Assembly: GCA_041659685.1 (NCBI GenBank) | Contig: JBAZXV010000002.1 | Coordinates: forward strand, 39,527-103,526 | Length of the DNA stretch: 64,000 nucleotides | Direction: 5' to 3' | Origin: Parcubacteria group bacterium | GTDB lineage: Bacteria > Patescibacteriota > Minisyncoccia > Moranbacterales > UBA11712 | Shown: in pieces, positions 1-64,000 of the stretch | Numbering within the stretch: position 1 is the first letter of the stretch | Layout: each line of letters opens with the position of its first letter | The notes under the pieces: model-generated | The model's input: the letters and a program-made list of their open reading frames with translations, nothing else | The model's database searches: none | What the model was told of the DNA's origin: nothing | Program-made: the position numbers and the translations under genes

Positions 1-657
1 AAGGAGTTGCATAGGCAAGGACTATTGCCAACTGATATTACTCACAATGTAAAATCATTCAAGCAAGATAAAAAGCATAAGAAAGACGGCCTAAATAGTG
101 AAGAAATGCAAATTCTTTCTTCGGCGATACACCAATCACCGGCAACACCTGATAATATGTGACTACGAGCTATCCTAAGCCTTCTGGCGCTGCAAGGATT
201 GAGGCAATGCGAAGTTATAAGGCTTGATTTTAAAGATGTCGACTTTATCGCTAAGACCGCGTTTATCACAGGCAAAGGAAGGGATGACAAAGAATTAATC
301 GATCTTCATCCTGAAACAGTTCAGGTGCTAAAGGAATATGTGAAGGCATGCAATATAGCGGATGGGCCGTTATTCGCAAGTCGGAGCAACAACAGCAAGG
401 GCAGACGGTTGACTACAAGGGCTTTGCGGGGGATTGTGCAAGTGTTTCTCAAAGGCTTGGGGATCGAAAAGGTTGTACATGGCTTCCGGCACTACTTCAC
501 GACCACTCTAGTCAAGAATTACAAGGGAGATCTACTTCAGGTTGCTAAATATACAAGACACCGGAGCCTTGAGATGCTTCAAGTCTACAATGACGATATA
601 AAGAGTAAAGATGACCTGCCAAGGTATTATGATGCGTTTAAAGAGATCGTTTTTTAG
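1..657 (+). pseudogene. Tyrosine recombinase (XerC/D-like integrase), 5'-truncated by the window edge and interrupted by an in-frame TGA at 160-162
   Basis: Frame-1 translation from nt 1 aligns with the catalytic domain of the intact paralog at 16891-17814 (KELHRQGLLPTDIT..., then LRAILSLLALQGLRQ..HGFRHYFTT..LEMLQVYND). The TGA aligns with an Arg codon of the paralog, so it looks like a CGA/AGA to TGA change. TGA is a real stop elsewhere in this window. Confidence 0.6.
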
Positions 658-676
658 CTTCAACTTCTCATAATCC

Positions 677-740
677 TAATTACAGGAAGTAGGAAAAGTA
701 TGACCAAACAGTCATGCTTTCCAAAACAAAGGAACGTCTT
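677..740. repeat. Integrase-proximal att-like site, copy 1 (TAATTACAGGAAGTAGGAAAAGTATGACCAAACAGTCATGC...CCAAAACAAAGGAACG); homologous to 18272-18330
   Basis: About 60 bp, roughly 75% identical to the sequence downstream of the paralogous integrase at 16891-17814. It contains an imperfect inverted repeat ATGAC/GTCAT. Flanking sequence over the next ~150 bp is also related. Confidence 0.45.
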
Positions 741-859
741 GAAGCGCTCTTTTTTTGTAAATTTTTTATAGAAAGAGAATTAGGCACCCTATGGCATCAC
801 CCCCGCCGGCAGCTTCGGGGCAAAATTAGGGGACCCTATAGTCGTATCGCGCCAAAACA

Positions 860-894
860 AAAAAGGGCTTCCGCCCGCGCAAAAAATAAAAAAG
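860..894. repeat. Short A-rich repeat with GGGCTTCCGCCCGC hairpin core (copy 1); the same motif recurs at 2667-2706
   Basis: AAAACAAAAAAGG(G)CTTCCGCCCGC(G/T)CAAAAAA(T/C)AAAAAAG is present on both sides of gene 934-2532. A GGGC/GCCC stem flanked by A-runs could act as a weak bidirectional terminator. Confidence 0.4.
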
Positions 895-933
895 GTGCCA
901 CTACTATTTATTGCTAAAATTAAGCATCGCTAA

Positions 934-2532
934 CTAATCCGTATCTAGATGCGGATTGTCCTTGTCGCAATATGTTTCCATAGTGTCATATAACTTCATA
1001 ATTTTTTTCTCGTATGATTGAATTACCTCAAGCAAGGCTTCTCTGTCTGCACGGATTCCCTTTTTTAGTAGCTTGTAAAGATTGTCATTCAGACGTTTAT
1101 TAGATGGATAATAGAAGTTTTGCAATTCTCTCATTTTTTTAAAACTTGGCGTATAGATAACTTGGTTTCCCATTACCATTGAGAAACTCAACCGATACGT
1201 TCTCTTCATAAACTCCCTTGCAATGGAGGACAACTGGTTATCAGAAAGGGCTAACGCTTTATCTTTAAGCTTTTCTTTTATTTTTGCGACATAATCTTTA
1301 AAGTCCTTATTTAGCAGCCACGCCAAATTAAAACAGACTTTTGGCGTTTTTTCTTTTTTAAGCAAATCTTCTCCTAATATCAGCATGCCATCTGTAAGAC
1401 AAAAAAACCGTATTTTTTCGGATGAAGGCGCCATGAATTTCTCCTCCGGCAATATTTTGCTCTCTAAAAAAATGTTTGCATTTTTTGATAGTATGTCCAA
1501 TACAAGTTTGGCGAGCAGTTCTTCTTTCTTATTATTCTCTCGCATTATGACGATAACATTCAAATTAGAAACGCCAGGGATAAAATCATCCCGAAAAATG
1601 CTACCAGTAAGGTAAACCGCACGTAAATTCTCTTTAAAAATTTTAGTTAAAATCTTATCAGCTAATCCAATAATAAATCTATTCGCTGAAGAAATAGAAC
1701 TAAGGCTATATGAGCTTCTCTTTGCTCTAACTAAATCATCTAATTTTAGGTATTCATTTATCAATTCGGCGCCTTTTTTCAAAGTAGGAAATCTGAAGTA
1801 ATTGATTGTGACCCTCGCCACTTCATCTACATTTTTTTCTATGGCACCCAAAGTATCTTTCATTTTATTTGAACCATCAGTCTGCCACAGCTGCACATTC
1901 TCCTCCATTTTTTCTGCAAGTTTCTTTTTACCATATTCACTTAAATGACTTTCGAATTTTGGATCCAACATGGACTTGAAAGAACTAGCACGCATATAGC
2001 TTTCCACCTTTGGAAGCGGATTTTTATAGTGGTGATAATGCGTCCTCTTTTTAAGAGCTTTTGCTATTACTCCATTTTGAGTATTGTCATCCCATTCTCT
2101 CAATAAATTTAGTAGTTTGGGTATTTTTTCTACATTTGGACTCTTGAGTAATCCCCTGAGGGTAGTTTTATTTTCGATTTTTTTCTTCAAGTAGTCCTTC
2201 CTCGGTGTTGCGATCGCTCCGACCATTTGGCAAAGTTTATCTTTTAACTGATGAGTGAGATCAAGAAAGTAGCCTTGATGGTACATGATGTAATCTTCGC
2301 GACTAATGGAGTGGTCTTTCAAAAAAGCCTCCTCCGGTAAACTTGAAACAAAAGACGCCGCAGCCCTTAACTCCCGGATAATCCTTTCAATATCATAAAT
2401 GTATTGTTGCGCTATGTTCCAATGGGAATGACCTTTGGGCACACGCCCCATTGCATAATTTTGGGGCTGCCTTAAATCACCTTTAATGCTTACTAAAATA
2501 AGCGACAGCTTCAATTTTTCAAACCAATTCAT
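934..2532 (-). CDS. Hypothetical protein (532 aa); possible degenerate minimal-nucleotidyltransferase-like segment (GS-x10-SNLNV)
   Basis: Long uninterrupted ORF with coding-like composition. The LTGSIFRDDFIPGVSNLNVIVIM segment resembles the MNT GS...DxD motif but with Asn in place of Asp. No confident family assignment. Confidence 0.5.
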   Translation of the reverse strand: MNWFEKLKLSLILVSIKGDLRQPQNYAMGRVPKGHSHWNIAQQYIYDIERIIRELRAAASFVSSLPEEAFLKDHSISREDYIMYHQGYFLDLTHQLKDKLCQMVGAIATPRKDYLKKKIENKTTLRGLLKSPNVEKIPKLLNLLREWDDNTQNGVIAKALKKRTHYHHYKNPLPKVESYMRASSFKSMLDPKFESHLSEYGKKKLAEKMEENVQLWQTDGSNKMKDTLGAIEKNVDEVARVTINYFRFPTLKKGAELINEYLKLDDLVRAKRSSYSLSSISSANRFIIGLADKILTKIFKENLRAVYLTGSIFRDDFIPGVSNLNVIVIMRENNKKEELLAKLVLDILSKNANIFLESKILPEEKFMAPSSEKIRFFCLTDGMLILGEDLLKKEKTPKVCFNLAWLLNKDFKDYVAKIKEKLKDKALALSDNQLSSIAREFMKRTYRLSFSMVMGNQVIYTPSFKKMRELQNFYYPSNKRLNDNLYKLLKKGIRADREALLEVIQSYEKKIMKLYDTMETYCDKDNPHLDTD

Positions 2533-2666
2533 TGTTTTTATATAATGTTTCCATTGTAATAACGGATAACCCCTGGACTTAATATAGGCCTTATTGTGCC
2601 CAAAAACAAGCGTTTTCGGTCAAAATATAAGGTATTTTATTAGTTAAAACCGTAGAATAATCCCTA

Positions 2667-2706
2667 AAACAAAAAAGGCTTCCGCCCGCTCAAAAAACAA
2701 AAAAGT
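2667..2706. repeat. Second copy of the AAAAAAGGCTTCCGCCCGC-containing repeat
   Basis: Near-identical 40-bp match to 860-894. Confidence 0.4.
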
Positions 2707-2718
2707 AGTCTCTAACAA

Positions 2719-4314
2719 CTAATCATTAAAAGAAAAAGTTTTTATTGACTTATTTATTCTAGCCTTATTATCATCAGCATCCTTTCCTTTTTCGTATGTA
2801 CCTAAAATTCGATACAACTTATTATCATAAACCGTATAATAGACGCTATCACCTAACCCTCCGAATTCACCGTTTTGTTTTTCGACCGACCAAGCTGTTC
2901 TGTAATAAACAGATTTTTTGTTGTCTATAAAAGCAATGCCTTTCTCCATTATTTTATGATCTGGAAACTTACTCGAAAAATCTGAAACTATACCCTCAAG
3001 ATATTTTTTGGCATTCTCATTGGAAGGATGATTTAAATCAAGCGAAGATAGTTCGTCTTTTTCTTGGCCTAAAATGTCTTTTTTAACGTCCGAATTTTCA
3101 GGTGTTTTATATACTATGACTTTCACAGATGTCATGAAAGAATCTCTTTTTTCTGATTCTATTGAAAAGAAATCCTCTGTTTTGTCGTTTGTATAAAGTT
3201 TCCATTCAATTGGTAGTTTTATACTAAATTTATAATCATCGTTTTTATATATTTTAGCTTCATTATCAGCAAAATCCTCTCTTAGCAAATTTACCAAATC
3301 TTCAAACGGCTGAATTATGCCTAGGTTTTCATAATTGCCATGACTTAACCAAGTTGGAACACCAGCTAAACAAACTTGATTATTAATTTTGGAAACAGCA
3401 AGGCCGCCAGAATTTCCTGAATCTATCTTGGCATCCGTATAAAAATTACCTTCTTCATTTATTCCACTGACGAGCCCTGATGTAATAATCAAGTGATAAT
3501 CTCGAGCTTCATTTTCCAATGTTCCATCGCTACCAGTTTTAAATGCAGCACTTGGGAAACCAAAAATGTAAATTTTATTCCCAACCATTTTATCTTTTGG
3601 ACAAGAAGGATAATTCTTTAGCATCCTATCTCTTAGGGTGAAATCGGTAGTATAAGGTCTTTCCTGCATTTCACCTCCAATTTTTTCAGCATACTTAAGC
3701 AACGCTACATCAAATTTCCCGTCCAAAAAATGACTACTGTCGTTATAATTATAAGTCCTAATCACTTCTTTGCGATTAAAAGAAGCGACACAGGCGTTTA
3801 GGTCTGGATTAGATGAGGCGTCTTTTAATTCAGCCACATGTCCATTTGTTAAAATGTAAGTGTTTTTATAATTAAATTCTTTTTCGTCAAAAGACTTTCC
3901 TTCTAATATATTTTTATCCAAAAGAGTTCCCGAACCAAAGATTGAGCCAAAGGTATTGTCCCCCGATCTTTCTTTACTAAAGCAATGAAGCAAAACTAAA
4001 GATTTAGAAATTTTATCTATTTCTTGACTATTAAGCTCGCCAGTTTGGCTGCTAGGGGAATCATCCCTCGATATTTTTTCGGCACTATTGATTAAGCTAC
4101 TATTAAAAAAATTAATTGGATTTTTAATAAAATAAAGAGAAATTAACGCAACTATTATTATGATGAAAAGCCCTACTGCATACCAGACTATTTTTTTAAC
4201 CTCTCTTTTTCTATGATTATAAGGATTACTTCTGGAAGTTAAATAGCTGCCACAATATTTGCATTTTATTGCCTCGTCTTGAATTTCTTCTGCGCAAAAG
4301 GGGCATTGTTTCAT
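2719..4314 (-). CDS. Membrane-anchored trypsin-like (S1/chymotrypsin-fold) serine protease with N-terminal zinc-ribbon
   Basis: N-terminus [23 protein letters not shown] is a CxxC...CxxC zinc ribbon, followed by one TM helix (VGLFIIIIVALISLYFI). Catalytic-triad contexts are TNGHVAELK (His), DVALLKY (Asp) and GNSGGLAVS (Ser). Confidence 0.75.
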   Translation of the reverse strand: MKQCPFCAEEIQDEAIKCKYCGSYLTSRSNPYNHRKREVKKIVWYAVGLFIIIIVALISLYFIKNPINFFNSSLINSAEKISRDDSPSSQTGELNSQEIDKISKSLVLLHCFSKERSGDNTFGSIFGSGTLLDKNILEGKSFDEKEFNYKNTYILTNGHVAELKDASSNPDLNACVASFNRKEVIRTYNYNDSSHFLDGKFDVALLKYAEKIGGEMQERPYTTDFTLRDRMLKNYPSCPKDKMVGNKIYIFGFPSAAFKTGSDGTLENEARDYHLIITSGLVSGINEEGNFYTDAKIDSGNSGGLAVSKINNQVCLAGVPTWLSHGNYENLGIIQPFEDLVNLLREDFADNEAKIYKNDDYKFSIKLPIEWKLYTNDKTEDFFSIESEKRDSFMTSVKVIVYKTPENSDVKKDILGQEKDELSSLDLNHPSNENAKKYLEGIVSDFSSKFPDHKIMEKGIAFIDNKKSVYYRTAWSVEKQNGEFGGLGDSVYYTVYDNKLYRILGTYEKGKDADDNKARINKSIKTFSFND

Positions 4315-4361
4315 GGGTTTTCCTAGTTAAAGTAAAATACTGCCTCGCTATTTGCTAAAAA

Positions 4362-5168
4362 TTACCAATATCTCGTTGCCTCGATAGCTTTCAAGTCCGC
4401 ATCATATTTTGCTCTTAATGCATCGCAGTCTATTGTAAACTGATTTCGAACCGCTTCGGCTCCACCGGAAAATGTCATGCCCCTATTGTTAAGATCCTCC
4501 ATTGTTGCGTCATAGGCTATCTGCAGTTTTCTTAGATCTCTATTATAATCATTTTCTAACTCCACAATGGATAAATTATAATCTGCTTTATCAAGTTCCA
4601 GCATTTTCGCGGCGTAAGTTGCGGCCTCTTCAGCTTCCCTTAATCTTTTTGCTTCGTCTTGCCTTGCTTGTTCAGCCGCCAAATCCGCTAAGCGCTTCGC
4701 TAAATCTGCTTGTATTTTTGCAAATTCGTCATTCCCCGAAGCAATGATAGGAGCAGTCGGACTGGCGATGATTTTTCCAGTTCTTTTCACTACTTTCGAA
4801 AGTGTTTGCGTAATAGTTCCGTTAGTCGCCTGCACACTCACCGTATTCACCGCCGAATCGAGAGGCACATTATATTTAAATGCGCCTTTTTTATTTGCTG
4901 TCAGGGTTGTTTTCTCTTGTCCGTTCACGCTGATTATCACCGTAAAGTACGCGCCCGTTTTCCCTGTTAGCTTAATTGAAGATTTTTTTGTTTTCTTTTT
5001 TACGCTAACTTTTAATTTAACGGCCTTTGCTTTCTTTTTAAGCGCATTGTAGGTTTTTGAATTTGCTGTGGATGCGCTGGAACTTGGAATCGAAATCGCC
5101 AAGCCGAATAAAAAAACAGCCAAAAAGACTGCGAGGGGAAGGCATACTTTTTTACGAGAGATTTTCAT
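4362..5168 (-). CDS. Secreted/lipoprotein-like hypothetical protein with C-terminal coiled coil
   Basis: N-terminal signal peptide MKISRKKVCLPLAVFLAVFLFGLAISIPSSSAS. Lys-rich beta-rich middle region. The C-terminal region is coiled-coil-like (AEQARQDEAKRLREAEEA). Confidence 0.55.
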   Translation of the reverse strand: MKISRKKVCLPLAVFLAVFLFGLAISIPSSSASTANSKTYNALKKKAKAVKLKVSVKKKTKKSSIKLTGKTGAYFTVIISVNGQEKTTLTANKKGAFKYNVPLDSAVNTVSVQATNGTITQTLSKVVKRTGKIIASPTAPIIASGNDEFAKIQADLAKRLADLAAEQARQDEAKRLREAEEAATYAAKMLELDKADYNLSIVELENDYNRDLRKLQIAYDATMEDLNNRGMTFSGGAEAVRNQFTIDCDALRAKYDADLKAIEATRYW

Positions 5169-5350
5169 TTTAATTATTTTAAGGATAAAAAAAGGACAAC
5201 CCTACTGGTTGTCGGACCCAACTAGGCAGGTTATGCCCAATTGTTTTAAGCAAGGTTGCCCATTTTCTGGCACAACCCTACTTTTGCTCGATAAAGAAAA
5301 GTTTATTTAGTTGGATCCGACACTTAAAAAATACCACCTAAATCACAAAA

Positions 5351-6199
5351 ATGCAACTTTTTGAGTTGATTTTTTCCCTTATTTACGGTAAAATAAGAGA
5401 AATTAAGATTAAAATGATGGATATAGTTGAGGTCAAAGAAAAAAAATGGGCGATGCTACTTGTTTTAGCCAGAATGTTAGATTATGAAATATCTGAAGAG
5501 AATGCAATTCTCCCTTTAATTTTAATCAGAGGTGAAACACGCAAGATTAAGAAAAATGTTACTGTAGATGACATAACCTACGAGATTGAAAATAATCTTT
5601 TAGAAAAAATTGTATTTGAATTACAAGTAGAAGGTATAATTCATCCTCCCTTGCTAACTCATAAAGGTTATTCATACTCAATTAGAAATAGAGAAAAGAT
5701 AGGACAAAGAATGGCAGAGCTTAATTCAATGGAGATTACATTGGATAAAATCCGGGATCGCTATGTCAAGAATGAAGCCATTGATAATAAAAAAAGACTT
5801 AAATCAATTCATCTTGTGACTAAATCTGTGGCCGTAGAGAATGTGATATTTCTGGTACTTGACGAAAGATTTGAAATGCCTATTCGTTTTGATACAAAAA
5901 ATCGCAAGGGAGAAGATACTACTATAAAAAAACTCCACGATATTGCGTATTTCGTGAACGCTCCGGGAAAGAGAGTCGGTTATAGCGAAAGGCTTGCTGA
6001 TAATATCAATAATGGGATTTTTAAAAAAAGACCAATTAAGGATTATATGAAAACGAATAAATTTGAAAAACCGACACTCGTGCAAAAATCAGAAGATGGA
6101 AATATTTTAGTTTTAAAAAATGAAATACTGATTAAAACAATGTTAATAAATGCTGTTCCAACGCAATATCAATCGTTGTATAAAGACAAGATAAAATAA
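5351..6199 (+). CDS. Hypothetical protein (first gene of a replication/integration module)
   Basis: 282-aa ORF followed by a rho-independent terminator. No recognisable motif. Confidence 0.45.
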   Translation: MQLFELIFSLIYGKIREIKIKMMDIVEVKEKKWAMLLVLARMLDYEISEENAILPLILIRGETRKIKKNVTVDDITYEIENNLLEKIVFELQVEGIIHPPLLTHKGYSYSIRNREKIGQRMAELNSMEITLDKIRDRYVKNEAIDNKKRLKSIHLVTKSVAVENVIFLVLDERFEMPIRFDTKNRKGEDTTIKKLHDIAYFVNAPGKRVGYSERLADNINNGIFKKRPIKDYMKTNKFEKPTLVQKSEDGNILVLKNEILIKTMLINAVPTQYQSLYKDKIK

Positions 6200-6247
6200 T
6201 CGATTTTCCGAATATCGTCCGAGAGAAAGCAGGTTAATAGTCAGAAT

Positions 6248-6275
6248 CACCTCGAAAAGGTGGTTTTTTTGTTTT
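6248..6275 (+). terminator. Rho-independent terminator (CACCTCGAAAAGGTGG followed by a T-run)
   Basis: 4-bp GC stem CACC/GGTG with a GAAAAG loop and TTTTTTTGTTTTG tail, downstream of gene 5351-6199. Confidence 0.5.
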
Positions 6276-6342
6276 GTTATCCGACCGCTCGGATAGATAT
6301 GATTTATGCAGATAGTCAGTTAATCACTCAAATTTAAATTAT

Positions 6343-6564
6343 ATGAAAAAAATAAAAGATCTAAACCAAGCTGCCTTCTTAAAGTTGAAAAAGCTCAAAC
6401 TACTTGGAGAATTGGAATGGTCTGATGATGTCGCTTACTTTGTTTTCGAAGATAATGGCCAAGCTGATCAACTAATTGAAACTTACATTAATAGCGAAGC
6501 TACTGGAAATCTCAAGGAATTTGCTGAAATTCAAAGAAGTTTGAAGCAAATGTTATTTAAATAA
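6343..6564 (+). CDS. Small hypothetical protein (73 aa)
   Basis: ORF in the same orientation and spacing as the surrounding module. No motif. Confidence 0.3.
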   Translation: MKKIKDLNQAAFLKLKKLKLLGELEWSDDVAYFVFEDNGQADQLIETYINSEATGNLKEFAEIQRSLKQMLFK

Positions 6565-6589
6565 CTCTTAAAATTAATATTTAAAAAAG

Positions 6590-6883
6590 ATGAAAATTTA
6601 TAATGAAAACCAAATAATAGAAAATCTAAAGAAATGTCCTCATTTCGATTTTTGTTCGCGTAATTTTTGTTCTCTAGATTTGGAGCTTCATTTTAGAAGC
6701 GGACGGGAACAGGATAAGTGTCGGTATATGAGATCGCCTCGATTAACAAAAGTGAAAGATAAGGAATTTATCACGGGAGGAGCCACTATGTCAGACGCGG
6801 TACTTAATTTCGTGCCTAGCGAGAATTTGGAGCGCTTAAACAAAGCTTCTCAAGAGCGTTGGCGAGAACTTAACGAAAATTAA
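6590..6883 (+). CDS. Small hypothetical Cys-containing protein (97 aa)
   Basis: Its stop abuts the start of the next gene at 6885, suggesting operon organisation. Confidence 0.35.
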   Translation: MKIYNENQIIENLKKCPHFDFCSRNFCSLDLELHFRSGREQDKCRYMRSPRLTKVKDKEFITGGATMSDAVLNFVPSENLERLNKASQERWRELNEN

Positions 6884-6884
6884 T

Positions 6885-7448
6885 ATGAATATGAAATATC
6901 AACCGCCAAAATTTAGAGATAAAGAACTTTTGGAAATATTCCCAGAGGCTCGAGAAATAATTCCCGAAAAAATAGGGGAATGGAAAATTGAGCTACGCAT
7001 GAATGAGCAGATTATTGAAGATTGCTTGGCTTCTATATATGGACAGGCAACAGATGATTTTTCGATCTGGTTTTCTGAAGAAGCGGCAAAAACTTTCTTG
7101 ATGCCTCCGATCATGGAGGCCGAAAAACACATTTTGCGATTAAAGAGGATGCTATCTATTTTCAGCCCAAGTGGGAAGAGGCTGGAACGCTGGCAGGATA
7201 AAATGGAAATCGCGCGACAGTACCCGATTTATGAGATCGCAAGCGGCAACCTTACGCTAAAACAGTCCGGGGATAAATTTTTGTCCCTTTGCCCATTCCA
7301 CGATGAAAAGCACGCTAGTTTTTTTATCTTTACCAAAACTAACACATTTCATTGTTTCGGATGTCAGGAACACGGCGATGTAATCAAATTAACAATGTAT
7401 TTGCACGGAATCAACTTCAAAGAGGCCGTGAGAATGCTACAAAATTAA
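6885..7448 (+). CDS. DNA primase-type CHC2 zinc-finger protein (phage/plasmid primase N-terminal domain)
   Basis: CPFHDEKHASFFIFTKTNTFHCFGCQEHGDVIKL matches the DnaG/phage-primase zf-CHC2 signature CPFH..PSF......CFGCG..GDVI. Confidence 0.6.
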   Translation: MNMKYQPPKFRDKELLEIFPEAREIIPEKIGEWKIELRMNEQIIEDCLASIYGQATDDFSIWFSEEAAKTFLMPPIMEAEKHILRLKRMLSIFSPSGKRLERWQDKMEIARQYPIYEIASGNLTLKQSGDKFLSLCPFHDEKHASFFIFTKTNTFHCFGCQEHGDVIKLTMYLHGINFKEAVRMLQN

Positions 7449-7449
7449 T

Positions 7450-8517
7450 ATGAATATTGAAGAAAAAAAGTTTGAAGAGATTAAAAATGAGGTCAAAAGC
7501 AAAGAGCATTTGAAGGACACTTTCAAGGCGATCAGCTTGAACCAGCTTTACTCCATGGAATTTCCAGCGAGCAAGTGGGTAATTGAAAAACTCATCCCAC
7601 ATGAAAGTATAACTATTATTTCCGGCGCTCCGGCGAGCTTCAAGTCATGGCTAATCCTAAGAATGGCTTTAGATATTGCCAAGGGAGAAAGCCTACTGGG
7701 TCAATTCAAATGCGAGAAATACAAAGTTCTAATTATCGATGAAGAAAATCATTTGCGTTTAGTCCAAGATAGGTTAAAGCGTTTGGGAGCTGAAGACAAT
7801 CTTCCTATCTTCTTTTTATCTCAAAAAGGATTTTTAGTTTCCAAAAAGGGAATGATCGAAAATGTGCTAGAGATATGCGGACAAGAAGAAATCGATGTTA
7901 TTTTTATTGATTCACTAGTTAGGATCAGTAAAGCGGAAGAAAATGATGCTTCCCAAATGTCAGAAGTTTTCAGAGGCATTAAGCAATTTTGCCAGAATGG
8001 TAAAACAGTAATTATTACTCATCACGAACGAAAAGAAGGCGCGGTAAAAGGTACTGCGCAAGCTAGATTAAGGGGATCTTCAGATATACAAGCCTCTGTT
8101 GATTGCCATTTGGCACTTCGAAGAGATAAAAATGATAAAACTAAATTAGTGGTAGAGCAAGCCAAGCTTCGAACAGATGAAGAAGCCGAATCATTTGAAG
8201 TGGCTGTTCAGAAGGTTGAAGGAAAAACAGAGTTTAGCTTTCTCGGCATGTATTCAAAAGACAAAAGCAAAATGGAGACAGCTAAAGAAATTATCCAATC
8301 TGTTTTGGAAGAAGAACAAGATGGGCTGTGCAGAAAAGAAATATTCCAGCGCGTGAGGGAGATTGAGAACATTAATGATAAGAGCATCAGAGAGGCCATC
8401 GAATACCTTTTGAGTGAGAAAATTATACTGGAAAAGAAAGGAGAAGGAAACACAAAAATATGTTATCTCGCAAAGTTTTATCAAGAAGAAATAGATCCGC
8501 AAGAAGCCTTAATCTAA
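7450..8517 (+). CDS. RecA-like AAA_25/RepA-DnaB-type helicase ATPase (mobile-element replicative helicase)
   Basis: Walker A-like IISGAPASFKSWLILRMALDIAKG and Walker B VLIIDEENH. The architecture is typical of phage P4-like or integrative-element primase-helicase pairs. Its start overlaps the stop of the upstream primase zinc-finger gene. Confidence 0.55.
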   Translation: MNIEEKKFEEIKNEVKSKEHLKDTFKAISLNQLYSMEFPASKWVIEKLIPHESITIISGAPASFKSWLILRMALDIAKGESLLGQFKCEKYKVLIIDEENHLRLVQDRLKRLGAEDNLPIFFLSQKGFLVSKKGMIENVLEICGQEEIDVIFIDSLVRISKAEENDASQMSEVFRGIKQFCQNGKTVIITHHERKEGAVKGTAQARLRGSSDIQASVDCHLALRRDKNDKTKLVVEQAKLRTDEEAESFEVAVQKVEGKTEFSFLGMYSKDKSKMETAKEIIQSVLEEEQDGLCRKEIFQRVREIENINDKSIREAIEYLLSEKIILEKKGEGNTKICYLAKFYQEEIDPQEALI

Positions 8518-8568
8518 AACGGCAAAACGGCAGTATATATATACATTGCCAAATTGCCGATTTAAAAA

Positions 8569-9507
8569 ATGAATCAGGATAATCTCGTCAAAATTGAAGA
8601 ATGTTTTCGAAACGCCAGTATCACTGACGAGCTTTGTCTTGCTTCCATAAAAAAATATACGAGTTCAATGAGAAAGTTTTTTGCAGTTATCGGCGACAAG
8701 AAGCTGGAAGATTTAAGTAATGAAGATATTGATAATTTTATAATTAAAATGAAAGGAGGTATTGATAATTCAACAATTAGAAGCGTAATTTATGCAGTCA
8801 AATGGATTGTAAAAAGCATGCAGAATAGGAGGGTGGTTTTTCAGCACTTAGATTTATTATTAATTAAACAACCCAAAATTATGAAAAAAGAAGTCAATTA
8901 TCTCACGGAAAATGAGATCGAGCAATTCATAAATTGTATCAAGAAAGATATTGATAAAAGGGAGACTGTGAAAAAAATCAGGTTTATGGCTTTTGTGATG
9001 TTGCTTTTGCAAACGGGGGCAAGAATTGGAGAAGTATTGTCTATAAATATTGAAGATATAAACAGGCAAAATAAAGAAATTCCGATTATTGGAAAAGGAA
9101 ATAAACCCGGGACGCTATTTTTGAGAGACGAGACAATAAATTGGATCATTAAATATCTATCAGTAAGAGGGGGTAATAACAAAGCATTATTCACTACCCT
9201 TAATGGAGAATCGCGATGGGAGCAAACAGATGCAGGCCGGTCTTTTAGGAGATACAGGAAAATGTCGGGGATAGCGAAGAAATTTACTATTCATACTCTA
9301 CGACATACCTTTGCCACCCATCTTTTGCAGGAAGGAAAACCACTGCCTACAGTTCAGGCCGCATTAAGGCATTCCGATCCGATGACGACACTTAGATTTT
9401 ATTCCGGCGCCGTTGAGAAAGCTAAAGTCAAAGAAATGATCAACGACCGACATTTTGATTTTATCCCACAGTCAGCCCTGAAAGCTGAGCCAAAAGTGGA
9501 TATATAG
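8569..9507 (+). CDS. Tyrosine site-specific recombinase / integrase
   Basis: C-terminal catalytic motifs HTLRHTFATHLLQEGKPLPTVQAALRHSDPMTTLRFY (the R..H..R..Y box) and ARIGEVLSINIEDI (box I Arg). Confidence 0.8.
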   Translation: MNQDNLVKIEECFRNASITDELCLASIKKYTSSMRKFFAVIGDKKLEDLSNEDIDNFIIKMKGGIDNSTIRSVIYAVKWIVKSMQNRRVVFQHLDLLLIKQPKIMKKEVNYLTENEIEQFINCIKKDIDKRETVKKIRFMAFVMLLLQTGARIGEVLSINIEDINRQNKEIPIIGKGNKPGTLFLRDETINWIIKYLSVRGGNNKALFTTLNGESRWEQTDAGRSFRRYRKMSGIAKKFTIHTLRHTFATHLLQEGKPLPTVQAALRHSDPMTTLRFYSGAVEKAKVKEMINDRHFDFIPQSALKAEPKVDI

Positions 9508-9625
9508 TAAAAGGATCAACTCAATAGGCATTTCTGAAAAACAAGCTTGTAATAGGCTTGTTTTGCTTTACTTTGCAGCTTTTTAGCAGTAAGATAAGTT
9601 TATATAAGGGATTATAGGATAATCT

Positions 9626-11179
9626 ATGCCTTCATTAAACTGGATCGGGAAAGAAGCCGTTGCAAACCACGATAAAGAGGTACCTTTTAAGCTGCTCCGA
9701 AAAGTTAAATCGGCCTCGGTAGGTGAAAATTCGCAAAATTTAATAATGCACGGGGATAATCTTGAGGCGCTGAAAGCCCTCATGCCTTTTTATGTTGGAA
9801 AAATAAAATGTATATACATTGATCCGCCGTACAATACCGGCAATGAAAAATGGATATATAACGACAGGGTTAATTCACCGAAAATAAGAAAGTGGATTGG
9901 TAGGGTGGTTGGAAGCGAAGCAGAAGATCTATCACGTCATGACAAATGGCTTTGCATGATGTATCCACGGCTAAAAATGTTGAAAGATTTATTGAGTAAT
10001 AACGGTGCTATATTTATCTCAATTGACGATGATGAGGGGCATTATTTGAAAGCTTTGTTGGATGATATTTTTGGTAGAGAAAATTTTGTCGCAAATATTA
10101 TTTGGGAAAAAAAGTATTCCCCTCAAAATGATGCGAAGTGGTTGTCCGATAGTCATGATCATATTTTGTTGTATGCAAAAGAGAAAGCCGTATGGCGCCC
10201 CAATCTATTGCCCCGAACGGAAGAGATGAATAATCGGTATAAAAATCCAGATAATGATCCACGTGGTTTATGGAAGTCGAGTGGTTTAGATGTGAAAACA
10301 TATTCAGCACATTATGATTTTCCAATAACAACACCCTCTGGCAGAACGGTGCAACCACCGCGAGGTGCTTGTTGGCGTGTATCAAAAGATCGATTTAAAG
10401 AATTAGTTGAGGATAATAGGATTTGGTTCGGGCCTGCAGGAAATAATGTGCCGTCAATAAAAAGATTTTTATCAGAAGTTCAAGATGGTGCAGTTTCTAA
10501 GACTATTTGGCTTAGAAAGGAAGTTGGTGACAATCAAGAGGCGAGGCAAATTTTGAAAGAACTTTTTCCTGAAAAGCACACTGATCTTTTTAATACGCCT
10601 AAACCCGTTAGACTCATTAATCGCATTCTTCAACTTTCGGTTGGCAAGAATGATTTGATCCTTGACTCCTTTGCCGGATCTGGGACAACTGGCCATGCGG
10701 TTTTGAATTTGAATAAGGAAGACGGCGGGAATAGGAAATTTATTTTAGTTGAAATGGAAGATAAAGTTGCCAAAGACATTACTGCCGAACGGGTAAAACG
10801 GGCGATCAAGAAATATAGATATAAAGACGGATTTGAATATTGCGAGCTAGATAAACCGCTGTTCAATGAAAAAGGGCAAATTGAGGAATCATGCGACTTT
10901 AACCAGTTTGCCACTTATATTTATTTCACGGAAACACAAAGGAACATTGATAAGAAAAGAATTAAAGGCAATTTTATTGGAGAGCTTGGCGGAACGGAAT
11001 ACCATCTGATCTATAAGGAAAAATATAAAAATGTTTTAAATGAATCTTTCTTAAAAAAGATTAAAAAAAGTGATAATAAAAAAGTGATTTATGCGGATAA
11101 GTGCCTGCTGGATGATGAAACACTAGCGAAATACAATATCCAGTTTAAGCAAATTCCGTATGAGGTTAAGGTTTATTGA
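9626..11179 (+). CDS. mod: Type III restriction-modification methyltransferase (Mod, N6-adenine)
   Basis: DPPYNTG motif IV. FDSFAGSGTTGHAV is an FxGxG SAM-binding motif located C-terminal to the DPPY motif (beta-class permutation). Followed by a DEAH helicase-nuclease Res gene. Confidence 0.85.
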   Translation: MPSLNWIGKEAVANHDKEVPFKLLRKVKSASVGENSQNLIMHGDNLEALKALMPFYVGKIKCIYIDPPYNTGNEKWIYNDRVNSPKIRKWIGRVVGSEAEDLSRHDKWLCMMYPRLKMLKDLLSNNGAIFISIDDDEGHYLKALLDDIFGRENFVANIIWEKKYSPQNDAKWLSDSHDHILLYAKEKAVWRPNLLPRTEEMNNRYKNPDNDPRGLWKSSGLDVKTYSAHYDFPITTPSGRTVQPPRGACWRVSKDRFKELVEDNRIWFGPAGNNVPSIKRFLSEVQDGAVSKTIWLRKEVGDNQEARQILKELFPEKHTDLFNTPKPVRLINRILQLSVGKNDLILDSFAGSGTTGHAVLNLNKEDGGNRKFILVEMEDKVAKDITAERVKRAIKKYRYKDGFEYCELDKPLFNEKGQIEESCDFNQFATYIYFTETQRNIDKKRIKGNFIGELGGTEYHLIYKEKYKNVLNESFLKKIKKSDNKKVIYADKCLLDDETLAKYNIQFKQIPYEVKVY

Positions 11180-11966
11180 TATGACTAAAAAGGGAAACGA
11201 AAGGATAGAGAAGTTAATAAAGGAAAGCGGAAATAATTTTCATTATCAGGTTGTAAATTTTTTACGTGAAAAGGCTTGGACTGTTTTAGTGAGTCCATAC
11301 TATAATGATTCTTTATCTGATAAATCCAAAGAGATTGATATAGTTGCAGAAAAGATTATCAACATTAAGGATAAGGTATTCGGAACAACTTTCGGTCAGC
11401 TTAAAATACGTTTTTTCATTGAATGTAAATACATAAATAATGATATTGCATTTTGGTTTGATGAAAGGGATAAAAATAAGGCTCGAGAATTAGTTATAAA
11501 GTCAACACCCTTAAAAGAGAATAATAGTTTTACGGACAAACACCATTATTTGGTTGATCAACCGGTGGCGAAACTATTTAGCTCAAATGCTAATAAGGAG
11601 GATGTAATATATAAAGCTCTGTCTCAAAGCCTTAATTCAATGATATATTTTGAAGGTAATCGTATTATTGTTGGCGAAGATTTTAGATCGGAAAATTATT
11701 ACACAATAAAATATCCAATAATTCTGTGCAATGGTTTTTCAAAATTTTACAAAGTAGAAGGAAGTGATTATTCACCCATTGATTATAATTTCCAATTGGA
11801 AGTGAACTACGCATACTTAGATAAAAATAAAAATAGCAGAAATGATTATCATTTGATAGATATTATTGACTTCAACAAACTGGATAATTTCTTAATAGAT
11901 TTAGAAAATGCAGACATTTCTGCGATTAGCGAAGTGCTTGCTTGGGATTGGAAAAACAATAATTAA
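11160..11966 (+). CDS. Hypothetical protein inserted between mod and res; possible PD-(D/E)xK nuclease-like core
   Basis: Overlaps the mod stop, and its own stop lies 6 nt before the res start. EIDIVAEK...FFIECKY resembles a D...E-x-K nuclease motif. Very AT-rich. The real start is probably M at 11181 (MTKKGNER). Confidence 0.4.
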   Translation: MRLRFIDMTKKGNERIEKLIKESGNNFHYQVVNFLREKAWTVLVSPYYNDSLSDKSKEIDIVAEKIINIKDKVFGTTFGQLKIRFFIECKYINNDIAFWFDERDKNKARELVIKSTPLKENNSFTDKHHYLVDQPVAKLFSSNANKEDVIYKALSQSLNSMIYFEGNRIIVGEDFRSENYYTIKYPIILCNGFSKFYKVEGSDYSPIDYNFQLEVNYAYLDKNKNSRNDYHLIDIIDFNKLDNFLIDLENADISAISEVLAWDWKNNN

Positions 11967-11971
11967 CCTAT

Positions 11972-14236
11972 ATGCAACTCAAAAAATATCAACAAAGGAC
12001 AATTGAAAAAGTTCAGGATTATTTGAAAGAACTTGCGAAGGCTGAGCCGAAATATGCTTTTATGGGATTGACTAATCAGCCATATAATAGCGACTTCTTC
12101 GGAGAAGTACCCTTTGTTTGCATAAAAATTCCAACTGGTGGTGGAAAGACGCTGGTCGGTTGTCATGTTGTCCGAGAAATTATGCAAACAATTCTTAAGC
12201 ATAAGATGGAACGGGGAATTGTGATGTGGTTTGTCCCTTCAGAAGCAATCAAGAGCCAAACACTTCGGAAATTCAAAGATCGCACGGATTGGCATAGGAG
12301 AATTTTGGATGAATCCTTTGAAAACGGAGTGAGGATTTTTTCCAATGAAGAGGCTTTGCGAATTAGGAAAGCGGACGTGAAGGACAATTTATGCATTATC
12401 ATTTCCAGCCTGGACGCTTTCCGAAAAGAAAAGAAGTTGCAGAATAAATACAAAGTCTATCAGGAAAATGGGGCATTGCTGGATCACTTTGAAAATATTC
12501 AAGAAAATGACGTTTTGGAAAAGGACGAGGAGAAAACGGTTATTAACTCACTAGCGAACGTGGTGAGGATGGATAACCCGCTTGTGGTGGTGGACGAGGG
12601 GCATAAAACAAAAACCCAGCTTTCCATTGATTTCTTGAAAGACTTGAATCCCAGTTTTATCATCGAGTACACGGCCACACCAAGAGGCGGAAGCAATATT
12701 TTGGTTGATATTTCTGCTTCCGAACTCAAAGAGGAACAAATGGTTAAAATTCCGATTGTGCTGGAAAGCGTCACGCAATGGCAGAATGCCGTGTCGGAAG
12801 GAATCGCTAAAAGGAAAGAATTGGAAAAAGAAGCCAAAAAACTCAAAGGTGAATATATCCGTCCGATAGTGCTATTGCAAGCCCAGCCGAAAAGCACGAC
12901 AAGCAATAATATTACAGTGGAACAGCTCAAGGAATTTTTACTAAATGCCAAGATAGCCGAAGACGAGATCGCCATCAAAACATCCGAAAGGAATGACATT
13001 GAGGGGGTGGATTTATTCAGCCGGAAATGCAAAATCCGCTATATTATTACGGTCAATGCTTTGGCCGAAGGATGGGATTGCTCCTTTGCCTATGTTTTAG
13101 TATCAGTTGCCAATTTGGGAGCTAAAATCGCCGTAGAGCAGATTATAGGGCGCATTATACGTATGCCAGAAGCAAAGAAAAAAGAGATCGAAGATTTAAA
13201 CCGCTCTTATATTTTTGCGTCAGCCCGGAACTTCAACGAATCAGCCACACAAATTATTTCCGGTTTGGAACACAATGGATACAGCCGGTTTGATCTAATC
13301 GCTTCAAAGCAAATTGGCGAAGCATATGAGTTAGAAGTTGAGCGTACAGTTAATAAAGATTTTTATGCTTCCATGATGAGCTTTGGGAACAAAATGCTAA
13401 CTTTTGAGGAATTGATAGGCGAAGATTTTGAACTGGCCAAACAGAATGCCGAATTTGACTTTGAAAATCACTATGACAATGACGGGCGGGCAATTATTGA
13501 TATTAGGGAGGATAAATGGATCAAGGGTAAACAGCAGACGTTGAAACTAACCATTCACGACAAAAATTTTTCCAAGGAGGAGCTAATTCAATGGCTGGAC
13601 AAGAGATTACGATTTATTTTGCTAGATAAAAGCGACAAAGTTGGATTTATCACGAAGGCCTTGGATTATCAATTAAAACACCGGTCTCTATTAGAGCTTT
13701 CAATTAATCGTTTTATCTTTTTGGAAAAACTCAATGAAGTGATAAATGGGATCTTGGAGGCATATGCAAAAAAGCGGTTTGATAAATTTATTGCTAGTAA
13801 GAAAATTTCAGTCAAGACATTTGATAAATTTCCAAAGACAATAATTTTGAATCAAGAAATACCTCAAGAGTTCAATAAAAGCTACTACAAGAAAATAGAC
13901 AAACTTAATAAAGAAGAATTAGCAATGATAGACAGGCTAGATTTGCAAACTTTGCCTAATATTGATTTCTGGATTCGCAACAGGGAAAAGAAAGACCCGT
14001 TTTATATTCAGGGCTGGCGGAAAGGAAAATTCTATCCAGACTTCATCGCTATTACCAAGAAAGGAAATATTGTCGCATTGGAATGGAAGGGAGAAGACAG
14101 AATTAGCAATGAAGACACGGGCTACAAAGTTTTGATTGGCGAACAATGGGCGAAATTAGGAAAAGGAAAATCGTATTTCTTTTTGGTGCATAATAAAAAT
14201 ATAGAGGAAGTGTTAAGCGGTTTGAAAAAATTATAG
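11972..14236 (+). CDS. res: Type III restriction enzyme Res subunit (SF2 helicase plus C-terminal PD-ExK endonuclease)
   Basis: Walker A IKIPTGGGKTLVGCH, DEAH-box VVVDEGHKT, helicase motif VI-like QIIGRIIRM. C-terminal FYPDFIAITKKGNIVALEWKGED is a PD...ExK motif. Confidence 0.85.
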   Translation: MQLKKYQQRTIEKVQDYLKELAKAEPKYAFMGLTNQPYNSDFFGEVPFVCIKIPTGGGKTLVGCHVVREIMQTILKHKMERGIVMWFVPSEAIKSQTLRKFKDRTDWHRRILDESFENGVRIFSNEEALRIRKADVKDNLCIIISSLDAFRKEKKLQNKYKVYQENGALLDHFENIQENDVLEKDEEKTVINSLANVVRMDNPLVVVDEGHKTKTQLSIDFLKDLNPSFIIEYTATPRGGSNILVDISASELKEEQMVKIPIVLESVTQWQNAVSEGIAKRKELEKEAKKLKGEYIRPIVLLQAQPKSTTSNNITVEQLKEFLLNAKIAEDEIAIKTSERNDIEGVDLFSRKCKIRYIITVNALAEGWDCSFAYVLVSVANLGAKIAVEQIIGRIIRMPEAKKKEIEDLNRSYIFASARNFNESATQIISGLEHNGYSRFDLIASKQIGEAYELEVERTVNKDFYASMMSFGNKMLTFEELIGEDFELAKQNAEFDFENHYDNDGRAIIDIREDKWIKGKQQTLKLTIHDKNFSKEELIQWLDKRLRFILLDKSDKVGFITKALDYQLKHRSLLELSINRFIFLEKLNEVINGILEAYAKKRFDKFIASKKISVKTFDKFPKTIILNQEIPQEFNKSYYKKIDKLNKEELAMIDRLDLQTLPNIDFWIRNREKKDPFYIQGWRKGKFYPDFIAITKKGNIVALEWKGEDRISNEDTGYKVLIGEQWAKLGKGKSYFFLVHNKNIEEVLSGLKKL

Positions 14237-14256
14237 GCATTTTATCAAAAGATAAC

Positions 14257-14886
14257 TTGAATAAACCAGAACATAAAAAAAGATTTGAAGAGTTGTTCAG
14301 ACTATTTACAGAAGCCCATTTATGCTTTTTTGTATGGAGGGGATTGCAGAAGAAAGAATACGAGAAATACTGGAAAAGAGATTCAAATTTTTGGAATGCC
14401 GTAATTTATTCATTACAAAGAACTTGGTTTCAAGCACTTGCTAATATTTATGAAGATTCGTCATATAGTAAAAAGAATAAAGTTATATCCGTTTACTCCC
14501 TTGTTTTGTTTCAAGAGGATGAGAAAAGAAGATCGGAATTAGAGAATATTTTGGATTCCAATAAAGTAGTTATTGAAAATATATCAAAACTTCGCCATCA
14601 TCAGTTATCTCATAATAATGCGAACTTCTTGTTAAATCCTAAATTAATGCTTCAGAAGTTTCCAATTAAACATGGTGATATTGAAAGACTTTTGCAATCA
14701 ACCGAAGAATTGCTTCGCTATCTCCATCCAGAAAATAATCATAGTTTTGCAATTTCAGGATTTGATGAAAAATGCGAAAAAGATTCCGGTAATATAATGA
14801 AAAAAATAGAATATTATCTTAAAAGAGAGAGGGAACACCAAGAAGAGATTCATTCAGGTAAAAAACCATATTCTGATTTTCCGTAG
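14257..14886 (+). CDS. Hypothetical protein; possible HEPN/AbiU2-like abortive-infection protein
   Basis: Immediately downstream of the Type III R-M system. Contains R-x5-H (KLRHHQLSHNNAN), compatible with a HEPN Rx4-6H motif. Weak. Confidence 0.35.
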   Translation: MNKPEHKKRFEELFRLFTEAHLCFFVWRGLQKKEYEKYWKRDSNFWNAVIYSLQRTWFQALANIYEDSSYSKKNKVISVYSLVLFQEDEKRRSELENILDSNKVVIENISKLRHHQLSHNNANFLLNPKLMLQKFPIKHGDIERLLQSTEELLRYLHPENNHSFAISGFDEKCEKDSGNIMKKIEYYLKREREHQEEIHSGKKPYSDFP

Positions 14887-15026
14887 CAATTGATATTCCC
14901 TATTGTAATTTCTTAAAAAGTGTAGTAGAATGTAAGTGTAAATTAACAACTTAATTCAGCTTTACATAAACAAGTTGATTCTTTGATCAACTTTTGCGAA
15001 AGTCCTGCTTCTTTTCTCCCGGAGAA

Positions 15027-15132
15027 CACCTCCTTTCTAGGGAGATACGGTGATATAGTGATATTCGTATCACTACAAACCTATACGGTCGTTAATAGAT
15101 TCAAGGCATACAGGGCAACCGCAAAAATTTGC
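15027..15132 (+). repeat. R1 element copy a (conserved ends CACCTCCTTTCTAGGGAGATACGGTG ... GGCAACCGCAAAAATTTGC; internal hairpin TAGTGATA-TTCG-TATCACTA)
   Basis: Member of a five-copy family (38811-38946, 42133-42261, 44184-44350, partial 50606-50626). The hairpin sequences differ between copies but complementarity is maintained. Confidence 0.6.
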
Positions 15133-15206
15133 AATTACAAGCTGAAAAATACCTCTTTGGTAATTTTTGGGCAAGAAGACTTACAGTTTCCGAATTGTAG
15201 GTCTTT

Positions 15207-16295
15207 TTGTTTATGAACGCCGAAAACAACATCTCCCCAAGAAGAGCTAGTTCCTACGCACATACGGATAGGGAGACTTGCTACATTTCCGACCATTTGG
15301 AAGGGTTTATGGAATACGGTGAGTATGAGCTGAATCTCGCGAAAATCACGATGGTCAAATACAAGGACGGGCTGATACATTTCACGAAGTATATCGGCGA
15401 CAAGGATGTGCGCGACATCACGCAGGCGGACATCATCAAGCTGAAACGCCTTATGCGGGAAAAGGGAGTGGGAGCATTGAGAGTCGGGACGGTTATTTGG
15501 GCTTTGCGAAGTTTTATGAATTATTGCAACAATTTTTTGGGCGTGCGGACTATAAACCCGAAATCAATAAGACCCCCGCGTGCCCCGAAGAGAGAAGTGA
15601 TTTTCCTCACGAAAGAGGAAGTCGGGCAGTTCGTCGATTCAATCGACACCTCAAAATTGATGGGGCTTCGTTTCAGGGCGTTGGTGGAAATCATTCTTGG
15701 GACGGGAATGAGAATCAGCGAAGTCTTGTCGCTCAACAGAAAAAACATCCCCTGGGAAAGCAAGGAAGCGAAAATCATCGGAAAAGGCAACAAGGAACGC
15801 GCGGTTTTCTTTACGGACAGGGCTTTAACTTGGATTCGGCGGTATTTGGAAAAAAGGTTTGATTCCAACGAGGCGGTGTTCGCGACGGAAGACGGGATGA
15901 GAAGGCTGAAACTGGACGACATATCGAAGTTTTTCATCGCGGCGCGGAAGAAGGCGGGAATGGACAAGCTCATCACGCCCCACATTTTGCGCCACACCGT
16001 TGCGACGAATTTGGTTTTCAATGGCTGTCCGCTTCCGCACGTCAAGGAGATTTTGGGGCACGAACTGCTGGATACGACTTGCAAATACTACCTTGGCGTG
16101 GACAAGGAACAAGCGAAAAAAGCTCATCGCGAATATCTAACTTTTAACACTTGGGAATCAAGACCAAGAAATGACCAACAACTACGAGAAAAAAGAGAAC
16201 GGCAAGAACGCGACCGGCAGGCCGCCGAAGTTCAGTTCGCCCGAAGAAATGGAAAGGATGGGAATGGAGCATATCGAGGAATGCAGGAAGAATGA
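15207..16295 (+). CDS. Tyrosine recombinase / integrase (GC-rich, likely foreign)
   Basis: RISEVLSLNRKNI (box I) and HILRHTVATNLVFNGCPLPHVKEILGHELLDTTCKYY (box II with catalytic Tyr). About 50% GC against a ~33% background. The 3' end probably lies before 16295 and overlaps the next ORF. Confidence 0.75.
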   Translation: MFMNAENNISPRRASSYAHTDRETCYISDHLEGFMEYGEYELNLAKITMVKYKDGLIHFTKYIGDKDVRDITQADIIKLKRLMREKGVGALRVGTVIWALRSFMNYCNNFLGVRTINPKSIRPPRAPKREVIFLTKEEVGQFVDSIDTSKLMGLRFRALVEIILGTGMRISEVLSLNRKNIPWESKEAKIIGKGNKERAVFFTDRALTWIRRYLEKRFDSNEAVFATEDGMRRLKLDDISKFFIAARKKAGMDKLITPHILRHTVATNLVFNGCPLPHVKEILGHELLDTTCKYYLGVDKEQAKKAHREYLTFNTWESRPRNDQQLREKRERQERDRQAAEVQFARRNGKDGNGAYRGMQEE

Positions 16296-16596
16296 CAAAC
16301 CTATCACCATTACGGGAATTTGCCTAAAACTGGACACAACCCGCCAGACTTTGCTGGATTATGAGAGGAAGAACGAGTTTTCTGACACGGTAAAAAGGCT
16401 TAAACTGCACGCCGAGAACTATGCCGAGGAAACTTTATACAACAAGAACGGGCGGGCGGTAGTCGGCGCGATTTTCGCGCTCAAGAATTTCGGCTGGAGC
16501 GACAAAATGGAATTTGAAAACAGCTACAAGCCTCAAATTATGACCGAGGAAGAACGGGAGAAAATGCGCGAGAGAATAAGGAATTTTGATGAGTAG
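16171..16596 (+). CDS. Phage terminase small subunit-like protein (prophage remnant)
   Basis: GRPPKFSSPEEMERMGMEHIEECRKNDKPITITGICLKLDTTRQTLLDYE...AVVGAIFALKNFGWSDK matches the conserved TerS pattern (GRP.kf....., HTH, ..FaLKn.GW.DK). No large terminase or structural genes follow. Confidence 0.55.
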   Translation: MTNNYEKKENGKNATGRPPKFSSPEEMERMGMEHIEECRKNDKPITITGICLKLDTTRQTLLDYERKNEFSDTVKRLKLHAENYAEETLYNKNGRAVVGAIFALKNFGWSDKMEFENSYKPQIMTEEEREKMRERIRNFDE

Positions 16597-16842
16597 AACT
16601 TTGAAAACGAAAGGCAAGTTGGTTGTGTTTTTGGTTTTTTGGCGTATAATATAGATACAATTGAATGTCCTAACCCTAGCGGATTTTCCCTAGGTATGGC
16701 GCATAATCCACTGCAACATAGAGACGGCTTTCTGTCTCGTTATCGCGTTGCAGTGGTTGCCGCCCGAAAGGGTGGTAGGTGAGTTCCGAAAGGCACTTAC
16801 CGACGAGCGGGAAGCCTTTTGTGTTTGTTGGAGGCTATGACG

Positions 16843-16888
16843 CCGTTATAACATTGCTTTCCGTTATAACATTTCACGTTATAACAGC
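16843..16888 (+). promoter_or_regulatory. Three direct repeats of CGTTATAACA (17-bp phasing) immediately upstream of the integrase start; candidate arm-type/operator sites
   Basis: CCGTTATAACATTGCTTTCCGTTATAACATTTCACGTTATAACAGCC. Each repeat has a palindromic GTTATAAC core. The integrase ATG is at 16891. Confidence 0.4.
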
Positions 16889-16890
16889 CT

Positions 16891-17814
16891 ATGGACATAA
16901 AATCATTAGAAACTATGCAAGACATAGATTTTCTCCAATATACGGCGAAGCGGATTTTTGATTTGCTGGATATAAGCGAAAACACCCGCGAAGACTATAA
17001 GTCGCGGGTTTATTTGTATTTGCGATTTGTTCAAGAAAACGGATACAACTTTAACAGCTTTCTCGACTTCAAAAGGGAATTGGAAAAAAGAACGGATTTG
17101 AGCACGGCGACAAAAAACAAATACTTGGCGACGGCAAAGATATTTCTCAAGGAACTGAATCGGCAAGGAATTATTCCCGCTGACATTACGCAAAATATAA
17201 AAACCTTCAAGCAAAGCAAGAAGCATAAACGGGAAGGCTTGAATGATGGTGAAATAAAATTGCTGGTTGATAGGTTCAAGCAGTTGCCAGCCACATCCGA
17301 AAGCACCCGTCTCAAAGCTATTTTAAGTCTGTTGATTTTTCAGGGGCTTCGCCAGATTGAAATTGTAAGGCTGGATATAAAGGATTTAGACTTCACGGCA
17401 AAGATGGCTTTCGTGCTAGGCAAAGGAAGGGACGACAAGGAATCGATAGATTTGCATCCTGAAACAATCAGGAATCTCAAGGAATACCTCAAAACAAACA
17501 AAATAGCGGACGGCGCGTTATTCACAAATAGAAGCAACAATGGAAAGGGTAAAAGAATCACGACCCGTGCTTTACGCGGTATAATCAAAACCATCCTTAA
17601 AGATTTGAAAATTGACAAGACTACGCACGGCTTCCGCCATTATTTCACTTCGAAGCTCATTGAGACTTACAAGGGCGATTTGCTGGAAGTTGCCCGCTAT
17701 ACCCGCCATAAGAGCCTTGAAATGTTGCAAGTCTACAATGACAACATCAAGCGCAAAGCCGATTTGCCGAGATATTATGAGACTTTCGGGGGCATAAAGT
17801 TATCAAGCGATTAG
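16891..17814 (+). CDS. Tyrosine recombinase XerC/D-like integrase (intact paralog of the pseudogene at 1-657)
   Basis: LRQIEIVRLDIKDLDF (box I region) and HGFRHYFTSKLIETYKGDLLEVARYTRHKSLEMLQVYND (box II with catalytic Tyr). About 70% amino-acid identity to the fragment at the window start. Confidence 0.85.
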   Translation: MDIKSLETMQDIDFLQYTAKRIFDLLDISENTREDYKSRVYLYLRFVQENGYNFNSFLDFKRELEKRTDLSTATKNKYLATAKIFLKELNRQGIIPADITQNIKTFKQSKKHKREGLNDGEIKLLVDRFKQLPATSESTRLKAILSLLIFQGLRQIEIVRLDIKDLDFTAKMAFVLGKGRDDKESIDLHPETIRNLKEYLKTNKIADGALFTNRSNNGKGKRITTRALRGIIKTILKDLKIDKTTHGFRHYFTSKLIETYKGDLLEVARYTRHKSLEMLQVYNDNIKRKADLPRYYETFGGIKLSSD

Positions 17815-17840
17815 TTTGAAATAAAAAGTAAAATAAAAAT

Positions 17841-18242
17841 ATGTTCTACGAAACATTCAGTTGGTGGGGATTGTTAGTTGTTTGCGTTGCGCTGGGATAT
17901 TCGCAGCAAATCGGAGCTTACGGCAGGGGACGGAAAAGCACGAAAATAGAAAACGTTTCCAATTTGCTGATTGTTATCGTATTCGTTGTCTCTTTTTTCA
18001 TAAGCGGTGTTTGGGGCGGAGTATTTCTTGTTTTGGCTTTCATTGTGGTAAATTCGACCATCACAAAATATATTATAAAGGCGACATTCCAAAAATCAAT
18101 CCGCTATACGCCGTTGGATAGGGAGGAAGTGCAAAGGCAGGTTATGGATGAGTTTATGGAGAAAAACAAAAATGTCGGCGATGGGTTCAGTATCGTGGAT
18201 GTTGAGAGGGAAGTAAGGAGGAGATTGAACATCAAAGATTGA
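17841..18242 (+). CDS. Small integral membrane protein (about 3 TM), hypothetical
   Basis: Hydrophobic helices WWGLLVVCVALGY, LLIVIVFVVSFFISGVWGGVFLVLAFIVV. Confidence 0.4.
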   Translation: MFYETFSWWGLLVVCVALGYSQQIGAYGRGRKSTKIENVSNLLIVIVFVVSFFISGVWGGVFLVLAFIVVNSTITKYIIKATFQKSIRYTPLDREEVQRQVMDEFMEKNKNVGDGFSIVDVEREVRRRLNIKD

Positions 18243-18271
18243 ACGGATTTCAGCCTTGAACTTCCGATAAC

Positions 18272-18330
18272 TATAATTACAGGAAATAGAAAAATATGAC
18301 CAAATGGTCATATCCAAAACACGGAAAAAC
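18272..18330. repeat. Integrase-proximal att-like site, copy 2, with perfect palindrome ATATGACC-AAAT-GGTCATAT (18294-18313)
   Basis: Homologous to 677-740. 8-bp perfect inverted arms separated by 4 bp. Confidence 0.5.
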
Positions 18331-18476
18331 GAAGCGAGCGGAAGCAAAGAAATAATTTTTTCGACACGCAAAACAAACCCGACCATCACCCCCCCACCCC
18401 CGTCTTGCCAATTAAAGTAGTATGTCGACGCTTGCCTCGCGCAAAAATAAAAAGACCTAAAAAATAAAATAAGAAA

Positions 18477-19148
18477 ATGAACAGAAAAATAAAAAGGTTT
18501 TTCAAAAGGCACTGGATAGAGATAATCATCCTCGCGGGAATTTATGCAATAGCGTTCGACAACAGGATTCCTTCGGGATTGGAATACAGACTGGGAAGAG
18601 GATATTTCGTTCCTTACGACAGCCATTTCCTTTTTTGGGTGAAACGAGGAACGCTCATAACTACGCGGGAATTGAGGTATTGGGCGATTATCTCGCCTTT
18701 GCAGTATGTTTTTTTGGCACTGGGACTAGTATTGCTTTTCAGGAAATACGTTCTGCCTTCGGTGAAGAAAGAGGGGCAAAAAAGAATCGTGCTTGTAGAC
18801 GACGAACAATTTATGCTGGATGTGTATAAAAATAAATTTCAAGAAAACGGCTATGCGGTTAAAACATACTTTATCCTTGAAGATGATTTCATAAAAGAGA
18901 TAGCCGACTTCAAGCCCGATGTTATTATGACCAACATCACGATGCCAAACATTGACGGCTTCCAATTCACGGAAAAACTCAAAAATAACGAAATGACCAA
19001 AAACATCAAAGTCGTCGCTTTAACCACTTGCAGCAGCCGTGAGGATAAAAGGAAAGGCTTTGCAGTCGGTATGGAGGATTATCTCGTCAAATCCAAATTC
19101 ACCCCCGATGAGGTTGTGAGGGAGATTGGCGATATTTTAAGGGATTGA
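18477..19148 (+). CDS. Membrane-anchored response-regulator receiver-domain protein (atypical: Asn at the phospho-acceptor position)
   Basis: Two N-terminal TM helices, then REC-domain motifs RIVLVDDE, ...PDVIMTNITMPNIDG, ALTTCSS, YLVKSKF. The position aligned to the phospho-Asp of DxxMP is N in MTNITMP. Confidence 0.65.
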   Translation: MNRKIKRFFKRHWIEIIILAGIYAIAFDNRIPSGLEYRLGRGYFVPYDSHFLFWVKRGTLITTRELRYWAIISPLQYVFLALGLVLLFRKYVLPSVKKEGQKRIVLVDDEQFMLDVYKNKFQENGYAVKTYFILEDDFIKEIADFKPDVIMTNITMPNIDGFQFTEKLKNNEMTKNIKVVALTTCSSREDKRKGFAVGMEDYLVKSKFTPDEVVREIGDILRD

Positions 19149-19313
19149 AATGCAGGAGTGTGAGAGATTATAATATCACCACGCCACCACCTTGTTATTA
19201 TGCAACTGCCTTGCGAAAAAAGAAAAAGACCCCTCAAATAAGCGGAAAAACTTTACTTTTCGCGGTTTTCAGAGTAGAGTGGAAAAGGAAATGGTTGAAA
19301 TAAAAAGGAAATT

Positions 19314-20798
19314 ATGCCCAAAATATCGCTTAAAGAGCTGGAGTCTTTTCTTTGGAAAAGCGCTGATATTCTTCGAGGAAAAATCGATTCCAGTGATTAT
19401 AAAAAATACATTTTCGGACTGCTTTTCTATAAGCGGATAAGTGATGTTTGGCTTGAAGAGCACGAGGAGTTTGCGAAAGAATATAAAAACACGGGCGCGG
19501 AAGAAGAGCCTTTTCACCGCTTCCAACTTCCCGAAGACGCACGCTGGGAAATTATTCAAAATGCTTCGCAGGAAATTGGCGTGAAACTCGACAAAATTTT
19601 TGACAAACTCACCAACGCCAACAGCCCGAAACTCGACAAAATTTTCGACGACCTCAACTTCGCTGATGCCGACCGCTTCCCGAACGATGTTCTTCAAAGA
19701 CTGATAAACCATTTTTCGCAATACAATTTCGGAAACACCTATATCAACTCGGACATTCTCGGCGACGCTTACGAATATCTCATCAAGCACTTTGCCGCCG
19801 ATGCGGGCAAAAAAGGCGGCGAGTTCTACACCCCGCGCGAAGTGGAGCGAGTAATAATCCAAATTTTGAAGCCCCACGAAAAAGACCATATCTATGACCC
19901 CACTTGCGGAAGCGGTGGTTTTTTATTGGAAGCCTATCATTTCGTCAAAGAAAAATACGGCAAGGAAGCGACGAGAAAAATATATCTTTATGGGCAGGAG
20001 ATGAACATCGGCACATACGCCATCGCTAAAATAAATATGTTTCTTCACGGGCTGGACGGCTCGGATATCAGGCGAGAGGACACTTTGCGAGAACCGCTTT
20101 TTAAAGACGAACTGGGCAACCTCAAGACTTTCGATATTGTCGTAGCTAATCCACCCTACTCAATCAAAGAATGGGCGCACGAACTTTTCGAAGCCGACAA
20201 ATTCGGCAGAAAAGACGGCTTTGACACCCCGCCCAGAAAAAACGCCGACTATGCTTTCGTCCTTCATATGATTGCCTCACTCAACAAAAACGGCAAAGCG
20301 GGAATCGTCCTGCCGCACGGCGTGCTTTTCCGAGGCGGAGCGGAAGGAAGAATCAGAAAACAGATAATCGACAAGGATTTGTTTGAGGCGATTGTGGCGC
20401 TTCCAGCAAAACTTTTCTATGGCACGGGCATTCCCGCTTGCATTTTGATACTGAATAAAAATAAGCCGAAGGAGCATAAAAATAAAATCTTGTTCATCGA
20501 CGCGGAAAAGGATTATCTTGAAGGCAAAAATCAAAATAGCTTGCGGGAGCAGGACATTGAAAAAATCATCAAAGCCTTTGACGGCTACAAGGATATTGTG
20601 AAATATGCGCGTGTTATCGGCTATGAGGAACTGAAAGAAAATGATTTCAATCTCAATGTGCGGCGTTATGTCGAAAATGGCGAAGATGAAGAAAAAATTG
20701 ATGTGAAAAAAGTTTGGGCAGAGCTCAAGGAGCTTGAAAAAGAGCGGGAGAAAATCGATGGGGAAGTGGCAGGGTTTATAAAAGAATTAGGATATTGA
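19314..20798 (+). CDS. hsdM: Type I restriction-modification methyltransferase subunit HsdM
   Basis: N-terminal HsdM_N-like LWKSADILRG. Motif I DPTCGSGGFL. Motif IV VVANPPYS. Confidence 0.9.
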   Translation: MPKISLKELESFLWKSADILRGKIDSSDYKKYIFGLLFYKRISDVWLEEHEEFAKEYKNTGAEEEPFHRFQLPEDARWEIIQNASQEIGVKLDKIFDKLTNANSPKLDKIFDDLNFADADRFPNDVLQRLINHFSQYNFGNTYINSDILGDAYEYLIKHFAADAGKKGGEFYTPREVERVIIQILKPHEKDHIYDPTCGSGGFLLEAYHFVKEKYGKEATRKIYLYGQEMNIGTYAIAKINMFLHGLDGSDIRREDTLREPLFKDELGNLKTFDIVVANPPYSIKEWAHELFEADKFGRKDGFDTPPRKNADYAFVLHMIASLNKNGKAGIVLPHGVLFRGGAEGRIRKQIIDKDLFEAIVALPAKLFYGTGIPACILILNKNKPKEHKNKILFIDAEKDYLEGKNQNSLREQDIEKIIKAFDGYKDIVKYARVIGYEELKENDFNLNVRRYVENGEDEEKIDVKKVWAELKELEKEREKIDGEVAGFIKELGY

Positions 20799-20799
20799 A

Positions 20800-21057
20800 A
20801 TGGGAAAAGATTATAAGCTTGAAATATCGGAATCAATAAAACTTGACGACTGGTCAAGAAATTTAGGCAAGTCGGGAGAAAAAGTTAAAGGTAAGCCCAA
20901 AAGGGAAATTGAGCAATATGTCGGGAATAGAGATAAGAACGTCGTTTCGGAATTTGAAAGATTGAGAGAAAAAAACAAAAAAACGAAAGTGATTCATAGG
21001 TTATGGAGAAGATTTGGGAATATTTTCAAAAAAGTTCACGAACACGAAAAAGAATAA
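20800..21057 (+). CDS. Small basic hypothetical protein (85 aa) within the Type I R-M operon
   Basis: Start adjoins the hsdM stop. No motif. Confidence 0.3.
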   Translation: MGKDYKLEISESIKLDDWSRNLGKSGEKVKGKPKREIEQYVGNRDKNVVSEFERLREKNKKTKVIHRLWRRFGNIFKKVHEHEKE

Positions 21058-21066
21058 ATTAACAAT

Positions 21067-21564
21067 ATGTCGGACGATAATAAAAATACTAAAGATGAGG
21101 AAATAAAAGAAAGAATAAGAGATGAAGATTTCAAAGCTTTGTGTAAGCAAAGAGAATCTCTTGATAAAGCGAGAATCCAAATGTCCAATGTCTTCGACAA
21201 GTATCTTCTAACTTTTTCGACTGGTGGTTTATTTTTGTCGGTTAGTTTCACAAATACGATTATAGGGAATGAAATAAACCAGAAGAATCTTTTGTCTATA
21301 GGCTGGATATTTTTGATAGTATCAATAATTTCAGTTTTATTTTCTTTCAATTTTAGTGAATATGCTCACGAAAGGCATATACAAATAGTCGATGCTCTTA
21401 TCAAAACCAAACGAAAAAAGAATAGCGAAGAAGGAGTGAATATAATTGTGAATATGGAAAATTGTTGGAAGAAGCCCTTGTTTATTTTTAGGTGGCTTGC
21501 GATTTTTGCTTTTATAAGCGGGATAATAATATTAAGCAGATTTTATTTCTTAAACATAAAATAA
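21067..21564 (+). CDS. Hypothetical membrane protein (about 3 TM) within the Type I R-M operon
   Basis: Charged N-terminus then TM helices (GGLFLSVSF..., IGWIFLIVSIISVLF, WLAIFAFISGIIILS). Confidence 0.4.
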   Translation: MSDDNKNTKDEEIKERIRDEDFKALCKQRESLDKARIQMSNVFDKYLLTFSTGGLFLSVSFTNTIIGNEINQKNLLSIGWIFLIVSIISVLFSFNFSEYAHERHIQIVDALIKTKRKKNSEEGVNIIVNMENCWKKPLFIFRWLAIFAFISGIIILSRFYFLNIK

Positions 21565-21750
21565 TGACAAATCAACCAAACGAGAAAAAAAGACCGACGG
21601 AAGAGCCTAAACCAGAGCCCTCCATCCCAGAAAGAGAAATTCCTGATTCTCCTCGCAGAGGGAGCGAACCACTCACGCCTGGAAGAGATGATAAAGGGCT
21701 GAATCCAAATGACATTTTTCCCGTTGAGGGAGGAGATAAAAAATAGATTT

Positions 21751-22989
21751 ATGTCAAAAGTCAGAGAAAAGCTAAAAGAAGAATGGATAAGAGTAAAGCT
21801 GGCAGATATAAGCCAGATAAAGAGAGGAGCATCTCCAAGACCAATTGGCGACCCTCGATATTTTTCAGATAAAGGAAGAGGTTGGATAAGAATATCCGAT
21901 GTATCAAAATCATATAAATATTTGAAAAGAACTAAACAATATTTATCTGAACTAGGAGAAGAGAGAAGTGTGAAGGTAGACAGAGGAGATTTAATTATGA
22001 GTATATGCGCTACGGTTGGCAAACCAATAATGATAAAAATACCAGCTTGTATTCACGATGGTTTTGTTTTGTTTGACAAATTGCATAAAAAAAAAGTTGA
22101 TACAGAGTTTCTTTTTTATGCTTTGCTAAATTCCGAGAATACATTTTTAGGAAGCGGGCAAACTGGCTCACAGAAAAACCTAAATACTACAATCGTAGGA
22201 AATACAGAAATTTTATTGCCTCCTATTTACAAGCAGAAAATAATCGCTGAAATTTTATCGAAGGTTGACGAGGATATCGAAAAAACGTGTGAGGTGATAA
22301 AAAAGTCGGAAAAAATAAAGAAGGGTTTAATGCGAGAACTTTTTACAAAAGGAATCGGACATAAAAAATTAAAAAAAACAAAATTGGGAATGATTCCTGA
22401 AGAGTGGGAGGTTTTATCACTAGGGGAAATGGGAATCTTTTCAAAAGGAAAAGGAATTTCAAAAAAAGAATTGATACCGACTGGTTTACCCGCAATACGA
22501 TACGGGGAAATATATACCAAGCATAATTTTATTATAAAAAAGTTTTATTCTTTTATATCTAAAAAAACAGCAAGTGAGAGCATTTCTATAAAAAAAGGCG
22601 ATATTCTGTTCACTGGTTCAGGAGAGACTCCAGAAGAAATTGGTAAATCTGTTGCATATTTAGGTGATGAGAAGGCGTATGCGGGGGGTGATATTATTAT
22701 ATTTTCGCCAAGTAAAGGCAACAGCCTCTTTTTGAGCTACCTCTTTAACAGTCCTTTGGTTAGAAATGATTTAACGAAATTGGGTCAGGGAAATTCAGTA
22801 GTGCATATGTATAAGGGGCTTCTGGAAAAAATAAAAGTTGCTATACCAAATATTGATGAACAAAATAATATCGCTGGAATCATTTCAAAGATTGATGAAA
22901 AAATTGATGGGTATAAAAAAACAAAGTCTAAACTTGAAACCCTCAAAAAAGGATTGATGCAGGATTTATTAAGTGCAAAAAATTTATGA
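21751..22989 (+). CDS. hsdS: Type I restriction-modification specificity subunit HsdS (two target-recognition domains)
   Basis: Canonical N-terminus EEWIRVKLADISQIKRGASP and central conserved LPPIYKQKIIAEILSKVDEDIEKT, with a repeated C-terminal LETLKKGLMQDLLS. The start is chosen at the ATG preceded by a GAGGGAGGAG Shine-Dalgarno sequence. The ORF track's alternative start is 21709. Confidence 0.85.
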   Translation: MSKVREKLKEEWIRVKLADISQIKRGASPRPIGDPRYFSDKGRGWIRISDVSKSYKYLKRTKQYLSELGEERSVKVDRGDLIMSICATVGKPIMIKIPACIHDGFVLFDKLHKKKVDTEFLFYALLNSENTFLGSGQTGSQKNLNTTIVGNTEILLPPIYKQKIIAEILSKVDEDIEKTCEVIKKSEKIKKGLMRELFTKGIGHKKLKKTKLGMIPEEWEVLSLGEMGIFSKGKGISKKELIPTGLPAIRYGEIYTKHNFIIKKFYSFISKKTASESISIKKGDILFTGSGETPEEIGKSVAYLGDEKAYAGGDIIIFSPSKGNSLFLSYLFNSPLVRNDLTKLGQGNSVVHMYKGLLEKIKVAIPNIDEQNNIAGIISKIDEKIDGYKKTKSKLETLKKGLMQDLLSAKNL

Positions 22990-24053
22990 AGAAGTATTTA
23001 TTCATCGATACAAATATATACATTCAGTGCTGCTTATTGGAACTAGAAGGAGATAATCTGGACACACTTAATGATTTAGAGAAGCTGTTGGAAAAAAATA
23101 AAGTGAAATTATTACTGCCCGAAGTGGTTGAGTTGGAATTTTACAAAAGGATAGAAGAGAAGATGGAAGAACTTAAAAATAAAATAGGAAGTTATAAAGA
23201 AAGCATCAACAAGGGAGATTTGGATAAAAAGATAAAGAAAGACCTGATAAAAAAATTGGGCGAGTGTATGAAGGATAGGGAAAAGAATACCGAAAAGGTA
23301 AAGAAGAAAATGGAAGAAATTTTTGAAAACAAAAAGTTTACAATCAAAAAGAATCTAGAAATAAACGAAAATAATTTAATAAACTCATACAAAACATTTT
23401 TATCTGGGAAGAAGCCATACAAAAAGGAAGGGAAAGGAGAAATACAACCAGATTGTTTAATTATTGAAACACTCGTCTCGTTCTTCAATGGAATCAGAAA
23501 ATACGATTTATTTTTTTGTAGTTCCAATAAAAAAGATTTTGCTCAACATCAAGGTGATAAAAAAGATTTGATAATTCATAGCGAAGTCGCAAAAAGATTC
23601 AAAAACATAAAATACTACGAAAATTTGTTCGAACTATTAAATGCAGAATTTGGTGGACAATATTCGGAGGAATCGATAAAGGAATTGAATGAAAAAGAAG
23701 CGGATATTTTTTATACAAAAAGTCCGTCCATAGATGCACTTGCGAGCATTAGAGGAACTGAATCGCCTACGAGATTAGGGGGCTTGGCTGATTATTACAA
23801 AGAGTGTCGGGCTTCTTTTGCAGATGTCAATAACGGAATAATACCCAATTCCGCGGCAATGAGAACTGGTAAAGATTCTTTGTCTCTTTTTGATGCGTCT
23901 TGTGCAATTCCCGAAGATAGTTTTCATCACGCTAGTTTTCGCCTAATGCCGCTAAAACGCTGCAAGAAATGTGGTGAATCATATGAGATTGGAGAGAATC
24001 GTTTGGTAGACGACGGATTATGTGATAAGTGTAGGAATAAAGGGTTAATGTAA
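22986..24053 (+). CDS. PIN-like N-terminal domain protein with central coiled coil and C-terminal Cys4 zinc ribbon (inserted between hsdS and hsdR)
   Basis: N-terminus MKKYLFIDTNIYIQC is a PIN-like acidic strand. Lys/Glu-rich coiled coil. C-terminal CKKCGESYEIG...CDKCRN. The ATGA start overlaps the hsdS stop. Confidence 0.45.
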   Translation: MKKYLFIDTNIYIQCCLLELEGDNLDTLNDLEKLLEKNKVKLLLPEVVELEFYKRIEEKMEELKNKIGSYKESINKGDLDKKIKKDLIKKLGECMKDREKNTEKVKKKMEEIFENKKFTIKKNLEINENNLINSYKTFLSGKKPYKKEGKGEIQPDCLIIETLVSFFNGIRKYDLFFCSSNKKDFAQHQGDKKDLIIHSEVAKRFKNIKYYENLFELLNAEFGGQYSEESIKELNEKEADIFYTKSPSIDALASIRGTESPTRLGGLADYYKECRASFADVNNGIIPNSAAMRTGKDSLSLFDASCAIPEDSFHHASFRLMPLKRCKKCGESYEIGENRLVDDGLCDKCRNKGLM

Positions 24054-24073
24054 ATTTATTGAACGAATAAAAA

Positions 24074-24937
24074 ATGAGCGATGAGTATATGGGCATACAA
24101 GAATATTTAGATAAAATAAAAGACGAATCAGAGGAGCGTTTCAATAATTTTGATATTGAGGAAATTGGTAGCAAAAGCATTAAATATATTTCTGACAACG
24201 CGTATCTAGAAAAACCAGTATGGTTAGGAGGAGACAATAAATATGTGTGTTTGTTTATTGATTTAGATAATTCATCAAAACTATCTTTCAAAAAACATCC
24301 AGCAACAATGGCGAAGATTTATGATTATTTTACTCAAAATATAGTCAATATTATGAGTGAAGGCGGTATAAACGCTGATTATATCGATATAAAAGGCGAT
24401 GGCGCGTTCGGGATATTTGAAGGTGAAAATGCTGTTTGGAAAGCTTTATGTTGCGCAGCTACTTTTAAAACATTTTTTGATAAGTATATTAGAAAAAAGT
24501 TCCAGACTGATTCGGATATAATAAATTGTAAAATGGCGATTGATATAGATAAAATACTGGTTAGAAAGTTGGGTAAAAAGGGGGATAAAAATAATAATGA
24601 GGTTTGGGCAGGCAGGGTTGTAAATAACACTGCAAAGATTTCCTCTCTAGCAAACGAAATTTACGATAAAGATGCGGGGATAAATAAAAATAGCAGAAGC
24701 TTGGTAATAATATCGGATAAAATTTATAGCAAACTTTTTGAAAAGCAAAACTACACGATAATCAGTTGCGGTTGTGATGGAAGCGGCGTTAAGACAAATA
24801 AAGCCAATATCTGGAGGGAATACAATTGTAGCGATAATAATAATGTAAATTGTGAAAAAGTATATTATACATCAACTCAATGGTGCGATATTCACGGAGA
24901 CGAATATATGAGTGAAATTTTGAAAAAAAATAATTAA
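24074..24937 (+). CDS. Class III nucleotidyl cyclase-homology (CHD) protein, copy 1; candidate Pycsar-like pyrimidine/purine cyclase
   Basis: CLFIDLDNSSKL matches the F.DI.GFT metal-Asp strand. IKGDGAFGIFEG matches the K..GDaymavf second-Asp strand. EVWAGRVVNNTAKISSLA matches the dvwGd.VN.AaR transition-state region. C-terminal Cys-rich tail. Confidence 0.55.
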   Translation: MSDEYMGIQEYLDKIKDESEERFNNFDIEEIGSKSIKYISDNAYLEKPVWLGGDNKYVCLFIDLDNSSKLSFKKHPATMAKIYDYFTQNIVNIMSEGGINADYIDIKGDGAFGIFEGENAVWKALCCAATFKTFFDKYIRKKFQTDSDIINCKMAIDIDKILVRKLGKKGDKNNNEVWAGRVVNNTAKISSLANEIYDKDAGINKNSRSLVIISDKIYSKLFEKQNYTIISCGCDGSGVKTNKANIWREYNCSDNNNVNCEKVYYTSTQWCDIHGDEYMSEILKKNN

Positions 24938-24945
24938 ATATAACT

Positions 24946-25656
24946 ATGGGATTAAAAGAGGAGATTACGGAAAAAGTAAAAGGTTATATGGGCTCTGCCT
25001 ACGAAATTACTGATGGCAATGTTATACCCGACAAGCAAAGCATTGGTTTTGGCGCAAAAGCGAAAAGATTAAAACACGCAATAGTTATGTATGCTGATTT
25101 GAGAGGTTCGAGGGGGATATTATCTGATAATACCAAACTATTAACCTGTAGAGCGCACAAATCTTTTTTATATGCCGCTGCCAAGTGCATAAGAAATGAA
25201 GATGGTCATTTGAGAAGTTTTAACGGCGATAGCTTATTGGCATTTTTTATCGGAGAAGATGCCGCGAAAAGAGCTGTTAGAGCGGCAATGAAAATTAAAT
25301 TTGCTGTTGTGAAAATCATCAATCCAATTTTAGAGGAAAAGGGAAAGAAAAAATTAAATTTTGGAATTGGTATCGGGCAGGGAGAAATTATGGTTGTTAA
25401 GAGCGGAGTTCCTGGCGAAGAAATGTATCAGGATTTGATATGGATTGGATGGGCGACATATCACGCTTTTGAATACGGCGACAGAGCAAGGTCTCCTCGG
25501 AATATCTGGATTTCAAAAAATGTCTATAAAACTATAGAGGATGATAAGAGCTTGACTCAATCTAATGGAAAAAGTATCTGGGTTTATAATGACGACCAAG
25601 AATTTTCTTTTGGGAAAGTTAGAGTATATAAAACCAGTTATCACTGGAATATATAA
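24946..25656 (+). CDS. Class III nucleotidyl cyclase-homology protein, copy 2 (possibly the degenerate partner of a heterodimer)
   Basis: AIVMYADLRGSRGI and SFNGDSLLAFFIGED reproduce the two Asp-containing strands. The downstream G..G...w.G region is present (GIGIGQGEIMVV...DLIWIGWATYHAF), but the Asn/Arg positions are not conserved. Confidence 0.5.
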   Translation: MGLKEEITEKVKGYMGSAYEITDGNVIPDKQSIGFGAKAKRLKHAIVMYADLRGSRGILSDNTKLLTCRAHKSFLYAAAKCIRNEDGHLRSFNGDSLLAFFIGEDAAKRAVRAAMKIKFAVVKIINPILEEKGKKKLNFGIGIGQGEIMVVKSGVPGEEMYQDLIWIGWATYHAFEYGDRARSPRNIWISKNVYKTIEDDKSLTQSNGKSIWVYNDDQEFSFGKVRVYKTSYHWNI

Positions 25657-25658
25657 AT

Positions 25659-26120
25659 ATGGAGCAACTGAAATTTATTCACAACACAATAATACATTGG
25701 ATAGACAAGACTGATAGCAAAGCGAATATAATACTCGCCTTGAAGCTTTTTATTTTGGGATATTTTTTGAAGGAGTTTCATATTCAAGATGTGGAGAAAT
25801 TTAAGCAATTTATTCTATTCATTTTTTTCTTTTCGTCTGCTCTATCATTCTTTTTTGTATTGAAAATAGTATATCCAAAGCTGTCTACGGGAGAGGCAAG
25901 TTCACTTCTTTATTTTAAGCATATTTCAGATAAATACAAATTTAATAAAAAGCAGGGAGCAGCTGACTACAAAAATCTAACCCCAGATAAATTAGAGCTA
26001 GATACTATAAATCAAATAATTTCGTTATCTATTGTCGCAACCGAAAAATATAGAGATTTACAAAAAAGCATTATCCTTTTATTTGTGGAAGTTATCTCGT
26101 TAACTATTCTATTTTTATGA
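25659..26120 (+). CDS. Small 3-TM membrane protein; candidate membrane-disrupting effector of the cyclase cassette
   Basis: 153 aa. Helices ANIILALKLFILGYFL, FILFIFFFSSALSFFFVLKIV and SIILLFVEVISLTILFL. Its start lies 3 nt after the stop of cyclase 2, and its stop lies 8 nt before the hsdR start. Confidence 0.45.
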   Translation: MEQLKFIHNTIIHWIDKTDSKANIILALKLFILGYFLKEFHIQDVEKFKQFILFIFFFSSALSFFFVLKIVYPKLSTGEASSLLYFKHISDKYKFNKKQGAADYKNLTPDKLELDTINQIISLSIVATEKYRDLQKSIILLFVEVISLTILFL

Positions 26121-26127
26121 AATAATT

Positions 26128-29049
26128 ATGCGTTTCAACGAACAGCACACAATCGAAAACCACATAATCAAATACTTCAAAAACGATTTGAAGTATGAAT
26201 ATGTAAAGCCTGATGAATTTGCCGAACTTCGCGAATTTGAAAATGAATACCTTATAACCCCGCTTTTTCAAGAATCAATCAAAAAACTCAACGGCATCGA
26301 GGACGACAATCTCGTTCAGCTTCTTGTGAAAGAACTCAAGAAAATCGACAACAATGAGGAATTTCTGAATGCCTTGCGAAACGGCATAAACCGCAAAGAC
26401 CCGAAGACAAACAAGAAAACCGACTACAAAGTCATCGATTTTGAAAAGCCTGAAAACAATCGTTTCATCATCACCAACCAATTCTATTTCGAGGGCAACA
26501 CCGAAAACATCCGCCCCGATATGATGATTTTCGTGAACGGCATTCCGATTGCGGACATCGAAGCGAAAAGCCCCACGGCTTCGGCGAGCGTGAGCTGGGA
26601 AAACGCCGTCGGGCAAATCAAGCGATACGAGAATGTCGCCCCGCGCCTTTTCATCCCTAACTGCTTCAATGTCGCGACTGACGGGACGGAGGCGGGCACG
26701 AGATATGGAGCGACAAATTCGCCGATTCAATACTTTTTTCAATGGAAAGACGAAGAGAACGCCAAGAAATTTGCGGGGAATCTGGAACTTGCGCTTTGGA
26801 ATCTTTTCGACAAAAGCCAGCTTCTCGACATCCTTAAGAATTTTATCGTCTTTGAAAAAGAGGAAGGAAAAACTATCAAGAAAATGTGCCGCTATCAGCA
26901 ATACCGCGCCGCCAACAGAATCCTTAAGAGAGTGGAGGATGGGAAAAAAAGAAAAGGGCTCATCTGGCACACGCAAGGGAGCGGAAAATCTTTGACAATG
27001 TTTTTCACGGCTTGGAAACTGCGCTATGCCGAGGGGCTCAAAAATCCCAAGGTTTTCATTTTAGTTGACCGCATTGACCTGGACGACCAGATTCACGACA
27101 CTTTCACAGCCTGCGGTGGGAAAAATATCATCAGAATCACTTCAAGAAAAAAACTTGAGGAAAAAATTACCAATGACGAACGGGGAATTTTCATCACAAC
27201 CATTCAGAAGTTCGCGGAGCTGGGAAGCGGCGTTCAAAACGAGAACAGCAATCTCATCGTGCTTGCCGACGAAGCCCATCGCACGAACGAGGGCATTTCG
27301 GGAATCAACGCCCGCTTTTCCTTTCGGGACGCTTTTTGGTTCGGCTTCACGGGAACGCCGATTGACAAGACGACTCTCAACACGCATCGCAATTTCGGAG
27401 AAGAGGGAGAGCGGTATTTGGACTACTATTCAATCCAGCAGGCGATTGACGACGGCGCGACGCTGCCCGTATATTTTGAAACAAGACTCTCGAAATATTT
27501 CATAAACGAAGAAGAATTAGACAAACAATTCGAGGAACTCACGGCGGGGCTTTCAGAAAAGCAAAAAGAAGAGCTCAAAAAAACGCACGGCAAAAAGGAA
27601 GCCATCGTGAAACTTGTGAAAAGAATCAGCGCTATCGCGACCGACATTGCCGAACACTACAAAATATATGTCCTGCCGAACAATTTCAAGGCGCAAGTGG
27701 TTTGCTACGACAAAGAGGCGTGTTTGATGTATAAAACGGCTCTCGACAAAATCATTCCTGAAAACTGGTCAAAAATTATCTATTCCACGGGCGACCCGAA
27801 TATTGAAGATTCTGAAATAAAGAAACACTACACCGCCAAAGACCAGCGCCGAAATATTATCGAGGCTTTCAAGGACAAAAACCAAGAGCCGAAAATCCTG
27901 ATTGTCTGCGATATGCTTCTCACGGGCTTTGACGCACCCATCGAGCAGGTGATGTATCTCGACAAGCCGCTTTTCGACCACAGCCTCTTGCAAGCTATCG
28001 CAAGGACGAATCGGGTATATCCAAATAAAGGCTGCGGGAAAATCATCGACTATTACGGCATTACGCGAAGTCTTGAAAAAGCCCTGGATTTTGACGAGAG
28101 CATTCTTGATTCGGCGTTGATTGACATTGCGCGGCTCAAAGAGCAGTTCAAGCAAAAACTCAAAGAATGCCTCGACTTGTTCGGCGGCATCAATATCGAA
28201 GACCCGTCCCTTGAGAACTTGCGGCGGGCTTTGCGGATTTTCGCCGACAACAAAGACAAGCAGAAACTTTTTGAAAATCTGTTCGCGAAAATCAAGCTGA
28301 TGTTTGAGATAATCTCGCCCGACCCGTTTTTGAAGCCGTATATCCGCCAAGTGGAATGGCTTACGAGTTTCAGCCTCGCGTATAATCGGGAGTTCAAAGC
28401 GCCGACCGAGGAAGAAATACGGATGGAAGAATATGGCGAGAAAATCAAGCAGCTTATTCAGGAAAAAGTGGATTTGCAAGGAATCATCAGAACTTTCAAA
28501 GAAATCAGCATCACGGATTTGTATCAGATGAAGCAACTTGAAAAAATGGAAGCCGAAGACAAGGCGCGGGCTCTTGAGAAAATGCTCAAGAGCGAAATAT
28601 CGATAAACATCGAAACCAACCCGACCTATCACAAATTCAGCGAGCGGCTGGTGAAAATCAAACGGGACTTCGAGGACAATCAGATTGATTTGGACAAAAA
28701 AATTCAAGAGCTTTGGAAATTGCGGGAGGATTTGGTGGACAAGCGGGATGAAGCCAAAAAACTGGGATATAATTTACAGGAATACGGCGTGTATGTGATT
28801 TCGCAAGAGTTTCTCGAAAACATTGAAACGAACAAAGAAATAAAGCCGTTCATTCAGGATATGGTGGAGGCTATCACCGAAACTCTCGACAAGGGCTGGC
28901 AGGAATCCTCAAAGCGGGAGGAGTTCGTGAAGGAAATTAAGCGCAAACTCACAAAACTTATTCTCAAAGATTACAAAGACAAAATTCAGGTTCGGGATTT
29001 TCCGAAATATATCAACAGGATAATAGATGTTGTTCAGCGAAAATTTTGA
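26128..29049 (+). CDS. hsdR: Type I restriction enzyme R subunit HsdR (SF2 DEAD/DEAH helicase-nuclease)
   Basis: N-terminal nuclease region (MMIFVNGIPIADIEAK is a PD-ExK-like motif). Walker A WHTQGSGKSLTMFF. DEAH LADEAHRTNEG. Motif VI-like QAIARTNRV. Confidence 0.9.
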   Translation: MRFNEQHTIENHIIKYFKNDLKYEYVKPDEFAELREFENEYLITPLFQESIKKLNGIEDDNLVQLLVKELKKIDNNEEFLNALRNGINRKDPKTNKKTDYKVIDFEKPENNRFIITNQFYFEGNTENIRPDMMIFVNGIPIADIEAKSPTASASVSWENAVGQIKRYENVAPRLFIPNCFNVATDGTEAGTRYGATNSPIQYFFQWKDEENAKKFAGNLELALWNLFDKSQLLDILKNFIVFEKEEGKTIKKMCRYQQYRAANRILKRVEDGKKRKGLIWHTQGSGKSLTMFFTAWKLRYAEGLKNPKVFILVDRIDLDDQIHDTFTACGGKNIIRITSRKKLEEKITNDERGIFITTIQKFAELGSGVQNENSNLIVLADEAHRTNEGISGINARFSFRDAFWFGFTGTPIDKTTLNTHRNFGEEGERYLDYYSIQQAIDDGATLPVYFETRLSKYFINEEELDKQFEELTAGLSEKQKEELKKTHGKKEAIVKLVKRISAIATDIAEHYKIYVLPNNFKAQVVCYDKEACLMYKTALDKIIPENWSKIIYSTGDPNIEDSEIKKHYTAKDQRRNIIEAFKDKNQEPKILIVCDMLLTGFDAPIEQVMYLDKPLFDHSLLQAIARTNRVYPNKGCGKIIDYYGITRSLEKALDFDESILDSALIDIARLKEQFKQKLKECLDLFGGINIEDPSLENLRRALRIFADNKDKQKLFENLFAKIKLMFEIISPDPFLKPYIRQVEWLTSFSLAYNREFKAPTEEEIRMEEYGEKIKQLIQEKVDLQGIIRTFKEISITDLYQMKQLEKMEAEDKARALEKMLKSEISINIETNPTYHKFSERLVKIKRDFEDNQIDLDKKIQELWKLREDLVDKRDEAKKLGYNLQEYGVYVISQEFLENIETNKEIKPFIQDMVEAITETLDKGWQESSKREEFVKEIKRKLTKLILKDYKDKIQVRDFPKYINRIIDVVQRKF

Positions 29050-29606
29050 TGAAAAGGCAAATCAAGCTCAAAAACAAGCAAGTCGAATATCTCGTGCGCA
29101 AAAGCCAGCGAGCCAAGCGGTTGCGCCTCGCGGTTTATTGTGATGGGAGTTTCGTCATCACCGTTCCGCAAGGACTGGATATACCGCGCGTCGAGGAATA
29201 CATTTTACGAAAAGCCGAGTGGGTGCTGGAGAAACTCAAGATAATGAAGAAGCGAAGCCGAAACGCCGCATTCGCAAAGCACAGCAAACGGGACTATGTG
29301 AAACTCAAAGAAAAGGCTTTGAAAATCGCCGAGCAAAAAGTGGATGAGTTCAACAAAATCTACGGATTCAAATTCAACAAAATTGCCATCAAGAACCAGA
29401 AGACCAGATGGGGGAGCTGTTCAAAGAAAGGGAATTTGAATTACAACTTCAAAATTGCGCTCCTTCCCGAAAAACACGCCGACTACATCATCGTTCACGA
29501 ACTGTGCCATTTGAAAGAGTTCAATCATTCGCGGAGATTTTGGAATCTCGTCGAACGATTAATTCCCGATTTCAAGGAGAGGATAAAGGAGATAAAAAAT
29601 TTGTAA
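29046..29606 (+). CDS. DUF45/YgjP-family zinc metallohydrolase (SprT-like), commonly linked to hsdR
   Basis: HExxH motif in IIVHELCHLKEFNHS. Its start overlaps the hsdR stop. Confidence 0.7.
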   Translation: MMKRQIKLKNKQVEYLVRKSQRAKRLRLAVYCDGSFVITVPQGLDIPRVEEYILRKAEWVLEKLKIMKKRSRNAAFAKHSKRDYVKLKEKALKIAEQKVDEFNKIYGFKFNKIAIKNQKTRWGSCSKKGNLNYNFKIALLPEKHADYIIVHELCHLKEFNHSRRFWNLVERLIPDFKERIKEIKNL

Positions 29607-29612
29607 AAAAAT

Positions 29613-29927
29613 ATGAAAAAATGTCAGTTTTGTGCGGAAGAAATACAAGATGAAGCAATAAAATGCCGATTTTGCGGTAGCTTATTAAATGGAAATACAT
29701 CCGCAGAAGCCCCAGCCATTCAAGTCGAAGTTCGTCCTCCCATTAAACAATTGAAAAAGGCATTTGGTTGTATAACAGCTGTGGTGATAGTCGTTTGGCT
29801 TTTAGAAGCAATGATTTTTATTCCCTGGGCTGTATTTTCTCACTCTTTTTTTCCAATAGCACTCCTAATATTCTTTGGTTTAGCGGGATTTGGCTTAATA
29901 GCATTTTGGAAGTGGTTTTATAAATAA
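29613..29927 (+). CDS. Small zinc-ribbon plus 2-TM membrane protein
   Basis: N-terminus [25 protein letters not shown] is nearly identical to the N-terminus of the protease at 2719-4314. Two hydrophobic helices follow. Confidence 0.5.
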
Positions 29928-29941
29928 ATATCATTAACAAT

Positions 29942-30862
29942 ATGCCAATATTCAAAATTGAAAAAAACAAACTCGCGCCGATAAATGAGAAAAAAATTGA
30001 CCTTGAAAAGGATATTCAGAAAATAACCGAAGAAAATCTCGAAACAGTTTTTAGTTTGAAGTTTGTGAGTTCAGAGTTCGCGCTTCACGGCTTTCGTATT
30101 GATACACTGGCTTTTGACAATGAGGCAAAATCTTTCGTGATTATAGAATTTAAGCGCGACAGGAGTTTCAGCGTTGTTGACCAGGGTTTTGCCTATCTTG
30201 CTTTGATGGTGAATAATAAATCGGATTTTATTTTGGAGTTCAATGAAAAGACAAGCAAGAATCTCAAACGGGAAGATGTTGACTGGTCGCAGTCGAGAGT
30301 AATGTTTGTTGCAAATTCTTTCACAAATTATCAGCAAAATGCAATCAACTTCAAAGATTTGCCGATTGAGCTTTGGGAAACGAAAGTCTTCGACAACGAC
30401 ACGATTTATTTTAATCAGATAATATCTTCCAACTCGCAGGAATCAATCAACAAATTGGTGAAAAATAAGGAAATTGAAAAAGTAAGTCGCGAAATAAAAA
30501 AATACGCGATTGATGACCACTTCAAAAAGGACTGGATACACACGAGGGAATTATTTGAGGAAATTCGAGAGAAGATATTGGCACTCGACGGCAGAATCGA
30601 GGAATCCGTGAAGAAATACTATATTGGCTATAAAATAGGGTTTTATAATATCTGTTCAATTCACTCCTACAAATCAAAGCTGATATTGCATCTTGTGAGA
30701 GTTGAGAAAAATGATTTGAAAGACCCCGAAAACAAAATTGAAATTATTCCTTGGGAGCAAAGAGGCTGGGGAAAACTTTGCGGCTATACAATTTCAAAAT
30801 CAGAAGACATAGATTATGCGCTGTTTCTCATTAAGCAGGTCTATGAAAAATTTTATAAATAA
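29942..30862 (+). CDS. Hypothetical protein with PD-(D/E)xK nuclease-like core
   Basis: RIDTLAFDNEAKSFVIIEFKR has a D...E-x-K spacing typical of restriction-endonuclease-fold proteins. Confidence 0.4.
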   Translation: MPIFKIEKNKLAPINEKKIDLEKDIQKITEENLETVFSLKFVSSEFALHGFRIDTLAFDNEAKSFVIIEFKRDRSFSVVDQGFAYLALMVNNKSDFILEFNEKTSKNLKREDVDWSQSRVMFVANSFTNYQQNAINFKDLPIELWETKVFDNDTIYFNQIISSNSQESINKLVKNKEIEKVSREIKKYAIDDHFKKDWIHTRELFEEIREKILALDGRIEESVKKYYIGYKIGFYNICSIHSYKSKLILHLVRVEKNDLKDPENKIEIIPWEQRGWGKLCGYTISKSEDIDYALFLIKQVYEKFYK

Positions 30863-30964
30863 TATGAAAATATCCAAACTAAAAAAAGGAAAAATTAAAA
30901 ATCGCAGAGGACAAAACATAGCAGTTTTGTTAGAAGAAGCCGAAAATCCGAAAGGTCTGCTTTT

Positions 30965-31642
30965 GTGATGCACGGACTTGGGGGGTTCAAAGAGCAACCG
31001 CATATCGAAACTTTCGCCCAAGCCTTCAAAGAAAAACATTACACGGTCATTCGCTTTGATACGACTAATACCTTTGGCGAAAGCGACGGCGATTATCAAG
31101 ATGCCACTACAACGAATTATTATGAGGATTTAGAGGATGTTATCAAGTGGGCTAAAGCGCAAGTTTGGTATAAAGAGCCGTTTGTTTTAGCTGGTCATAG
31201 TCTGGGAGGAATATGTTCTGCTCTTTATGCCGAGAAATATCCAAAAAAAGTTAAAGCTCTCGCTCCAATATCCACGGTTGTTTCAGGCGAATTGACTTTG
31301 AAAACCGATAGGGAAGATGTCAAAAATTGGGAAAAAACAGGCTGGAGAATTTCGCAGAGCAAATCAAAGCCAGGCGTGATAAAAAGGTTGCCTTGGTCGC
31401 ATATGGGAGACCGCTTGAAATATGATTTATTGCCCAATGTGAAAAAACTCACAATGCCAGTGTTGCTCATTGTGGGCGAAAAAGATAACTCAACTCCTCC
31501 AGAGCACCAAAAGATTCTTTTTGATAAACTGCCTGGCAAAAAGGAACTTCATATCATTAAAGGTTCTGAACACACCTTTAGGGAGCAGAAACATTTGGAT
31601 AAAATAAAACAAATTTTTCTTGATTGGATTGACAAGTTATAG
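30965..31642 (+). CDS. Alpha/beta-hydrolase-fold esterase/peptidase; the N-terminal about 34 codons appear to lie in another frame (30864-30968)
   Basis: LAGHSLGG nucleophile elbow (G-H-S-x-G), catalytic His near KGSEHTF. Upstream frame-0 ORF MKISKLKKGKIKNRRGQNIAVLLEEAENPKGLLL* reads like the missing beta1/oxyanion strand, which implies a -1 shift at a T-run. Confidence 0.65.
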   Translation: MMHGLGGFKEQPHIETFAQAFKEKHYTVIRFDTTNTFGESDGDYQDATTTNYYEDLEDVIKWAKAQVWYKEPFVLAGHSLGGICSALYAEKYPKKVKALAPISTVVSGELTLKTDREDVKNWEKTGWRISQSKSKPGVIKRLPWSHMGDRLKYDLLPNVKKLTMPVLLIVGEKDNSTPPEHQKILFDKLPGKKELHIIKGSEHTFREQKHLDKIKQIFLDWIDKL

Positions 31643-31919
31643 TTTTATGGCAACCATTCGCAAAAAAGTTTGGAAGGAATACTTTGGGAAGATAATCGCC
31701 AGAGAAAAGAGATTCGAGCTTCGCTTGGCTGATTTTGAAATCAACGAGGGCGACACTTTTGTTTTGGAAGAATGGGACAATGAAAAACAGGAATACACTG
31801 GTAGGAAAACTGAAACGACTGCAACCTACATACTCAAAACCAAAGACCTGCCATTTTGGTCGCAGGAAGAGGTTGATAAGTATGGTTTTCAAATAATTCA
31901 GTTTGATATAAAAAAATAA
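31620..31919 (+). CDS. DUF3850/ASCH-like PUA-fold small protein
   Basis: TIRKKVWKEYFGKIIAREKRFELRLADFEINEGDTFVLEEWD matches the DUF3850 K.W.e.F..i..G.K.fE.R.nD pattern. Confidence 0.45.
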   Translation: MIGLTSYSFMATIRKKVWKEYFGKIIAREKRFELRLADFEINEGDTFVLEEWDNEKQEYTGRKTETTATYILKTKDLPFWSQEEVDKYGFQIIQFDIKK

Positions 31920-31928
31920 ATAAAACTT

Positions 31929-32471
31929 ATGAAAAACGCAATAATATTACACGGCACGGGAGATTCGCCAAATGATTTTTGGTTTCCTTACCTTAAAAGA
32001 GAGTTAGAAGCACGAGGATATGAGGTGTGGATTCCCAGCCTTCCAAATGCAGACAATCCAAATTTGAAAGATTGGCTTCCATTTATCCTCGAAAATGGGA
32101 AGTTTTCTGCTGATACGATAATTATTGGTCATTCGGCTGGTGCTCAAATAATTTTGAGTCTTCTTGAAAAGATTGATGTAAAAGTCAGTCAGGTTATTTT
32201 AGTGTCTGGCTATGCTAAAGCACTCCGTAAGGATATGAACAGCGAAAAAAATGTTGATGAATATAACTGGGAGGAAATAAAACCAAAATCCCAGCGGTTT
32301 ATATTCATTAATTCCGATAATGACCCTTGGACTTGTGATGACAAGCAGGGAAGAATAATGTTTGATAATCTTGGCGGAATGCAGATTATTCTTCACGAGG
32401 GGCATATGGGTTCGACCACATATAAACAACCCTATAAGGAATTTCCATTATTACTAAATCTTATTAGCTAA
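31929..32471 (+). CDS. Serine hydrolase of the RBBP9/YdeN (Ser_hydrolase) alpha/beta family
   Basis: ILHGTGDSPNDFWFP..., IIIGHSAGAQ (GHSxG), and an LHEGHM catalytic-His region. Confidence 0.6.
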   Translation: MKNAIILHGTGDSPNDFWFPYLKRELEARGYEVWIPSLPNADNPNLKDWLPFILENGKFSADTIIIGHSAGAQIILSLLEKIDVKVSQVILVSGYAKALRKDMNSEKNVDEYNWEEIKPKSQRFIFINSDNDPWTCDDKQGRIMFDNLGGMQIILHEGHMGSTTYKQPYKEFPLLLNLIS

Positions 32472-32500
32472 CCCAATAAATATTATTTACAGATATTATA

Positions 32501-33402
32501 ATGGAACAGCCTAAATTTATAGAATTTAAAACGAAGGACGGACTAAAATTGCCTGGTCTGTTGTATGGGGTGAAAAAAACCGAAAAAATTGCTATATATT
32601 TGCACGGCAATGGAAGTTCATCAGTTTTTTATGACAAGACTGAAAATAAGATATTGGCGGATGCTCTTAAAAAACATAATATCTCAATAATGTTTTTCAA
32701 CAATAGAGGTGCTAACATTGTTAAGAAACTCGATGTGAAAAAAGGCGAAAGAAAAGAAAGAAAAAAATATGGAATGGCATTTGAGAAAATCAAAGAATGC
32801 ATTGAAGATATTGACGGAGCAATTTATTTTTTGGGCAAGCTGGGTTATAAAGAATTTTATTTGATTGGTTCGTCCACAGGGGCTAATAAAGTTTGCGTAT
32901 ATAATTTCTATAAACCTAAAAATCAAATTATTAAGTATGTTTTGCTTTCTGGTGGTGATGATACAGGTATTTATTACCAATTACTTGGAAAAAAGAGATT
33001 TGTCGAATTGTTGTCTAAAGCGAATAAAAAAATCAAAGCTGGCAAGGGTGAAGAAATTATTTCCGAGCTATTAGCTTATGACCTTATATTTTCCCACAAA
33101 GGTTTCTATGATATTGCCAATCCTGATGGGGACTATAATGTATTTCCGTTTTACGAAGAATTGAAAAAAATAATTTATCCACCAAAATCCGCTTTCGACA
33201 TTTTAAATCAATAAAAAAGCCGACATTAGTTGTATATGGTGAGTTGGACAAATATACTTGGGGAGATGCCAATAAGGTCGTGAGTATTTTGAGAGATTTT
33301 AAACCAAATTTCAAATACGAAGTTATAAAGGGAGCGGGTCATTCATTTGAAAAATACGAAGCTCAAATGGCTAAGACTGTGGCTGGCTGGCTTAACCGCT
33401 AG
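32501..33402 (+). pseudogene. Alpha/beta-hydrolase gene split by a -1 frameshift near 33200-33215 (N-terminal part 32501-33214, C-terminal part to 33402)
   Basis: N-terminal ORF has IYLHGNGSS and LIGSSTGANKV motifs. The downstream frame encodes KKPTLVVYGELD...KGAGHSFEKYE, the catalytic-His strand typical of this fold. The junction lies in an A6-7 homopolymer. Confidence 0.55.
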
Positions 33403-33498
33403 TATAATTTCAACAGAAAAAGCGAAGGTGATTACGAAAAAAATGTGTGAGTAGGCTATAAGGCAAATAGATAAGATACTCTGGAATTTGTATGCGCT

Positions 33499-34098
33499 AT
33501 GAGACAAAAATTTTCAAAAAAAATATTTTCGGATGAGGATGCATTCCATATGAGCACTCCCGAAATTATCGGAGAACATATTTCAAATCAATTAGCTCAT
33601 TATAAGACTTGTGCCGAGTTATGCTGTGCTGTTGGTATGCTTTCGGTTCAATTGGCAAAGCGAATGGATAAAGTTTTTGCGATTGATATTGACGAGAAGA
33701 GAATAAGCGATAGCAGAAAAAATGCTGAGCTTTATGGAGTTGCCGAAAAAATAAAATTCATCAAGGGTAATGTATTGGATGAACATTTACTCAAAAAATT
33801 AACAGCAGAGGTCGTTATCCTTGACCCTGACTGGAGTAGGAAAGGGATGTCCAAATCATTGCACGTGGTAAGTATTGACGATACCCAACCAAGTTTACGA
33901 GAAATGTTTAACTTAGCGAAGAAGCTTATCTCGAAAAATATTGTAGTGAGAATTCCAAAAACCTTTAACCTCTCGACTATTTCAGAGTTGGGGATTTGTA
34001 AAATCGAGAATATTATTTGGGATGGAGAAATAAAATTCAAAATAGCTTATTTTTTGGAAGGAATAAATAGCAGTGAGGAAGTCGATTTCGTATTTTAA
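33499..34098 (+). CDS. Class I SAM-dependent methyltransferase (amino-methyltransferase-like, DPDW motif)
   Basis: Motif I-like ELCCAVGMLSVQLA, acidic FAIDID, and motif IV-like VVILDPDW (compare DPPW/DPPY). Confidence 0.45.
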   Translation: MRQKFSKKIFSDEDAFHMSTPEIIGEHISNQLAHYKTCAELCCAVGMLSVQLAKRMDKVFAIDIDEKRISDSRKNAELYGVAEKIKFIKGNVLDEHLLKKLTAEVVILDPDWSRKGMSKSLHVVSIDDTQPSLREMFNLAKKLISKNIVVRIPKTFNLSTISELGICKIENIIWDGEIKFKIAYFLEGINSSEEVDFVF

Positions 34099-34230
34099 TT
34101 TCTGCTATAAAACAATGAAAGACAAATTAGAAGTATATTTGAAAGAGAAGATACTGCCTGATTTAGAAAAAAGTCGTGAAAGAGGAATCGAAGCCAAAGC
34201 AGTATTTCATAAAATTTTCAGACTGATTTT

Positions 34231-35229
34231 ATGAATAAGAAAGTTAAATTCGGCATAATATTGGGAATAGGCTTGCTTCTTATTGCAGGATTATTCATAG
34301 CATATCGAATACTTTTTGGTGCGCCTCAAAAGCAAGGGGGAAGCGAAATTTTTACGGTTGGGATGAAGCAGGATGAATCGCAAATTTTGGATAAACTAAA
34401 GAGCCAAGGCTTTATCAGAAATAAGTTGGCATTCAATTTAGTTCTGTCTCTTACACGCCAGCACGGAAAGATAACTCCTGGCGGATATAACTTATCCAAA
34501 AATTTAAGCGTTTGGCAATTGGAAAATAAAATAACCGCTGCTCCTGATATGAAATGGGTTGTAATTCCCGAAGGCTGGAGAAAAGAACAAGTAGGGGAAC
34601 TTCTGACGAAAACTTTCAACTGGAGCGATGATGAGCTTGTGAAATGGAATACGGTCTACACCAAAATGAGGATTGATTATATTGAAGGAACATATTTTCC
34701 CGACACTTATCTCATTCCAGTAAACGAAAACGGCTTGGATGTTGCCAATCGGATGGCAAGACGTTTTGATGAACAATTCGCTCCCTATATCAACCAATTT
34801 GCCCAGCAAAACATTGTCTGGACAACGGGAATCAAAATGGCTTCGATTATCCAGCGGGAAGCTGGAGGGAAAGATGATATGCCCATCATTGCGGGGATAA
34901 TGTGGAATCGGCTTAATCAGGGAATGAATTTGGAGGTGGATGCGACTGTTCAGTATGCACGAGGGAAAACTGATACAGGTTGGTGGGCGCCTATCAAGCC
35001 AGAAGACATAACCAACATTGATTCTCCGTATAACACTTATAAATATAAAGGCTTGCCCCCGCATCCAATTGACAGTCCTGGAATTGATGCGATTGAGGCG
35101 GTCTTGCATCCCGCGGAAACGGACTGCCTATATTATTTGCACGATAGCAATCGGCAAATTCATTGTGCCAAAACATACGAAGGGCACCAAGCAAATATTG
35201 AGCAATATTTAGAAAAAGTGGAAAAATAA
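34231..35229 (+). CDS. mltG: Endolytic murein transglycosylase MltG (YceG family)
   Basis: N-terminal TM helix. YceG-family signatures IPEGWRKEQVGELL, YFPDTYLI, SIIQREAG, YNTYKYKGLPPHPIDSPG. Confidence 0.8.
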   Translation: MNKKVKFGIILGIGLLLIAGLFIAYRILFGAPQKQGGSEIFTVGMKQDESQILDKLKSQGFIRNKLAFNLVLSLTRQHGKITPGGYNLSKNLSVWQLENKITAAPDMKWVVIPEGWRKEQVGELLTKTFNWSDDELVKWNTVYTKMRIDYIEGTYFPDTYLIPVNENGLDVANRMARRFDEQFAPYINQFAQQNIVWTTGIKMASIIQREAGGKDDMPIIAGIMWNRLNQGMNLEVDATVQYARGKTDTGWWAPIKPEDITNIDSPYNTYKYKGLPPHPIDSPGIDAIEAVLHPAETDCLYYLHDSNRQIHCAKTYEGHQANIEQYLEKVEK

Positions 35230-35292
35230 TAAGGATTATCCCAAGCGTCCCCGTCTTTCTTATATAATCTCATACAATCTTATATAGTCGGA

Positions 35293-35502
35293 ATGAGCAA
35301 GAAAAAAATCAAAAAAGAAATCGAGATGTATGTTAAGTGCTTAAAATGCGGCGAGGAAATCAAGGGTGATACAAATAAGAAGATGATTCCCTGCAAATGC
35401 GGCACAATTGAGGTTGACGGGTGCGAATTTTATATACGGATTATCGGCAACAAGCAGGATTATAAAATGATTCCGCGAAAATTAAAGAATAGCACGAACT
35501 GA
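35293..35502 (+). CDS. Small zinc-ribbon protein (69 aa)
   Basis: CLKCGEEI...CKCGTIEVDGC is a CxxC...CxC arrangement. Confidence 0.35.
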   Translation: MSKKKIKKEIEMYVKCLKCGEEIKGDTNKKMIPCKCGTIEVDGCEFYIRIIGNKQDYKMIPRKLKNSTN

Positions 35503-35755
35503 ACTTCCCTATTTGACAAGAAATATGAGGGGTATATAATAACACTAACGTTCGGGGATGCGGTTTTCGAAAGGCTAGACGGGGATGAGCGAGAACTGCA
35601 AGAACTGTAAAAAAGATTTTCAAAAGACACTAAAAAGACGCTCAAGAGGCATTGAGAAGATGTCCAAAAGCTTATTTTAGTGTCTTTTTTTTGTTATCAA
35701 AAGAACGCGCGTAAATCTCGTTTTTAAAAGTTAATAATTTTTTAAGTTAAAATTT

Positions 35756-36118
35756 ATGAAAATGCCAAAGAGACCTCGAAACTTCGAGGTATTCGTCAGA
35801 GAAAGGGTGAGAGAGCCTGTGCCGTATTACTCATTTTTTCTTGATATGGTCGACGGCGAGAGTGTGCCAGCCGCGCTGGTTATGTCACTCATTTACGACG
35901 CCTATTGCCAAAGAAATGGGAAAGACAATGTATTGTATTTGGAAGATGATATTGCGTATCGCACGGGTTTGCCGAAAGAGCAATGCGAAGATGCTATTGA
36001 AATTTGGGAACGGATGGGGGTCTTGAAGGTTGATAAAATGAGCGAGGAAAAGGCAGTGTATGAAGTCAACTTGAAGTTGATTTTCGAGTTCTTGGTCAGT
36101 GGTTATTTTGGCAGGTAA
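35756..36118 (+). CDS. Hypothetical protein (GC-rich mobile module)
   Basis: ORF with elevated GC, upstream of a Rep-like gene and an integrase. Confidence 0.35.
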   Translation: MKMPKRPRNFEVFVRERVREPVPYYSFFLDMVDGESVPAALVMSLIYDAYCQRNGKDNVLYLEDDIAYRTGLPKEQCEDAIEIWERMGVLKVDKMSEEKAVYEVNLKLIFEFLVSGYFGR

Positions 36119-36165
36119 ACGTGGTTGTCTAAAAAAACGTGCAGACGGCAAGCCACGGATATTAA

Positions 36166-37299
36166 GTGAGTTCCAAAAAGATTTTCACGAGAAATTTTAT
36201 GTCCGATTCCCTCAAAATTTATGCGCACAAAGAACGCGGGCACATCTTCATAAATTTTTTTGAGGGAATAGAAAAATGGGAAGCTGTAGAATTACTAAAG
36301 GATGTCGTTATTCCTAAATTCCGGTTTCAAGTCAGTAGCAGGCGCGAGGAAGGGAGCTGGGGAAGCATCATATCGGTTTTTTGGAAGGGACGGAGACTTG
36401 GAGGAATCAATTTGAAAACGGGTAAATTTTCCGTTGATACGAAACAGGGTTTGAGGCAAGGTGTGGAAGAACTGCTGGCGCAACTAGGGAAATACATCCC
36501 ACTCGATGTTTCGTGGATACATTACGATTATGTCGAAATTTGCACCCGTTTTCCGCGGGAACACTTCCAAAGAGCCGTCGAGATAATGCGGGAATTTAAG
36601 GAGAAATACCGAACCACCCAGTCGATATTGCATACGAAGGAACACGATTCCATAGACGGAGTTGCCGAATGTCTAGCCAATAATATGTTGTTTTCCAATC
36701 GCGTGCTAAATCTGAAAATTTACAGATTTTACGATTATGACACGGACAAGAAGTTTCGTTTTAAGAACATACGGGGCGAATCGCTTTTGAAAAATCCTAA
36801 ATTTGAAATTCAGATAGATGAGCCAGAGACGATGGAAAATGCCCTCCGCGAAGCCGTGCCGATTATGATTGCCTTTTTCAAAGAATTAGGTTGTGAGCCG
36901 ACAGCGATGGATGAGACGGATGAAATTGACGATTATCAACTGGTTGAGCAGACGGCGGGATTTGAGAAATACGGGCAAAAGATTTTTGACAACATTTCTA
37001 GGGGAAACAAAATTTATATCCCGCATTTATACGGCTTCGATTTTACGGGAGGAAGGGAGGCGAGGAGAAACAAAATGCTTGCGCTGGTTGCGAAGAAACC
37101 GCGGACAATAAAGGAAATAAAGGAGGAATTGAATGTTTGCAGAAACACGATAAGCGCGGATTTGAAATGGCTGGAAGAGAGGAGGCTAATTGAAGTTCGC
37201 GGACGGCACGGTCTGGCGCATTATCACGCCGCAACCCTGCCGCGAGACTGGGATAACATACCCGCCCCAGCCTGCTCAAACGCAAATATCAAGTTATAA
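36166..37299 (+). CDS. Hypothetical protein with C-terminal winged-helix DNA-binding domain (possible replication initiator or regulator of the element)
   Basis: C-terminal ALVAKKPRTIKEIKEELNVCRNTISADLKWLEERRLIEV is a wHTH. Confidence 0.4.
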   Translation: MSSKKIFTRNFMSDSLKIYAHKERGHIFINFFEGIEKWEAVELLKDVVIPKFRFQVSSRREEGSWGSIISVFWKGRRLGGINLKTGKFSVDTKQGLRQGVEELLAQLGKYIPLDVSWIHYDYVEICTRFPREHFQRAVEIMREFKEKYRTTQSILHTKEHDSIDGVAECLANNMLFSNRVLNLKIYRFYDYDTDKKFRFKNIRGESLLKNPKFEIQIDEPETMENALREAVPIMIAFFKELGCEPTAMDETDEIDDYQLVEQTAGFEKYGQKIFDNISRGNKIYIPHLYGFDFTGGREARRNKMLALVAKKPRTIKEIKEELNVCRNTISADLKWLEERRLIEVRGRHGLAHYHAATLPRDWDNIPAPACSNANIKL

Positions 37300-37311
37300 C
37301 CGATTATATCA

Positions 37312-38307
37312 ATGGATGAGAAGACAAAAAATCTAGTCGAAGAATTTCTGCTCAAATCCGAAGCGAAGGGAGAAATTTCTGACTCCACGGTCGTGAAGTA
37401 TCGAAGTCTCCTTCTTTACTTTTTCAAATTGATGGGCAAAAGCATTTTCAATTTGACGGCTGGAGACTTTGATAATTTCATAGTCCAGAAGAAGAATTAC
37501 GAAGAGAAGCCTGTCCTAGCTACAACGCTTCGAAACTACGCTTTCGCTCTTCGGAAATTCGTCGCTTATCTCAAAAAAAACGGCGTGGATTTGAAAATCG
37601 GTGCAAGCGATATTGAGATTCCCAAGGATAAGCGGAAGCGCAAGCCCGTTTATCTGACCGATGAAGAGGTGCTTCGTTTCCTTGCCGCTATTTCGGAAGA
37701 CGGGACTGAATTGCGTGTAGTTCGGTTCTATACTCTTGTTCAGCTCCTGCTTGATTCGGGGTCAAGAATCAGCGAAGCATTGTCCGTAAAGGTAAAAGAC
37801 ATTGACTGGGAGAAGCGGACGGTGGATATTGTCGGCAAGAATGACAAGGAGAGGACGCTTATGTTTGGAAGCGAAGCTGAACAATGGCTCAAACGATATT
37901 TGGCGAGGCGCAAGAGCGATAACGAGTATCTGTTCACTACGATAGACGGCAAGAGGCAATGGAAGAAGTTTGAGATTGATGACCTCTTTCGACGATACGC
38001 CAAGAAGGCTGGGATAACCAAGCAAACGACCGCCCACGCTATGCGCAGGACTTGTGCCACGCGGATGTTGCGCAGGGGTCTTAAAATCAACGATGTTTCA
38101 TATCTGCTGGGACACGCAGATTCGCAGACCACTCTAAAGTATTATATCGGCGTTCCCACTACAGACGAGTTGCGCGAGAAGATAACCGACGACTACTACA
38201 AGTTCGCTCCCGAATCGGAACTGAAAAGGCTCGGCTTTCAAAACAAGGCTGGTTTAGCTGGTGCGGGCGACGCTAATGATGATTTGCCCCATTGTCCCAA
38301 ATGGTAG
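37312..38307 (+). CDS. Tyrosine recombinase / integrase
   Basis: SRISEALSVKVKDI (box I) and HAMRRTCATRMLRRGLKINDVSYLLGHADSQTTLKYY (box II with catalytic Tyr). Confidence 0.8.
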   Translation: MDEKTKNLVEEFLLKSEAKGEISDSTVVKYRSLLLYFFKLMGKSIFNLTAGDFDNFIVQKKNYEEKPVLATTLRNYAFALRKFVAYLKKNGVDLKIGASDIEIPKDKRKRKPVYLTDEEVLRFLAAISEDGTELRVVRFYTLVQLLLDSGSRISEALSVKVKDIDWEKRTVDIVGKNDKERTLMFGSEAEQWLKRYLARRKSDNEYLFTTIDGKRQWKKFEIDDLFRRYAKKAGITKQTTAHAMRRTCATRMLRRGLKINDVSYLLGHADSQTTLKYYIGVPTTDELREKITDDYYKFAPESELKRLGFQNKAGLAGAGDANDDLPHCPKW

Positions 38308-38326
38308 CGTCGCCCGCGCCAGCTAA
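38254..38326. repeat. 22-bp near-perfect inverted repeat (TTAGCTGGTGCGGGCGACGCTA / TAGCGTCGCCCGCGCCAGCTAA) forming a long hairpin across the integrase stop codon
   Basis: One mismatch in 22 bp, 29-nt loop. Candidate terminator or att/recombination site. Confidence 0.5.
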
Positions 38327-38810
38327 ATGGTATAGCATCACTAAATAAATGAAATCAATCGAACGAAAATTTAAGGAGATTAAGGGAAAGAAGCCGTGGC
38401 TAAGTTCGCATAGTCATTTCGTCGAGGCGATAACGGGCAAGAGATTCAGCTCAAAGACAATGCGGATTTGGTTTTATAAACTTGTCGAAAAAGACGACTA
38501 CGACAAAAGCAACAAAAAAGAGGTGTTGGAATATCTGGAGTCGCGATTGAAACCTTTGAGGACGGAAAAAAACAGGGGGTAAAGGGGTCTAGGAGACGCG
38601 AAAAAAACGAAGACGGTGTATTTTGCATTCCAGGGAGATATGAAACGCTGGGCGCGAGAATAAAAAAATTGACAACTCGAAAATTTTTTGCTAGACTTCT
38701 TTTAGAAAGTGATGATATTTCCCAAAGATAATCAATTTTTTGCAATCGAGATTCGGTAAGTCGACTTGTCCACAATTCAAATTTTTGGCTTGTCCTAAGT
38801 CCGCCCCACT

Positions 38811-38946
38811 CACCTCCTTTCTAGGGAGATACGGTGAAAGAGTTGATGTTCAGCATCAACTTCTCAATCCTAAATGGTCGTTCGTTAGCCTTCGGGCTGA
38901 TGGATAAAATAGACTCAAAAGCATCAGGACAACCGCAAAAGTTTGC
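38811..38946 (+). repeat. R1 element copy b (hairpins AGTTGATG-TTCAG-CATCAACT, AGCC-TTCG-GGCT, CTGATG...CATCAG)
   Basis: Same conserved 5' (CACCTCCTTTCTAGGGAGATACGGTG) and 3' (GACAACCGCAAAAGTTTGC) ends as the other copies. Confidence 0.6.
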
Positions 38947-39074
38947 GAATAAAATTATGAAAGCATCAATTTGCCAAAAACACATGCATCAAATCAATCC
39001 TTCTTTCAAGGTTGGTTTTTGATGTGACTTTTTTGCATAGACACTAAAGACGAGCCCTGAAACGGGCTCGTCTT

Positions 39075-39971
39075 TTGAATTTCAACATTCTGGAGGAAAG
39101 AAAAATGAGTTCTTTGCAAAAATTTGTTTTGGGAATCCCGAATCCCGGCAGCAGCCTTTTTGATTCAACAGTTCAGCTGTTTAATAAAATTGGCGTGCAA
39201 GTTGCCTATAACGGGCGGGCCTTCGAGGGAGAGATTGAGGGCGTTGATATATTCGGTAAGGCATGTTTGATGCGCCCTCAGGATATTCCCAATGCTATCT
39301 CGAAAGGCACCCTCGATTGTGGCATCTGCGGGTGGGATTGTGTTGTGGAGAGCGGCTTAGAAAATAAGCTTGTGAAGATTTCTGAGCTGAATTACGGCAA
39401 GAAATTGACAAAACCTGTGAGGATTGTGGCTTTTTCAAGAAAATTCTCAACCCTTAAAGAAAATGAGAGTATTACCGTCACCACCGAATACCCCAACATT
39501 ACGAGGGCGGCTTTCAAAAACATTCCTCAGGAAAACATTGATTTTTCCTACGGGACTACGGAGGCAAAGGTTGCAGCAGGAATGTATGATTATGGGGTCT
39601 GCGTGACCGAAGGGGGGAAAAGCCTAATTGATAACAACCTGCAAATTGTTCGGGTGCTCTTGGTTTCACCGACCGTGTTCATGGCAAAACTCGAAGCACC
39701 GGAACTGGAAAGTTTCGGGAAGATGTTGGAAGGGGCATTGCTTGCGAAAAAATTACAACTCATCACAATGAATGCCGATGCAAGCGTGAAGGATGAGATA
39801 CTTTCGATTCTTCCCGCGCTAAAATCCCCAACGGTCAGCAGGTTGGAGGATGGGGGGTACAGCATTTCGACCGTAGTCGAAACTAAGGATGTGGCAAATC
39901 TCTTGCTCAAACTGAGACAGCTCGGAGCAGCGGGTATTATCGGAACTGATATCAACTTCGCTATCAAATGA
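39075..39971 (+). CDS. hisG: ATP phosphoribosyltransferase, long form (HisG)
   Basis: KFVLGIPNPGSSLFDSTVQLFNKIG and LMRPQDIPNAISKGTLDCGICGWDCVVESG match the HisG R..DIP..V..G..D.GI.G.D...E block. C-terminal regulatory domain present. Confidence 0.7.
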   Translation: MNFNILEERKMSSLQKFVLGIPNPGSSLFDSTVQLFNKIGVQVAYNGRAFEGEIEGVDIFGKACLMRPQDIPNAISKGTLDCGICGWDCVVESGLENKLVKISELNYGKKLTKPVRIVAFSRKFSTLKENESITVTTEYPNITRAAFKNIPQENIDFSYGTTEAKVAAGMYDYGVCVTEGGKSLIDNNLQIVRVLLVSPTVFMAKLEAPELESFGKMLEGALLAKKLQLITMNADASVKDEILSILPALKSPTVSRLEDGGYSISTVVETKDVANLLLKLRQLGAAGIIGTDINFAIK

Positions 39972-39984
39972 TTTATCACTAGAA

Positions 39985-40416
39985 TTGCCTGATGCCGTTC
40001 GCTTCCAAAAAATGGGAGATAAACCAATGAAATGTGAGAAGTGTGTGTCGAGGTGCGCATGGTGCAAAAAACCAATATGTGACAGGTGCAATTTTACTTC
40101 ACAGAGTTATCTATCGGAAAGGTACAGGAAATGGAGGGAAGTCAAAAAAATAGGGATAATAATTCTTCGTGAATACGAGGAAGAAACACGTTTCATCGGA
40201 TTTTGTTCTTTGCTCCTCGGGGATTTTGCCAGGCGGAATAACCTAATTGTGGAATGCAGAGTGAGAGATTCTCCGTTCCGCAATCAAAGAGTTCTTTATC
40301 TTCACTTAGAAGAGGGAGGTACGTGCCATACCTTAGAAATTTCCAAGAAAAAGAAAATAATTTCTTTCAGCTGGCATTTTCCCATCGAGATCCTTAGGAA
40401 TGTCGATGCCAGATAG
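39985..40416 (+). CDS. Hypothetical Cys-rich protein
   Basis: N-terminal CEKCVSRCAWCKKPICDRC cluster. Confidence 0.3.
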   Translation: MPDAVRFQKMGDKPMKCEKCVSRCAWCKKPICDRCNFTSQSYLSERYRKWREVKKIGIIILREYEEETRFIGFCSLLLGDFARRNNLIVECRVRDSPFRNQRVLYLHLEEGGTCHTLEISKKKKIISFSWHFPIEILRNVDAR

Positions 40417-40500
40417 GCCGGTTTGAAATCGGCAAGCCAGCCGCAGAACAGCCCGAAGCATTGCTCCGGGCTCTTACTTTTTGTTTGAATTCAGCCGCGG

Positions 40501-41157
40501 ATGCTATACAATGCTAATATGATCTATCTAATAGGCGGGCCGCCCAAATGCGGCAAAACAACACTGGCGAAAAAATTGTCCAAACATCTGGAAGTGCAAT
40601 GGATCTCAGCGGACACCTTGCAATCCATAGCTTTTGCATACACTGTGAAAAAAGATGTGCCAAAAAAGTTTCCATGGCGAGTCGCGAGGAAAAAGGCGGG
40701 CAGAGGCAATGACCTGGCATTCTCTGCATATTCTTCTGCTCAAATTGTCAGGAAGTACCGATCGCAAGCCAAAGCAACATGGCCAGCAATTGATATGGTT
40801 GCGGCATCGGAAATAAATGATAGGAATGACTATATAATCGAGGGTTATCAAGTCGAGCCCAGGCTGGCGGACAAGCTTACGAAGAAATACGGAAAGAAAA
40901 ACATTCGGACGATTTTTCTGATTCGAACCGACAAACAAACTTTATTAAAAGATATCAAGAAAAGCACAACACTGAATGATTGGATAAAGTCCAGGACGAA
41001 AAACGAGGAAACTTTTGGAAAAATAGCAGAGATGATATCCAGGTACGGCTTGGAGATCGGGAGGGAGACAAAAAAATATAAGATCCCGGCTTTAAACATG
41101 GATAAGAATTTTGAGGGACAAATAAGGGAAGTAATAAAATTCTTAAAACAGAATTAA
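40501..41157 (+). CDS. P-loop NTPase / small-molecule kinase-like protein
   Basis: Walker A IGGPPKCGKTTLAKKL. Confidence 0.5.
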   Translation: MLYNANMIYLIGGPPKCGKTTLAKKLSKHLEVQWISADTLQSIAFAYTVKKDVPKKFPWRVARKKAGRGNDLAFSAYSSAQIVRKYRSQAKATWPAIDMVAASEINDRNDYIIEGYQVEPRLADKLTKKYGKKNIRTIFLIRTDKQTLLKDIKKSTTLNDWIKSRTKNEETFGKIAEMISRYGLEIGRETKKYKIPALNMDKNFEGQIREVIKFLKQN

Positions 41158-41357
41158 TCGCAAAAACTTGCGATACTTTAGATAGCTGAAATAGGGATAA
41201 AACCCTGTTTCAGCGTTATCACCCAGGAGATGATTCATTTCAAGGGAGATTTTTGGAGTCCGCTTCGCTTGACTTCAGATTCGCTTGTTGATAGCATTTA
41301 ATGAGGCTAAAAAGGGGGATTCAGTCCCTTACAAACTAAAAGAAAAGGGGGCATATT

Positions 41358-41837
41358 ATGCCTGAAAAGCCAAATTATGACGTGTCAATTTACGGTGGTC
41401 GTCTTTTGACCTTAGATACAGTTGTCCCAGAGAAATATGTCTGGGAATTTATGAAGGAATTTGGGGAAGCTTGGGAAGTTGAAAAACAGGGGCTTCCTTT
41501 CAAATCCGTGGATGGCTATTATAAGCATCCTAATGGTTGGCACGTCCAGGTGAAAATTGGCGACATAGATGAAGAAAAGTTTTATAATTTCATCCGTGGA
41601 TTCTGTCAACAAAGAGGTCTTTCATTCCGTGAACCGACCAGATACCTTCTCGGTTTCTTGCGGACTTTGCGGCAGCTGGAGGAAAGAGCCAACAAGACCC
41701 CCGCACCAGACCTGCTGGATATTTTGCCGCCTAAGGATGAAATTGAGCGGCTTCTGCAAATCGCTCAACATCTAAATTTCCTCTACCTAAACCATCAGGG
41801 GTTCCAAATTACCGAAAAATACCAGAAGAAGGTTTAA
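41358..41837 (+). CDS. Hypothetical protein
   Basis: 159-aa ORF preceded by GGGGG Shine-Dalgarno-like sequence. Confidence 0.4.
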   Translation: MPEKPNYDVSIYGGRLLTLDTVVPEKYVWEFMKEFGEAWEVEKQGLPFKSVDGYYKHPNGWHVQVKIGDIDEEKFYNFIRGFCQQRGLSFREPTRYLLGFLRTLRQLEERANKTPAPDLLDILPPKDEIERLLQIAQHLNFLYLNHQGFQITEKYQKKV

Positions 41838-42132
41838 GGGGGGAGAATGGCAGCCTACACTGCGTGCATCAGTTATGGGCAGAGAAAAAGTCTGCTTTTT
41901 CCCTTGTGTGGTGCGAAGTCCTTCAGTGCTCGCTGTGCGACTGATGAAGAAGCCATTAGAACATTTCGAAGTATTGCCATCAAAGATTTCTTTTGCATGT
42001 TTCACAAAATCACGGTTGCAATACACCAGGGTCAGCGGTTTGTATTTGAAGGCTGCGTACAACCACTTTAACTTTCCAGGGCAACTGCCCAGCCAGGCTT
42101 TCACGAGTCTGGCTTTTTTCTTTCCAGATTTT

Positions 42133-42261
42133 TTTCTAGGGAGATACGGTTGAGAGCTCCGACTTATCGGAGTAAGAACCCATACAGTCGTTAGACTTCT
42201 TGGCAGCCCGCCTGCGCTCTTCTGAGCTACGGCGAGGCGAAGGACAACCGCAAAAGTTTGC
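42133..42261 (+). repeat. R1 element copy c (hairpin CTCCGA-CTTA-TCGGAG); left direct repeat of the Fic cassette
   Basis: About 111 bp near-identical to copy d at 44238-44350. Confidence 0.65.
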
Positions 42262-42296
42262 GGGTATTTTAATAGCAAGAGCACCTTCTTTACTGG

Positions 42297-42854
42297 GTGT
42301 TTTTCTGTTATTATTTCGATATGAACAAAATATATTTCATCAGTGGTGTTTGCGGCGTCGGGAAATCAACTATAATGCCTTATCTAAAATTATCGCTTCC
42401 TCAGAGTGAGTACAGGGTCTTCGATTTCGATGAAAGAGGCGTTCCTGAAAATGCCGACCGCAACTGGAGGATTTCTGAATCAAAACATTGGATTGAGGAA
42501 GGGAATAAATTGTTGCAAGAAAATATAAACACTGTTATTTGCGGCTTCATAAAACCTGATGACCTTCCGAATTCATCAGATGAAAAATCAGCTGAAATCA
42601 GACTGATTCTTTTGAATGCGGAACCAGAAATAATCCGCCAAAGACTTATAAAGCGATATACCAAAAACAATGTTTTTGACGAATCGCAAAAAGTAATCGG
42701 CAAACCAGTTAATGAGTTTATTGAGAGCAATGTTTATTTTTCCACGAATATGAGAGATATTTTCAAAGAACGAGGCTGTCTGATAGTGGATACTTCAAAT
42801 CTAACGCCCGAGGAAGTGGCAAGAGAAGTGGTAAATATTATCTTAAAAGACTGA
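42297..42854 (+). CDS. P-loop kinase-like ATPase (AAA_33/zeta-toxin-like fold), first gene of the Fic cassette
   Basis: Walker A ISGVCGVGKSTIMPYL. Confidence 0.5.
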   Translation: MFFCYYFDMNKIYFISGVCGVGKSTIMPYLKLSLPQSEYRVFDFDERGVPENADRNWRISESKHWIEEGNKLLQENINTVICGFIKPDDLPNSSDEKSAEIRLILLNAEPEIIRQRLIKRYTKNNVFDESQKVIGKPVNEFIESNVYFSTNMRDIFKERGCLIVDTSNLTPEEVAREVVNIILKD

Positions 42855-42888
42855 CTGCAAAAGTTTATAATAATCTTGCGCTTGCCGG

Positions 42889-42945
42889 TTTGTATACATC
42901 TGTTGACATAATGTATACAAACTACTATACTTTGTATACATTATT
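42889..42945 (+). promoter_or_regulatory. Three TTGTATACA palindromic repeats upstream of the fic start codon; candidate operator
   Basis: GTTTGTATACATCTGTTGACATAATGTATACAAACTACTATACTTTGTATACATTA. A TTGACA -35-like hexamer is embedded. Confidence 0.45.
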
Positions 42946-42964
42946 AATTGAATGTAAACAAACT

Positions 42965-44107
42965 ATGAAAAACATCAAAATTGGCTCGTATATAGCTCAA
43001 AAGGAAGGTTTTAAGGCTTTTACCCCCAATCCATTCCCTCCAAAGGGCGGCTTTGATTTTGAACCGAAAATTTCGAAAAAAAATGATGAAGCGACCCGAC
43101 TATTGGGAAAGCTGGATGGAATTACAAAACTGCTGCCTGATTCCGATTTCTTCCTTTTGATGTATCTGCGAAAAGATGCCGCATCTTCAAGTCAAATTGA
43201 AGGGACAAGGGCGTCTATGATAGACGCAATTGCCGCAGAAGCGGATATAGATACGAATATGCCAGAGGATGTAGACGACATATTGCATTACATCAAAGCT
43301 CTTAATTATGGAATGAAGCGGGTAACTGATGATAATTTTCCTATGACTTTGCGGTTTATTCGTGAGCTTCACAGACAGTTGATGCATAAAGCACGCTCAA
43401 CTCATTTTTCCGACCCTGGAGAATTTCGTAAAAGTCAAAATTGGATTGGCGGCACTCGTCCAGATAATGCTCGTTTTGTTCCGCCGTCTATCATTGATAT
43501 GCAAAAAGCTCTCGGTGATTTGGAAAAATTTATTCATACCGAGGATAATATCCCGACTGTGATCAAAGCAGGAATTATTCACGCCCAATTCGAGACTGTC
43601 CATCCTTTTTTGGATGGAAACGGCAGAACTGGCAGGATGCTAATTACTTTTTATCTTTGGAAAGAGGGATATCTGGAGAAGCCAGTGTTGTTTTTGTCTT
43701 CCTTTTTCAAAAAACACCAAAAACTTTATTACGAAAAACTTTTCGGCTACCACAACGGAAATATTTTCGAGTGGATAGATTTTTTTCTTGACGGTGTTAT
43801 TGAAATTGCCAATGAAGCCATAGATATCGTGGGAAAAATTACCATCCTGCGTCAAAAAGATATAATGAAAATCCAAAAATTGGGCAAGCGATCTTCTGAA
43901 AGCGGAGCCGTTGTTTTGCCGAAATTATACGGTCAGCCGATTGTGAATGCCAATGTTATCCAAAAGTGGACTGGATTTACTCGTGCTGGGGCGCAAACTG
44001 TAATCGACAGATTTATCAAAATGGGAATCCTGGTTCCTAAGGATAAAGACAAAAAATACGGACAGGCGTATATTTACAAGGAATATGTGGATATATTTAA
44101 CGAATAG
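42965..44107 (+). CDS. fic: Fic/Doc-family protein (AMPylation toxin family) with C-terminal winged-helix
   Basis: Canonical Fic motif VHPFLDGNGRTGR. The ORF track gives 42890 as the start. The ATG at 42965 (MKNIKIG) lies downstream of the operator repeats and is preferred. Confidence 0.8.
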   Translation: MKNIKIGSYIAQKEGFKAFTPNPFPPKGGFDFEPKISKKNDEATRLLGKLDGITKLLPDSDFFLLMYLRKDAASSSQIEGTRASMIDAIAAEADIDTNMPEDVDDILHYIKALNYGMKRVTDDNFPMTLRFIRELHRQLMHKARSTHFSDPGEFRKSQNWIGGTRPDNARFVPPSIIDMQKALGDLEKFIHTEDNIPTVIKAGIIHAQFETVHPFLDGNGRTGRMLITFYLWKEGYLEKPVLFLSSFFKKHQKLYYEKLFGYHNGNIFEWIDFFLDGVIEIANEAIDIVGKITILRQKDIMKIQKLGKRSSESGAVVLPKLYGQPIVNANVIQKWTGFTRAGAQTVIDRFIKMGILVPKDKDKKYGQAYIYKEYVDIFNE

Positions 44108-44183
44108 GAGGAGATTGAAAAATAAAATCAACACGACATCCTCGATCCTCCATGAATCACCTCCCTGCACAAGGCAGGTAAAC

Positions 44184-44350
44184 TTTCTGGGGAGATCTTT
44201 ATCCCGTAGTAAAGCATCAGCTTTTACTGCTGGGATAGTTGAGAGCTCCGATCTATCGGAGTAAGAACCCATACAGTCGTTAGACTTCTTGGCAGCCCGC
44301 CTGCGCTCTTCTGAGCTACGGCGAGGCGAAGGACAACCGCAAAAGTTTGC
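44184..44350 (+). repeat. R1 element copy d with an extra inserted hairpin (TATCCC...GGGATA); right direct repeat of the Fic cassette
   Basis: 3' 113 bp near-identical to copy c. 5' TTTCTGGGGAGAT conserved. Confidence 0.65.
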
Positions 44351-44508
44351 TATTTCAAAGAGCACCACATCAGGTGCTTTCTGTGTTATTTGCCAAGAAG
44401 CGACCGACCAGAGGGAGATATTTAGAGTCCGCTCCGCTTGACGATAATTTTATTTATTTACGCAAAAGTATATTCGGAGTAAAATATAGTGGTAAAAACC
44501 AAAATTAA

Positions 44509-45732
44509 ATGTGCCATACTGACTTAATTCTATTCATATTTTCTTTTTCCATATTGCTTTTTGCGGCGATTGTTTTCGGTCGCTTGGCTCAAAAACTCAG
44601 AATGCCGAAAATAATAGGAGAACTCTTGGGAGGAATTGTGTTCGGGCCGACAATTTTGGGAACATTTTTTCCCGAGATTCAAACTTGGCTCTTTTCTTAT
44701 TCCGACTCGATTCTTGTTTCCAGAGATGTTCTGATAAAATTTGGTGCGATTCTGCTTCTTTTTGTAATCGGTCTGGAAGTCAATCTTTCCAAAATTAAAG
44801 AACTTAAAAAAACTATCGTTTGGACAAGCATCTTTGGTTCGGCATTTCCATTTATTTTAGGAGCAGCGTCTGTTTTTCTTTTTCCGAGAGTCTGGAATTA
44901 TATTCCTTCTGAAAACGAGTGGCTTTTGCCTTTGTTTATCGGAACTGCCCTGTCCATTTCCGCTCTTCCTGTTATTGCAAGGATTCTGATGGATTTGGGG
45001 ATACTTAAAAGCAAGGTCGGCTCAATTATCTTGGCTACCGCTACGATTGACGACATTGTCGGCTGGATTCTTTTTGCCCTCATTACTGCATATTTCGTTC
45101 CAGCGGGAGTCAGTCAGATAAATCCTCTGATAACGGTAGCTGTTGTTTTGGCGATGTTTTTCTTTGCTATTACTTATGGTAACAGATTAACCAAAAAATT
45201 TATTGCTTGGAGCGAAAAAATGGAAGACGGAGACAATATTTTTTTAGGATTAACCTTGGTTTTAGTCCTTGTTTTTTCCGCTTTGGCGGAACGAATCGGT
45301 ATTCACGCAGTTCTGGGAGCTTTTCTTGTCGGCTTGGCTTTTTCTAATTGCGAACCGCACAAAATGCACGACTCGCTTCGCAAAGTGGTGATGTCGGTTT
45401 TTTCTCCTTTGTATTTCGTTTCAGTCGGATTGGGAGTGAACCTAATCAAAAATTTCGATTTGACTTTGGCATTGATTGTCTTGGGAATTGCCATCATTGG
45501 AAAAGTTGGCGGAGTTTGGCTGGGAGCCAGAATATCCAAATTAAGCGACAGGGAATCACTGGCGATTGGATTCGGAATGAACGCCAGAGGAGCGGTGGGA
45601 ATTATTCTCGTCACCTCAGCCCATCAGGCGGGAATAATAGACGAGAGAGTGTATGTGGCTCTTTTGGTAATGGCGATATTGACCAGTCTTATCAGCGGTC
45701 CGATGATGAAAAAAATACTCCAAGGCGGGTAA
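44509..45732 (+). CDS. CPA2-family cation:proton antiporter (KefB/NapA-like Na+/H+ exchanger)
   Basis: About 12 TM helices with typical Na_H_Exchanger segments LGGIVFGPTILG, ATIDDIVGWILFALI, GMNARGAVGIIL. Confidence 0.7.
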   Translation: MCHTDLILFIFSFSILLFAAIVFGRLAQKLRMPKIIGELLGGIVFGPTILGTFFPEIQTWLFSYSDSILVSRDVLIKFGAILLLFVIGLEVNLSKIKELKKTIVWTSIFGSAFPFILGAASVFLFPRVWNYIPSENEWLLPLFIGTALSISALPVIARILMDLGILKSKVGSIILATATIDDIVGWILFALITAYFVPAGVSQINPLITVAVVLAMFFFAITYGNRLTKKFIAWSEKMEDGDNIFLGLTLVLVLVFSALAERIGIHAVLGAFLVGLAFSNCEPHKMHDSLRKVVMSVFSPLYFVSVGLGVNLIKNFDLTLALIVLGIAIIGKVGGVWLGARISKLSDRESLAIGFGMNARGAVGIILVTSAHQAGIIDERVYVALLVMAILTSLISGPMMKKILQGG

Positions 45733-45934
45733 ATTTTAATTTCACCGCAAACGCCTTAGATGGCGTTTTTGCTGTCTGCCCTGCTTCGAGTGGATTGACC
45801 TAATAATATATTCAAGATAAAATTCAATAAAGCTATCTTTCAATATCCCAGACGTTTCCCCAAGCGTCGCCAATGGGATTGATACGCTCCTCTGATTGGG
45901 AAGGCAAAGGTCGAGCTAATCAACCATCAAATCA

Positions 45935-46144
45935 ATGAAAAAAATGGAACAAGATGAAAAGGAAAACTTCGAAAAAGAAGCATCGGAGGCAGTCAAGAAA
46001 AGAATTCTTGATAATCTCTCATCTAATAGAAATTGGAGGAGCTGGGGTTCCTGGTTCAGCTGGGGCTCGCCCGTGGGACTGGGATTATTCCTAATCTCCA
46101 TCGGTATCTTCATTCTTCTTCTGCATTATTCGGGAATTTTCTAG
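45935..46144 (+). CDS. Small Trp-rich single-TM protein (69 aa)
   Basis: WRSWGSWFSWGS followed by a TM helix. A hairpin/T-run terminator follows at 46163-46195. Confidence 0.35.
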   Translation: MKKMEQDEKENFEKEASEAVKKRILDNLSSNRNWRSWGSWFSWGSPVGLGLFLISIGIFILLLHYSGIF

Positions 46145-46162
46145 ACCGAATATTTGCAGGCA

Positions 46163-46195
46163 AAAAACCGTCAGAAATGGCGGTTTTTTTGCTGT
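46163..46195 (+). terminator. Rho-independent terminator (AAAAAACCG...CGGTTTTTTT)
   Basis: Stem with A/U extension and a 7-T tail. Confidence 0.45.
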
Positions 46196-46510
46196 CTACT
46201 CCGGAGCGGACAACTCGTCCGTTTTGACCCGAAACACTTTCTGCGGAACTATCATCCAGAAAGCATTTCCTTAAATACGTATTTTAATACTTACCTCGGT
46301 AAGTATTTTTTTTGGCCGAAGCACCTAGCACTAACACCGCCCTGCAATGTTTTTAATATGCTTGAAAAAACAGAATAAAACCCTGTTTTTTTTCGAAGCC
46401 ATCGACACAGGCGGATAGAACTGAATCGGTAAGCGATTTTAATGCATATAGGCCTTCGGACATAAGCAAATAATGATGTATAATAGAGCCAGGACATTTT
46501 GGAATAACTT

Positions 46511-49500
46511 ATGTTTATAGAAGTAAAATCCGAGGAGAGGAAAATAGGGCCGGAATCAGTTGAACAGATGGAAAGCGCGGAAACTATTGCCAAAGAGAAG
46601 ACGCCGGAAGAACAGCGGGCAGAGAATATTGAACTCATGACTCAAAGAGCCAGGCATTTTATTGCGGAAAAAAAAGCCGAAAAGGAGAAAAAAAATGCCC
46701 GCAGGGAACTGGAATCCGTTCCGCAGGATGTAGACCGGCCGGAAGGGCGGCAGAATGAAGAAGCGGAAGATGCACAAGAAAAACCGGGAGAGCAGAAGGG
46801 AATCATTTCAGGATTGAAAGATAAATACAGGCTATGGAAGCTGAAGCGGAGCGGATTTCCTGATCCCGGGAAAGCCTTGGGATTTTTTGAATATATAAGC
46901 AGCAGGGCAGATTCAACTTTAAAATTCGACAGCGACACCCTGAATCTGATAAGGGATACATTCAGAGCGACAAACGACCCGATTGCTTTTTATGAAAAAA
47001 TAAAGCAGCTGAACTTAAAGATCGCGCAGCCGATTATCAAACCCAATTACGGCTTAGGAACTTTGATGAGGGATCCGGATATATTTAAGAAGCTTGACCT
47101 TTGGCAGTCAGTCAATGAATCACTGGGATTTGGCGATGCAAATTCTTCGGGAGACGATCTCAGATATTTTTGCGGAGAAACCGAACTGCACGCCGGATTA
47201 TCCGCTGAAAATTTGAACCGGATCAGTCAATTGCGGAATTTATCGGGGTCGCTTTTTTCTGTGAGCGATCTGAACTGGCTGGCAAATTGCGTGGAGGACA
47301 GGCATACTTTTGAGTCGTTGGGAAAACTCTTGGGAAGTGAATATGCAAAAAACCTCAGAGACAAAAATATACTCAGAGTGGAAGACTTGGCAAAAAAACT
47401 GAAAGATCTCGACGCGAGCGGAATGACAGAGAGTCTGTTAATCGGAGCCGATATGAATTTGGATGTCGGGAGCGCCATAAGAGAGCTGACCTCCGAAGAT
47501 GAAGAAGAAAAAGCGGCGAGTGTCGAAAAAACAAAGGCATTGGAGCTGGAAGAACGAGCGAAAGACGAAAAATTCCGGGAGCTCGCCGGGGATCTCTCGC
47601 TCTTTTCCGGAAAGGATTTTGGAATAAATGAATACCAAAAATTGGAGAGCCTTTACCAATGGCACAAGGATTACGCGCTGGCTTTTGCGCAAGCTTTTGA
47701 GGATTTGGGTATCCTTAATCGATCCCAGGAAGGAACACTAAACCTTGAAGAATTCGAAGACACCCTGGGCCATTGGAAAAATGAGGCCGGATATGGCAGT
47801 CCGGAAGTTTTTTTCGCCCTTCTGGATCCTTCGTTCAATGAAATGATCTCAATTTTGAAAAGAGAGAAAGGCGACTTCAAGACAAGGGATATATTCAGAT
47901 ATGCTTTCCTGTATGCCCGAGAGCCGGAAGTCATTAAATCTTTGGAATCGGATGAAGGCAAAGAACTCCTGCAATTTTTTACGGAACGCGGAATGGATTT
48001 TCTGGGACACGCAGAATTTTTTAAGCATCCCGGAATTGCCAAAATGCTCAAAGGATATGATGAATTTTTTGATATTCAAAAAGGTTGGTCGCTAGACGGA
48101 TTTTTGGAGTTGTATAATCGAGGTGAGACGGCCAATGAATTATTAGATTACCTGAAAGAAAATAAATTCAAACCGGATGGAAAATTTGAGATCAATAAAA
48201 TCCCGCTTCTCGTTAAAATTCACAGCATCAAGGATTCCATCGATGCCGAATACTTCAGGAAATATCCCAATTTTTTTCTCAGCGAAAAGACTGTGGACTT
48301 TATAATAAGCGATCCAAGCAAAGCTCCCGACGTTTTTTCCTTGGCCGAAGACGGCTATCTTGAAGGGCAGAATTTCCAATCCATAAGGTGGTTTCTTCAA
48401 GACAACCTTGAAGACATTCTTGCTATTCCCCGTGAAAAAAGAGACACATATATGAAGCTTTACCGCCGATTGGACGGCTCTCCTTCTCAGGAGATACAAC
48501 GGCTGAAAAAAGAGCTTACCAGGGAACTGTTGAAACTGGATGAACCGGAAAGTGCATACCAGAGAATAGAAGAAATATTTATCACGAACAATTTGCCGCC
48601 GGTCGGAAAGATTTATAAAGTATTTGCGGTAATTCATTCTCCTGCCGCAATGCAAGAACTCCTGGAAAGCAACGACAGGCTTAGTCCGTGTCTCAGGGAG
48701 TCTTCGGTGAGAAAAAGATATACTACAATATACAGAGATCTTTTGAACATTCACATCAAGTCCGGGAACCGGATTCTGAGAGATTATCTGGAAGTCGCGA
48801 ATGAGGGACAGGGCATCTTCGACAAGATGGAAACAGAGGGCGAGGAAAGCCTGAATAATGAAGAGAGGAGAAAGGCGGAATTTGTCCTGAAAAAACTGAA
48901 AACGCTGTGGGAAAATTCATCGCGAGGGATGCGAATGGATCCAAACAATCTCAGCATAAACGACGGGCTTGGCAATTTTTATAATAATTTGAAGACATCA
49001 ATAGGTGCCAAGGAAGGGCAGACGGTCACGGCCCGAATTTCCCAAATGTTTTTAGCGCCTGCCGGATACCAAAGCATAGAGCACGTGTTGGCCGCAATGA
49101 ATGAAGCCAAAGGAAAGGCCGGCACGCGCGGTCTCGAAACGGCAGATCTCCTGCGAAAAGGAGAATTTAATATCAAGGCGGGAGATGTCATCAAAGGCAT
49201 GCCATCTGGCAGGATGGGAGCAATCTTGCAGGGCGGAGCGGTGGCAGGAGAATATTTAGGCAGTGAATCATCATCGGATTCCACTCCTTATGACTCCGAT
49301 GTTTTCAGGGTGTCTGATTTAGGGGGAAATGCGGATTTTTCGGAAAATATCAAAAAATATTTTGGTGAGGGATACGGAGATGTCAATATTATTGTAAGAG
49401 ACAGGGGCCAATTCGACGAAACTTCCAAAGGAAGCTCCAGGGGGTATGATCCTTCCAAGCTGGAACTGTTCAGAACCGGAGTGATTTCGAACGAACATTA

Positions 49501-50587
49501 CGGGATTCGGACCGGCTTTCCTTCAAGTGAGATAGACTTGATGGTTGTCAGCGAAAACACCAAACAAGATGAAAAAAGGATGTCAAAGCTCTTTTTTGAT
49601 ATCGCCGAAAACGGATTTTATATCCCCGTTGCTGATACTTCCGGGAAATTGATTTTTAGTCCGGAGCAATATGAAGAATACCGAAGAATATTCAGAGGCC
49701 TGGAAAGATTTGATGGAAACAAGTTTGAATATCTGAACACGAAAGAAGGCGATCAAAACTACGATGAGGTGGAGAGGATTCGAAGGGAATTCAAAGAGGA
49801 TAGGGACCGCGTTGCGGCTCTGTCTCAGAAAATTAGAGACATGATAACCGACGTGTTGCGACAGCACGAAGTCACGTTGCGGGATAATCTGGACAACAGC
49901 ATCTTAGGCGCCGAACTAATGGACATAGGGTCCACGGCGAGGCATACTAATGCGATCGGGGATTATGATTTTGACCTGACTTTGCGGCTGGATGACCGGG
50001 ACATGGACAAAATAGGTGATATTGTCCGGGACCTCCAGGCCGGATTGCAGGCTGAAAGTTATTCAGATTCTCACGGAGATGAAAAAGGTGGCTACCAATT
50101 GAGGGCTAAACAGGGCCGCTTGTCCGGAGAAAATCCGGCGGATATCGACATTGGCTTTGTCCGCAAGTCCGACCTCGTTTATTTCGGATCTCACGAAGCC
50201 GTGCAGGAGCGTTTGGATTGGATAAAAAATAATATTAGCGAAGAGGCTTATGAAAAAACGATTGCGAACGTTATTCTGGCAAAAAAAATTCTGAAAGAAG
50301 GCAAAGCTTATAAGCGCGTGGAAGACGGCGGGATGGGCGGCATCAGTGTTGAGAATTGGATATTGCTCAACAGCGGCAATCTTGTCGAAGCATTCAGAAC
50401 TTTTTTGGCTGCTGCGATCGATGAAAACGGAACCCAGGTTCCGTTGGATGAATTCAAGCAGAAATACAAGATCCTTAATCCGGGAATGAATCTCAAAAAG
50501 CTTTATCATGACAATTATACGATGAATTTGAAGGAAGGGGGATATAACGCAATGATAAAAACCATTGAAAATTATCTCAAAGGTTGA
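46511..50587 (+). CDS. Giant (1358 aa) acidic protein with C-terminal Pol-beta-superfamily nucleotidyltransferase domain; candidate secreted/effector NTase (AMPylase-like)
   Basis: N-terminal charged coiled coil. At about aa 1140, MDIGSTARHTNAIGDYDFDLTLRL is the hG[GS]-x9-13-DhD NTase motif. A downstream third acidic strand ADIDIGFVRK. About 47% GC. Confidence 0.6.
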   Translation: MFIEVKSEERKIGPESVEQMESAETIAKEKTPEEQRAENIELMTQRARHFIAEKKAEKEKKNARRELESVPQDVDRPEGRQNEEAEDAQEKPGEQKGIISGLKDKYRLWKLKRSGFPDPGKALGFFEYISSRADSTLKFDSDTLNLIRDTFRATNDPIAFYEKIKQLNLKIAQPIIKPNYGLGTLMRDPDIFKKLDLWQSVNESLGFGDANSSGDDLRYFCGETELHAGLSAENLNRISQLRNLSGSLFSVSDLNWLANCVEDRHTFESLGKLLGSEYAKNLRDKNILRVEDLAKKLKDLDASGMTESLLIGADMNLDVGSAIRELTSEDEEEKAASVEKTKALELEERAKDEKFRELAGDLSLFSGKDFGINEYQKLESLYQWHKDYALAFAQAFEDLGILNRSQEGTLNLEEFEDTLGHWKNEAGYGSPEVFFALLDPSFNEMISILKREKGDFKTRDIFRYAFLYAREPEVIKSLESDEGKELLQFFTERGMDFLGHAEFFKHPGIAKMLKGYDEFFDIQKGWSLDGFLELYNRGETANELLDYLKENKFKPDGKFEINKIPLLVKIHSIKDSIDAEYFRKYPNFFLSEKTVDFIISDPSKAPDVFSLAEDGYLEGQNFQSIRWFLQDNLEDILAIPREKRDTYMKLYRRLDGSPSQEIQRLKKELTRELLKLDEPESAYQRIEEIFITNNLPPVGKIYKVFAVIHSPAAMQELLESNDRLSPCLRESSVRKRYTTIYRDLLNIHIKSGNRILRDYLEVANEGQGIFDKMETEGEESLNNEERRKAEFVLKKLKTLWENSSRGMRMDPNNLSINDGLGNFYNNLKTSIGAKEGQTVTARISQMFLAPAGYQSIEHVLAAMNEAKGKAGTRGLETADLLRKGEFNIKAGDVIKGMPSGRMGAILQGGAVAGEYLGSESSSDSTPYDSDVFRVSDLGGNADFSENIKKYFGEGYGDVNIIVRDRGQFDETSKGSSRGYDPSKLELFRTGVISNEHYGIRTGFPSSEIDLMVVSENTKQDEKRMSKLFFDIAENGFYIPVADTSGKLIFSPEQYEEYRRIFRGLERFDGNKFEYLNTKEGDQNYDEVERIRREFKEDRDRVAALSQKIRDMITDVLRQHEVTLRDNLDNSILGAELMDIGSTARHTNAIGDYDFDLTLRLDDRDMDKIGDIVRDLQAGLQAESYSDSHGDEKGGYQLRAKQGRLSGENPADIDIGFVRKSDLVYFGSHEAVQERLDWIKNNISEEAYEKTIANVILAKKILKEGKAYKRVEDGGMGGISVENWILLNSGNLVEAFRTFLAAAIDENGTQVPLDEFKQKYKILNPGMNLKKLYHDNYTMNLKEGGYNAMIKTIENYLKG

Positions 50588-50605
50588 TGAATGGACTTAG
50601 CGGCA

Positions 50606-50626
50606 GGGACAACCGCAAAAGTCTGC
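50606..50626 (+). repeat. Partial R1 3'-end copy e (GGGACAACCGCAAAAGTCTGC) immediately after the giant-gene stop, followed by two hairpins
   Basis: Matches only the conserved 3' end of R1. Hairpins GCTATA/TATAGC and GACAGG/CCTGTC follow. Confidence 0.45.
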
Positions 50627-50989
50627 TATAGCTTCGTATAGCGGAGACAGGGGTAAGGTCCTGTCCCAATGAGCCTTTTTATATTAAAAACAAATCCAGA
50701 GATGATTTCAAAACAGCTCTCGATTTCTGGTGCAATCACGCTTTGGTTTATGATTCAAAGGCAATGGATTATGCCTTCGAATCTTCGGTAATTTGCGGGG
50801 TTGATTTCGGGCATACCACGCCGATAATTACTTTTCCGATAGGAGGCAAAGCGAAACTTATGGCAGGAAAAGACGGCATAAAGCTGGAAATTATCGAGCA
50901 TTGATCTGAAAGCATAGCTTTATATATCGCAGATAATCATGACAGTTATATAAAGTATTTATCCGAAACTAGCAAAATACTATTAAAAA

Positions 50990-51541
50990 ATGACCAAAAA
51001 AGCTAAAAAAATAATATTGATTCCAAGCAACGATATCAGTTCCTTGAATCAATTATCAGGCACGAATACTCTGCTGAGGTGTGAAGAAGCCCTAAAGCTG
51101 TGGAAAACGGGCGGGTATGATGTCATTGTTGCTTCGGGAGGCCGCACCTGCAAAAAAGAAATCCAAACCATTCCCGCCGCCGATATCATGAAGCAATGGC
51201 TGATTTTAAATAAAGTCGATGAAAGCAAGATCTTGAGTGAAAATAAGTCGCTTGATACTTATACAAATATGCATTACTCTCTGAAATTGCTGGAAAAAAA
51301 TAATATTTCCTCTAAAAATTTAACTGTTGTCAGCCATTGGGCGCATTTACTCAGGATAAAAATAATTTTACGGAGAAATTATGAGATTAGACCCATTTGC
51401 GTTCCAGTTAAATATAAATTATCGATTGTTGGATGGCTGCGAGAAATTATTTGGTTCTTCTATCACTTAATGGATAAGACGGGCAATGGCTTTCTTGAAC
51501 AAGAAGTGCGAAAAATAGTTGAAAAGAGAGCCTCTTCGTAG
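50990..51541 (+). CDS. DUF218/YdcF (ElyC/SanA)-family protein
   Basis: IILIPSNDIS...DVIVASGG...SLDTYTNMHYS...VVSHWAHLLR pattern. Confidence 0.5.
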   Translation: MTKKAKKIILIPSNDISSLNQLSGTNTLLRCEEALKLWKTGGYDVIVASGGRTCKKEIQTIPAADIMKQWLILNKVDESKILSENKSLDTYTNMHYSLKLLEKNNISSKNLTVVSHWAHLLRIKIILRRNYEIRPICVPVKYKLSIVGWLREIIWFFYHLMDKTGNGFLEQEVRKIVEKRASS

Positions 51542-51748
51542 CCGCTTTATATCGGCGGGCAATATTTTAAGACTCCAGGCTTCCCAGTCCTGATTATTAT
51601 TTTGACTTGGATCGAATTTGATTCTTTCAAAATTAAACGGATTGTCTTCTTTTTTCCAAAAATAAATATCGAATAACGATTGACATAACGCCAAAAAAGA
51701 TTAGAATAATAATTTGGAGTAAATATAAAGAGATGGAGGAAGATTTGC

Positions 51749-52240
51749 ATGTGGGTTGCTATCAGTGGAAGCTGGAGAAGGATCAACGGGGCGGTGAAAC
51801 GGGATGTGGAGACAACAGTGAGTCAGATATTGTCCCGCGGAGACGGAATAGTTTCAGGAGGTTTTCCCGGGGTCGATTATGTCGCGACCGTAAAAGCGCT
51901 CCGGCATTGTCCCAATGCCGAGAAAATAAGAATCATTCTTCCCGTCACGCTGGAGCTCTATGCTCTGCAATATGCCGATTGGGTGGGGGAAGGGGCCGTT
52001 AGCGACAGGCAGGCCCGGTCGGTTCTTATGCAGCTTTCGGAGCTGAAAGAAATCAACCCGAGGTCCATTGTGGAAAATAGAAATAGCGCGCTAGCTTGCT
52101 GTTCTGGCCGCAATACGGCTATGATTCGGCGGGCTGACTCCCTGGAGGCGTTCTATATTAACTTGAGCAAAGGCGAAGATACCATTAACACTGCTTTCGC
52201 CAAGGGAATTCCCGTCAGAGTCAGGACCTACGCGATATAA
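51749..52240 (+). CDS. Rossmann-fold DprA/Smf/LOG-like (SLOG superfamily) small protein
   Basis: GIVSGGFPGVDYVATVKAL resembles the DprA vvSG.A.GID..aH..AL motif. Confidence 0.4.
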   Translation: MWVAISGSWRRINGAVKRDVETTVSQILSRGDGIVSGGFPGVDYVATVKALRHCPNAEKIRIILPVTLELYALQYADWVGEGAVSDRQARSVLMQLSELKEINPRSIVENRNSALACCSGRNTAMIRRADSLEAFYINLSKGEDTINTAFAKGIPVRVRTYAI

Positions 52241-52267
52241 AGGGGTATCTGCCCATAAATTTTTTTA

Positions 52268-52303
52268 AGTCCCGAAGACAGCGATCTTCGGGACTGTATT
52301 TTT
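52268..52303 (+). terminator. Rho-independent terminator (AGTCCCGAAGA-CAGCGA-TCTTCGGGACT followed by GTATTTTT)
   Basis: 11-bp perfect stem and T-rich tail, 28 nt after the stop of gene 51749-52240. Confidence 0.6.
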
Positions 52304-52695
52304 AATGGGTCCCAAAAAATAATTTTTTGGGATTGGACTGGCCAAAATAATCATCCGTCTTGGCGGAATGGATAAAATAGGCTTTAAAGTATATGCCAGG
52401 TTTAACCGAAAAAGTTTGCAAATACCTTGAGAAGACAAGCAAAAAAACGTCCGAAATATGGTGTTTTTTCGTTGCGGAAAATCTGTTGGTAATGTCTCTG
52501 TTTTTTGGTAAGATAAACGGGCAGACAGTGGTTGGATGAAATTGATACAATAAAAATGATCAAGATTTACGATAAAAATTGCAGAGATATTTTTCAATAC
52601 TTATTTTTGAGAAAGAAATTAAGACCAATTTTATTTACTTGGAGCTTTGAGTATTTTTGATGTTGGAAGGATGATAATTCCATAAAATATCAAAA

Positions 52696-53718
52696 ATGAC
52701 AAAAATCAATTTTTCAAAGGTTTCTTCCGGAGCAGAAGGAACGAGTTTTAAAGCAATAAAGCGGTTTATCGACGACAATTTTCTTCACTTCAATGCTGCG
52801 GCGCTCAAAGACGCTTCGCAAGGATACATTGATCATTTGGAAAGAGGCGGAAAAATGATGGTGACCCTCGCAGGAGCAATGAGTACGGCGGAACTTGGCA
52901 TTACGCTCTCCGAAATGATCCGGCAGGACAAGATTAACGCAATCACCTGCACTGGAGCAAATCTCGAAGAGGATATTTTCAATTTGGTCGCCCATGAACA
53001 TTACAAGCGAGTTCCAAATTACAGGGATTTGTCCCCGGAGGACGAAGAAAGGCTCTTCAGCGAAAAATTCAATCGGGTGACGGACACTTGTATTCCGGAA
53101 GAGGAAGCGATGAAGCGGATTGAAGTGCAGATGTGGGATTTGTGGCAGGCGGCCGATAGCGCGGGAGAAAGACTGTTTCCTTATGAATATATGTACCAGT
53201 TGCTTCGTTCGGGCCGTCTCGAAAAATATTTTCAGATCAATCCGAAAAACTCTTGGCTGCTCGCGGCCGCGGAGAAAAATCTGCCAATCTTCGTTCCCGG
53301 CTGGGAAGATTCGACGCTGGGCAATATGTTTGTCGCCTTTGTCAGGAGGGAAAAGGTTTCAGGATTCCAAATTGTAAAAAGCGGAACGGAAACAATGGAT
53401 TTTCTTGTGGATTGGTATTTGGAGAATACAAAAAGAAGTTCTATCGGATTTTTTCAGATCGGCGGCGGCATTGCGGGTGATTTTCCGATTTGCGTTGTTC
53501 CGCTGATTCAGCAGGACTTGAAAGAAGATTGCCGTCTCTGGGGATATTTTTGCCAGATTTCTGACAGCACAACATCCTATGGATCATACAGCGGGGCTGT
53601 TCCGAACGAGAAAATTACCTGGGGAAAGCTCGGAAAAGACACTCCGCGATTTGTAATTGAAAGCGATGCCAGCATTGTCGCGCCGCTTATGTTCGCGTAC
53701 ATACTTGGAAGAAACTGA
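52696..53718 (+). CDS. Deoxyhypusine synthase-like protein (DHS family)
   Basis: ITCTGANLEEDIFNL matches the TTAGGVEEDL block of deoxyhypusine synthases. Glycine-rich GGGIAGDFP NAD-binding region. Confidence 0.7.
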   Translation: MTKINFSKVSSGAEGTSFKAIKRFIDDNFLHFNAAALKDASQGYIDHLERGGKMMVTLAGAMSTAELGITLSEMIRQDKINAITCTGANLEEDIFNLVAHEHYKRVPNYRDLSPEDEERLFSEKFNRVTDTCIPEEEAMKRIEVQMWDLWQAADSAGERLFPYEYMYQLLRSGRLEKYFQINPKNSWLLAAAEKNLPIFVPGWEDSTLGNMFVAFVRREKVSGFQIVKSGTETMDFLVDWYLENTKRSSIGFFQIGGGIAGDFPICVVPLIQQDLKEDCRLWGYFCQISDSTTSYGSYSGAVPNEKITWGKLGKDTPRFVIESDASIVAPLMFAYILGRN

Positions 53719-54261
53719 AATATTGGAAATAATTGCAGAAACTTGTGATATAAACAAAGATAAATCTGTCACAATAAGGCCTTGCAACCGAAAAAATCCG
53801 CAACTTCCAATTGCGATTTTTTCGTTTGTGAGATATTTAAAATACAATCATGGGGAAAAATCGATTTCGGATTATCAAAAAAGACTTATAGATGGGAATC
53901 AAGAAATAATATCCCATAAAAATTGTATGCAATTTTAGAAAAACAATTTTATTCTCCGGCCTAAGAATATTTTGATCAAAACATGAAAAATCCTAACAAA
54001 AAATGAATTATGCCTTATTCATCACGGCCGCCAAGCGTCACTTATAAAGTGAAACCTCGAAGAAACGGATGGATACTTCGTGTGTAAGCCCGGGGAGCTT
54101 CATTGATTGAAAAATAAAATATTTTTTTGGAAGAGTTTTCGGGTCTCTTCCTTGCTATATCTTTCGGTTTGGATTTTAGAAAAAAATTTTGATATAATAA
54201 ATACAACAAAGTCCATAATCTTTTGCGCCTTGTTTTATTAATAAGATAGCCGTTTAAATTT

Positions 54262-55254
54262 ATGCGAAAACAAAAAACAAAAACATTTTTTGCGGAACTA
54301 ATCTCTCCGATAAAAAATCTCTTTAATCATGACCAAGAGCCTCTTCTTCATACGATTGAATGGGTTTTTATTTTGTTTGCGTTTTTTATAATTGGATTTT
54401 CGGTAATATATTACCAGAACACGATTAAACTGTATGAAAAATTCAGCGATAAATTTCTTGGAAGCAAGGAGGCGCTGATACAAACCCCCGAAGAAGAAAA
54501 ATTATTTACGGGAGAAGTTGTTCCTGAGCCGGTTGATACCACTGATTGGGACGCCTATCAAAACAAATGGTACGGTTTCGAAATCAAGCATCCGGATTCC
54601 TGGAAAAACAACACGCAATATAAAACGGCAACCGAAAAGAGCGCCGTCTATGAGACTATCTATAAATTTAGAAAAGAAGGAGAAGGCACGGATGAGGCTT
54701 TTGCGGGGTATGATGTAAAAATATACTTGGCGAAAAAGGTCCAAAAAATTGAAAATACCAATGATGTTCACAAGAAAGACGGGGCGCCTGAAGATGCAGG
54801 CGAATGCCCCTTGCCTTCGGAAGAAATTAAATCGGAAGGTAATGACCTGGAGCTCCAAAAAATCAGCATCGATGACATCAATTCCTGTTATGAACCGGCC
54901 TATTTCTACAGCATTGCGAAAGGAGACTATATTTATAATATCGTTCCGGCTGTTTCCGAAAGCGGCGAAAGATATTCCAATCCGGAAAAAGAAACAAGCG
55001 TGCAGTTCCCGGAATATAAAGAGGCTGTCAATTCTTTCGGATTTATTCCGGTAGTCAGGCCCCAATCCAAGCCCAAGCCAAAAATAACGGCGAGAAAACC
55101 GGTTGCGGCTAAGTTGGTGAACGGAAAACTGGTTTGTGCGAAGAAGAACGATAAGCCTCATAAAAGCAAAAAGAAAAGTCACAAGCCGGGGCATCTTGAC
55201 CTTGAATGTTGCCTTGATCCGGATGAGACTCCGAATCCTTGGTGTACTTATTGA
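54262..55254 (+). CDS. Membrane-anchored hypothetical protein with Lys/Pro-rich linker and C-terminal Cys cluster
   Basis: N-terminal TM helix WVFILFAFFIIGFSVIYY. C-terminal ECCLDPDETPNPWC. Followed by a terminator. Confidence 0.45.
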   Translation: MRKQKTKTFFAELISPIKNLFNHDQEPLLHTIEWVFILFAFFIIGFSVIYYQNTIKLYEKFSDKFLGSKEALIQTPEEEKLFTGEVVPEPVDTTDWDAYQNKWYGFEIKHPDSWKNNTQYKTATEKSAVYETIYKFRKEGEGTDEAFAGYDVKIYLAKKVQKIENTNDVHKKDGAPEDAGECPLPSEEIKSEGNDLELQKISIDDINSCYEPAYFYSIAKGDYIYNIVPAVSESGERYSNPEKETSVQFPEYKEAVNSFGFIPVVRPQSKPKPKITARKPVAAKLVNGKLVCAKKNDKPHKSKKKSHKPGHLDLECCLDPDETPNPWCTY

Positions 55255-55273
55255 GAAAACAAAAAATATTCAA

Positions 55274-55298
55274 AAAACCCGCCTGGCGGGTTTTTTGT
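55274..55298 (+). terminator. Rho-independent terminator (AAAAACCCGCC-TG-GCGGGTTTTTTG)
   Basis: Perfect 6-bp GC stem with flanking A/T runs. Confidence 0.65.
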
Positions 55299-55346
55299 GG
55301 AATACAGCCGCTTGACAATATCAATGTGTATTGATATAATCTTATT

Positions 55347-55658
55347 ATGACGAAAGGATGCTGCCGGGAAAATTCAAAAGAAACGAAAGGGATCCTAAGG
55401 CTGAATGAATTTTTAAGAATCATTTCGGACGTAAACCGTTTGCGGATTTTGTGCCTTCTGACCAAAGGGGAGCGTTGTGTATGTGAGATATTTGAAGCAT
55501 TGAAATTGCCCCAAAATTTGGTTTCCCATCATTTGGCGAAACTCAAAAAACTATTATTAGTGGATGAGCGGCGGGAAGGCACATTCGTCGTCTACAGCAT
55601 TAACCGGAAAGCTCTGAAGCAGTATAAGGCTTTGTTTAATCAAATAATCAGAAACTAG
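55347..55658 (+). CDS. arsR: ArsR/SmtB-family metalloregulatory transcriptional repressor
   Basis: RLRILCLLTKGERCVCEIFEALKLPQNLVSHHLAKL is an ArsR HTH with CVC metal-sensing cysteines. Confidence 0.75.
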   Translation: MTKGCCRENSKETKGILRLNEFLRIISDVNRLRILCLLTKGERCVCEIFEALKLPQNLVSHHLAKLKKLLLVDERREGTFVVYSINRKALKQYKALFNQIIRN

Positions 55659-55662
55659 TCCT

Positions 55663-55896
55663 ATGGATATCAAAATTCTGGGTACGGGCTGTCCCAATTG
55701 CCGGAAACTGGAAGCCAACACAGAACAAGCGTTGGAAGAATTAAAAATAAAAGCGGACATAGAAAAAGTCACCGAAATTAAGGATATTATGAGCTATGGC
55801 ATATTGGGAACGCCGGCGCTGGTTGTCGATGGAGAAATAAAAGTATATGGACGAGTGCCTGAGACGAAGGAAATTAAGGAATTATTAAAAAAATAA
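55663..55896 (+). CDS. Thioredoxin-fold redox-active disulfide protein (77 aa)
   Basis: GTGCPNC CxxC motif. GTPALVVDG thioredoxin-like strand. Confidence 0.6.
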   Translation: MDIKILGTGCPNCRKLEANTEQALEELKIKADIEKVTEIKDIMSYGILGTPALVVDGEIKVYGRVPETKEIKELLKK

Positions 55897-55898
55897 TT

Positions 55899-56867
55899 AT
55901 GAGCATATTCTATCCCGTTCAAATATTTTCCGACTGGCTGACGCATTCTGTTTTTGGAATTGCTCAAAATACACTGCTGGCTTCGGCAGTCAATTTCTTC
56001 ATTTTTGACACCATCAAAATTTTCCTGCTTCTGGCTGTGATAATTTTTGCAGTTTCCATTATTCGTTCTTTTCTTCCGCCGGAGAAAATCAGAACAATAC
56101 TTTCCAGCGAAAAAAAATATTTTGGCAATGTTTTGGCTTCGCTCCTTGGAATAATTACTCCGTTTTGCACCTGTTCGGCTATTCCTTTGTTTTTGGGATT
56201 TCTTGAGGCCGGAGTGCCCCTGGGAACAACTTTTTCCTTTCTTGTCGCCTCTCCGATGATAAACGAAGTGGCCCTGGTCTTGCTTTTTGGTCTTTTTGGG
56301 TGGAAAATTACCCTGCTGTATATTTTCAGCGGATTGATAATTTCCATTCTTTCGGGAATTGTCATCGGGCATCTGAAAGTGGAAAATCTCGTTGAAGAAT
56401 TTGTTTATAAGAACAAACAAAGCGGACAATTGAAACTGCCGGAGATGACATGGAAACAGAGAGCGGACTACGCCAGAAATTATACAATCGGAATAATTAA
56501 AAAAGTTTGGATATATGTAATTATCGGAATTGGCATCGGAGCCTGGATTCACGGCTATGTGCCGACTGACTTCCTGGCCCGATACGCGTCTTCGGATAAA
56601 TGGTATGCCGTGCCCTTGGCGGTTTTAGTGGGTATACCGCTCTACTCAAATGCAGCAGGTATAATACCTTTGGTAAGCGTCCTCACGGAGAAGGGGGTAA
56701 GTCTTGGGACGACACTGGCTTTTATGATGGCGGTAACGGGACTCTCGCTTCCGGAATTTATGATTCTTAAAAAGGTAATGAAGCTTAAACTGATTGTCAT
56801 TTTTGCAGGAATTGTGGGGATTGGCATACTTTTCACGGGGTATTTGTTTAATCTAGTATTGCGCTGA
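55899..56867 (+). CDS. arsP: ArsP-like permease (putative organoarsenical efflux permease)
   Basis: Multi-TM protein with the ITPFCTCSAIPLF motif, similar to the TPFCSCS signature of ArsP permeases. Located in an arsR-trx operon. Confidence 0.55.
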   Translation: MSIFYPVQIFSDWLTHSVFGIAQNTLLASAVNFFIFDTIKIFLLLAVIIFAVSIIRSFLPPEKIRTILSSEKKYFGNVLASLLGIITPFCTCSAIPLFLGFLEAGVPLGTTFSFLVASPMINEVALVLLFGLFGWKITLLYIFSGLIISILSGIVIGHLKVENLVEEFVYKNKQSGQLKLPEMTWKQRADYARNYTIGIIKKVWIYVIIGIGIGAWIHGYVPTDFLARYASSDKWYAVPLAVLVGIPLYSNAAGIIPLVSVLTEKGVSLGTTLAFMMAVTGLSLPEFMILKKVMKLKLIVIFAGIVGIGILFTGYLFNLVLR

Positions 56868-57079
56868 AAATCATTTTTAATTTTCGAAAGAGCGCGCCCT
56901 GTTTATTATCCTGCGACGGCTAAATCGCGGCTGTCGCATCAACTTCGAAAAATATTTCTTTGTATAATCCGGGGTTTGGCGGAAACGCGAATATTAAGAT
57001 TAATGAGGCAGGCAAAGCTTTCCGCTTTGCTTCGGTCCATGTTTTTGTAATAAAATAAGAAACATTAAGAATTAAAAAA

Positions 57080-57328
57080 ATGGTGACTTTCTTTGGTATT
57101 ACAGCAGGCGTTCTCAATACAATCAGGCTTTTTCCCCAGGTTTGGAAAAGCTGGAAAACAAAAAAGACCCGGGATCTTTCCGGGTATTTTGTGGCCATTC
57201 TTTTTTTCCAGTCCGTTTTTATTATTCTCTATGGAATCTACAAGCCGGATCATATTATACTTTGGACAAACGTGAGTCCGCTTGTTTGCTCAGTCTTTTT
57301 GGCGAGATTCAAAATAAAGTATAAATAA
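57080..57328 (+). CDS. SemiSWEET (PQ-loop/MtN3) sugar transporter, 3-TM
   Basis: 82 aa. PQ-loop motif RLFPQVWKSWKTKKTRDLS. Confidence 0.65.
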   Translation: MVTFFGITAGVLNTIRLFPQVWKSWKTKKTRDLSGYFVAILFFQSVFIILYGIYKPDHIILWTNVSPLVCSVFLARFKIKYK

Positions 57329-57364
57329 TATTCTTCAGGCGAAAAATCCTCAGGAAGTTGTTTT

Positions 57365-58375
57365 TTACTGAGTGTTGTTGAGAACTTCTTTAGCCGCCTT
57401 CCAAAATTCGGGGCGGTTCTGTTTTGTTTTCAGCCAATACCACCATTCGGCGCCCCAAAGATAATTTTCGGGAAAACCGACTTGTTCGGCGTAAGAAATA
57501 TTTTCCTGAAACTGAGCGAGGTTCATTGATTTTTCCTGCTCTTCAAGTGTGAGATCATAAATCAGCTTCGGCCCCCACGGTTCGGCCTGGAGTTCAGAAA
57601 CAACAATCGGTTTTTCAGGGTTGAACAAATGGACAACATTGGCTTTGAACCAGAAAAATCTGGGCGGCAAAGGGTAATGAAAATAGCCTCCGGCTTTGGG
57701 GCTATAAATAACGCGGTACATTGTCGTCCCGAAAATATCCGCTCGATTGGCGGCCGGCACCCAAATAGAAAGTTCGCCGCTGTCGGTCACCATGATTTTG
57801 TGGTTCGGATCTGCTTCACGGACAAGCGCCACTTCCCGGTCCAGGAAGTTTTTATCCGTTATTGCGCATTCTCCAAACGAAAGGAAGGGTTCATTGTCCA
57901 CTTGCCAGAGATAAAGGTTGGGGATATCCCGATACCGCTTTACGGATTCGGACATGAAGTTTATTAAATCATCCTCTTTCTCATTTTCAGGAAGTTTATC
58001 CGTCCAGACCGGAGCATGGCATTCCGGCCATCGGGGAAGCTTCCGTCCCGCGACCAAAATCAATTCAACATCCCGTTTTTTCGCTTCTTCAATCATCCAA
58101 TCATAATCAGCAAAATTATATTTTCCCGCCTGAGACTCAATATCCTGCCAGTAAAGGGGGAGGCGGACCCTTTTTACGCCGAGGTCATCAAGAACGGCAA
58201 GATAATTTTCCCGCCAGTCGAGCCCCATTTCCGTCGAAAAAGGTTTTGAAAAAGCGACGCCCCATTTAATGTCGTCGGGATTATCGGCGAGCCCGGTTGG
58301 CCTTCTGATAAGATAAAGAAACGCCAGCGCAAAAACGGCGAGAATAATAATTGTTTTTTTGAACCCTATTTTCAT
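57365..58375 (-). CDS. Secreted glycoside hydrolase, TIM-barrel GH5-like (clan GH-A)
   Basis: N-terminal signal/anchor. WQVDNEPF contains the NEP acid/base motif of clan GH-A. Confidence 0.5.
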   Translation of the reverse strand: MKIGFKKTIIILAVFALAFLYLIRRPTGLADNPDDIKWGVAFSKPFSTEMGLDWRENYLAVLDDLGVKRVRLPLYWQDIESQAGKYNFADYDWMIEEAKKRDVELILVAGRKLPRWPECHAPVWTDKLPENEKEDDLINFMSESVKRYRDIPNLYLWQVDNEPFLSFGECAITDKNFLDREVALVREADPNHKIMVTDSGELSIWVPAANRADIFGTTMYRVIYSPKAGGYFHYPLPPRFFWFKANVVHLFNPEKPIVVSELQAEPWGPKLIYDLTLEEQEKSMNLAQFQENISYAEQVGFPENYLWGAEWWYWLKTKQNRPEFWKAAKEVLNNTQ

Positions 58376-58398
58376 ATTTTTTTATTTAAGAGTGTTTT

Positions 58399-59295
58399 TT
58401 AAAGAAAAACGAGGATTGTTCCGGCGGTAATCAGGGCTATCCCGGCGGCCTTGGAAAAAACATTTGCGAAACTTTTATGCCGAATGAATACTTTTCTGAA
58501 GTAAAAAGACATTCCGAAAGCGAAAACGAAGGTCAGAAGATACTGTACGGAAACAAGCGCGCTGACCACAGCGACGCTTCCAAGGAAAATTCCATAATTA
58601 ATGAGCAGCATCCCTATTCCCGCGATAGTTTTGGCCGTTATTGTTCCGAACAGATTGACAAGGCTGCGTTTTACGGATTTTCTTTTCCAATTGGCGCGTA
58701 TCTCTTTTCGGAAAGAAGGGAGTACGAGAGACAAAAGAGCGCCGGAAAAAATTCCGAGCCGGTTGAAAACATAGCCCGCCAGAAAATTTTGCCCGTTATA
58801 AGAATATTTGAGCATCACGAGGGAAATCGACGAGAGGAGAGCGGCCAGAAGCACCATCTGCCATCCTGAAAAAAATCTTTTCCTGTAGAATTTAAAAGAA
58901 ATAAAAAAACCTCCGGCGACGAGGAGAAGAATGGCGATTAATATCAGCTGATGAATTTGTTCATGGAGAAAAAGGAAGCAAAAAAGCAGAGTAAGGAGCG
59001 TTATCGCCGCTCCCTGCAGAGTATAAACTCTTTCAGCTGATGACCGGAGGAGAGCGCTGAAGAGAAGCCCCAGCGAGACATAGAAAATAATTCCGGAGGA
59101 ATAGGTTATTAAAAAAGGAGTCAAGCCGCCCCACTTGAGACCGAAAGGAGAGAGCGCGACAGTAAAAAGAGAAAAAAAACCGGTATAGAAAGTATAGAGG
59201 CGCCAACCCTTGAGTCTTCCGGCCAGAAGATATTTACTGATGATCGCTTCGACTGCGAGAAGCGCGTATCCCGAAATGGCGAACGAAATCCACAT
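58399..59295 (-). CDS. Integral membrane transporter, DMT/EamA-like
   Basis: About 10 TM helices in two halves. No catalytic motifs. Confidence 0.4.
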   Translation of the reverse strand: MWISFAISGYALLAVEAIISKYLLAGRLKGWRLYTFYTGFFSLFTVALSPFGLKWGGLTPFLITYSSGIIFYVSLGLLFSALLRSSAERVYTLQGAAITLLTLLFCFLFLHEQIHQLILIAILLLVAGGFFISFKFYRKRFFSGWQMVLLAALLSSISLVMLKYSYNGQNFLAGYVFNRLGIFSGALLSLVLPSFRKEIRANWKRKSVKRSLVNLFGTITAKTIAGIGMLLINYGIFLGSVAVVSALVSVQYLLTFVFAFGMSFYFRKVFIRHKSFANVFSKAAGIALITAGTILVFL

Positions 59296-59425
59296 ATGAT
59301 TTAATCTTTGATATTTATTTTATCCGTTTGCTGCAATGCGTCAGCGCATTGCAACAGGATTGACTCTGTCTTTTTGCGCTAAATTGGAAGAATTTCCCTG
59401 AAAATCTCATCAAAAGAATAAAAAA

Positions 59426-60697
59426 TTACGGTTCAGCGCGGGGAGTCAGTTTGTTTTCTTTGCAAATTTTCGCGAATTCATACGCGCTGGGACGAATTCT
59501 GCGTTCCATGGTTTTATAGTCCACTTCAATGAGTCCGAATCGCGGCCAAAAACCGCGCACTTCCGGCATTTCAAAGTTATCCAAGAATGACCAGTAAAGA
59601 TAACCTCTCACATCCACTCCGTCTTGGATGGCCCGGTGAATCCAATAAAGATGTTCCTTCACAAATCTTTCCCGTTGAACATCCGCGGAGTCCGCCAATC
59701 CGTTTTCGGTAATATAAATCGGGAGATTGTATTTATGGATTTTTTTCAGGACATGATAAATTCCCTTTGGACAGATCTCCCAACCGAGGTCCGTTTTATC
59801 CTTCAGGGGAATTTTTCTCTCCCTATGAGCGACTATGATTCTGATGTAATAGTTATAGCCTATAAAGTCCAGGTAACCCTTGGATCTTTTGAGAAAAAAA
59901 TTACTGAAACCGCTCAGAAAAGAGGCTAATAATTTATTGATGGGTTTCCATATTTCAACTTGGAAAAAAACTGCGCTATGCGCGAAGCCCGCCTTGGATT
60001 TTGGACTGATATTGTGAATAATTCCATATGATTTTTTGTAGGCTTTCAGCAGATTAAAGTATGCTTTCAGAAAATAGAAAGGGTTCTTTTTTCCGGGCGG
60101 TTGGGTGCCTAACAAATAACTGAATCCCGTGTAAACATTGGGCTCGTTTATCACAAGCCAGAATCTCACGTCTTCTCCCAAAGATCTCAATATCTTTTCA
60201 ATGTATCTTTCGAAGAATGACACTGATTTTTTTGAAACCCATCCTCCTTTTTCATTGAACCAGACGGGATTAGTGAAATGCCAAAGCGTCACGAACGGTT
60301 CCATACCGCGCGCGCGGATCGCACGGATGACTTTTCGGTAGTGTTCTATTTCGTGTTCGTCGAACTCTCCTTCTTTGGGCTCGATTCGCGACCATTCGAT
60401 GGAAATGCGGAAGGCATTCATGTTCAACGATTCAGCAATATCAAAATCTTTCTCGTAGCGGTTATAATGTTCGCAGGCGCGGCCGGAAATATAATTTTCG
60501 GGATCAAACATTTCGGGAAATTTTTCTTGCTGCCAGCGCGCCCATTTCGTTTTTGCTTTGCCGGCAAGGCGCTTTGCGTTTTCCTTTTCCCACTCCGTCC
60601 AATCATTCATATTTCCTCCTTCGACTTGGTGGGCCGAAATCGCCGCCCCCCAAAGGAATCCTTTCGGAAATCGCAAAGATTTATTTTTATCTTCCAT
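59426..60697 (-). CDS. bglA: Glycoside hydrolase family 1 beta-glucosidase
   Basis: Acid/base LVINEPNV (NEP) and nucleophile YITENG. N-terminal FLWGAAISAHQVEG. Confidence 0.85.
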   Translation of the reverse strand: MEDKNKSLRFPKGFLWGAAISAHQVEGGNMNDWTEWEKENAKRLAGKAKTKWARWQQEKFPEMFDPENYISGRACEHYNRYEKDFDIAESLNMNAFRISIEWSRIEPKEGEFDEHEIEHYRKVIRAIRARGMEPFVTLWHFTNPVWFNEKGGWVSKKSVSFFERYIEKILRSLGEDVRFWLVINEPNVYTGFSYLLGTQPPGKKNPFYFLKAYFNLLKAYKKSYGIIHNISPKSKAGFAHSAVFFQVEIWKPINKLLASFLSGFSNFFLKRSKGYLDFIGYNYYIRIIVAHRERKIPLKDKTDLGWEICPKGIYHVLKKIHKYNLPIYITENGLADSADVQRERFVKEHLYWIHRAIQDGVDVRGYLYWSFLDNFEMPEVRGFWPRFGLIEVDYKTMERRIRPSAYEFAKICKENKLTPRAEP

Positions 60698-60789
60698 ACT
60701 CTAATTTTATCACAAATGAGGATATTCAGGTATTAAGAGGTTATTTTGTGCTATAATTCAAATAAGGCTAAAATTAATGCCAAAAATAT

Positions 60790-61527
60790 ATGAAACAAAA
60801 AGAAAACGGACCATCCCAAAGCAATAGTATTCCGGCTTCTCCTCAAAAAAACAGCAATAAGACGCTTTTTTGGATATTGGGCGGATGCCTGGCGCTGTTT
60901 ATAATAACCATACTTGTTGTCGGGGGACTGGTTTTTTGGGGGTATAAGAAAATTAATCGGGCAGCCGATTATAATAAACGCCAAATTGAAGAGCGGCAAA
61001 ACGAGATGAATAAACCAAAAGAGAGTCCGCAAAGCATAAGCGAGCCGGCGCCGAAGGTTATCAGCGAAGAGCCGCAGATCAATTCCGGCGGGGCGCAAAG
61101 CGCAGAGGGCGCGCAGCCTTTTGCAGGGGAAAGACAAATCGGATACATCAAAAAAGTTTACGCAAAAAACGGCGTTGATTATATTGATATAGATTATATC
61201 CAATGGCTTACGGGAACGGAAGCGGAGAAAGCCATGCGCGAGGACGGTGAATGCCCGAAAACGGGAGAATGCGTCGTGCTGGACGATTATTATATCCGAA
61301 ACGTCAATTCTCTGATTCGCACTTTTGAAATTGCGGCGGATGCGGAAATTACAATGCAAACTTATTCAATGGAGAAAACCGGGAAAATTCAGCCCGAAAA
61401 AATAAGTTTTGACCAGTTGAGCCGTCTGTTTGCGCCAAGCGCGGATCCAAGATTTAAAGATGTTCCCTATATTGTCGAAATCAGCAGCAATAAAATCACA
61501 AAAATAAACGAGCAATACATTCCCTGA
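60790..61527 (+). CDS. Membrane-anchored or secreted hypothetical protein
   Basis: N-terminal TM helix LFWILGGCLALFIITILVVGGLVFW. Ser/Pro-rich linker. Cys-containing C-terminal domain. Confidence 0.4.
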   Translation: MKQKENGPSQSNSIPASPQKNSNKTLFWILGGCLALFIITILVVGGLVFWGYKKINRAADYNKRQIEERQNEMNKPKESPQSISEPAPKVISEEPQINSGGAQSAEGAQPFAGERQIGYIKKVYAKNGVDYIDIDYIQWLTGTEAEKAMREDGECPKTGECVVLDDYYIRNVNSLIRTFEIAADAEITMQTYSMEKTGKIQPEKISFDQLSRLFAPSADPRFKDVPYIVEISSNKITKINEQYIP

Positions 61528-61679
61528 TGCGGCGGTGGCACTCCAAAAAAATCCGGGTTTGATATTTAGGCTTGCGGCGGCCAGGAGCGGGAGATGCATA
61601 GACAGATTATCAAGTATTTGGGATAATTATTTCAGATAAATTTTAAGTTGGAGGCCGGTCCTCCTTTTATTTAATAAAA

Positions 61680-63206
61680 ATGAAAAACATTCAAATTCTA
61701 ATCGTGGATATGGGGTCGCAATACACTTTGGTCATCGGAAGAACGCTCAGAGAGATGGGATACCGGAGCGCGATTTTGTCTCCGGGAAAAACTGAAGGCT
61801 GGCTCAAATCCAATAAACCAAGCGCAATTATCCTGTCAGGCGGGAGCGCGAGCGTCTATGAAGAAAATTCTCCGCAGCCCCCCAAAAATATCTTTAAAAT
61901 AAATGTTCCTGTTCTGGGCGTGTGCTATGGCATGCAATGGATCGCGCACACCGGGGGCGGCCGGGTCATCTCACACCATGAGCGAAAAGAATATGGTGAA
62001 GCGACAGCAGAGTTTGACACAAAAGACCTCTTGTTCCATGGCATAAAAAAGAAAAGTGTGGTTTGGGCAAGTCATGGAGACAGCGTGGAAAAAGTGCCGG
62101 ATGGATTCAAGGTAATTGCCAGATCCGGGGATGGGAAAATAATCGAAGCCATGAGCAGTCCGGCAAAAAAAATATGGGGCGTTCAATTTCATCCCGAGGT
62201 TACGCATTCCAGGGAAGGCAAAAAAGTTTTGATTAACTTTATCGAACGAATCGCAAGATGTGAAAAAGATTGGCAGCCGGCAGACATGATTAACGACATT
62301 CGAAATGAAGTTTCGAAAGCGATGCAAACTAAAAAGGCCATTATTGGCTTTAGCGGCGGAGTTGATTCAACAGCGCTTTCGGCCGTCATTGCGCCGGTCT
62401 CCGGGAAAAATCTCTTGGCCGTCTGCATCGATACGGGAGGACTCCGCAGAAATGAACTCGAAGAAATAAAATTTAATGCCCAGGCGGCAGGCGTAAAACT
62501 GAAAATCGTAAAAGCCTCAGATCGGTTTCAAAAAGCAATCGGGAAGCAGACCCATTCGGAACTGAAGCGCAAAAATTTCAAAAAAATTTACGGCCGTATT
62601 TTTGAGGAAGAAGCCAGGAAGTTCAAAGCTGATTTCATTGTGCAGGGGAGTCTTGCCACCGATCTTATCGAATCGGGATCCGCCGGAAAAGCCGACCTTA
62701 TAAAATCACACCACAACGTGGGGCTTAATCTTAAAGTGAAGGAATTGCATCCATTCCGAAATCTCTTTAAGTATGAAGTGCGGGAACTGGCGCGGTCGCT
62801 CAAGCTTCCGCAGTCCGTTTCGGGAAGGCAGCCCTTTCCGGGCCCGGGTCTTTTCATCCGAGTAATTGGAGAACCGCCGACAAAAGACAGGCTTGAAATT
62901 GTCCGTTGGGCGGACGGTGAGGTAACCGATATTCTCAAAAAACATAAGGTCTATCAGGGTGTTTCCCAGCTCATCGTGGCGCTGGACTGCCAGCGGACAG
63001 TCGGTATCAAGGGTGATGGGCGCGTCTATGCCTATTCAGTTATTGTGCGCGGAGTGAAAACTCTGGATTTTATGACCGCCGAAGGTTATCAATTTTCAGC
63101 CGATGTCCGGCGTGAGATATCAAACTCCGTCACCAAGCATCCAAGGATTGTCCGTGTCTTTTTCGACGAAACCAATAAGCCGCCGGCGACGACGGAGATG
63201 GAGTAA
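61680..63206 (+). CDS. guaA: GMP synthase (glutamine-hydrolysing)
   Basis: GATase catalytic Cys block GVCYGMQ. ATP-PPase P-loop GFSGGVDS. C-terminal dimerisation domain. Confidence 0.9.
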   Translation: MKNIQILIVDMGSQYTLVIGRTLREMGYRSAILSPGKTEGWLKSNKPSAIILSGGSASVYEENSPQPPKNIFKINVPVLGVCYGMQWIAHTGGGRVISHHERKEYGEATAEFDTKDLLFHGIKKKSVVWASHGDSVEKVPDGFKVIARSGDGKIIEAMSSPAKKIWGVQFHPEVTHSREGKKVLINFIERIARCEKDWQPADMINDIRNEVSKAMQTKKAIIGFSGGVDSTALSAVIAPVSGKNLLAVCIDTGGLRRNELEEIKFNAQAAGVKLKIVKASDRFQKAIGKQTHSELKRKNFKKIYGRIFEEEARKFKADFIVQGSLATDLIESGSAGKADLIKSHHNVGLNLKVKELHPFRNLFKYEVRELARSLKLPQSVSGRQPFPGPGLFIRVIGEPPTKDRLEIVRWADGEVTDILKKHKVYQGVSQLIVALDCQRTVGIKGDGRVYAYSVIVRGVKTLDFMTAEGYQFSADVRREISNSVTKHPRIVRVFFDETNKPPATTEME

Positions 63207-63209
63207 AAA

Positions 63210-64000
63210 ATGAATTTATCACTTCTCGAAAAACTGAAAAAGTGGCAAAACGAGCGGGCGCGGCGGGATAATATCGAAGCCTATCGCGTTTTGCCTTATT
63301 TGACGCTGGAAGAAATCGCGAGGCGTGAGCCCCGGACATCTGCGGAACTTCTTGAAGTCAAAGGAATTAAAGAAAAGAAAATGGCGCGGTACGGAAAGGA
63401 AATTCTGGCGATTGTGAATGAAGCGCCGGATGATCAAGGCTTGACCTTTCTCCCCCCGACGTTACGTCGGGGTTCCTCAAGGTCGAACCTTGCAGACGAC
63501 AATATTTTTGAAGTCGGGGAATATTTGGATTTTTTGAATCTGAAGCTCCTTGACGCCGAGGCGAAAATAAAAGGAGAAGTGTCCAGTGTTGAAAATCGGG
63601 GAAACTATATTTTTTTTGGGATAAAGGATAAAGAGAACGAAAGCCTTTTGAATTGTTTTATCTGGGGAAATGACTATCGGATCAGCGGCGTAGAGCTTGA
63701 AGAGGGAATGGAAGTCGTCATCTGGGGCTATCCAAATGTGTATAAACCGAGCGGGAGACTTTCATTTCAAACCAAACTCATTGAAATTGTGGGAGAAGGA
63801 GCGCTTAAAAAAGCCTATGACGAGCTGAAAAGAAAGCTGGAAAGTGAGGGTGTGTTTGCGCCGGAGCGAAAAAAAATAATTCCCGATTTTTCCCATAAAA
63901 TAGGGCTTATCACATCACATCAGGGCGCAGCGATCGGAGATTTCACGTCTAATCTGGGAAGTTACGGTTTTCAGATAAAATTCTATGACACCCGAGTGGA
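63210..64000 (+). CDS. xseA: Exodeoxyribonuclease VII large subunit with an N-terminal HRDC-like domain; 3'-truncated by the window end
   Basis: ORF is open to the window end. The XseA OB-fold/catalytic block is NYIFFGIKDKENESLLNCFIWG...VVIWGYPNVYKPSGRLSFQ...IGLITSHQGAAIGDF. It is preceded by IEAYRVLPYLTLEEIARREPRTSAELLEVKGIKEKKMARYGKEILAIV, an HRDC consensus. Confidence 0.7.
   Translation, partial: MNLSLLEKLKKWQNERARRDNIEAYRVLPYLTLEEIARREPRTSAELLEVKGIKEKKMARYGKEILAIVNEAPDDQGLTFLPPTLRRGSSRSNLADDNIFEVGEYLDFLNLKLLDAEAKIKGEVSSVENRGNYIFFGIKDKENESLLNCFIWGNDYRISGVELEEGMEVVIWGYPNVYKPSGRLSFQTKLIEIVGEGALKKAYDELKRKLESEGVFAPERKKIIPDFSHKIGLITSHQGAAIGDFTSNLGSYGFQIKFYDTRV

Follow-up and report, generated by a model that had tools for sequence, protein, structure and literature searches.

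A probable tandem array of mobile elements at a 16S rRNA gene 3' end in a Parcubacteria bacterium, with a recombinase and its 32-bp site inside the elements

Genes and repeats of the window

The left part of the window (the whole 64,000-nucleotide stretch of Parcubacteria DNA that was analysed) contains repeated copies of a 16S rRNA 3' end with its trailer (Table 1). Copies 1, 2 and 3 form the U1/U2, U2/U3 and U3/U4 boundaries. The two largest units are U1, which spans ~16.8 kb up to position 15026, and U2 (15027-38810). Contig L056 equals window positions 3425..1 at 100% identity and reaches 1776 nt further left, where it ends inside trailer copy 0; no 16S gene is visible beside the window. 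Left of IntB site 1, L056 carries IntA0, a TerS-like gene and IntB0*, in that order.

Table 1. Features of the array, in window coordinates
Feature	Position	Strand	Description
Trailer copy 0	1.77 kb left of window		left end of L056
IntB0*	1-657	+	3' two-thirds of Xer-like tyrosine recombinase pseudogene
IntB site 1	661-692	+	CAACTTCTCATAA-TCCTAA-TTACAGGAAGTAG; 13-6-13 inverted repeat
Degenerate palindrome copy	698-717	+	ATGAC-N6-GTCAT retained at 700-715
U1 cargo	934-5168	-	532-aa, 531-aa and 268-aa proteins
U1 replication/integration block	5351-9507	+	282-aa protein, DUF5659, 97-aa protein, CHC2 zinc-finger, AAA_25 helicase, integrase
Third-type integrase of U1	8569-9507	+	
U1 defence cargo	9626-14886	+	Type III R-M, HEPN AbiU2
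Candidate 16S-end att core	15014-15046	+	TTCTCCCGGAGAA / CACCTCC / TTTCTAGGGAGAT; U1/U2 junction
Trailer copy 1	15027-15170	+	last 12 nt of 16S rRNA + trailer; nhmmer E=8e-29
IntA1	15207-16295	+	Xer-like tyrosine integrase; member of a family encoded immediately behind 16S 3' ends
TerS-like HTH protein (GP3_package)	16171-16596	+	intact, 141 aa; 67% identical to L056 paralog
LOOT RNA (RF03000)	16667-16797	+	58.2 bits vs gathering score 46.4
IntB1	16891-17814	+	intact Xer-like tyrosine recombinase, 307 aa
orf133	17841-18242	+	133 aa; between IntB1 and IntB site 2
IntB site 2	18258-18289	+	GAACTTCCGATAA-CTATAA-TTACAGGAAATAG
Perfect 8+4+8 palindrome	18294-18313	+	ATATGACC-AAAT-GGTCATAT
U2 cargo	18477-37299	+	response-regulator-domain protein, Type I R-M operon, others
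Integrase, right end of U2	37312-38307	+	stops 504 nt ahead of trailer copy 2
Trailer copy 2	38811-38965	+	16S 3' end + trailer; nhmmer E=1.3e-27
Trailer copy 3	42133-42332	+	begins within TTTCTAGGGAG; nhmmer E=2e-23
Trailer copy 4	44238-44395	+	nhmmer search, alignment; repeat D1

The left ends of U1 and U2 share a backbone in the order 16S trailer copy, IntA, TerS-like gene, IntB and 32-bp site. Amino acid identity between the paralogs is 56% for IntA, 67% for the TerS-like protein and 65% for IntB. The LOOT RNA belongs to the right-hand backbone only; it also occurs in L042, L046 and L089. Frame 1 of IntB0* supplies the last 218 codons of a tyrosine recombinase whose N-terminus falls on L056, and a single in-frame TGA (160-162) agrees with an earlier, sequence-only reading of this DNA in which the left integrase copy was decaying. 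IntB1 matches Pfam Phage_integrase (E=3.8e-22), and its residues 87-299 align with IntB0* at 65% identity (139/213 aa, E=1e-108), so the paralogy claimed in that reading holds at a somewhat lower identity than the ~70% given. The IntB1 motifs LRQIE, GKGRDDK, HGFRHY, TRHKS and QVY fit the usual tyrosine-recombinase pattern and, judged by this pattern, would contain the catalytic residues.

Among the U1 cargo, the 532-aa protein has no Pfam match and a homolog between IntB and its site in L019; the 531-aa protein combines a Zn-ribbon with a trypsin-like protease. Homologs of the third-type integrase lie just upstream of trailer copies that lack a 16S gene (L064, L087, L089). The Type III R-M system comprises Mod (9626-11179), a 268-aa ORF and Res (11972-14236), followed by HEPN AbiU2 (14257-14886). 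U2 carries a Type I R-M operon (hsdM at 19314, hsdS at 21709, hsdR at 26128, YgjP-like at 29046) with an embedded PIN gene and Pycsar-like pair. Its further cargo includes hydrolases, a methyltransferase, YceG and an HTH protein; YceG and other U2 genes resemble housekeeping genes. With integrases at both ends, U2 may have been assembled from several elements whose junctions have been lost. The cargo annotations of the sequence-only reading, among them the GC-richer integrase, essentially hold; the supposed TerS remnant is an intact gene.

A 32-bp inverted repeat beside IntB

A homologous stretch of ~85 nt lies 3' of both IntB0* and IntB1, as had been noticed from the letters alone. The best local alignment (640-728 vs 18234-18321) scores 69 against a shuffle maximum of 32 (n=200). 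The functional core of this stretch is a 32-bp inverted repeat, with family consensus CTACTTCCCATAA-NNNTAA-TTACAGGAAGTAG, and not the ATGACC-N4-GGTCAT palindrome earlier taken for the core. That palindrome does exist in perfect form and neighbours the conserved 13-6-13 repeat. Allowing <=2 mismatches, it was found twice vs 1.33 expected, alone not rarer than chance; it is absent beside homologous integrases at all other loci and is specific to the present window.

IntB site 1 begins 3 nt past the IntB0* stop codon and agrees with the family consensus at 26/28 informative positions; IntB site 2 agrees at 25/28, and its arrangement recurs in L058 and L059. Chance expectation for the 39-nt degenerate site pattern in the window is zero. 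Because IntB0* is inactive, IntB site 1 may be a relic.

IntB relatives are encoded at 55 genome loci, 54 of them true family loci. The 32-mer lies 3' of IntB on the same strand in ~44 of these 54, across many phyla and frequently <100 nt from the gene; shuffled sequence yields close to zero such matches. It is more strongly conserved across phyla than its flanks, and sequence similarity between loci usually ends where the site does. The arms are dyad-symmetric and covary over 39 loci, with an observed score matched by none of 500 shuffles and pairing in register 0 only. Conservation beside IntB and covariation of the arms sustain the earlier likening to a Xer/dif-like recombinase site, and the repeated sites are, on sequence grounds, predicted to be genuine recombination sites of the Xer/dif or lox type.

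The module also occurs on circular, plasmid-like molecules. L027, L041 and L043 bridge each other's ends to give circles of ~11.6-15 kb, each with a single IntB and a single site, together with genes for ParA, MerR, primase, DnaB/AAA_25 helicase, Type III R-M and a TerS-like protein. The L047 circle closes via an IS200/IS605-like element that has inserted into IntB. At ~8-11 loci the IntB site is followed by MerR-like and ParA genes. Many other IntB loci lie on large chromosomal contigs of diverse phyla and have no recognisable plasmid genes. In Saccharibacteria, a block of MgsA_C-like gene, IntB and site is conserved with both flanks variable, a pattern that an insertion hot spot could also produce.

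The 16S rRNA 3' end as a candidate target

Trailer copy 1 has no 16S gene upstream. It is 91% identical to the trailer behind a complete 16S gene in L074, and a terminator-like hairpin follows it to ~15207. Trailer copy 2, also with no 16S gene upstream, has a hairpin variant identical to that of genuine 16S trailers in L063, L070, L080 and L121. Trailer copy 4 matches 42149-42261 at 98% identity across 113 nt, precedes a terminator-like hairpin and is probably the right end of the array.

The 24-mer CACCTCCTTTCTAGGGAGATACGG has 86 copies in 83 metagenome stretches, 64 of them directly after genuine 16S 3' ends and 19 not. The Rfam SSU rRNA end coincides with the motif in L074, L089 and L063. 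An integrase starts <=2 kb downstream of 9/47 16S-linked copies vs 0/19 16S-less copies. In those nine contigs, 16S and trailer are followed by IntA homologs that share 46-83% identity with IntA0, among them a split, more distant relative in L063. In six contigs a 16S-linked copy is accompanied, 1.6-8 kb downstream, by a second copy that is 16S-less. Integrases are lacking near many of the 16S-linked copies, which may represent the unoccupied state. We found no report of the extreme end of the 16S rRNA gene as a mobile-element target.

At the U1/U2 junction, TCTCCC and GGGAGA form inverted arms flanking the anti-Shine-Dalgarno heptamer CACCTCC, where we infer the crossover region to lie. The arrangement ATCTCCC...GGGAGAT occurs in 11/19 16S-less trailer copies. 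IntA1 likely starts with the ATG at 15213, and its C-terminal extension overlaps the following gene.

Proposed mechanism and alternatives

We favour, with somewhat more confidence than doubt, the explanation that the array arose by tandem insertions at the 16S end through IntA (15207-16295 and the paralog left of the window), and that IntB and its site are an internal resolution or cointegration module. The IntB sites belong to the interior of two adjacent mobile elements, each ~3.2 kb within its homologous backbone, and are not the ends of a 17.6-kb element, as they had been read. Tandem site-specific insertion, proposed in the same reading, survives with another att site, other boundaries (the 16S-end trailer copies) and another integrase (IntA).

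One alternative, which we consider unlikely, takes the IntB sites as the attL/attR pair, or a series of hybrid att sites, belonging to a 17.6-kb element or tandem elements, or as the mark of a plasmid cointegrate; two related plasmids fused by IntB would be expected to give the same linear gene order. It draws on the direct orientation of the two sites, each by an IntB gene, on genes in the interval that circular IntB plasmids typically carry (Type III R-M, primase/helicase pair), on the ability in principle of a lox-like site to integrate into its own copy, and on between-locus homology, which typically ends at the site edges. However, the central spacers TCCTAA and CTATAA are unlike at 3/6 positions. 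Tyrosine recombinases normally require identical overlap regions. The embedding of the sites in 3.2-kb homologous backbones, with ~45 nt of homology running on past the right side of both, also speaks against it, as does the lack of a third or orphan site in the window or on L056; ~44 related loci have one site each, with no second site or half-site within +-10 kb. U3, U4 and the six metagenome contigs are delimited by trailer repeats, not IntB sites. A search for an empty site or circular junction had been suggested as a check: for the present genome, the contigs gave neither an excised circle nor an empty site nor any alternative junction, and independent contigs reproduce the integrated arrangement.

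It is improbable that the IntB site works like attI in an integron-like platform, capturing passenger genes that are inserted alongside. Variable DNA does adjoin the site, and passenger genes separate it from IntB in the window (orf133) and at six other loci (L002, L014, L019, L030, L040, L046). Right flanks differ after the same Saccharibacteria block, and genes commonly start 5-30 nt past the site. But searches around the sites turned up neither another site or half-site nor a repeated attC-like element in any case, and the score with the integron-integrase model is 30 bits (cutoff 265). The orf133 insertion has its left breakpoint within the 3' end of IntB rather than in the site centre; a relic resembling that end lies at 18234-18254. 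The Pfam search gave no match for orf133, and NCBIfam gave a weak, below-cutoff match to Na+/H+ antiporter subunit G.

We give little credence to IntB and its site as a single-recombinase chromosome dimer resolution system of candidate-phyla hosts, comparable to XerS/difSL or XerH/difH and duplicated here. An Xer-related 'Cand' subgroup is known from candidate phyla (Smyshlyaev et al., 2021; PMC8138268). The top NCBIfam matches of IntB are XerA, XerC and XerD, and the PDB sequences that match it best are those of XerA, an XerC-like protein, XerH and XerD; the site adjoins the gene, an arrangement shared with XerS and XerH systems, and the IntB-plus-site block is conserved in several Saccharibacteria. 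All NCBIfam scores are nonetheless far under the family cutoffs. Two copies, one a pseudogene, lie 17.6 kb apart in mobile DNA, one MAG has two copies (L009, L013), and circular plasmid-like contigs carry the module. IntB is 55-68% identical across unrelated phyla, and no consistent GC-skew or gene-orientation switch accompanies the site at 27 loci and the window.

An ordinary segmental duplication, its conserved stretch a drifting, functionless integrase 3' UTR, is scarcely credible. The repeat does take in the integrase genes and more, which is part of the outcome that the sequence-only reading had held would refute its element. But the copies are only 56-67% identical in amino acids and carry different cargo, and the 32-mer with its covarying arms is conserved by IntB across phyla beyond its flanks; what is repeated over the longer stretch is a pair of diverged, related elements and no ordinary duplication.

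Under IntA-driven tandem insertion, window positions 1 to ~44.4 kb would be an array of at least four units inserted site-specifically at the very 3' terminus of a 16S rRNA gene, which we place just left of the window. Every unit would start with the last 12 nt of 16S (CACCTCCTTTCT), a trailer of ~130-190 nt and a terminator, and IntA, encoded directly behind the trailer copy, would catalyse insertion; the activities assigned to IntA and IntB are predicted ones. Because each unit brings its own copy of the 16S end, the rRNA gene would keep a complete 3' end after insertion, as islands targeting tRNA genes likewise leave the 3' end of their target complete.

IntB is a widespread yet undescribed recombinase. 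With its downstream 13-6-13 site and asymmetric central region it would form a self-contained module, most likely acting in the manner of Cre/loxP or XerS/difSL: with its arms occupied by two IntB monomers, a site would pair in a synapse with an identical one and exchange strands within the 6-bp centre. By analogy and genomic context, the module most likely serves resolution or cointegration in the way of Cre/lox or Xer/dif. On a circular, plasmid-like form the reaction would resolve multimers, and it could also fuse or separate replicons with matching sites.

The IntB recombinase and its 32-bp site

Read in frame 1, window positions 1-657 cover the 218 C-terminal codons of a gene for a tyrosine recombinase, interrupted by one in-frame TGA (160-162). 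This pseudogene, IntB0*, is 65% identical to residues 87-299 of IntB1, an intact paralog of 307 aa whose Pfam match is Phage_integrase. The DNA downstream of the two genes is homologous (640-728 against 18234-18321; local alignment score 69, with a maximum of 32 in 200 shuffles). These values confirm what the sequence-only reading had noticed, a decaying integrase and an intact paralog, each followed by homologous DNA. That reading also likened an ATGACC-N4-GGTCAT palindrome in the shared site to a Xer/dif-like or att core. The perfect 8+4+8 palindrome is present at 18294-18313, and copy 1 keeps only ATGAC-N6-GTCAT. We reject it as the site core: it is a local feature, absent beside IntB at all other loci and by itself no rarer than chance.

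A scan with intact IntB1 as query, using one genome per species, gave 55 loci: 54 true relatives, 42-71% identical to the query, and one distant outlier. Most are in metagenome-assembled genomes (MAGs) of candidate phyla (Patescibacteria). Further bins are Nitrospira, Brocadiaceae, Zixibacteria, Omnitrophota, Atribacteria, Actinomycetota, Bacteroidota, gammaproteobacterial, deltaproteobacterial and one Nanoarchaeota. IntB is spread over phyla at 55-68% identity. About 44 of the 54 true relatives share a conserved 32-mer 3' of IntB on the same strand, often at most 100 nt away, with the consensus CTACTTCCCATAA-NNNTAA-TTACAGGAAGTAG. This pattern has practically zero matches in shuffled window sequence. 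In 39 sites compared, eight outer and three inner arm positions are complementary and covary (positions 1-8 and 11-13 with 25-32 and 20-22); none of 500 shuffles reached the observed covariation, and pairing occurs at the zero register only. The site is asymmetric at positions 9-10 and in its 6-bp centre. Judged by its sequence, the 32-mer is built like the core site of a lox or dif system. Every related locus carries a single copy, with no second site or half-site within 10 kb on either side. Homology between loci around IntB tends to end at the site edges, so the site marks mosaic junctions.

By sequence, IntB is a simple Xer-like enzyme. Its best PDB sequence matches are XerA, an XerC-like protein, XerH, XerD and also the phage integrase Gp33; Cre is not among them. 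XerA, the top PDB match, is also the best NCBIfam match (111.7 bits, cutoff 220), followed by XerC (87, cutoff 335), XerD (82, cutoff 330) and XerS (65, cutoff 267), all far below cutoff. Integron-integrase models, with a cutoff of 265, give 30 bits for IntB and 85 bits for IntA, the second integrase type of the region.

Some IntB loci lie on small replicons. Three Saccharibacteria-binned contigs of 11.6-15 kb (L027, L041, L043) bridge one another's ends and are therefore circular; a search for terminal overlap showing circularity in single contigs was negative. They carry genes for ParA, a MerR-like protein, a primase, a DnaB/AAA_25 helicase, a Type III restriction-modification (R-M) system and TerS-like HTH proteins, with one IntB and one site in the order IntB, site, merR, parA. 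They look like plasmids; we know of no well-described plasmids in candidate-phyla bacteria. Another contig, L047, closes via an IS200/IS605-like insertion that splits IntB at residue 149 (L047 1-245 and 8425-8558). The insertion, with a TnpA C-terminus and subterminal hairpins, spans both contig ends. The site is followed by MerR-like or ParA genes in about 8-11 loci. Among 2.9 million viral contigs the site was found in one (L057), which resembles L047, and INPHARED phages gave no match. The best match in PLSDB, from small Streptococcus plasmids, is 32% identical. Neither IntA nor the TerS-like gene is linked to IntB in the compared contigs L001-L055, and we reject them as general partners of IntB.

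From this anatomy and context, the best-supported mechanism, which we put at somewhat less than even odds, is that IntB and its site form a self-contained module of the Cre/lox kind. Such a module would resolve multimers of the circular form, and could join or separate replicons bearing matching sites. A possible alternative is that the site serves in capture, as attI does; the IntB sites showed no repeated sites or half-sites of the kind found in an attC-like cassette array. A role as chromosomal dif is unlikely, and we reject it on skew, gene orientation and copy number. No consistent GC-skew or gene-orientation switch was found at the site in 27 loci with usable flanks, and in the window skew and gene strand run on unchanged across site 2. 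The window holds two IntB modules 17.6 kb apart, one pseudogenised, and one MAG also has two (L009, L013). The absence of a switch and the MAG with two modules argue against dif. The idea of a telomere-resolvase target was dropped because the centre lacks dyad symmetry and IntB is a small, Xer-like enzyme.

Gene neighbourhoods of IntB vary. A stretch of some 1.85 kb, from about -1810 to +36 as counted from the site, is conserved in Saccharibacteria contigs L031-L039; it contains an MgsA_C-like 200-aa gene, IntB and the site. Both flanks vary among genomes, with a large serine recombinase to the right at variable distance. In the window, a 532-aa protein is encoded just past site 1 in the opposite orientation (934-2532, minus strand). 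It has no match in Pfam or NCBIfam and, judged by eye, carries a nucleotidyltransferase-like GS...D.D motif. Contig L019 has a homolog (10997-12481; 29% over 507 aa) between IntB and the site.

The 16S rRNA 3' end as a probable integration target

The Logan contig L056 matches window 3425..1 at 100% identity and extends 1776 nt further left. Its additional sequence carries an integrase of the second type, IntA0, and a TerS-like gene upstream of the IntB pseudogene. Upstream of IntA0 is sequence also present at 15027-15170 and 38811-38965. This motif had no Rfam match at E<=1. Scanning metagenomes with its first 24 nt, CACCTCCTTTCTAGGGAGATACGG, gave 86 copies in 83 stretches. In 64 copies a genuine 16S rRNA 3' end (...GTCGTAACAAGG...GGATCACCTCCTTTCT) lies directly 5' of the motif, and 19 have no 16S upstream. 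The Rfam SSU rRNA match ends exactly at the motif in three metagenome contigs, L074 (complete 16S, 956-2483), L089 and L063. The motif thus consists of the final 12 nt of 16S rRNA followed by the 3' trailer. A riboswitch, a hisG leader or another known RNA is rejected on the empty Rfam result and on the scan, which leads to the 16S 3' end.

IntA homologs, 46-83% identical to IntA0, follow 16S and trailer in L061, L074, L077, L089, L092, L116, L119, L131 and L134. Counted separately, 9 of 47 16S-linked copies have an integrase that starts no more than 2 kb downstream, against none of the 19 16S-less copies. The other 38 of these 47, all with at least 1.5 kb of downstream DNA, are compatible with empty sites; integrase-less units also occur in such arrays. 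Window 15024-15149 and the L074 trailer share 91% identity. In six contigs a copy linked to 16S is followed, 1.6-8 kb further downstream, by one without 16S. In L089, the inserted 8 kb carry a LOOT RNA and genes for IntA, an R-M system, a LexA-like repressor, a rolling-circle Rep and another integrase, which is related to the one at window 8569-9507. A trailer HMM found two more window copies (42133-42332 and 44238-44395). Direct repeats of the 16S 3' end thus begin at 15027, 38811, 42133 and 44238, with one more at the left end of L056, which ends inside this trailer copy 0. IntA1, the window paralog of IntA0, has its start 40-190 nt beyond trailer copy 1.

Inverted arms (A)TCTCCC...GGGAGA(T) flank CACCTCC in many 16S-less copies, 15014-15046 among them. 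This pattern suggests a 13-7-13 core with the anti-Shine-Dalgarno heptamer as overlap. We propose that IntA inserts elements into the 16S rRNA gene at its anti-Shine-Dalgarno end, and that each insert carries a replacement 16S trailer. With a new trailer in every insert, multi-unit arrays of defence and plasmid genes would grow behind the rRNA gene. Integrase-less gene units such as Fic cassettes would be inserted in trans by IntA.

Short integrase-less units between 16S-trailer copies encode Fic/DOC proteins in the window (42133-44395), L093 (840-2445) and L120 (1037-3440), and look like cassettes mobilised in trans. The L093 and L120 units, of 1.6 and 2.4 kb, encode 92%-identical Fic/DOC proteins. 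In the window unit, 113-nt repeats with 98% identity enclose genes for a 31%-identical Fic protein and an AAA_18 protein. Intron matches also occur near the target. Group I intron matches overlap the 3' part of the 16S match in L061 (184-558) and separate the Rfam SSU match from the 16S-end motif in L129 (8611-9361); a group II intron fragment lies upstream of the 16S end in L120 (258-371). With an intron ahead of the last exon, the 16S 3' end reads AACATGAACAAGG...

Layout and probable origin of the tandem array

Copies of the 16S 3' end and trailer delimit four units in the window and on L056 (see table). The two site regions are homologous over about 3.2 kb leftward, through IntB, the TerS-like gene, IntA and the trailer, and over about 40 nt rightward. 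Between these backbones the IntA paralogs are 56% identical, the TerS-like genes 67% and the IntB genes 65%. The right backbone alone has a 294-nt stretch with LOOT RNA, plus a 133-aa ORF. Given these identities and the segments present in the right copy only, the backbones are two diverged members of one element family, with no recent duplication.

Features of the tandem array in the window and on the contig to its left
Feature	Position	Content or remark
16S rRNA gene	left of window	inferred
U1	-1.77 kb to 15026	IntA0, TerS-like gene, IntB0*, site 1, cargo
IntB site 1	661-692	32-mer
U2	15027-38810	IntA1, TerS-like gene, IntB1, site 2, cargo, integrase 37312-38307
Trailer motif	15027	right backbone copy
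IntA1	15207-16295	right backbone copy
TerS-like gene	16171-16596	right backbone copy
IntB1	16891-17814	right backbone copy
IntB site 2	18258-18289	32-mer
U3	38811-42132	hisG and others, integrase-less
U4	42133-44237	AAA_18 and Fic, integrase-less
Last trailer	44238-44395	trailer copy and terminator-like hairpin
Flank	from 44509	Na+/H+ exchanger

The sequence-only reading had placed the ends of a 17.6-kb element at the two IntB-proximal sites. They sit about 3.2 kb inside U1 and U2, and the homology around them reaches far beyond an att core. As attL and attR of one insertion they would share an identical crossover; their centres read TCCTAA and CTATAA, differing at three of six positions, and their arms differ at four. 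Tandem site-specific insertions, which the same reading proposed, are present, but att site, integrase and boundaries all differ from those it gave. Its cargo list was essentially right, except that the TerS 'remnant' is an intact TerS-like gene.

The linear order of backbone, cargo, backbone, cargo fits both tandem IntA insertion at the 16S end and IntB-mediated cointegration, which predicts the same arrangement. Tyrosine recombinases normally need identical overlap regions, and the difference between the two IntB-site centres speaks against cointegration. So does the lack of a third IntB site in the window or on L056. Units without IntB (U3, U4 and the metagenome inserts) are still delimited by trailer copies, and none of the 80 16S-trailer loci has an IntB gene or an IntB site. 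Exact-protein look-ups for an alternative junction, empty site or excised circle of this genome returned the integrated arrangement, in contigs L056, L058 and L059, or nothing. The two sites are very probably cognate sites of IntB within elements integrated at the 16S end. When this placement is combined with a resolution role for the sites, we still lean towards the whole, with less confidence.

Other features of the array are as follows. IntA1 extends 49 codons beyond the end of IntA0 homology and overlaps the TerS-like gene by 125 nt, probably through a lost stop codon or a mis-set start. U3 holds hisG (39075-39971) and three small genes between 16S-trailer copies; this lone histidine-pathway gene may be cargo, not chromosomal flank. 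A Type I R-M operon (19314-29606) encodes hsdM, hsdS, hsdR and a YgjP-like peptidase. Between hsdS and hsdR it encodes a PIN_12 protein, a 287-aa protein, and a Pycsar-like pair of a weak cyclase-like protein (24946-25656) and a PycTM effector (25659-26120). An 81%-identical repeat with GGGCTTCCGCCC between A/T runs lies 3' of both minus-strand genes of about 530 aa (852-903 and 2663-2714) and probably acts as a common terminator.

An 83-nt inverted repeat, 77% complementary, links the 5' end of the protease gene (4239-4321; gene 2719-4314, minus strand) with the start of a short ORF at 29613-29927 (repeat 29606-29688). It probably reflects related N-terminal coding segments. The ORF clusters with L019 ORFs that resemble the zinc-ribbon N-terminus of the protease. 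LOOT RNA (RF03000) recurs in a mobile-element setting: between the TerS-like gene and IntB1 in the window (16667-16797, plus strand), directly 3' of IntB in L042 (624-755), near IntB in L046 (20033-20159, minus strand) and inside the 8-kb element inserted at the 16S 3' end in L089 (4167-4287). A limited literature check found no function for it.

Relation to known systems and significance

Cre/loxP (from phage-plasmid P1), Dre/rox and VCre/VloxP resemble IntB in having one tyrosine recombinase gene beside a single site, with two 13-bp inverted arms and a short asymmetric centre. Further traits shared with Cre/loxP are that no arm-type accessory sites are evident and that IntB occurs on circular plasmid-like replicons near partition genes. 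The IntB centre is 6 bp (NNNTAA), whereas that of Cre-type sites is 8 bp. IntB is closest to Xer proteins by sequence and falls outside the Cre family. It is also found inside chromosomally integrated elements, and its activity is predicted from sequence. XerS/difSL, XerH/difH and archaeal XerA/dif likewise pair a small Xer-like enzyme with a site right beside its gene, and the 6-bp centre is like that of dif, an 11-6-11 site. Unlike these single-recombinase Xer systems, IntB has no skew switch at its site, can be multi-copy, resides on mobile DNA and scores below every Xer family cutoff. By analogy, the IntB module would work like Cre/loxP or XerS/difSL, yet it belongs to neither family, nor to the integron integrases.

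IMEX elements and pdif modules share with IntB the tie of DNA segments to Xer-type sites, with mosaic junctions at the sites. In contrast, each IntB site comes with its own recombinase gene, and there is one site per locus rather than a flanking pair. The 16S-end elements resemble islands at tRNA and tmRNA 3' ends (P4-type integrases; Islander/TIGER-type). Both have the integrase beside attL and repeats that are the 3' part of an RNA gene, carry a replacement 3' end and form tandem arrays at one hot spot. They differ in the target, here the final 12 nt of 16S rRNA, anti-Shine-Dalgarno included, and the trailer, in the simple Xer-like IntA and in that some units of the arrays lack an integrase. 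Integrons resemble the 16S arrays in their short integrase-less units with one recombination-sequence copy each (Fic units in L093, L120 and U4). The repeats of the arrays are 16S trailer copies, not attC hairpins, and IntA lies inside a unit, not divergent from attI. Both IntA and IntB are far below the cutoff of integron-integrase models.

The closest mention we found is a Xer-related 'Cand' subgroup from candidate phyla, for which no site is given (PMC8138268). Full-text searches of incomplete coverage returned no description of 16S-end integration or of the IntB site, and an earlier description is possible. We put at about an even chance the reading in which an apparently undescribed IntA family targets the 16S end, with units moved in trans, and IntB with its 32-bp lox-like site is a new portable pair found across phyla and on small plasmids.

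A conserved site beside an integrase need not be an element boundary. IntB and its 32-bp site make a compact candidate pair for genome engineering, where Cre-like tools came from such systems; the arms of the site co-vary with the enzyme. Partial copies of the 16S end could mislead rRNA annotation, binning and assembly, and contigs break there, as L056 does. The mobile elements and plasmids of candidate phyla are poorly known, and the eukaryotic parallel is that of rDNA-targeting elements. Few bacterial sequences are as conserved as the 3' end of 16S rRNA. If our reading is true, an integrase family with its att site there would have a very broad potential host range, and would account for the foreign DNA that clusters in hot spots behind the rRNA genes of candidate phyla.

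What the first reader, a model, noticed from the sequence alone, without database searches (positions are those of the whole stretch)
9626..14886. Type III R-M operon with an extra gene between mod and res and a downstream HEPN/AbiU2-like gene
- Seen in sequence: mod (DPPY N6-adenine methyltransferase) and res (DEAH helicase plus C-terminal PD-ExK) are separated by an 807-bp gene, 11160-11966, whose start overlaps the mod stop and whose stop lies 6 nt before res. Translational coupling therefore looks likely.
- The inserted protein has a candidate D...ECK nuclease-like motif and an extremely AT-rich sequence.
- A 209-aa gene follows res by 21 nt and has an R-x5-H HEPN-like motif.
- Canonical Type III systems are two-gene (mod-res). 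A conserved third component would be unusual. It could be an accessory nuclease, an anti-restriction control factor, or an unrelated inserted defence gene.
Basis: partly seen in the sequence, partly recalled or inferred. Interest (0 to 1): 0.5.

Follow-up and report, generated by a model that had tools for sequence, protein, structure and literature searches.

The report
Swappable defence gene inside restriction operon
The extra gene between the two halves of this restriction-modification system is not a third subunit: it is one of at least 17 unrelated, interchangeable cargo genes (here an uncharacterised DNA-cutting enzyme) that related operons carry at the same spot, which makes that spot a good place to look for new anti-virus genes.

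Summary
It is a Type III mod (9626-11179) and res (11972-14236) pair with a tightly packed gene X between them, followed by an AbiU2-type HEPN gene (14257-14886). The likely start of X is ATG 11181, one base after the mod stop.

- **X is not a conserved third subunit:**
  - The closest Res relative (85% identity) has mod abutting res.
  - Res keeps its own nuclease motif in every relative.
  - X-bearing operons have different Mod target-recognition regions.
  - Most X homologues are not next to any Type III genes.
- **The junction is a variable slot:** Of 41 non-redundant related mod/res junctions, 16 are empty. The other 25 carry co-directional inserts from 17 unrelated families, including AbiU2/HEPN, TIR, PIN, YhcG nuclease and small membrane proteins.

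This extends the known "embedded defence gene" pattern (PrrC; guilt-by-embedding) to Type III systems. The function of X is inferred, not shown.

The parts
9538..9564 (+). Terminator-like hairpin between the upstream integrase gene and mod. It marks the mod operon as a separate transcription unit.
   Evidence: No terminator-like site was found on the + strand between 9564 and 15300.
9626..11179 (+). mod: Type III beta-class N6/N4 DNA methyltransferase, 517 aa. DPPY is at 9821-9832, FAGSG at 10670-10684, and the variable target-recognition region is about residues 186-320.
11177..11183 (+). mod stop / X start junction, TGA-t-ATG. An SD-like AAGG lies inside the conserved 3' end of mod.
   Evidence: L059-L061 have the same junction.
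11181..11966 (+). X: 261-aa cargo gene of an unnamed family. The N-terminal half is a PD-(D/E)xK nuclease domain, and the C-terminal half is a beta-rich region plus a long helix of unknown fold. The mechanical ORF begins at 11160.
11331..11432 (+). Predicted catalytic core of X: E51-I-D53...E57 (11331-11354) and I-E81-C-K83-Y (11418-11432).
   Evidence: Invariant in alignment A1. Coordinates.
11972..14236 (+). res: Type III restriction subunit, 754 aa. It has an SF2 helicase (TGGGKT 12134-12151, DEGH 12593-12604, GRIIR 13139-13162) and a C-terminal PD...ExK nuclease (14036-14089).
14257..14886 (+). AbiU2-type HEPN gene, 209 aa, TTG start. The R-x5-H motif is at 14593-14613. This is a second cargo gene, 20 nt after res.

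Best explanation
This is an intact, ordinary two-subunit Type III restriction-modification operon. It belongs to a lineage in which the very short mod/res junction (1-18 nt when empty, 1-12 nt in relatives with Res 64% or more identical) serves as a hypervariable slot for single, co-directional cargo genes.

In this genome (a Parcubacteria-group MAG) the slot holds X. X is a self-contained, horizontally mobile 261-aa protein whose N-terminal half is a catalytically intact PD-(D/E)xK nuclease. X is not part of the Type III enzyme. It is transcribed with mod and res, and is probably translated by termination-reinitiation at TGA-t-ATG, using the Shine-Dalgarno-like sequence inside the conserved 3' end of mod. 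A second cargo gene, an AbiU2-type HEPN (predicted RNase), rides directly after res.

The inferred biology is layered immunity. Mod/Res cuts unmethylated incoming DNA. X (a DNA nuclease with its own, unknown trigger or specificity) and AbiU2 act as extra or back-up lines that travel and are expressed with the R-M genes. Cargo is probably exchanged by recombination between the conserved mod 3' end and res 5' end.

Shown here: the gene anatomy, family membership of Mod, Res and AbiU2, the fold and conserved active site of X, the variable slot, and the dispensability of X for mod-res.

Inferred: nuclease activity, a defence role, translational coupling, and the exchange mechanism.
For: - Slot: of 41 non-redundant junctions from relatives of this Res, 16 are empty and 25 hold inserts on the same strand (one ORF, two in three loci) from 17 unrelated families. 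The ORFs usually start 1-7 nt after the mod stop and end 0-14 nt before the res ATG.
- Typical defence and abortive-infection content: HEPN_AbiU2 (L076, L099, L071), CAP12/Pycsar-type TIR (L103), YhcG PDDEXK nuclease (L111), HTH-ImmA plus DUF4411 PIN (L113), PIN (L115), and several small membrane proteins.
- Cassette type is scattered on the Res tree. Four close relatives (L069, L070, L071, L074) carry four different cassettes, and the same cassette families occur in distant Res lineages.
- The nearest Res relative, L097 (85% identical), has no cassette.
- Inserts have lower GC than their flanks in 24 of 25 loci.
- Res keeps its helicase and PD...ExK motifs in all 31 non-redundant relatives.
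- X-bearing operons differ in the Mod target-recognition region (39% identity, against 75-76% in X-less L073 and L086).
- X elsewhere: 58 genome loci across many phyla have no conserved neighbour. Yet X is often beside defence genes: Type I, IIG and III R-M, PifA, DpdF, DRT, MADS, PDC-M36A.
- The same window holds a Type I operon with an embedded PIN gene and a Pycsar system.
- Precedent: PrrC in EcoprrI and HEPN genes in R-M operons (PMC3710099); guilt-by-embedding in Hma, BREX, DISARM and Type I R-M (bioRxiv 10.1101/2024.01.29.577857).
Against: - No experiment supports this. Nuclease activity, defence, co-transcription and coupling are all inferred.
- X recurs with Type III genes more often than a purely random passenger might. 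It lies between mod and res in this lineage (four loci) and after mod in a second lineage (L123), and after res in L018 and L006. Some functional tie to Type III enzymes is therefore not excluded.
- No repeats or recombination sites mark the cassette borders, so the exchange mechanism is a guess.
- The survey covers relatives of one Res lineage found through six peptide patterns. It is not a census.
Confidence: 0.7

Rival explanations
1. PrrC-like guardian. X, and the other slot occupants, are functionally wired to the Type III enzyme. X is held inactive by binding Mod/Res and is released as a nuclease when a phage anti-restriction protein disables the R-M complex.
For: - X is embedded in the operon, co-oriented and tightly coupled.
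- The slot is filled with classic suicide effectors: HEPN, TIR, PIN and membrane proteins.
- X is repeatedly found with Type III genes in three or more lineages.
- There is the PrrC precedent, and the proposal that R-M-linked HEPN proteins work this way (PMC3710099, PMC12707154).
Against: - At least 48 of 58 genome loci with X have no R-M component within 7 kb, so X must be safe and regulated on its own.
- PrrC, by contrast, is almost exclusively embedded (bioRxiv 10.1101/2024.01.29.577857).
- X-bearing operons have different Mod target-recognition regions.
- There are no interaction data.
Confidence: 0.15
2. X is a true third subunit or accessory nuclease of the Type III enzyme in this sub-lineage, giving a three-component Type III system.
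For: mod-X-res is kept in window, L059/L060 and L061 although X has diverged to 59-70% identity. The start and stop spacing suggests coupled translation.
Against: - The closest Res relative lacks X.
- Sixteen other unrelated families occupy the same position.
- Res keeps its own PD...ExK site.
- Most X homologues are not near any Type III genes.
- The documented three-gene Type III variant has an SF2 ATPase 5' of mod, which is a different thing (PMC8259958).
Confidence: 0.06
3. X is a passenger with no host benefit. The junction is simply a tolerated 'genomic sink', and X is a selfish or addictive nuclease gene, or a homing-type endonuclease, that hitch-hikes on the R-M operon.
For: - X has low GC relative to its flanks.
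- It has a patchy distribution across phyla with no conserved neighbour.
- The genomic-sink idea is discussed in bioRxiv 10.1101/2024.01.29.577857.
Against: - The active site is strictly conserved, and 268 or more clusters have uniform full length. This argues for selection on function.
- X is enriched near defence genes.
- The slot also takes non-nuclease genes, so homing by X cannot explain the slot.
- There is no hit in the plasmid or phage collections.
Confidence: 0.07
4. X is a Type II-like restriction endonuclease that relies on Mod methylation for self-protection, so two nucleases share one methylase.
For: X has a PD-(D/E)xK fold like many Type II enzymes and is adjacent to a methyltransferase gene.
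Against: - X-bearing operons carry different Mod target-recognition regions.
- About 80% of X homologues have no methyltransferase nearby.
Confidence: 0.02

Closest known systems
PrrC anticodon nuclease embedded in the EcoprrI Type Ic R-M operon
   Same: A nuclease gene sits inside an R-M operon, co-oriented with it. The accepted reading is a second line of defence (PMC3710099, PMC12707154).
   Different: - The host system here is Type III, and the position is between mod and res.
- X is a PD-(D/E)xK (DNase-type) protein, not an ABC-ATPase-HEPN RNase.
- X is mostly found outside R-M operons.
- No evidence shows that Mod/Res masks X.
Embedded defence genes in Hma, BREX, DISARM and Type I R-M ('guilt-by-embedding', Payne et al. 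2024, bioRxiv 10.1101/2024.01.29.577857)
   Same: Diverse, mostly co-oriented defence or unknown genes are nested inside multi-gene defence systems. A single embedded instance is taken as a lead for a defence function.
   Different: - That study did not analyse Type III R-M.
- Here the insertions fall at one nucleotide-precise junction with coupling-type spacing.
- X matches none of the PADLOC models, which include the PDC/HEC candidates.
Upx, Hjc and Mrr-like PD-(D/E)xK nucleases
   Different: - There is no detectable sequence similarity.
- Upx is a 1212-aa dual-nuclease protein (PMC13099982), and Hjc is a 120-aa resolvase.
- X has an extra, unassigned C-terminal half.
AbiU2 (HEPN) abortive-infection proteins, for the 209-aa downstream gene
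   Same: It scores above the Pfam PF18734 cut-off and has the R-x5-H motif. AbiU2 is already listed as occurring in R-M operons (PMC3710099). A 57% identical relative follows res of another Type III system.
   Different: It is only 209 aa, uses a TTG start, and has no PADLOC hit. RNase activity is untested.
Three-gene Type III systems with an extra SF2 ATPase (Murray et al. 2021, PMC8259958)
   Same: These are Type III loci with more than two genes.
   Different: There, the extra gene is conserved, lies 5' of mod and has no nuclease motif. Here, the extra gene is variable, lies between mod and res, and is a nuclease.
Variable defence hotspots flanked by conserved genes (P2/P4 hotspots, PMC9122126)
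   Same: Conserved flanks surround a rapidly exchanged set of unrelated defence genes.
   Different: The flanks here are the two genes of one enzyme, and the cargo has to preserve expression of the downstream res.

Membership tests
Type III R-M, Mod subunit | Beta-class N6/N4 methyltransferase (DPPY before FxGxG) with a full-length match to Type III Mod profiles | tested here: met
   PF01555 at 1e-39. PADLOC MTase_III PDLC03644 at 2.8e-195 over residues 1-516. DPPY at 66-69 and FAGSG at 349-353.
Type III R-M, Mod subunit | Variable central target-recognition region between conserved N- and C-terminal parts | tested here: met
   Residues 186-320 are 13-76% identical among relatives, while the flanking parts are 55-85% identical.
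Type III R-M, Res subunit | SF2 helicase motifs plus a C-terminal PD-(D/E)xK endonuclease motif | tested here: met
   PF04851. PADLOC REase_III at 5.5e-89. TGGGKT, DEGH, GRIIR and PD(x13)EWK are conserved in 31 relatives.
Type III R-M | ATP-dependent cleavage that needs two inversely oriented unmethylated sites; hemimethylation by Mod | not testable with these tools
   Needs biochemistry and methylome sequencing.
Subunit of the Type III enzyme (for X) | Consistent co-occurrence with mod and res among relatives of either partner | tested here: not met
   X is absent from 37 of 41 non-redundant related junctions. Only 2 of 58 genome loci with X have a Type III pair.
PD-(D/E)xK nuclease superfamily (for X) | Restriction-endonuclease-like fold with conserved D...(D/E)xK | tested here: met
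Type IV (modification-dependent) restriction enzyme (for X) | Nuclease domain fused to a recognisable modified-base reader (SRA/PUA/EVE/wHTH/iEndoIII, etc.), with no cognate methylase | tested here: inconclusive
PrrC-type R-M guardian (for X) | Near-exclusive embedding in R-M operons, and latency imposed by the R-M complex | tested here: not met
   Exclusive embedding is not met. Latency and interaction cannot be tested here.
Any catalogued defence system (PADLOC 2.0, including PDC/HEC candidates) (for X) | Profile match | tested here: not met
   No PADLOC, Pfam, NCBIfam or PHROGs hit at E<=0.1. No PDB hit by sequence or profile.
HEPN_AbiU2 (for the 209-aa gene) | Pfam PF18734 above the gathering score, and an R-x4-6-H motif | tested here: met
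   28.9 bits against a 26.8 cut-off. RHHQLSH at 113-119 aligns with the R...H of the slot AbiU2 proteins L099 and L071.

The most novel reading that the evidence does not exclude
The mod/res junction of this Type III lineage may be a dedicated, modular 'effector socket'. On this reading, unrelated effectors (the X nuclease, HEPN RNases, TIR, PIN, pore-like membrane proteins) are each held in check by, or take their activation signal from, the same Mod/Res complex. A phage that inhibits or overwhelms the restriction enzyme would then trigger whichever effector is plugged in. X would be a new nuclease effector family with a new regulatory C-terminal domain.
Probability: 0.15. Interest if true: 0.75.

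Novelty: new variant of a known kind. Interest (0 to 1): 0.5.

Why it matters
- **Reach of the pattern:** Embedding of defence genes inside defence operons is documented for Type I R-M, BREX, DISARM and Hma. I found no description of it for Type III systems in the searchable literature.
- **A natural experiment:** One Type III lineage has 17 unrelated gene families at a single junction that is 1-18 nt long when empty, with the downstream res still intact.
- **New candidates:** The slot gives a short list of candidate defence genes that no database names. These are the X family and at least eight unannotated small proteins, most of them membrane proteins.
- **A test bed:** It offers a compact system for asking whether embedded genes are guards of their host system or mere co-travellers.
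- **Annotation:** mod-X-res loci should not be read as three-subunit enzymes.

Tried and rejected
- **Naming X by sequence:** Pfam, NCBIfam, PADLOC and PHROGs gave nothing. PDB by phmmer and by profile gave nothing. tblastn against the plasmid and phage collections gave nothing.
- **Fold searches:**
  - Foldseek against PDB gave only weak PD-(D/E)xK hits.
  - The afdb50 library was not available.
- **Viral contigs:** Scanning viral contigs with Res found no relative.
- **Promoters:** The promoter scan was uninformative, with 19 sites found against 19.7 expected.
- **Cassette borders:** I looked for repeats or recombination sites at the borders and found none, only the conserved mod 3' and res 5' coding ends.
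- **Recombination breakpoint:** Segment-wise Mod/Res identities were inconclusive apart from clear swapping of the target-recognition region.
- **Rejected ideas:**
  - X replaces a degenerate Res nuclease. Rejected because the Res motifs are intact everywhere.
  - X is an END nuclease. Rejected because those carry an inactive EndoIII domain (PMC12191111), whereas the C-terminal half of X is beta-rich.
Full report
**Observation.**
- Mod (9626-11179) is a beta-class methyltransferase. It hits PF01555 and matches PADLOC's Type III Mod model PDLC03644 end to end at 2.8e-195. DPPY is at residues 66-69, ahead of FAGSG at 349-353.
- Res (11972-14236) hits PF04851 and PADLOC REase_III. It carries TGGGKT, DEGH (not DEAH), GRIIR and a C-terminal P689-D690...E704-W-K706.
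- The middle ORF is open from 11160. NCBI's gene model (261 aa, WC831_01620, Parcubacteria group MAG) and the three syntenic homologues all start at the ATG one base after the mod stop (TGA t ATG). I therefore take 11181 as the start.
- X stops at 11966, five bases before the res ATG.
- The last gene (14257-14886, TTG start, 20-nt spacer after res) passes the Pfam cut-off for HEPN_AbiU2 and has RHHQLSH at residues 113-119.
- X and the AbiU2 gene are 29.5% and 30.5% GC, against 37.5% and 38.8% for mod and res.
- A terminator-like hairpin lies upstream of mod, and none lies inside the operon.

**What X is.** X has no match in Pfam, NCBIfam, PADLOC, PHROGs or PDB sequences.
- It is nevertheless a real and sizeable family. 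The indexed search found 882 homologues. An exhaustive profile search found 268 cluster representatives at E<=1e-30, 478 at E<=1e-10 and 1069 at E<=1e-3. In the best 150 listed, complete proteins are about 250-295 aa with no fused domains.
- An alignment of 24 members has invariant S16-G-N, E51, D53, E57, E81-C82-K83, Q149 and others.
- The AlphaFold model is confident (pLDDT 88, pTM 0.87).
- X is therefore most likely an active nuclease with an unrecognised second half.

**Is X a third Type III subunit?** I approached this from both sides.
- *From X:*
  - The 58 reference-genome loci with an X homologue span Nitrospirota, Desulfobacterota, Gammaproteobacteria, Patescibacteria, Planctomycetota, cyanobacteria and an archaeon. 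They share no conserved neighbour.
  - Only L018 (mod-res-X) and L006 (mod-res-70 aa-X) involve Type III genes. Both belong to other lineages, and in both X lies after res.
- *From Res:*
  - A metagenome scan returned 57 loci with Res 33-85% identical.
  - The closest relative, L097 (85%), has mod and res separated by 7 nt and no X.
  - Res keeps every helicase and nuclease motif in all 31 non-redundant relatives, so X does not stand in for a lost Res nuclease.
  - The X-bearing operon L059 shares only 39% identity with the window in the Mod target-recognition region. X-less L073 and L086 share 75-76%. X is therefore not tied to one methylation specificity.
- *On the other hand:* the two nearest X relatives (59-61% identity) do sit in mod-X-res operons of this same lineage (L059/L060, L061). 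A 49% identical X follows mod in a different Type III lineage (L123: mod-X-442 aa-res). The arrangement recurs, but it is not obligatory.

**The unexpected result: a variable slot.** Among 41 non-redundant mod/res junctions, 16 are empty (spacer 18 nt or less).
- The other 25 are filled on the same strand, by one ORF or by two in three loci. The ORFs usually start 1-7 nt after the mod stop and end 0-14 nt before the res ATG.
- The occupants fall into 17 unrelated families:

| Slot occupant | Loci |
|---|---|
| X | window, L059, L060, L061 |
| HEPN_AbiU2 | L076, L099, L071 |
| Another HEPN-like protein | L081 |
| CAP12/Pycsar-type TIR protein plus a second gene | L103 |
| YhcG/DUF1016 PDDEXK nuclease | L111 |
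| HTH-ImmA/IrrE plus DUF4411 PIN | L113 |
| PIN pair | L115 |
| At least seven small membrane-protein families | |
| Three families with no annotation | |

- On a Res tree the cassettes are scattered. One tight clade (L069, L070, L071, L074) has four different occupants, and the TM-A, TM-B and AbiU2 cassettes recur in distant branches.
- Inserts have lower GC than their flanks in 24 of 25 cases.
- The flanking coding ends are conserved even at the DNA level: FKQIPYEVKVY* at the mod 3' end and MQLKKYQQ at the res 5' end. The mod 3' end contains the SD-like sequence used by whatever gene follows.
- The position after res is also variable. It holds AbiU2 here, T5orf172 in L059, a RelA/SpoT-like protein in L067/L068, and DUF3644 (a HEPN family according to PMC3710099) in L086. 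In other loci, ordinary host genes follow res.
- A 57% identical relative of the window's AbiU2 follows res of a classical HI_1054-type Type III system.

**Is X a defence gene?** The evidence is indirect.
- Beyond the embedding, X's neighbours elsewhere include Type I (L051, L026), Type IIG (L003) and Type III R-M, plus PifA (L025), PDC-M36A (L052), DpdF, PsyrT, a DRT reverse transcriptase, a GajB-like helicase and MADS genes. By a rough count, a fifth to a quarter of loci are affected.
- One X homologue lies in a prophage-like accessory region, and one lies next to an AbiTii-like gene.
- Many other neighbours are transporters and housekeeping genes.
- About 80% of homologues lack any nearby methyltransferase. 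A free-standing sequence-specific restriction enzyme is therefore unlikely. X must be either modification-dependent or otherwise triggered or regulated.

**Mechanism, with its status.**
- *Shown:* an intact Type III pair; a conserved, probably active nuclease gene inserted at a junction that accepts many unrelated genes; and spacing compatible with termination-reinitiation.
- *Inferred:*
  - One transcript from about 9570 to 14900.
  - X and AbiU2 act as independent extra layers (DNA and RNA nucleases) alongside restriction.
  - Cargo is exchanged by homologous recombination between the conserved mod and res ends.
- *Main rival:* a PrrC-type guard in which Mod/Res restrains X until a phage inhibitor removes it. 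This cannot be excluded and is the more interesting reading. Its main weakness is that most X genes live without any R-M partner.

**Relation to what is known.**
- PrrC in the EcoprrI Type Ic operon is the classic embedded nuclease. Anantharaman et al. list AbiU2 and 15 other HEPN clades in R-M operons and propose PrrC-like back-up roles (PMC3710099; review PMC12707154).
- Payne et al. showed that Hma, BREX, DISARM and Type I R-M systems often contain nested, 96.7% co-oriented genes, and used this to predict 145 candidates (bioRxiv 10.1101/2024.01.29.577857).
- Type III was not part of that analysis. X matches none of the PADLOC models, which do include those candidates.
- The only three-gene Type III variant I found in the literature has a conserved SF2 ATPase 5' of mod (PMC8259958), which is a different thing.
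- I found no paper describing inserts between mod and res. The search covers open-access text only.

**Verdict.**
- The 'third component' reading is not supported. The 'inserted defence gene' reading is supported.
- The wider pattern is a hypervariable cargo slot at the mod/res junction of one Type III lineage, plus an unnamed nuclease family. This is a new variant of a known phenomenon, useful for defence-gene discovery but not conceptually surprising.
- I score interest at 0.5.

Noticed in passing
window 19314-29049: A Type I R-M operon: hsdM 19314-20798, hsdS 21709-22989, hsdR 26128-29049. It has its own embedded cargo between hsdS and hsdR: a PIN_12 protein (22986-24053) and a complete-looking Pycsar set with two PycC cyclases (24074-24937, 24946-25656) and a PycTM effector (25659-26120). 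This is a second embedded-defence case in the same island.
   Followed up: partly
window 29942-30862: A 306-aa protein matches the PADLOC candidate PDC-S18 end to end (1.3e-103), just downstream of hsdR.
   Followed up: no
window 8569-9507, 15207-16295, 16891-17814; repeats 9544-9566 / 15121-15143: Three tyrosine recombinase genes lie within 9 kb. The first two (36% identical) directly bracket the mod-X-res-AbiU2 module. A 23-nt imperfect inverted repeat (74%) lies in the two intergenic regions next to them. This may be an invertible or excisable module, or it may be chance in AT-rich DNA.
   Followed up: partly
window 6885-8517 and 16171-16596: A CHC2 primase zinc-finger protein and an AAA_25 (RepA-like) ATPase lie upstream. 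Downstream, a gp3-like small terminase/HTH gene overlaps the 3' end of the second integrase gene by about 125 nt. These are hallmarks of a mobile element or satellite carrying the defence island. No tRNA gene was found in the window.
   Followed up: no
L123 313-5405: A different Type III lineage (Mod 28% identical) with the layout mod - X homologue (49% identical) - a 442-aa protein I could not annotate - a res that looks truncated at its 3' end. This is a second, independent capture of X directly after a mod gene.
   Followed up: partly
L103 3376-4986: The mod/res slot here holds two genes: a CAP12/Pycsar-type TIR effector (PF10137, 8e-40) and a 245-aa protein with a faint proteasome/Ntn-hydrolase-like match. 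No cyclase is nearby.
   Followed up: no
window 10181-10585 (Mod residues 186-320) versus L073, L086, L097: The central region of Mod is swapped independently of Res. L073 and L086 share it with the window (75-76% identity), while the closest Res relative L097 has a different one (21%). This implies exchange of specificity within the lineage.
   Followed up: partly
L074, L106/L107, L109, L117; L069, L078/L093; L084/L085; L101; L102; L086; L090: Most unnamed slot occupants are small proteins (80-254 aa) with an N- or C-terminal hydrophobic helix, and one has a zinc ribbon. They may be membrane-disrupting effectors, and none is in Pfam or PADLOC.
   Followed up: no
L068 7267-8148 and L086 6330-7334: Genes coupled directly after res in relatives include a RelA/SpoT-like nucleotide pyrophosphokinase (possibly a toxSAS-type toxin) and a DUF3644 HEPN protein.
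   Followed up: no

Follow-up and report, generated by a model that had tools for sequence, protein, structure and literature searches.

A repeat family, apparently paralogous to the 16S rRNA 3′ trailer, at island and cassette junctions of a Moranbacteria-type CPR bacterium

Tandem integrative elements at the 3′ ends of tRNA and tmRNA genes, such as the ssrA-targeted islands of Dehalococcoides (PMC3146451), are the closest described counterparts of the locus considered here, and a general account of tandem arrays is available (PMC7192596). The locus lies in a 64,000-nt stretch of a Parcubacteria group genome (the window) and is best read as a variant, so far new, of these tandem islands. As in the tRNA and tmRNA islands, a tyrosine recombinase gene adjoins the att repeat, each element brings its own duplicate of the target RNA gene's 3′ part, the junctions are recognisable by direct repeats and 3′ fragments, and the cargo is adaptive and defensive. 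The differences concern the target, which appears to be the last 7 nt of the 16S rRNA together with a non-mature 3′ trailer, and the repeat, which is long (95–190 nt), mostly present in full, and built of modules whose hairpins vary freely. Moreover, the 16S leader is mimicked at the island right ends here, the recombinases belong to the Xer-like type, and many units have no integrase.

The window contains four full copies of the element (a–d) and several 3′ fragments, all on the + strand and far above chance. Copies a–d and fragment e had been reported in an earlier sequence-only reading and are confirmed in position and strand; the additional pieces listed here were missed by it.

15027–15132, + strand: copy a, a full 16S-trailer paralogue (covariance-model match 100.8 bits).
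38619–38689, + strand: degenerate, weak element remnant (covariance model 16 bits, E about 0.2); missed earlier.
38811–38946, + strand: copy b, a full trailer paralogue forming the right-hand junction of island B.
41154–41175, + strand: 3′-only fragment TTAATCGCAAAAACTTGCGA; missed earlier.
42133–42261, + strand: copy c, full, but without CACCTCC and without the left arm.
44184–44350, + strand: copy d, of the long form (two additional 5′ hairpins).
50590–50626, + strand: fragment e, only the leader-pairing 3′ third of the element, extending the earlier call of 50606–50626.
52370–52419, + strand: fragment f, a degenerate 3′ half (covariance model 14.5 bits); missed earlier.

The 5′ block TTTCTAGGGAGATACGGTG occurs three times, compared with 0.03 expected (at most 3 mismatches), and the 3′ block GGRCAACCGCAAAARTYTGC five times, compared with 0.08, which bears out the proposed family and its conserved termini. 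On its own, the central block is not long enough to reach significance (8 matches, 5 expected). The element starts further 5′ than first stated, with a left arm and CACCTCC at 15014–15033 and 44145–44164. Copies c and d, described before as near-identical repeats, share a common body of about 113 nt with 2 mismatches, and the UUCG-type tetraloops attributed to two copies are found in a and b. The element was also said to mark cassette and island boundaries, and copies a and b do lie at island junctions, copy a between islands A and B. Copy a is nearly identical to the 16S-adjacent copy of one related locus (L025; L numbers denote such loci). The type of variable hairpin (P1) seen in copy b also occurs directly 3′ of 16S genes in L059 and L041, and the long form of copy d recurs in L003, L020, L022, L030, L042 and L045. 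Fragment e directly follows the stop codon of a 1358-aa ORF. The fragment at 41154–41175 abuts the stop codon of the kinase ORF 40501–41157 and resembles the 3′ block GGACTAATCGCAWAAGATTG of another lineage's trailer, while fragment f is the last copy ahead of conserved chromosomal genes. The truncation points of the 3′-only pieces vary, and the suggestion that they are att-type partial copies holds.

The origin of the element is indicated by its position elsewhere. About 25 related metagenome loci have a genuine 16S rRNA gene with the element starting at the gene's last base; the preceding sequence there ends in GTCGTAACAAGGCATCCGTAGCGGAAGCTGTGGATGGATCACCTCC, and Rfam confirms SSU rRNA. In all eight loci with both 16S ends, the leader TGCAAnTTTTTGYGGTTGTCC and the 3′ block of the element form a duplex of 20–24 bp, with energies of −40 to −56 kcal/mol versus −17 to −32 for shuffles. 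Leader GCGG or GTGG is matched by trailer CCGC or CCAC with no mismatched combination in these eight loci. On these sequence grounds, the element is identified as a paralogue of the 3′ trailer of the 16S precursor in CPR (Moranbacteria-type) bacteria, with its 3′ block as one strand of the predicted pre-rRNA processing helix. The resemblance to the 16S 3′ end noted earlier is therefore real but reflects homology rather than mimicry, because the element follows genuine 16S genes and its 3′ block pairs with the leader. For the same reasons, its conserved structure appears to be inherited from the pre-rRNA spacer. The GCAAA/TTTGC "mini-hairpin" of the earlier reading is better read as part of the leader–trailer helix, and the "perfect Shine-Dalgarno" reported for the opposite strand follows simply from the anti-Shine-Dalgarno sequence on the + strand, with no minus-strand start codon at a workable distance.

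In E. coli and B. subtilis, the helix between the leader and trailer of pre-16S rRNA is the substrate of RNase III. Similarly, the element placed right after 16S pairs with the 5′ leader over at least 20 bp. In its native setting, the first ~25 nt would adjoin the anti-Shine-Dalgarno tail, one to four hairpins of free sequence would occupy the middle, and the last ~35 nt, AATAGAC...GGRCAACCRCAAAAGTTTGC, would pair with the leader, forming a long helix around 16S, the usual substrate of precursor processing. In contrast to E. coli and B. subtilis, the trailer is followed here by a terminator and not by tRNA or 23S genes. Unlike in the usual helix, the trailer, here a presumed cleavage substrate, also exists in many extra copies away from any leader; no rRNA was found in the window, and no 16S gene in the 1.8 kb upstream of it (L074).

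The second line of evidence comes from the recombinase genes and the island ends.

8569–9507, + strand: IntR-type Xer-like recombinase of island A.
14943–15013, + strand: right end of island A, with the conserved motif TAACAAC(C)TTAATT(T/C)AGC.
14990–15008, + strand: leader-like piece ACTTTTGCGAAAGTCCTGC within this right end, complementary to the trailer 3′ block.
15207–16295, + strand: IntL, 75 nt beyond copy a, the Xer-like tyrosine recombinase of the island B left end.
16891–17814, + strand: Int2, the second Xer-like recombinase of the island left-end module (Pfam/NCBIfam).
37312–38307, + strand: Xer-like recombinase of the IntR type, close to the island B right end (profile match).
38778–38799, + strand: leader-like piece CAAATTTTTGGCTTGTCCTAAG just 5′ of copy b, complementary to the 3′ block.

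All four integrases of the window are simple, Xer-like tyrosine recombinases; IntL matches Pfam Phage_integrase at 2.7e-37 and is Xer-like by NCBIfam, under every curated cut-off. The order IntL, gp3-like gene, (LOOT), Int2 is repeated in L074, where Int2 is split. L037, L072 and L022/L036 have homologues of the IntR type close to island right ends. By eye, the motif of the island A right end, together with TTTTGCG, is common to 14943–15013 and to stretches upstream of the element in L037, L005, L022 and L063; in L037 and L022, the motif-bearing stretch follows an IntR-type integrase. A minus-strand covariance-model match at 38777–38837 is the reverse complement of a 3′ block, comparable to real 16S leaders.

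As a recombinase family, IntL homologues lie 60–400 nt 3′ of the element. Nine loci found by DNA pattern have one directly after an element copy (L020, L025, L028, L037, L040, L056, L067, L070, L072), and in six of them (L025, L028, L037, L056, L067, L072) the element itself directly follows the 16S gene. In an independent test, five IntL homologues of ~60% identity served as queries and protein similarity was the sole criterion. The element was present upstream in all eight further loci chosen this way (L075–L082), each with (T/A)CACCTCCTTTCYAGGGAG 200–260 nt 5′ of the integrase gene. What follows copy a, formerly taken for a phage segment, is instead a defence island that encodes a PIN protein and hydrolases besides a type I restriction-modification system. 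The limits of island B may be composite, since it includes YceG, a housekeeping-type gene.

The core sites of the dif/Xer and lox/Cre systems consist of two inverted arms of ~13 bp around a 7-bp spacer. IMEX elements integrate at dif, and the cis-mobilizable elements (CIMEs) of streptococci are leftovers of ICE accretion. The sites below are relevant to this comparison; CACCTCC is the anti-Shine-Dalgarno heptamer of 16S rRNA.

15014–15046, + strand: putative recombination core of copy a, with left arm TTCTCCCGGAGAA, spacer CACCTCC (15027–15033) and right arm TTTCTAGGGAGAT.
41218–41268, + strand: D block 1, the 13-7-13 inverted repeat ATCACCCAGGAGA-TGATTCA-TTTCAAGGGAGAT plus a GGAGTCCGCTTCGC hairpin.
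41269–41297, + strand: promoter-like site directly after D block 1.
44145–44164, + strand: left arm ATCCTCCATGAAT and CACCTCC at the 3′ end of the Fic cassette.
44387–44438, + strand: D block 2, after the post-element terminator of copy d.

As in sites of the dif/lox type, for which arms of 11–13 bp and spacers of 6–8 bp are typical, the putative core has two inverted arms of ~13 bp around a 7-bp spacer, and simple Xer-like recombinases without arm-binding domains are encoded nearby. The arms of copy a agree at 8/13 positions; ATCTCCCACGAAT-CACCTCC-TTTCTAGGGAGAT, with 10/13, is present in at least nine distinct copies. In contrast to dif and lox, the spacer is the 16S anti-Shine-Dalgarno sequence and the chromosomal site has only one good arm. 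Integrase-less units bounded by att sites inside arrays recall the CIMEs; unlike those of dif/lox, IMEX and CIMEs, however, the elements here bring recombinase genes of their own, two or three to an island.

Homology breaks coincide with the spacer. Copy a and the 16S-adjacent copy in L025 have different flanks 5′ of CACCTCC but parallel sequence from this heptamer on. Between the window and L039, the Fic cassettes agree at 87.7% over 1288 nt, and the homology stops exactly at 44164, the final base of CACCTCC. Likewise, L078, positioned after 16S, and L079, with another flank, have identical sequence from CACCTCC on and unrelated sequence to its left, and 194 pairs combine the same element body with different upstream flanks. 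The D blocks, missed by the earlier reading, form a second conserved module after the post-element terminator. They share the 13-7-13 inverted-repeat architecture with class II copies (arm identity in the D blocks, 8–11/13) and the arm motif with the cores, but their spacers vary. Copies c and d lack the standard left arm or core spacing. The site model is thus incomplete.

The trailer identity, the leader complementarity, the integrase linkage and the homology breaks at CACCTCC were all observed. We therefore consider it likely that islands target the 16S 3′ end, each with a surrogate trailer, and that repeated insertion built the co-oriented array, which exceeds 54 kb, combines islands with integrase-less cassettes, and carries restriction-modification, Abi, Fic and kinase genes. 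The core, whose exact cleavage points we infer, would probably comprise the 7-bp spacer CACCTCC and the flanking arm TTTCTAGGGAGAT, with the island side contributing the inverted arm ATCTCCCNNGAAT.

A clearly less probable reading is an integron-like capture platform, in which the 16S 3′ end would be the analogue of attI and the trailer-like elements of the cassettes the analogues of attC. Island-encoded Xer-like recombinases would then mobilise integrase-less cassettes in trans, and the array would stand downstream of the cell's most strongly transcribed gene. Like integron arrays (attC, Vibrio VCR), both the window at 38.9–52.4 kb and L071 consist of small co-oriented cassettes separated by repeats of ~100–130 nt whose ends are conserved and whose structured centre varies, and the cargo is rich in toxin-antitoxin and defence genes. 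L071 (= L003 + L005) has at least 13 elements in ~25 kb, with cassettes of 1–4 genes and no integrase. The same cassette genes (Fic, kinase, MNT/HEPN, a 159-aa ORF) recur in different neighbourhoods, and the nearly identical bodies of copies c and d surround the kinase–Fic cassette. A point against the island reading is that many units after 38.9 kb and in L071 keep intact full-length copies without an integrase, which simple island decay does not obviously predict.

Against this, the element has no R''/L''/L'/R' boxes, and its ends lack RYYYAAC/GTTRRRY. An attC-type end-to-end imperfect palindrome was not found either; as single-stranded DNA, the element folds into several local hairpins with unpaired ends. 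No IntI-type integrase with the extra domain is encoded. With TIGR02249, the window integrases score 30–85 bits, mostly in two split stretches, far under the cut-off of 265, and Xer-type models score best. The array is not headed by a single integrase gene with an adjacent insertion site. Furthermore, kinase gene homology between contexts ends at gene ends and not at element cores, and the repeat is homologous to the rRNA spacer.

The earlier reading had proposed a candidate novel structured RNA or a mobile repeat. As a free-standing RNA (ribozyme or riboswitch-like), the element would be an sRNA or a cis-regulatory leader or 3′ UTR module, kept in each cassette for an RNA function of its own, such as transcript processing or read-through insulation and unrelated to recombination. 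The observed covariation of the hairpin, also claimed earlier, is in keeping with this: 89% of P1 cells are paired versus 57% in shuffles and 26–48% in slid controls, with changes on both sides in 8/8 pairs. The underlying alignment, of 76 covariance-model hits (73 distinct) in the window and related loci, was itself fitted to the model tested. A terminator-like hairpin follows each copy on the same strand. Two terminator-like hairpins of the window recur elsewhere.

42091–42114, + strand: terminator-like hairpin shortly before copy c, belonging to the upstream cassette; it also precedes copies in L003, L024 and L046.
44359–44380, + strand: terminator-like hairpin 3′ of copy d; copies in L002, L003, L049 and L069 are followed by a conserved counterpart.

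The leader-like complements at island right ends could also close a mini-precursor helix, and L039 has a solitary Fic-plus-element unit with no second copy in the 6-kb stretch examined. However, the 16S context or the integrase-linked core explains every conserved block. Truncated 3′ fragments abut stop codons, the neighbouring genes are functionally unrelated, and the copies cluster in one array instead of spreading over regulons. Rfam 15 gave no match to the element on either strand, at the gathering threshold or with E up to 10, consistent with the earlier failure to find a known RNA family. A trailer paralogue whose 3′ block complements the leader explains the data instead, and a free-standing RNA seems improbable.

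Very unlikely indeed is an artefact of contigs joined chimerically through rRNA-flank repeats, or a passive selfish MITE/REP-type repeat: contigs often end within the element (L074) and many IntL homologues lie on contigs of 1–2 kb, so the repeat does break assemblies, but the window copies differ in sequence and length, each with surroundings of its own on a single contig, independent assemblies from JGI, ENA, NCBI and Logan show the same architecture, terminal inverted repeats and target duplications are absent, and orientation is uniform (block matches lie nearly all on one strand within each locus) and location clustered.

Returning to islands that target the 16S 3′ end, their position in this genome is suggested by the flanks of the array. 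The array continues upstream of the window in L074, which contains IntL, a gp3-like gene and a further element copy ~1.8 kb from the window start. At the other end, the genes at 54–63 kb are syntenic with genes 2–4 kb 3′ of 16S in L024, L027 and L053/L054, and the L021 homologue lies ~1.8 kb downstream of an element copy. This synteny suggests that the array may be anchored on 16S.

We propose that the 16S 3′ end is the integration site of islands with genes for Xer-like tyrosine recombinases, and that integration separates 16S from its own trailer, which would remain displaced at the island right end. Repeated integration at regenerated cores would then stack islands and small cassettes in one orientation, each junction keeping a full or partial trailer copy; the mode of movement of integrase-less cassettes is likewise one that we infer. 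Recombination between the conserved blocks would shuffle the hairpin modules. These are mosaic and linked to neither flank, so that most junction histories are not reconstructable. As in the tRNA and tmRNA islands, regeneration of the core at both ends would make stacking possible, and the element-borne copy of the target's 3′ part would keep the target functional. Because integration would cut 16S from its trailer, every island would carry a surrogate trailer and terminator at its left end, and this surrogate may be required for 16S maturation.

The 90 nt upstream of every copy were inspected, and in about 25 loci the element directly follows ...GGGTGAAGTCGTAACAAGGCATCCGTAGCGGAAGCTGTGGATGGATCACCTCC, where a genuine 16S rRNA gene ends. 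Rfam confirmed an SSU rRNA at the loci with 16S-preceded elements. In these organisms, therefore, the element is the 16S precursor's 3' trailer. The sequence-only reading had described its 5' end as mimicking CACCTCCTTTCT; the resemblance is real, but it is homology rather than mimicry, since the element follows real 16S genes. The 3' part of the element is reverse-complementary to TGCAAnTTTTTGYGGTTGTCC ... AGAGTCTATT, which lies in the 5' leaders of the same 16S genes. At all eight loci holding both 16S ends, leader and 3' block pair in an unbroken duplex of 20-24 bp, with energies of -40 to -56 kcal/mol versus -17 to -32 kcal/mol for shuffled trailers, and leader GCGG or GTGG and trailer CCGC or CCAC occur in compatible combinations only. 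This complementarity makes the conserved 3' block one strand of a helix enclosing 16S in the precursor, and the GCAAA/TTTGC "mini-hairpin" proposed earlier is a part of that helix instead. The helix enclosing 16S in bacterial pre-rRNA is a processing substrate. From this established knowledge it follows that the leader-trailer helix described here would be one too. The idea of a novel structured RNA thus gives way to 16S 3' trailer paralogues that serve as repeats at the junctions of an array of islands and cassettes; the readings as a mobile repeat at cassette boundaries and as an att-type duplication are upheld.

All four full copies (a to d) and the 3'-only fragment (e) reported from the sequence are present in their places on the plus strand. 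The 5' block occurs three times in the window (0.03 expected) and the 3' block five times (0.08 expected). Copies c and d have a common body, roughly 113 nt long, in which they differ at two positions. After each copy comes a terminator-like hairpin on the same strand, often with the D block, a second conserved module, behind it. The features of the array are listed below, where IntL and Int2 are left-end recombinases of islands and IntR is a recombinase near island right ends.

About -1.7 to 15.0 kb: island A, with IntL, a gp3-like gene, Int2, three minus-strand cargo genes, a primase zinc-finger, an AAA_25 helicase, an IntR-type integrase, a DNA methylase, ResIII and AbiU2
15027-15132, plus strand: copy a, a junction
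15.0-38.8 kb: island B, with IntL, a gp3-like gene, LOOT RNA, Int2, a response regulator, type I restriction-modification with a PIN protein, hydrolases, a methyltransferase, YceG, an HTH protein and IntR
15207-16295, plus strand: IntL, a tyrosine recombinase right after copy a
38619-38689, plus strand: a weak element remnant
38811-38946, plus strand: copy b, a junction
38.9-52.4 kb: cassettes without integrase, in the order HisG-like gene, 143-aa ORF, kinase; 3' fragment; D block; 159-aa and 92-aa ORFs; copy c; kinase, Fic; copy d; D block; Na/H exchanger, 1358-aa ORF; fragment e; DUF218; fragment f
41154-41175, plus strand: an extra 3' fragment, abutting a stop codon
41218-41268 and 44387-44438: D block copies after the post-trailer terminator, as also in many related loci
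52370-52419, plus strand: a degenerate 3' half (fragment f)

Loci retrieved with a metagenome scan yielded 59 distinct full-length copies of 95-218 nt. The element is modular, in the order TTTCTAGGGA, an optional two-hairpin insert, GATACGGT(T)GA and hairpin P1, followed by AAYCCYATAYGGTCGTT, an optional P2, AAAATAGAYTTTAGC, an optional P3 and CAGGRCAACCRCAAAAGTTTGC. In the long form represented by copy d, 19 nt separate CACCTCC from the right arm of the site described below. The co-variation claimed for the variable hairpin P1 was borne out: 89% of cells pair versus 57% in shuffles, and changes on both sides were found in 8/8 pairs, with slid controls at 26-48%. These numbers, from a covariance-model alignment of 76 hits (73 distinct), are flattered because the sequences were fitted to the model; the differing stems are plain in the raw sequences, where P1 has more than a dozen unrelated versions. 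A plain MAFFT alignment put the hairpins out of register, so that RNAalifold did not recover P1 from it, and the covariance-model alignment was used in its place. The hairpin modules are mosaic, shuffled among copies, and for this reason a test of linkage between the element body and its upstream or downstream flank, meant to learn which side brings the element, was uninformative. It also holds that the element matches no known RNA family: Rfam, searched on both strands, gave nothing at the gathering threshold or at E values up to 10. Two other readings were rejected. A leader or riboswitch on the minus strand with a terminal Shine-Dalgarno sequence is contradicted by copies c and d, which lack that sequence, by the missing start codon at a workable distance, and by terminators and T-runs on the plus strand. 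A small ORF from the 5' block meets a stop after two codons in copy a.

The array begins before the window. The related contig L074 (source run SRR18595301), which encodes a protein identical to the 532-aa one of the window, reaches 1.8 kb left of the window, and there holds another element copy, then IntL, a gp3-like gene and a split Int2. This block aligns in one piece with the 16S-adjacent loci L072 and L025. Look-ups for a 16S gene upstream of the window gave a 5.2-kb contig ending inside the element and nothing further. On the other side, synteny links the window genes at 54-63 kb to those lying 2-4 kb downstream of 16S in L024, L027 and L053/L054; in L021, an element copy precedes the homologue by about 1.8 kb. 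The array thus probably occupies the 16S-downstream locus, with 16S itself outside the view. The distance from 16S to the same conserved gene is about 2 kb in relatives, compared with an array of >54 kb in the window. The right ends of the islands share a common motif and a leader-like complement of the 3' block (14990-15008 and 38778-38799), and the integrase-less cassettes keep intact element copies.

Several observations concern the contents of the array. LOOT RNA (RF03000, 58 bits) lies at 16667-16797 on the plus strand, with the gp3-like gene on one side and the second integrase on the other. A homologous island directly after 16S has it in the same place (L037 4167-4287, 83 bits), which makes LOOT a possible component of this island family. 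A YceG/MltG-type housekeeping gene (34231-35229) sits inside the apparent island B, which may be composite or contain captured chromosomal DNA. The cassette at 39075-41157 combines a 143-aa ORF and a P-loop kinase with a HisG-like ATP phosphoribosyltransferase that scores above the NCBIfam cut-off; a histidine-pathway enzyme is odd within a defence-type array. The fragment at 41154-41175, TTAATCGCAAAAACTTGCGA, is closer to the 3' block of another lineage, GGACTAATCGCAWAAGATTG (L078-L080), than to the window's own type, a likeness that hints at cassette transfer between lineages. A long imperfect palindrome at 42872-42982, over the start of the Fic gene, gave a spurious microRNA-precursor match and holds a near-consensus promoter (TTGACA-17-TATACT, 42903-42931). 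It is kept together with the Fic cassette in L039 and, because of this conservation, may be an operator. For the 1358-aa ORF at 46511-50587, previously called a giant NTase, neither Pfam nor NCBIfam gave a match at the thresholds used. In the intergenic region 5190-5290, between minus-strand genes and the ORF at 5351-6199, AGGACAACC in a hairpin and GGCACAACCCTACTTTTGC are reminiscent of the 3' block; either chance or a decayed junction could account for them.

IntL homologues lie 60-400 nt downstream of the element in nine related loci (L020, L025, L028, L037, L040, L056, L067, L070, L072), and in six of these the element copy directly follows the 16S gene. This sample is biased, as the loci were found through the element itself, and an independent, protein-based test was therefore run. 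A protein search returned 1115 IntL relatives at E values up to 1e-30, many on very short contigs. Five relatives with about 60% identity were chosen by protein, and four of them gave eight loci. The motif (T/A)CACCTCCTTTCYAGGGAG is present 200-260 nt upstream of the integrase in 8/8, and the rest of the trailer differs in that lineage.

The point of exchange can be approached from breakpoints. One identical integrase protein follows a 16S gene in L078 and an unrelated flank in L079; the two loci are identical from CACCTCC, the anti-Shine-Dalgarno heptamer of the 16S 3' end, rightward into the integrase gene, and unrelated to its left. The homology of the Fic cassette between the window and L039 (87.7% over 1288 nt) ends at 44164, the last base of CACCTCC. 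The a-type body lies behind an island right end in the window and behind 16S in L025, and 194 pairs, counted over all copies, have a common element body with differing upstream flanks. Two candidate substrates of the recombinases are GCTGTGGATGGAT-CACCTCC-TTTCTAGGGAGAT and ATCTCCCACGAAT-CACCTCC-TTTCTAGGGAGAT. The latter often precedes copies not adjoining a 16S, and its outer parts are 13-bp imperfect inverted arms (10/13) around the 7-bp spacer CACCTCC; the 16S site has the right arm only. We infer that strand exchange would occur in or at the edges of CACCTCC, which fits the breakpoints at its left edge (L078/L079) and right edge (Fic cassette). An origin of the left arm in the 16S leader was ruled out, with no ATCTCCC beside the 16S 5' end in L062 and L064. 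The D block likewise has a 13-7-13 build, the imperfect inverted repeat ATCNCCCWGGAAA-N7-TTTCRAGGGAGAT, and a GGAGTCCGCTCC hairpin comes after it. Its arm motif is that of the 16S-end core, and its spacers are variable. Conservation ends abruptly after ...CGCTCCGC, where unrelated cassettes start. The D block may act as an operator or as a further site of recombination.

In related loci, 16S genes are interrupted by insertions (L064 8611-9361; L078 3087-3632; near the 16S 3' end in L020, L028, L046, L057 and L053): a group I intron, a LAGLIDADG ORF, and an insertion immediately ahead of AACAAGGCATCC, some 40 nt short of the 3' end.

Outside the window, a scan for the 3' block in one genome per species gave a single match at 16 of 19 loci, about the number expected by chance on a rough estimate by hand. 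Multi-copy matches occurred only in Candidatus Moranbacteria GW2011_GWC2_40_12 and one Patescibacteria MAG. The Moranbacteria reference has at least 13 elements in about 25 kb, bounding co-oriented cassettes of 1-4 genes without integrase (sigma/anti-sigma, MNT/HEPN, Fic, kinase). The metagenome scan, with a pattern of 5' block plus central block, found 54 loci with mostly arrayed, co-oriented copies; neither block pattern matched viral contigs. The many small co-oriented cassettes would suit an integron-like capture platform. We consider this rather unlikely, as it fails the attC and IntI tests; each of the four integrases in the window is a simple tyrosine recombinase of Xer-like type that scores under the curated cut-offs for XerC, XerD and XerA, and by a wide margin under that for the integron integrase.

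We propose instead that islands would integrate at the 16S 3' end. Integration would split 16S from its own trailer and push the old trailer to the island right end, so that each island would bring, at its left end, a terminator and a surrogate for the trailer. The core would be regenerated on both sides, so further units could stack. Core regeneration with stacking is how tandem integrative elements work in general (PMC7192596); a close precedent is given by the ssrA islands of Dehalococcoides (PMC3146451). The scheme would account for the conserved 5' block as a recombinase arm and for the 3' block as a sequence that must still pair with the leader when adjoining 16S; it would also cover the free-sequence hairpins, the uniform orientation and the 3'-only fragments. 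A free-standing RNA function of the element, needed for none of the conserved blocks, is very improbable. An assembly artefact is unlikely, with distinct copies in the window and the same architecture in four independent data sources.

A tentative suggestion, possible rather than probable, is a dedicated CPR gene-capture platform at the 3' end of unlinked 16S genes. Xer-like strand exchange would take place within CACCTCC, units would bring a functional trailer mimic and, at the other end, a leader mimic, ribosome biogenesis would survive, and defence and toxin cargo would accumulate, reshuffled in trans. In full-text literature searches, which were not exhaustive, islands at the 16S 3' end were not found to have been reported. 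The defined 13-7-13 site and the large recombinase family (1115 relatives) are candidates for site-specific tools, and the system would offer a natural case of a recombination site overlapping an essential RNA processing signal. What appeared to be a new RNA becomes a concrete, testable case of mobile elements homing to the 16S gene end. This homing explains the poor assembly of 16S-proximal regions in CPR genomes and locates the variable defence genes of these minimal genomes. If true, the capture platform would be an analogue of integrons with an rRNA processing signal at its base.
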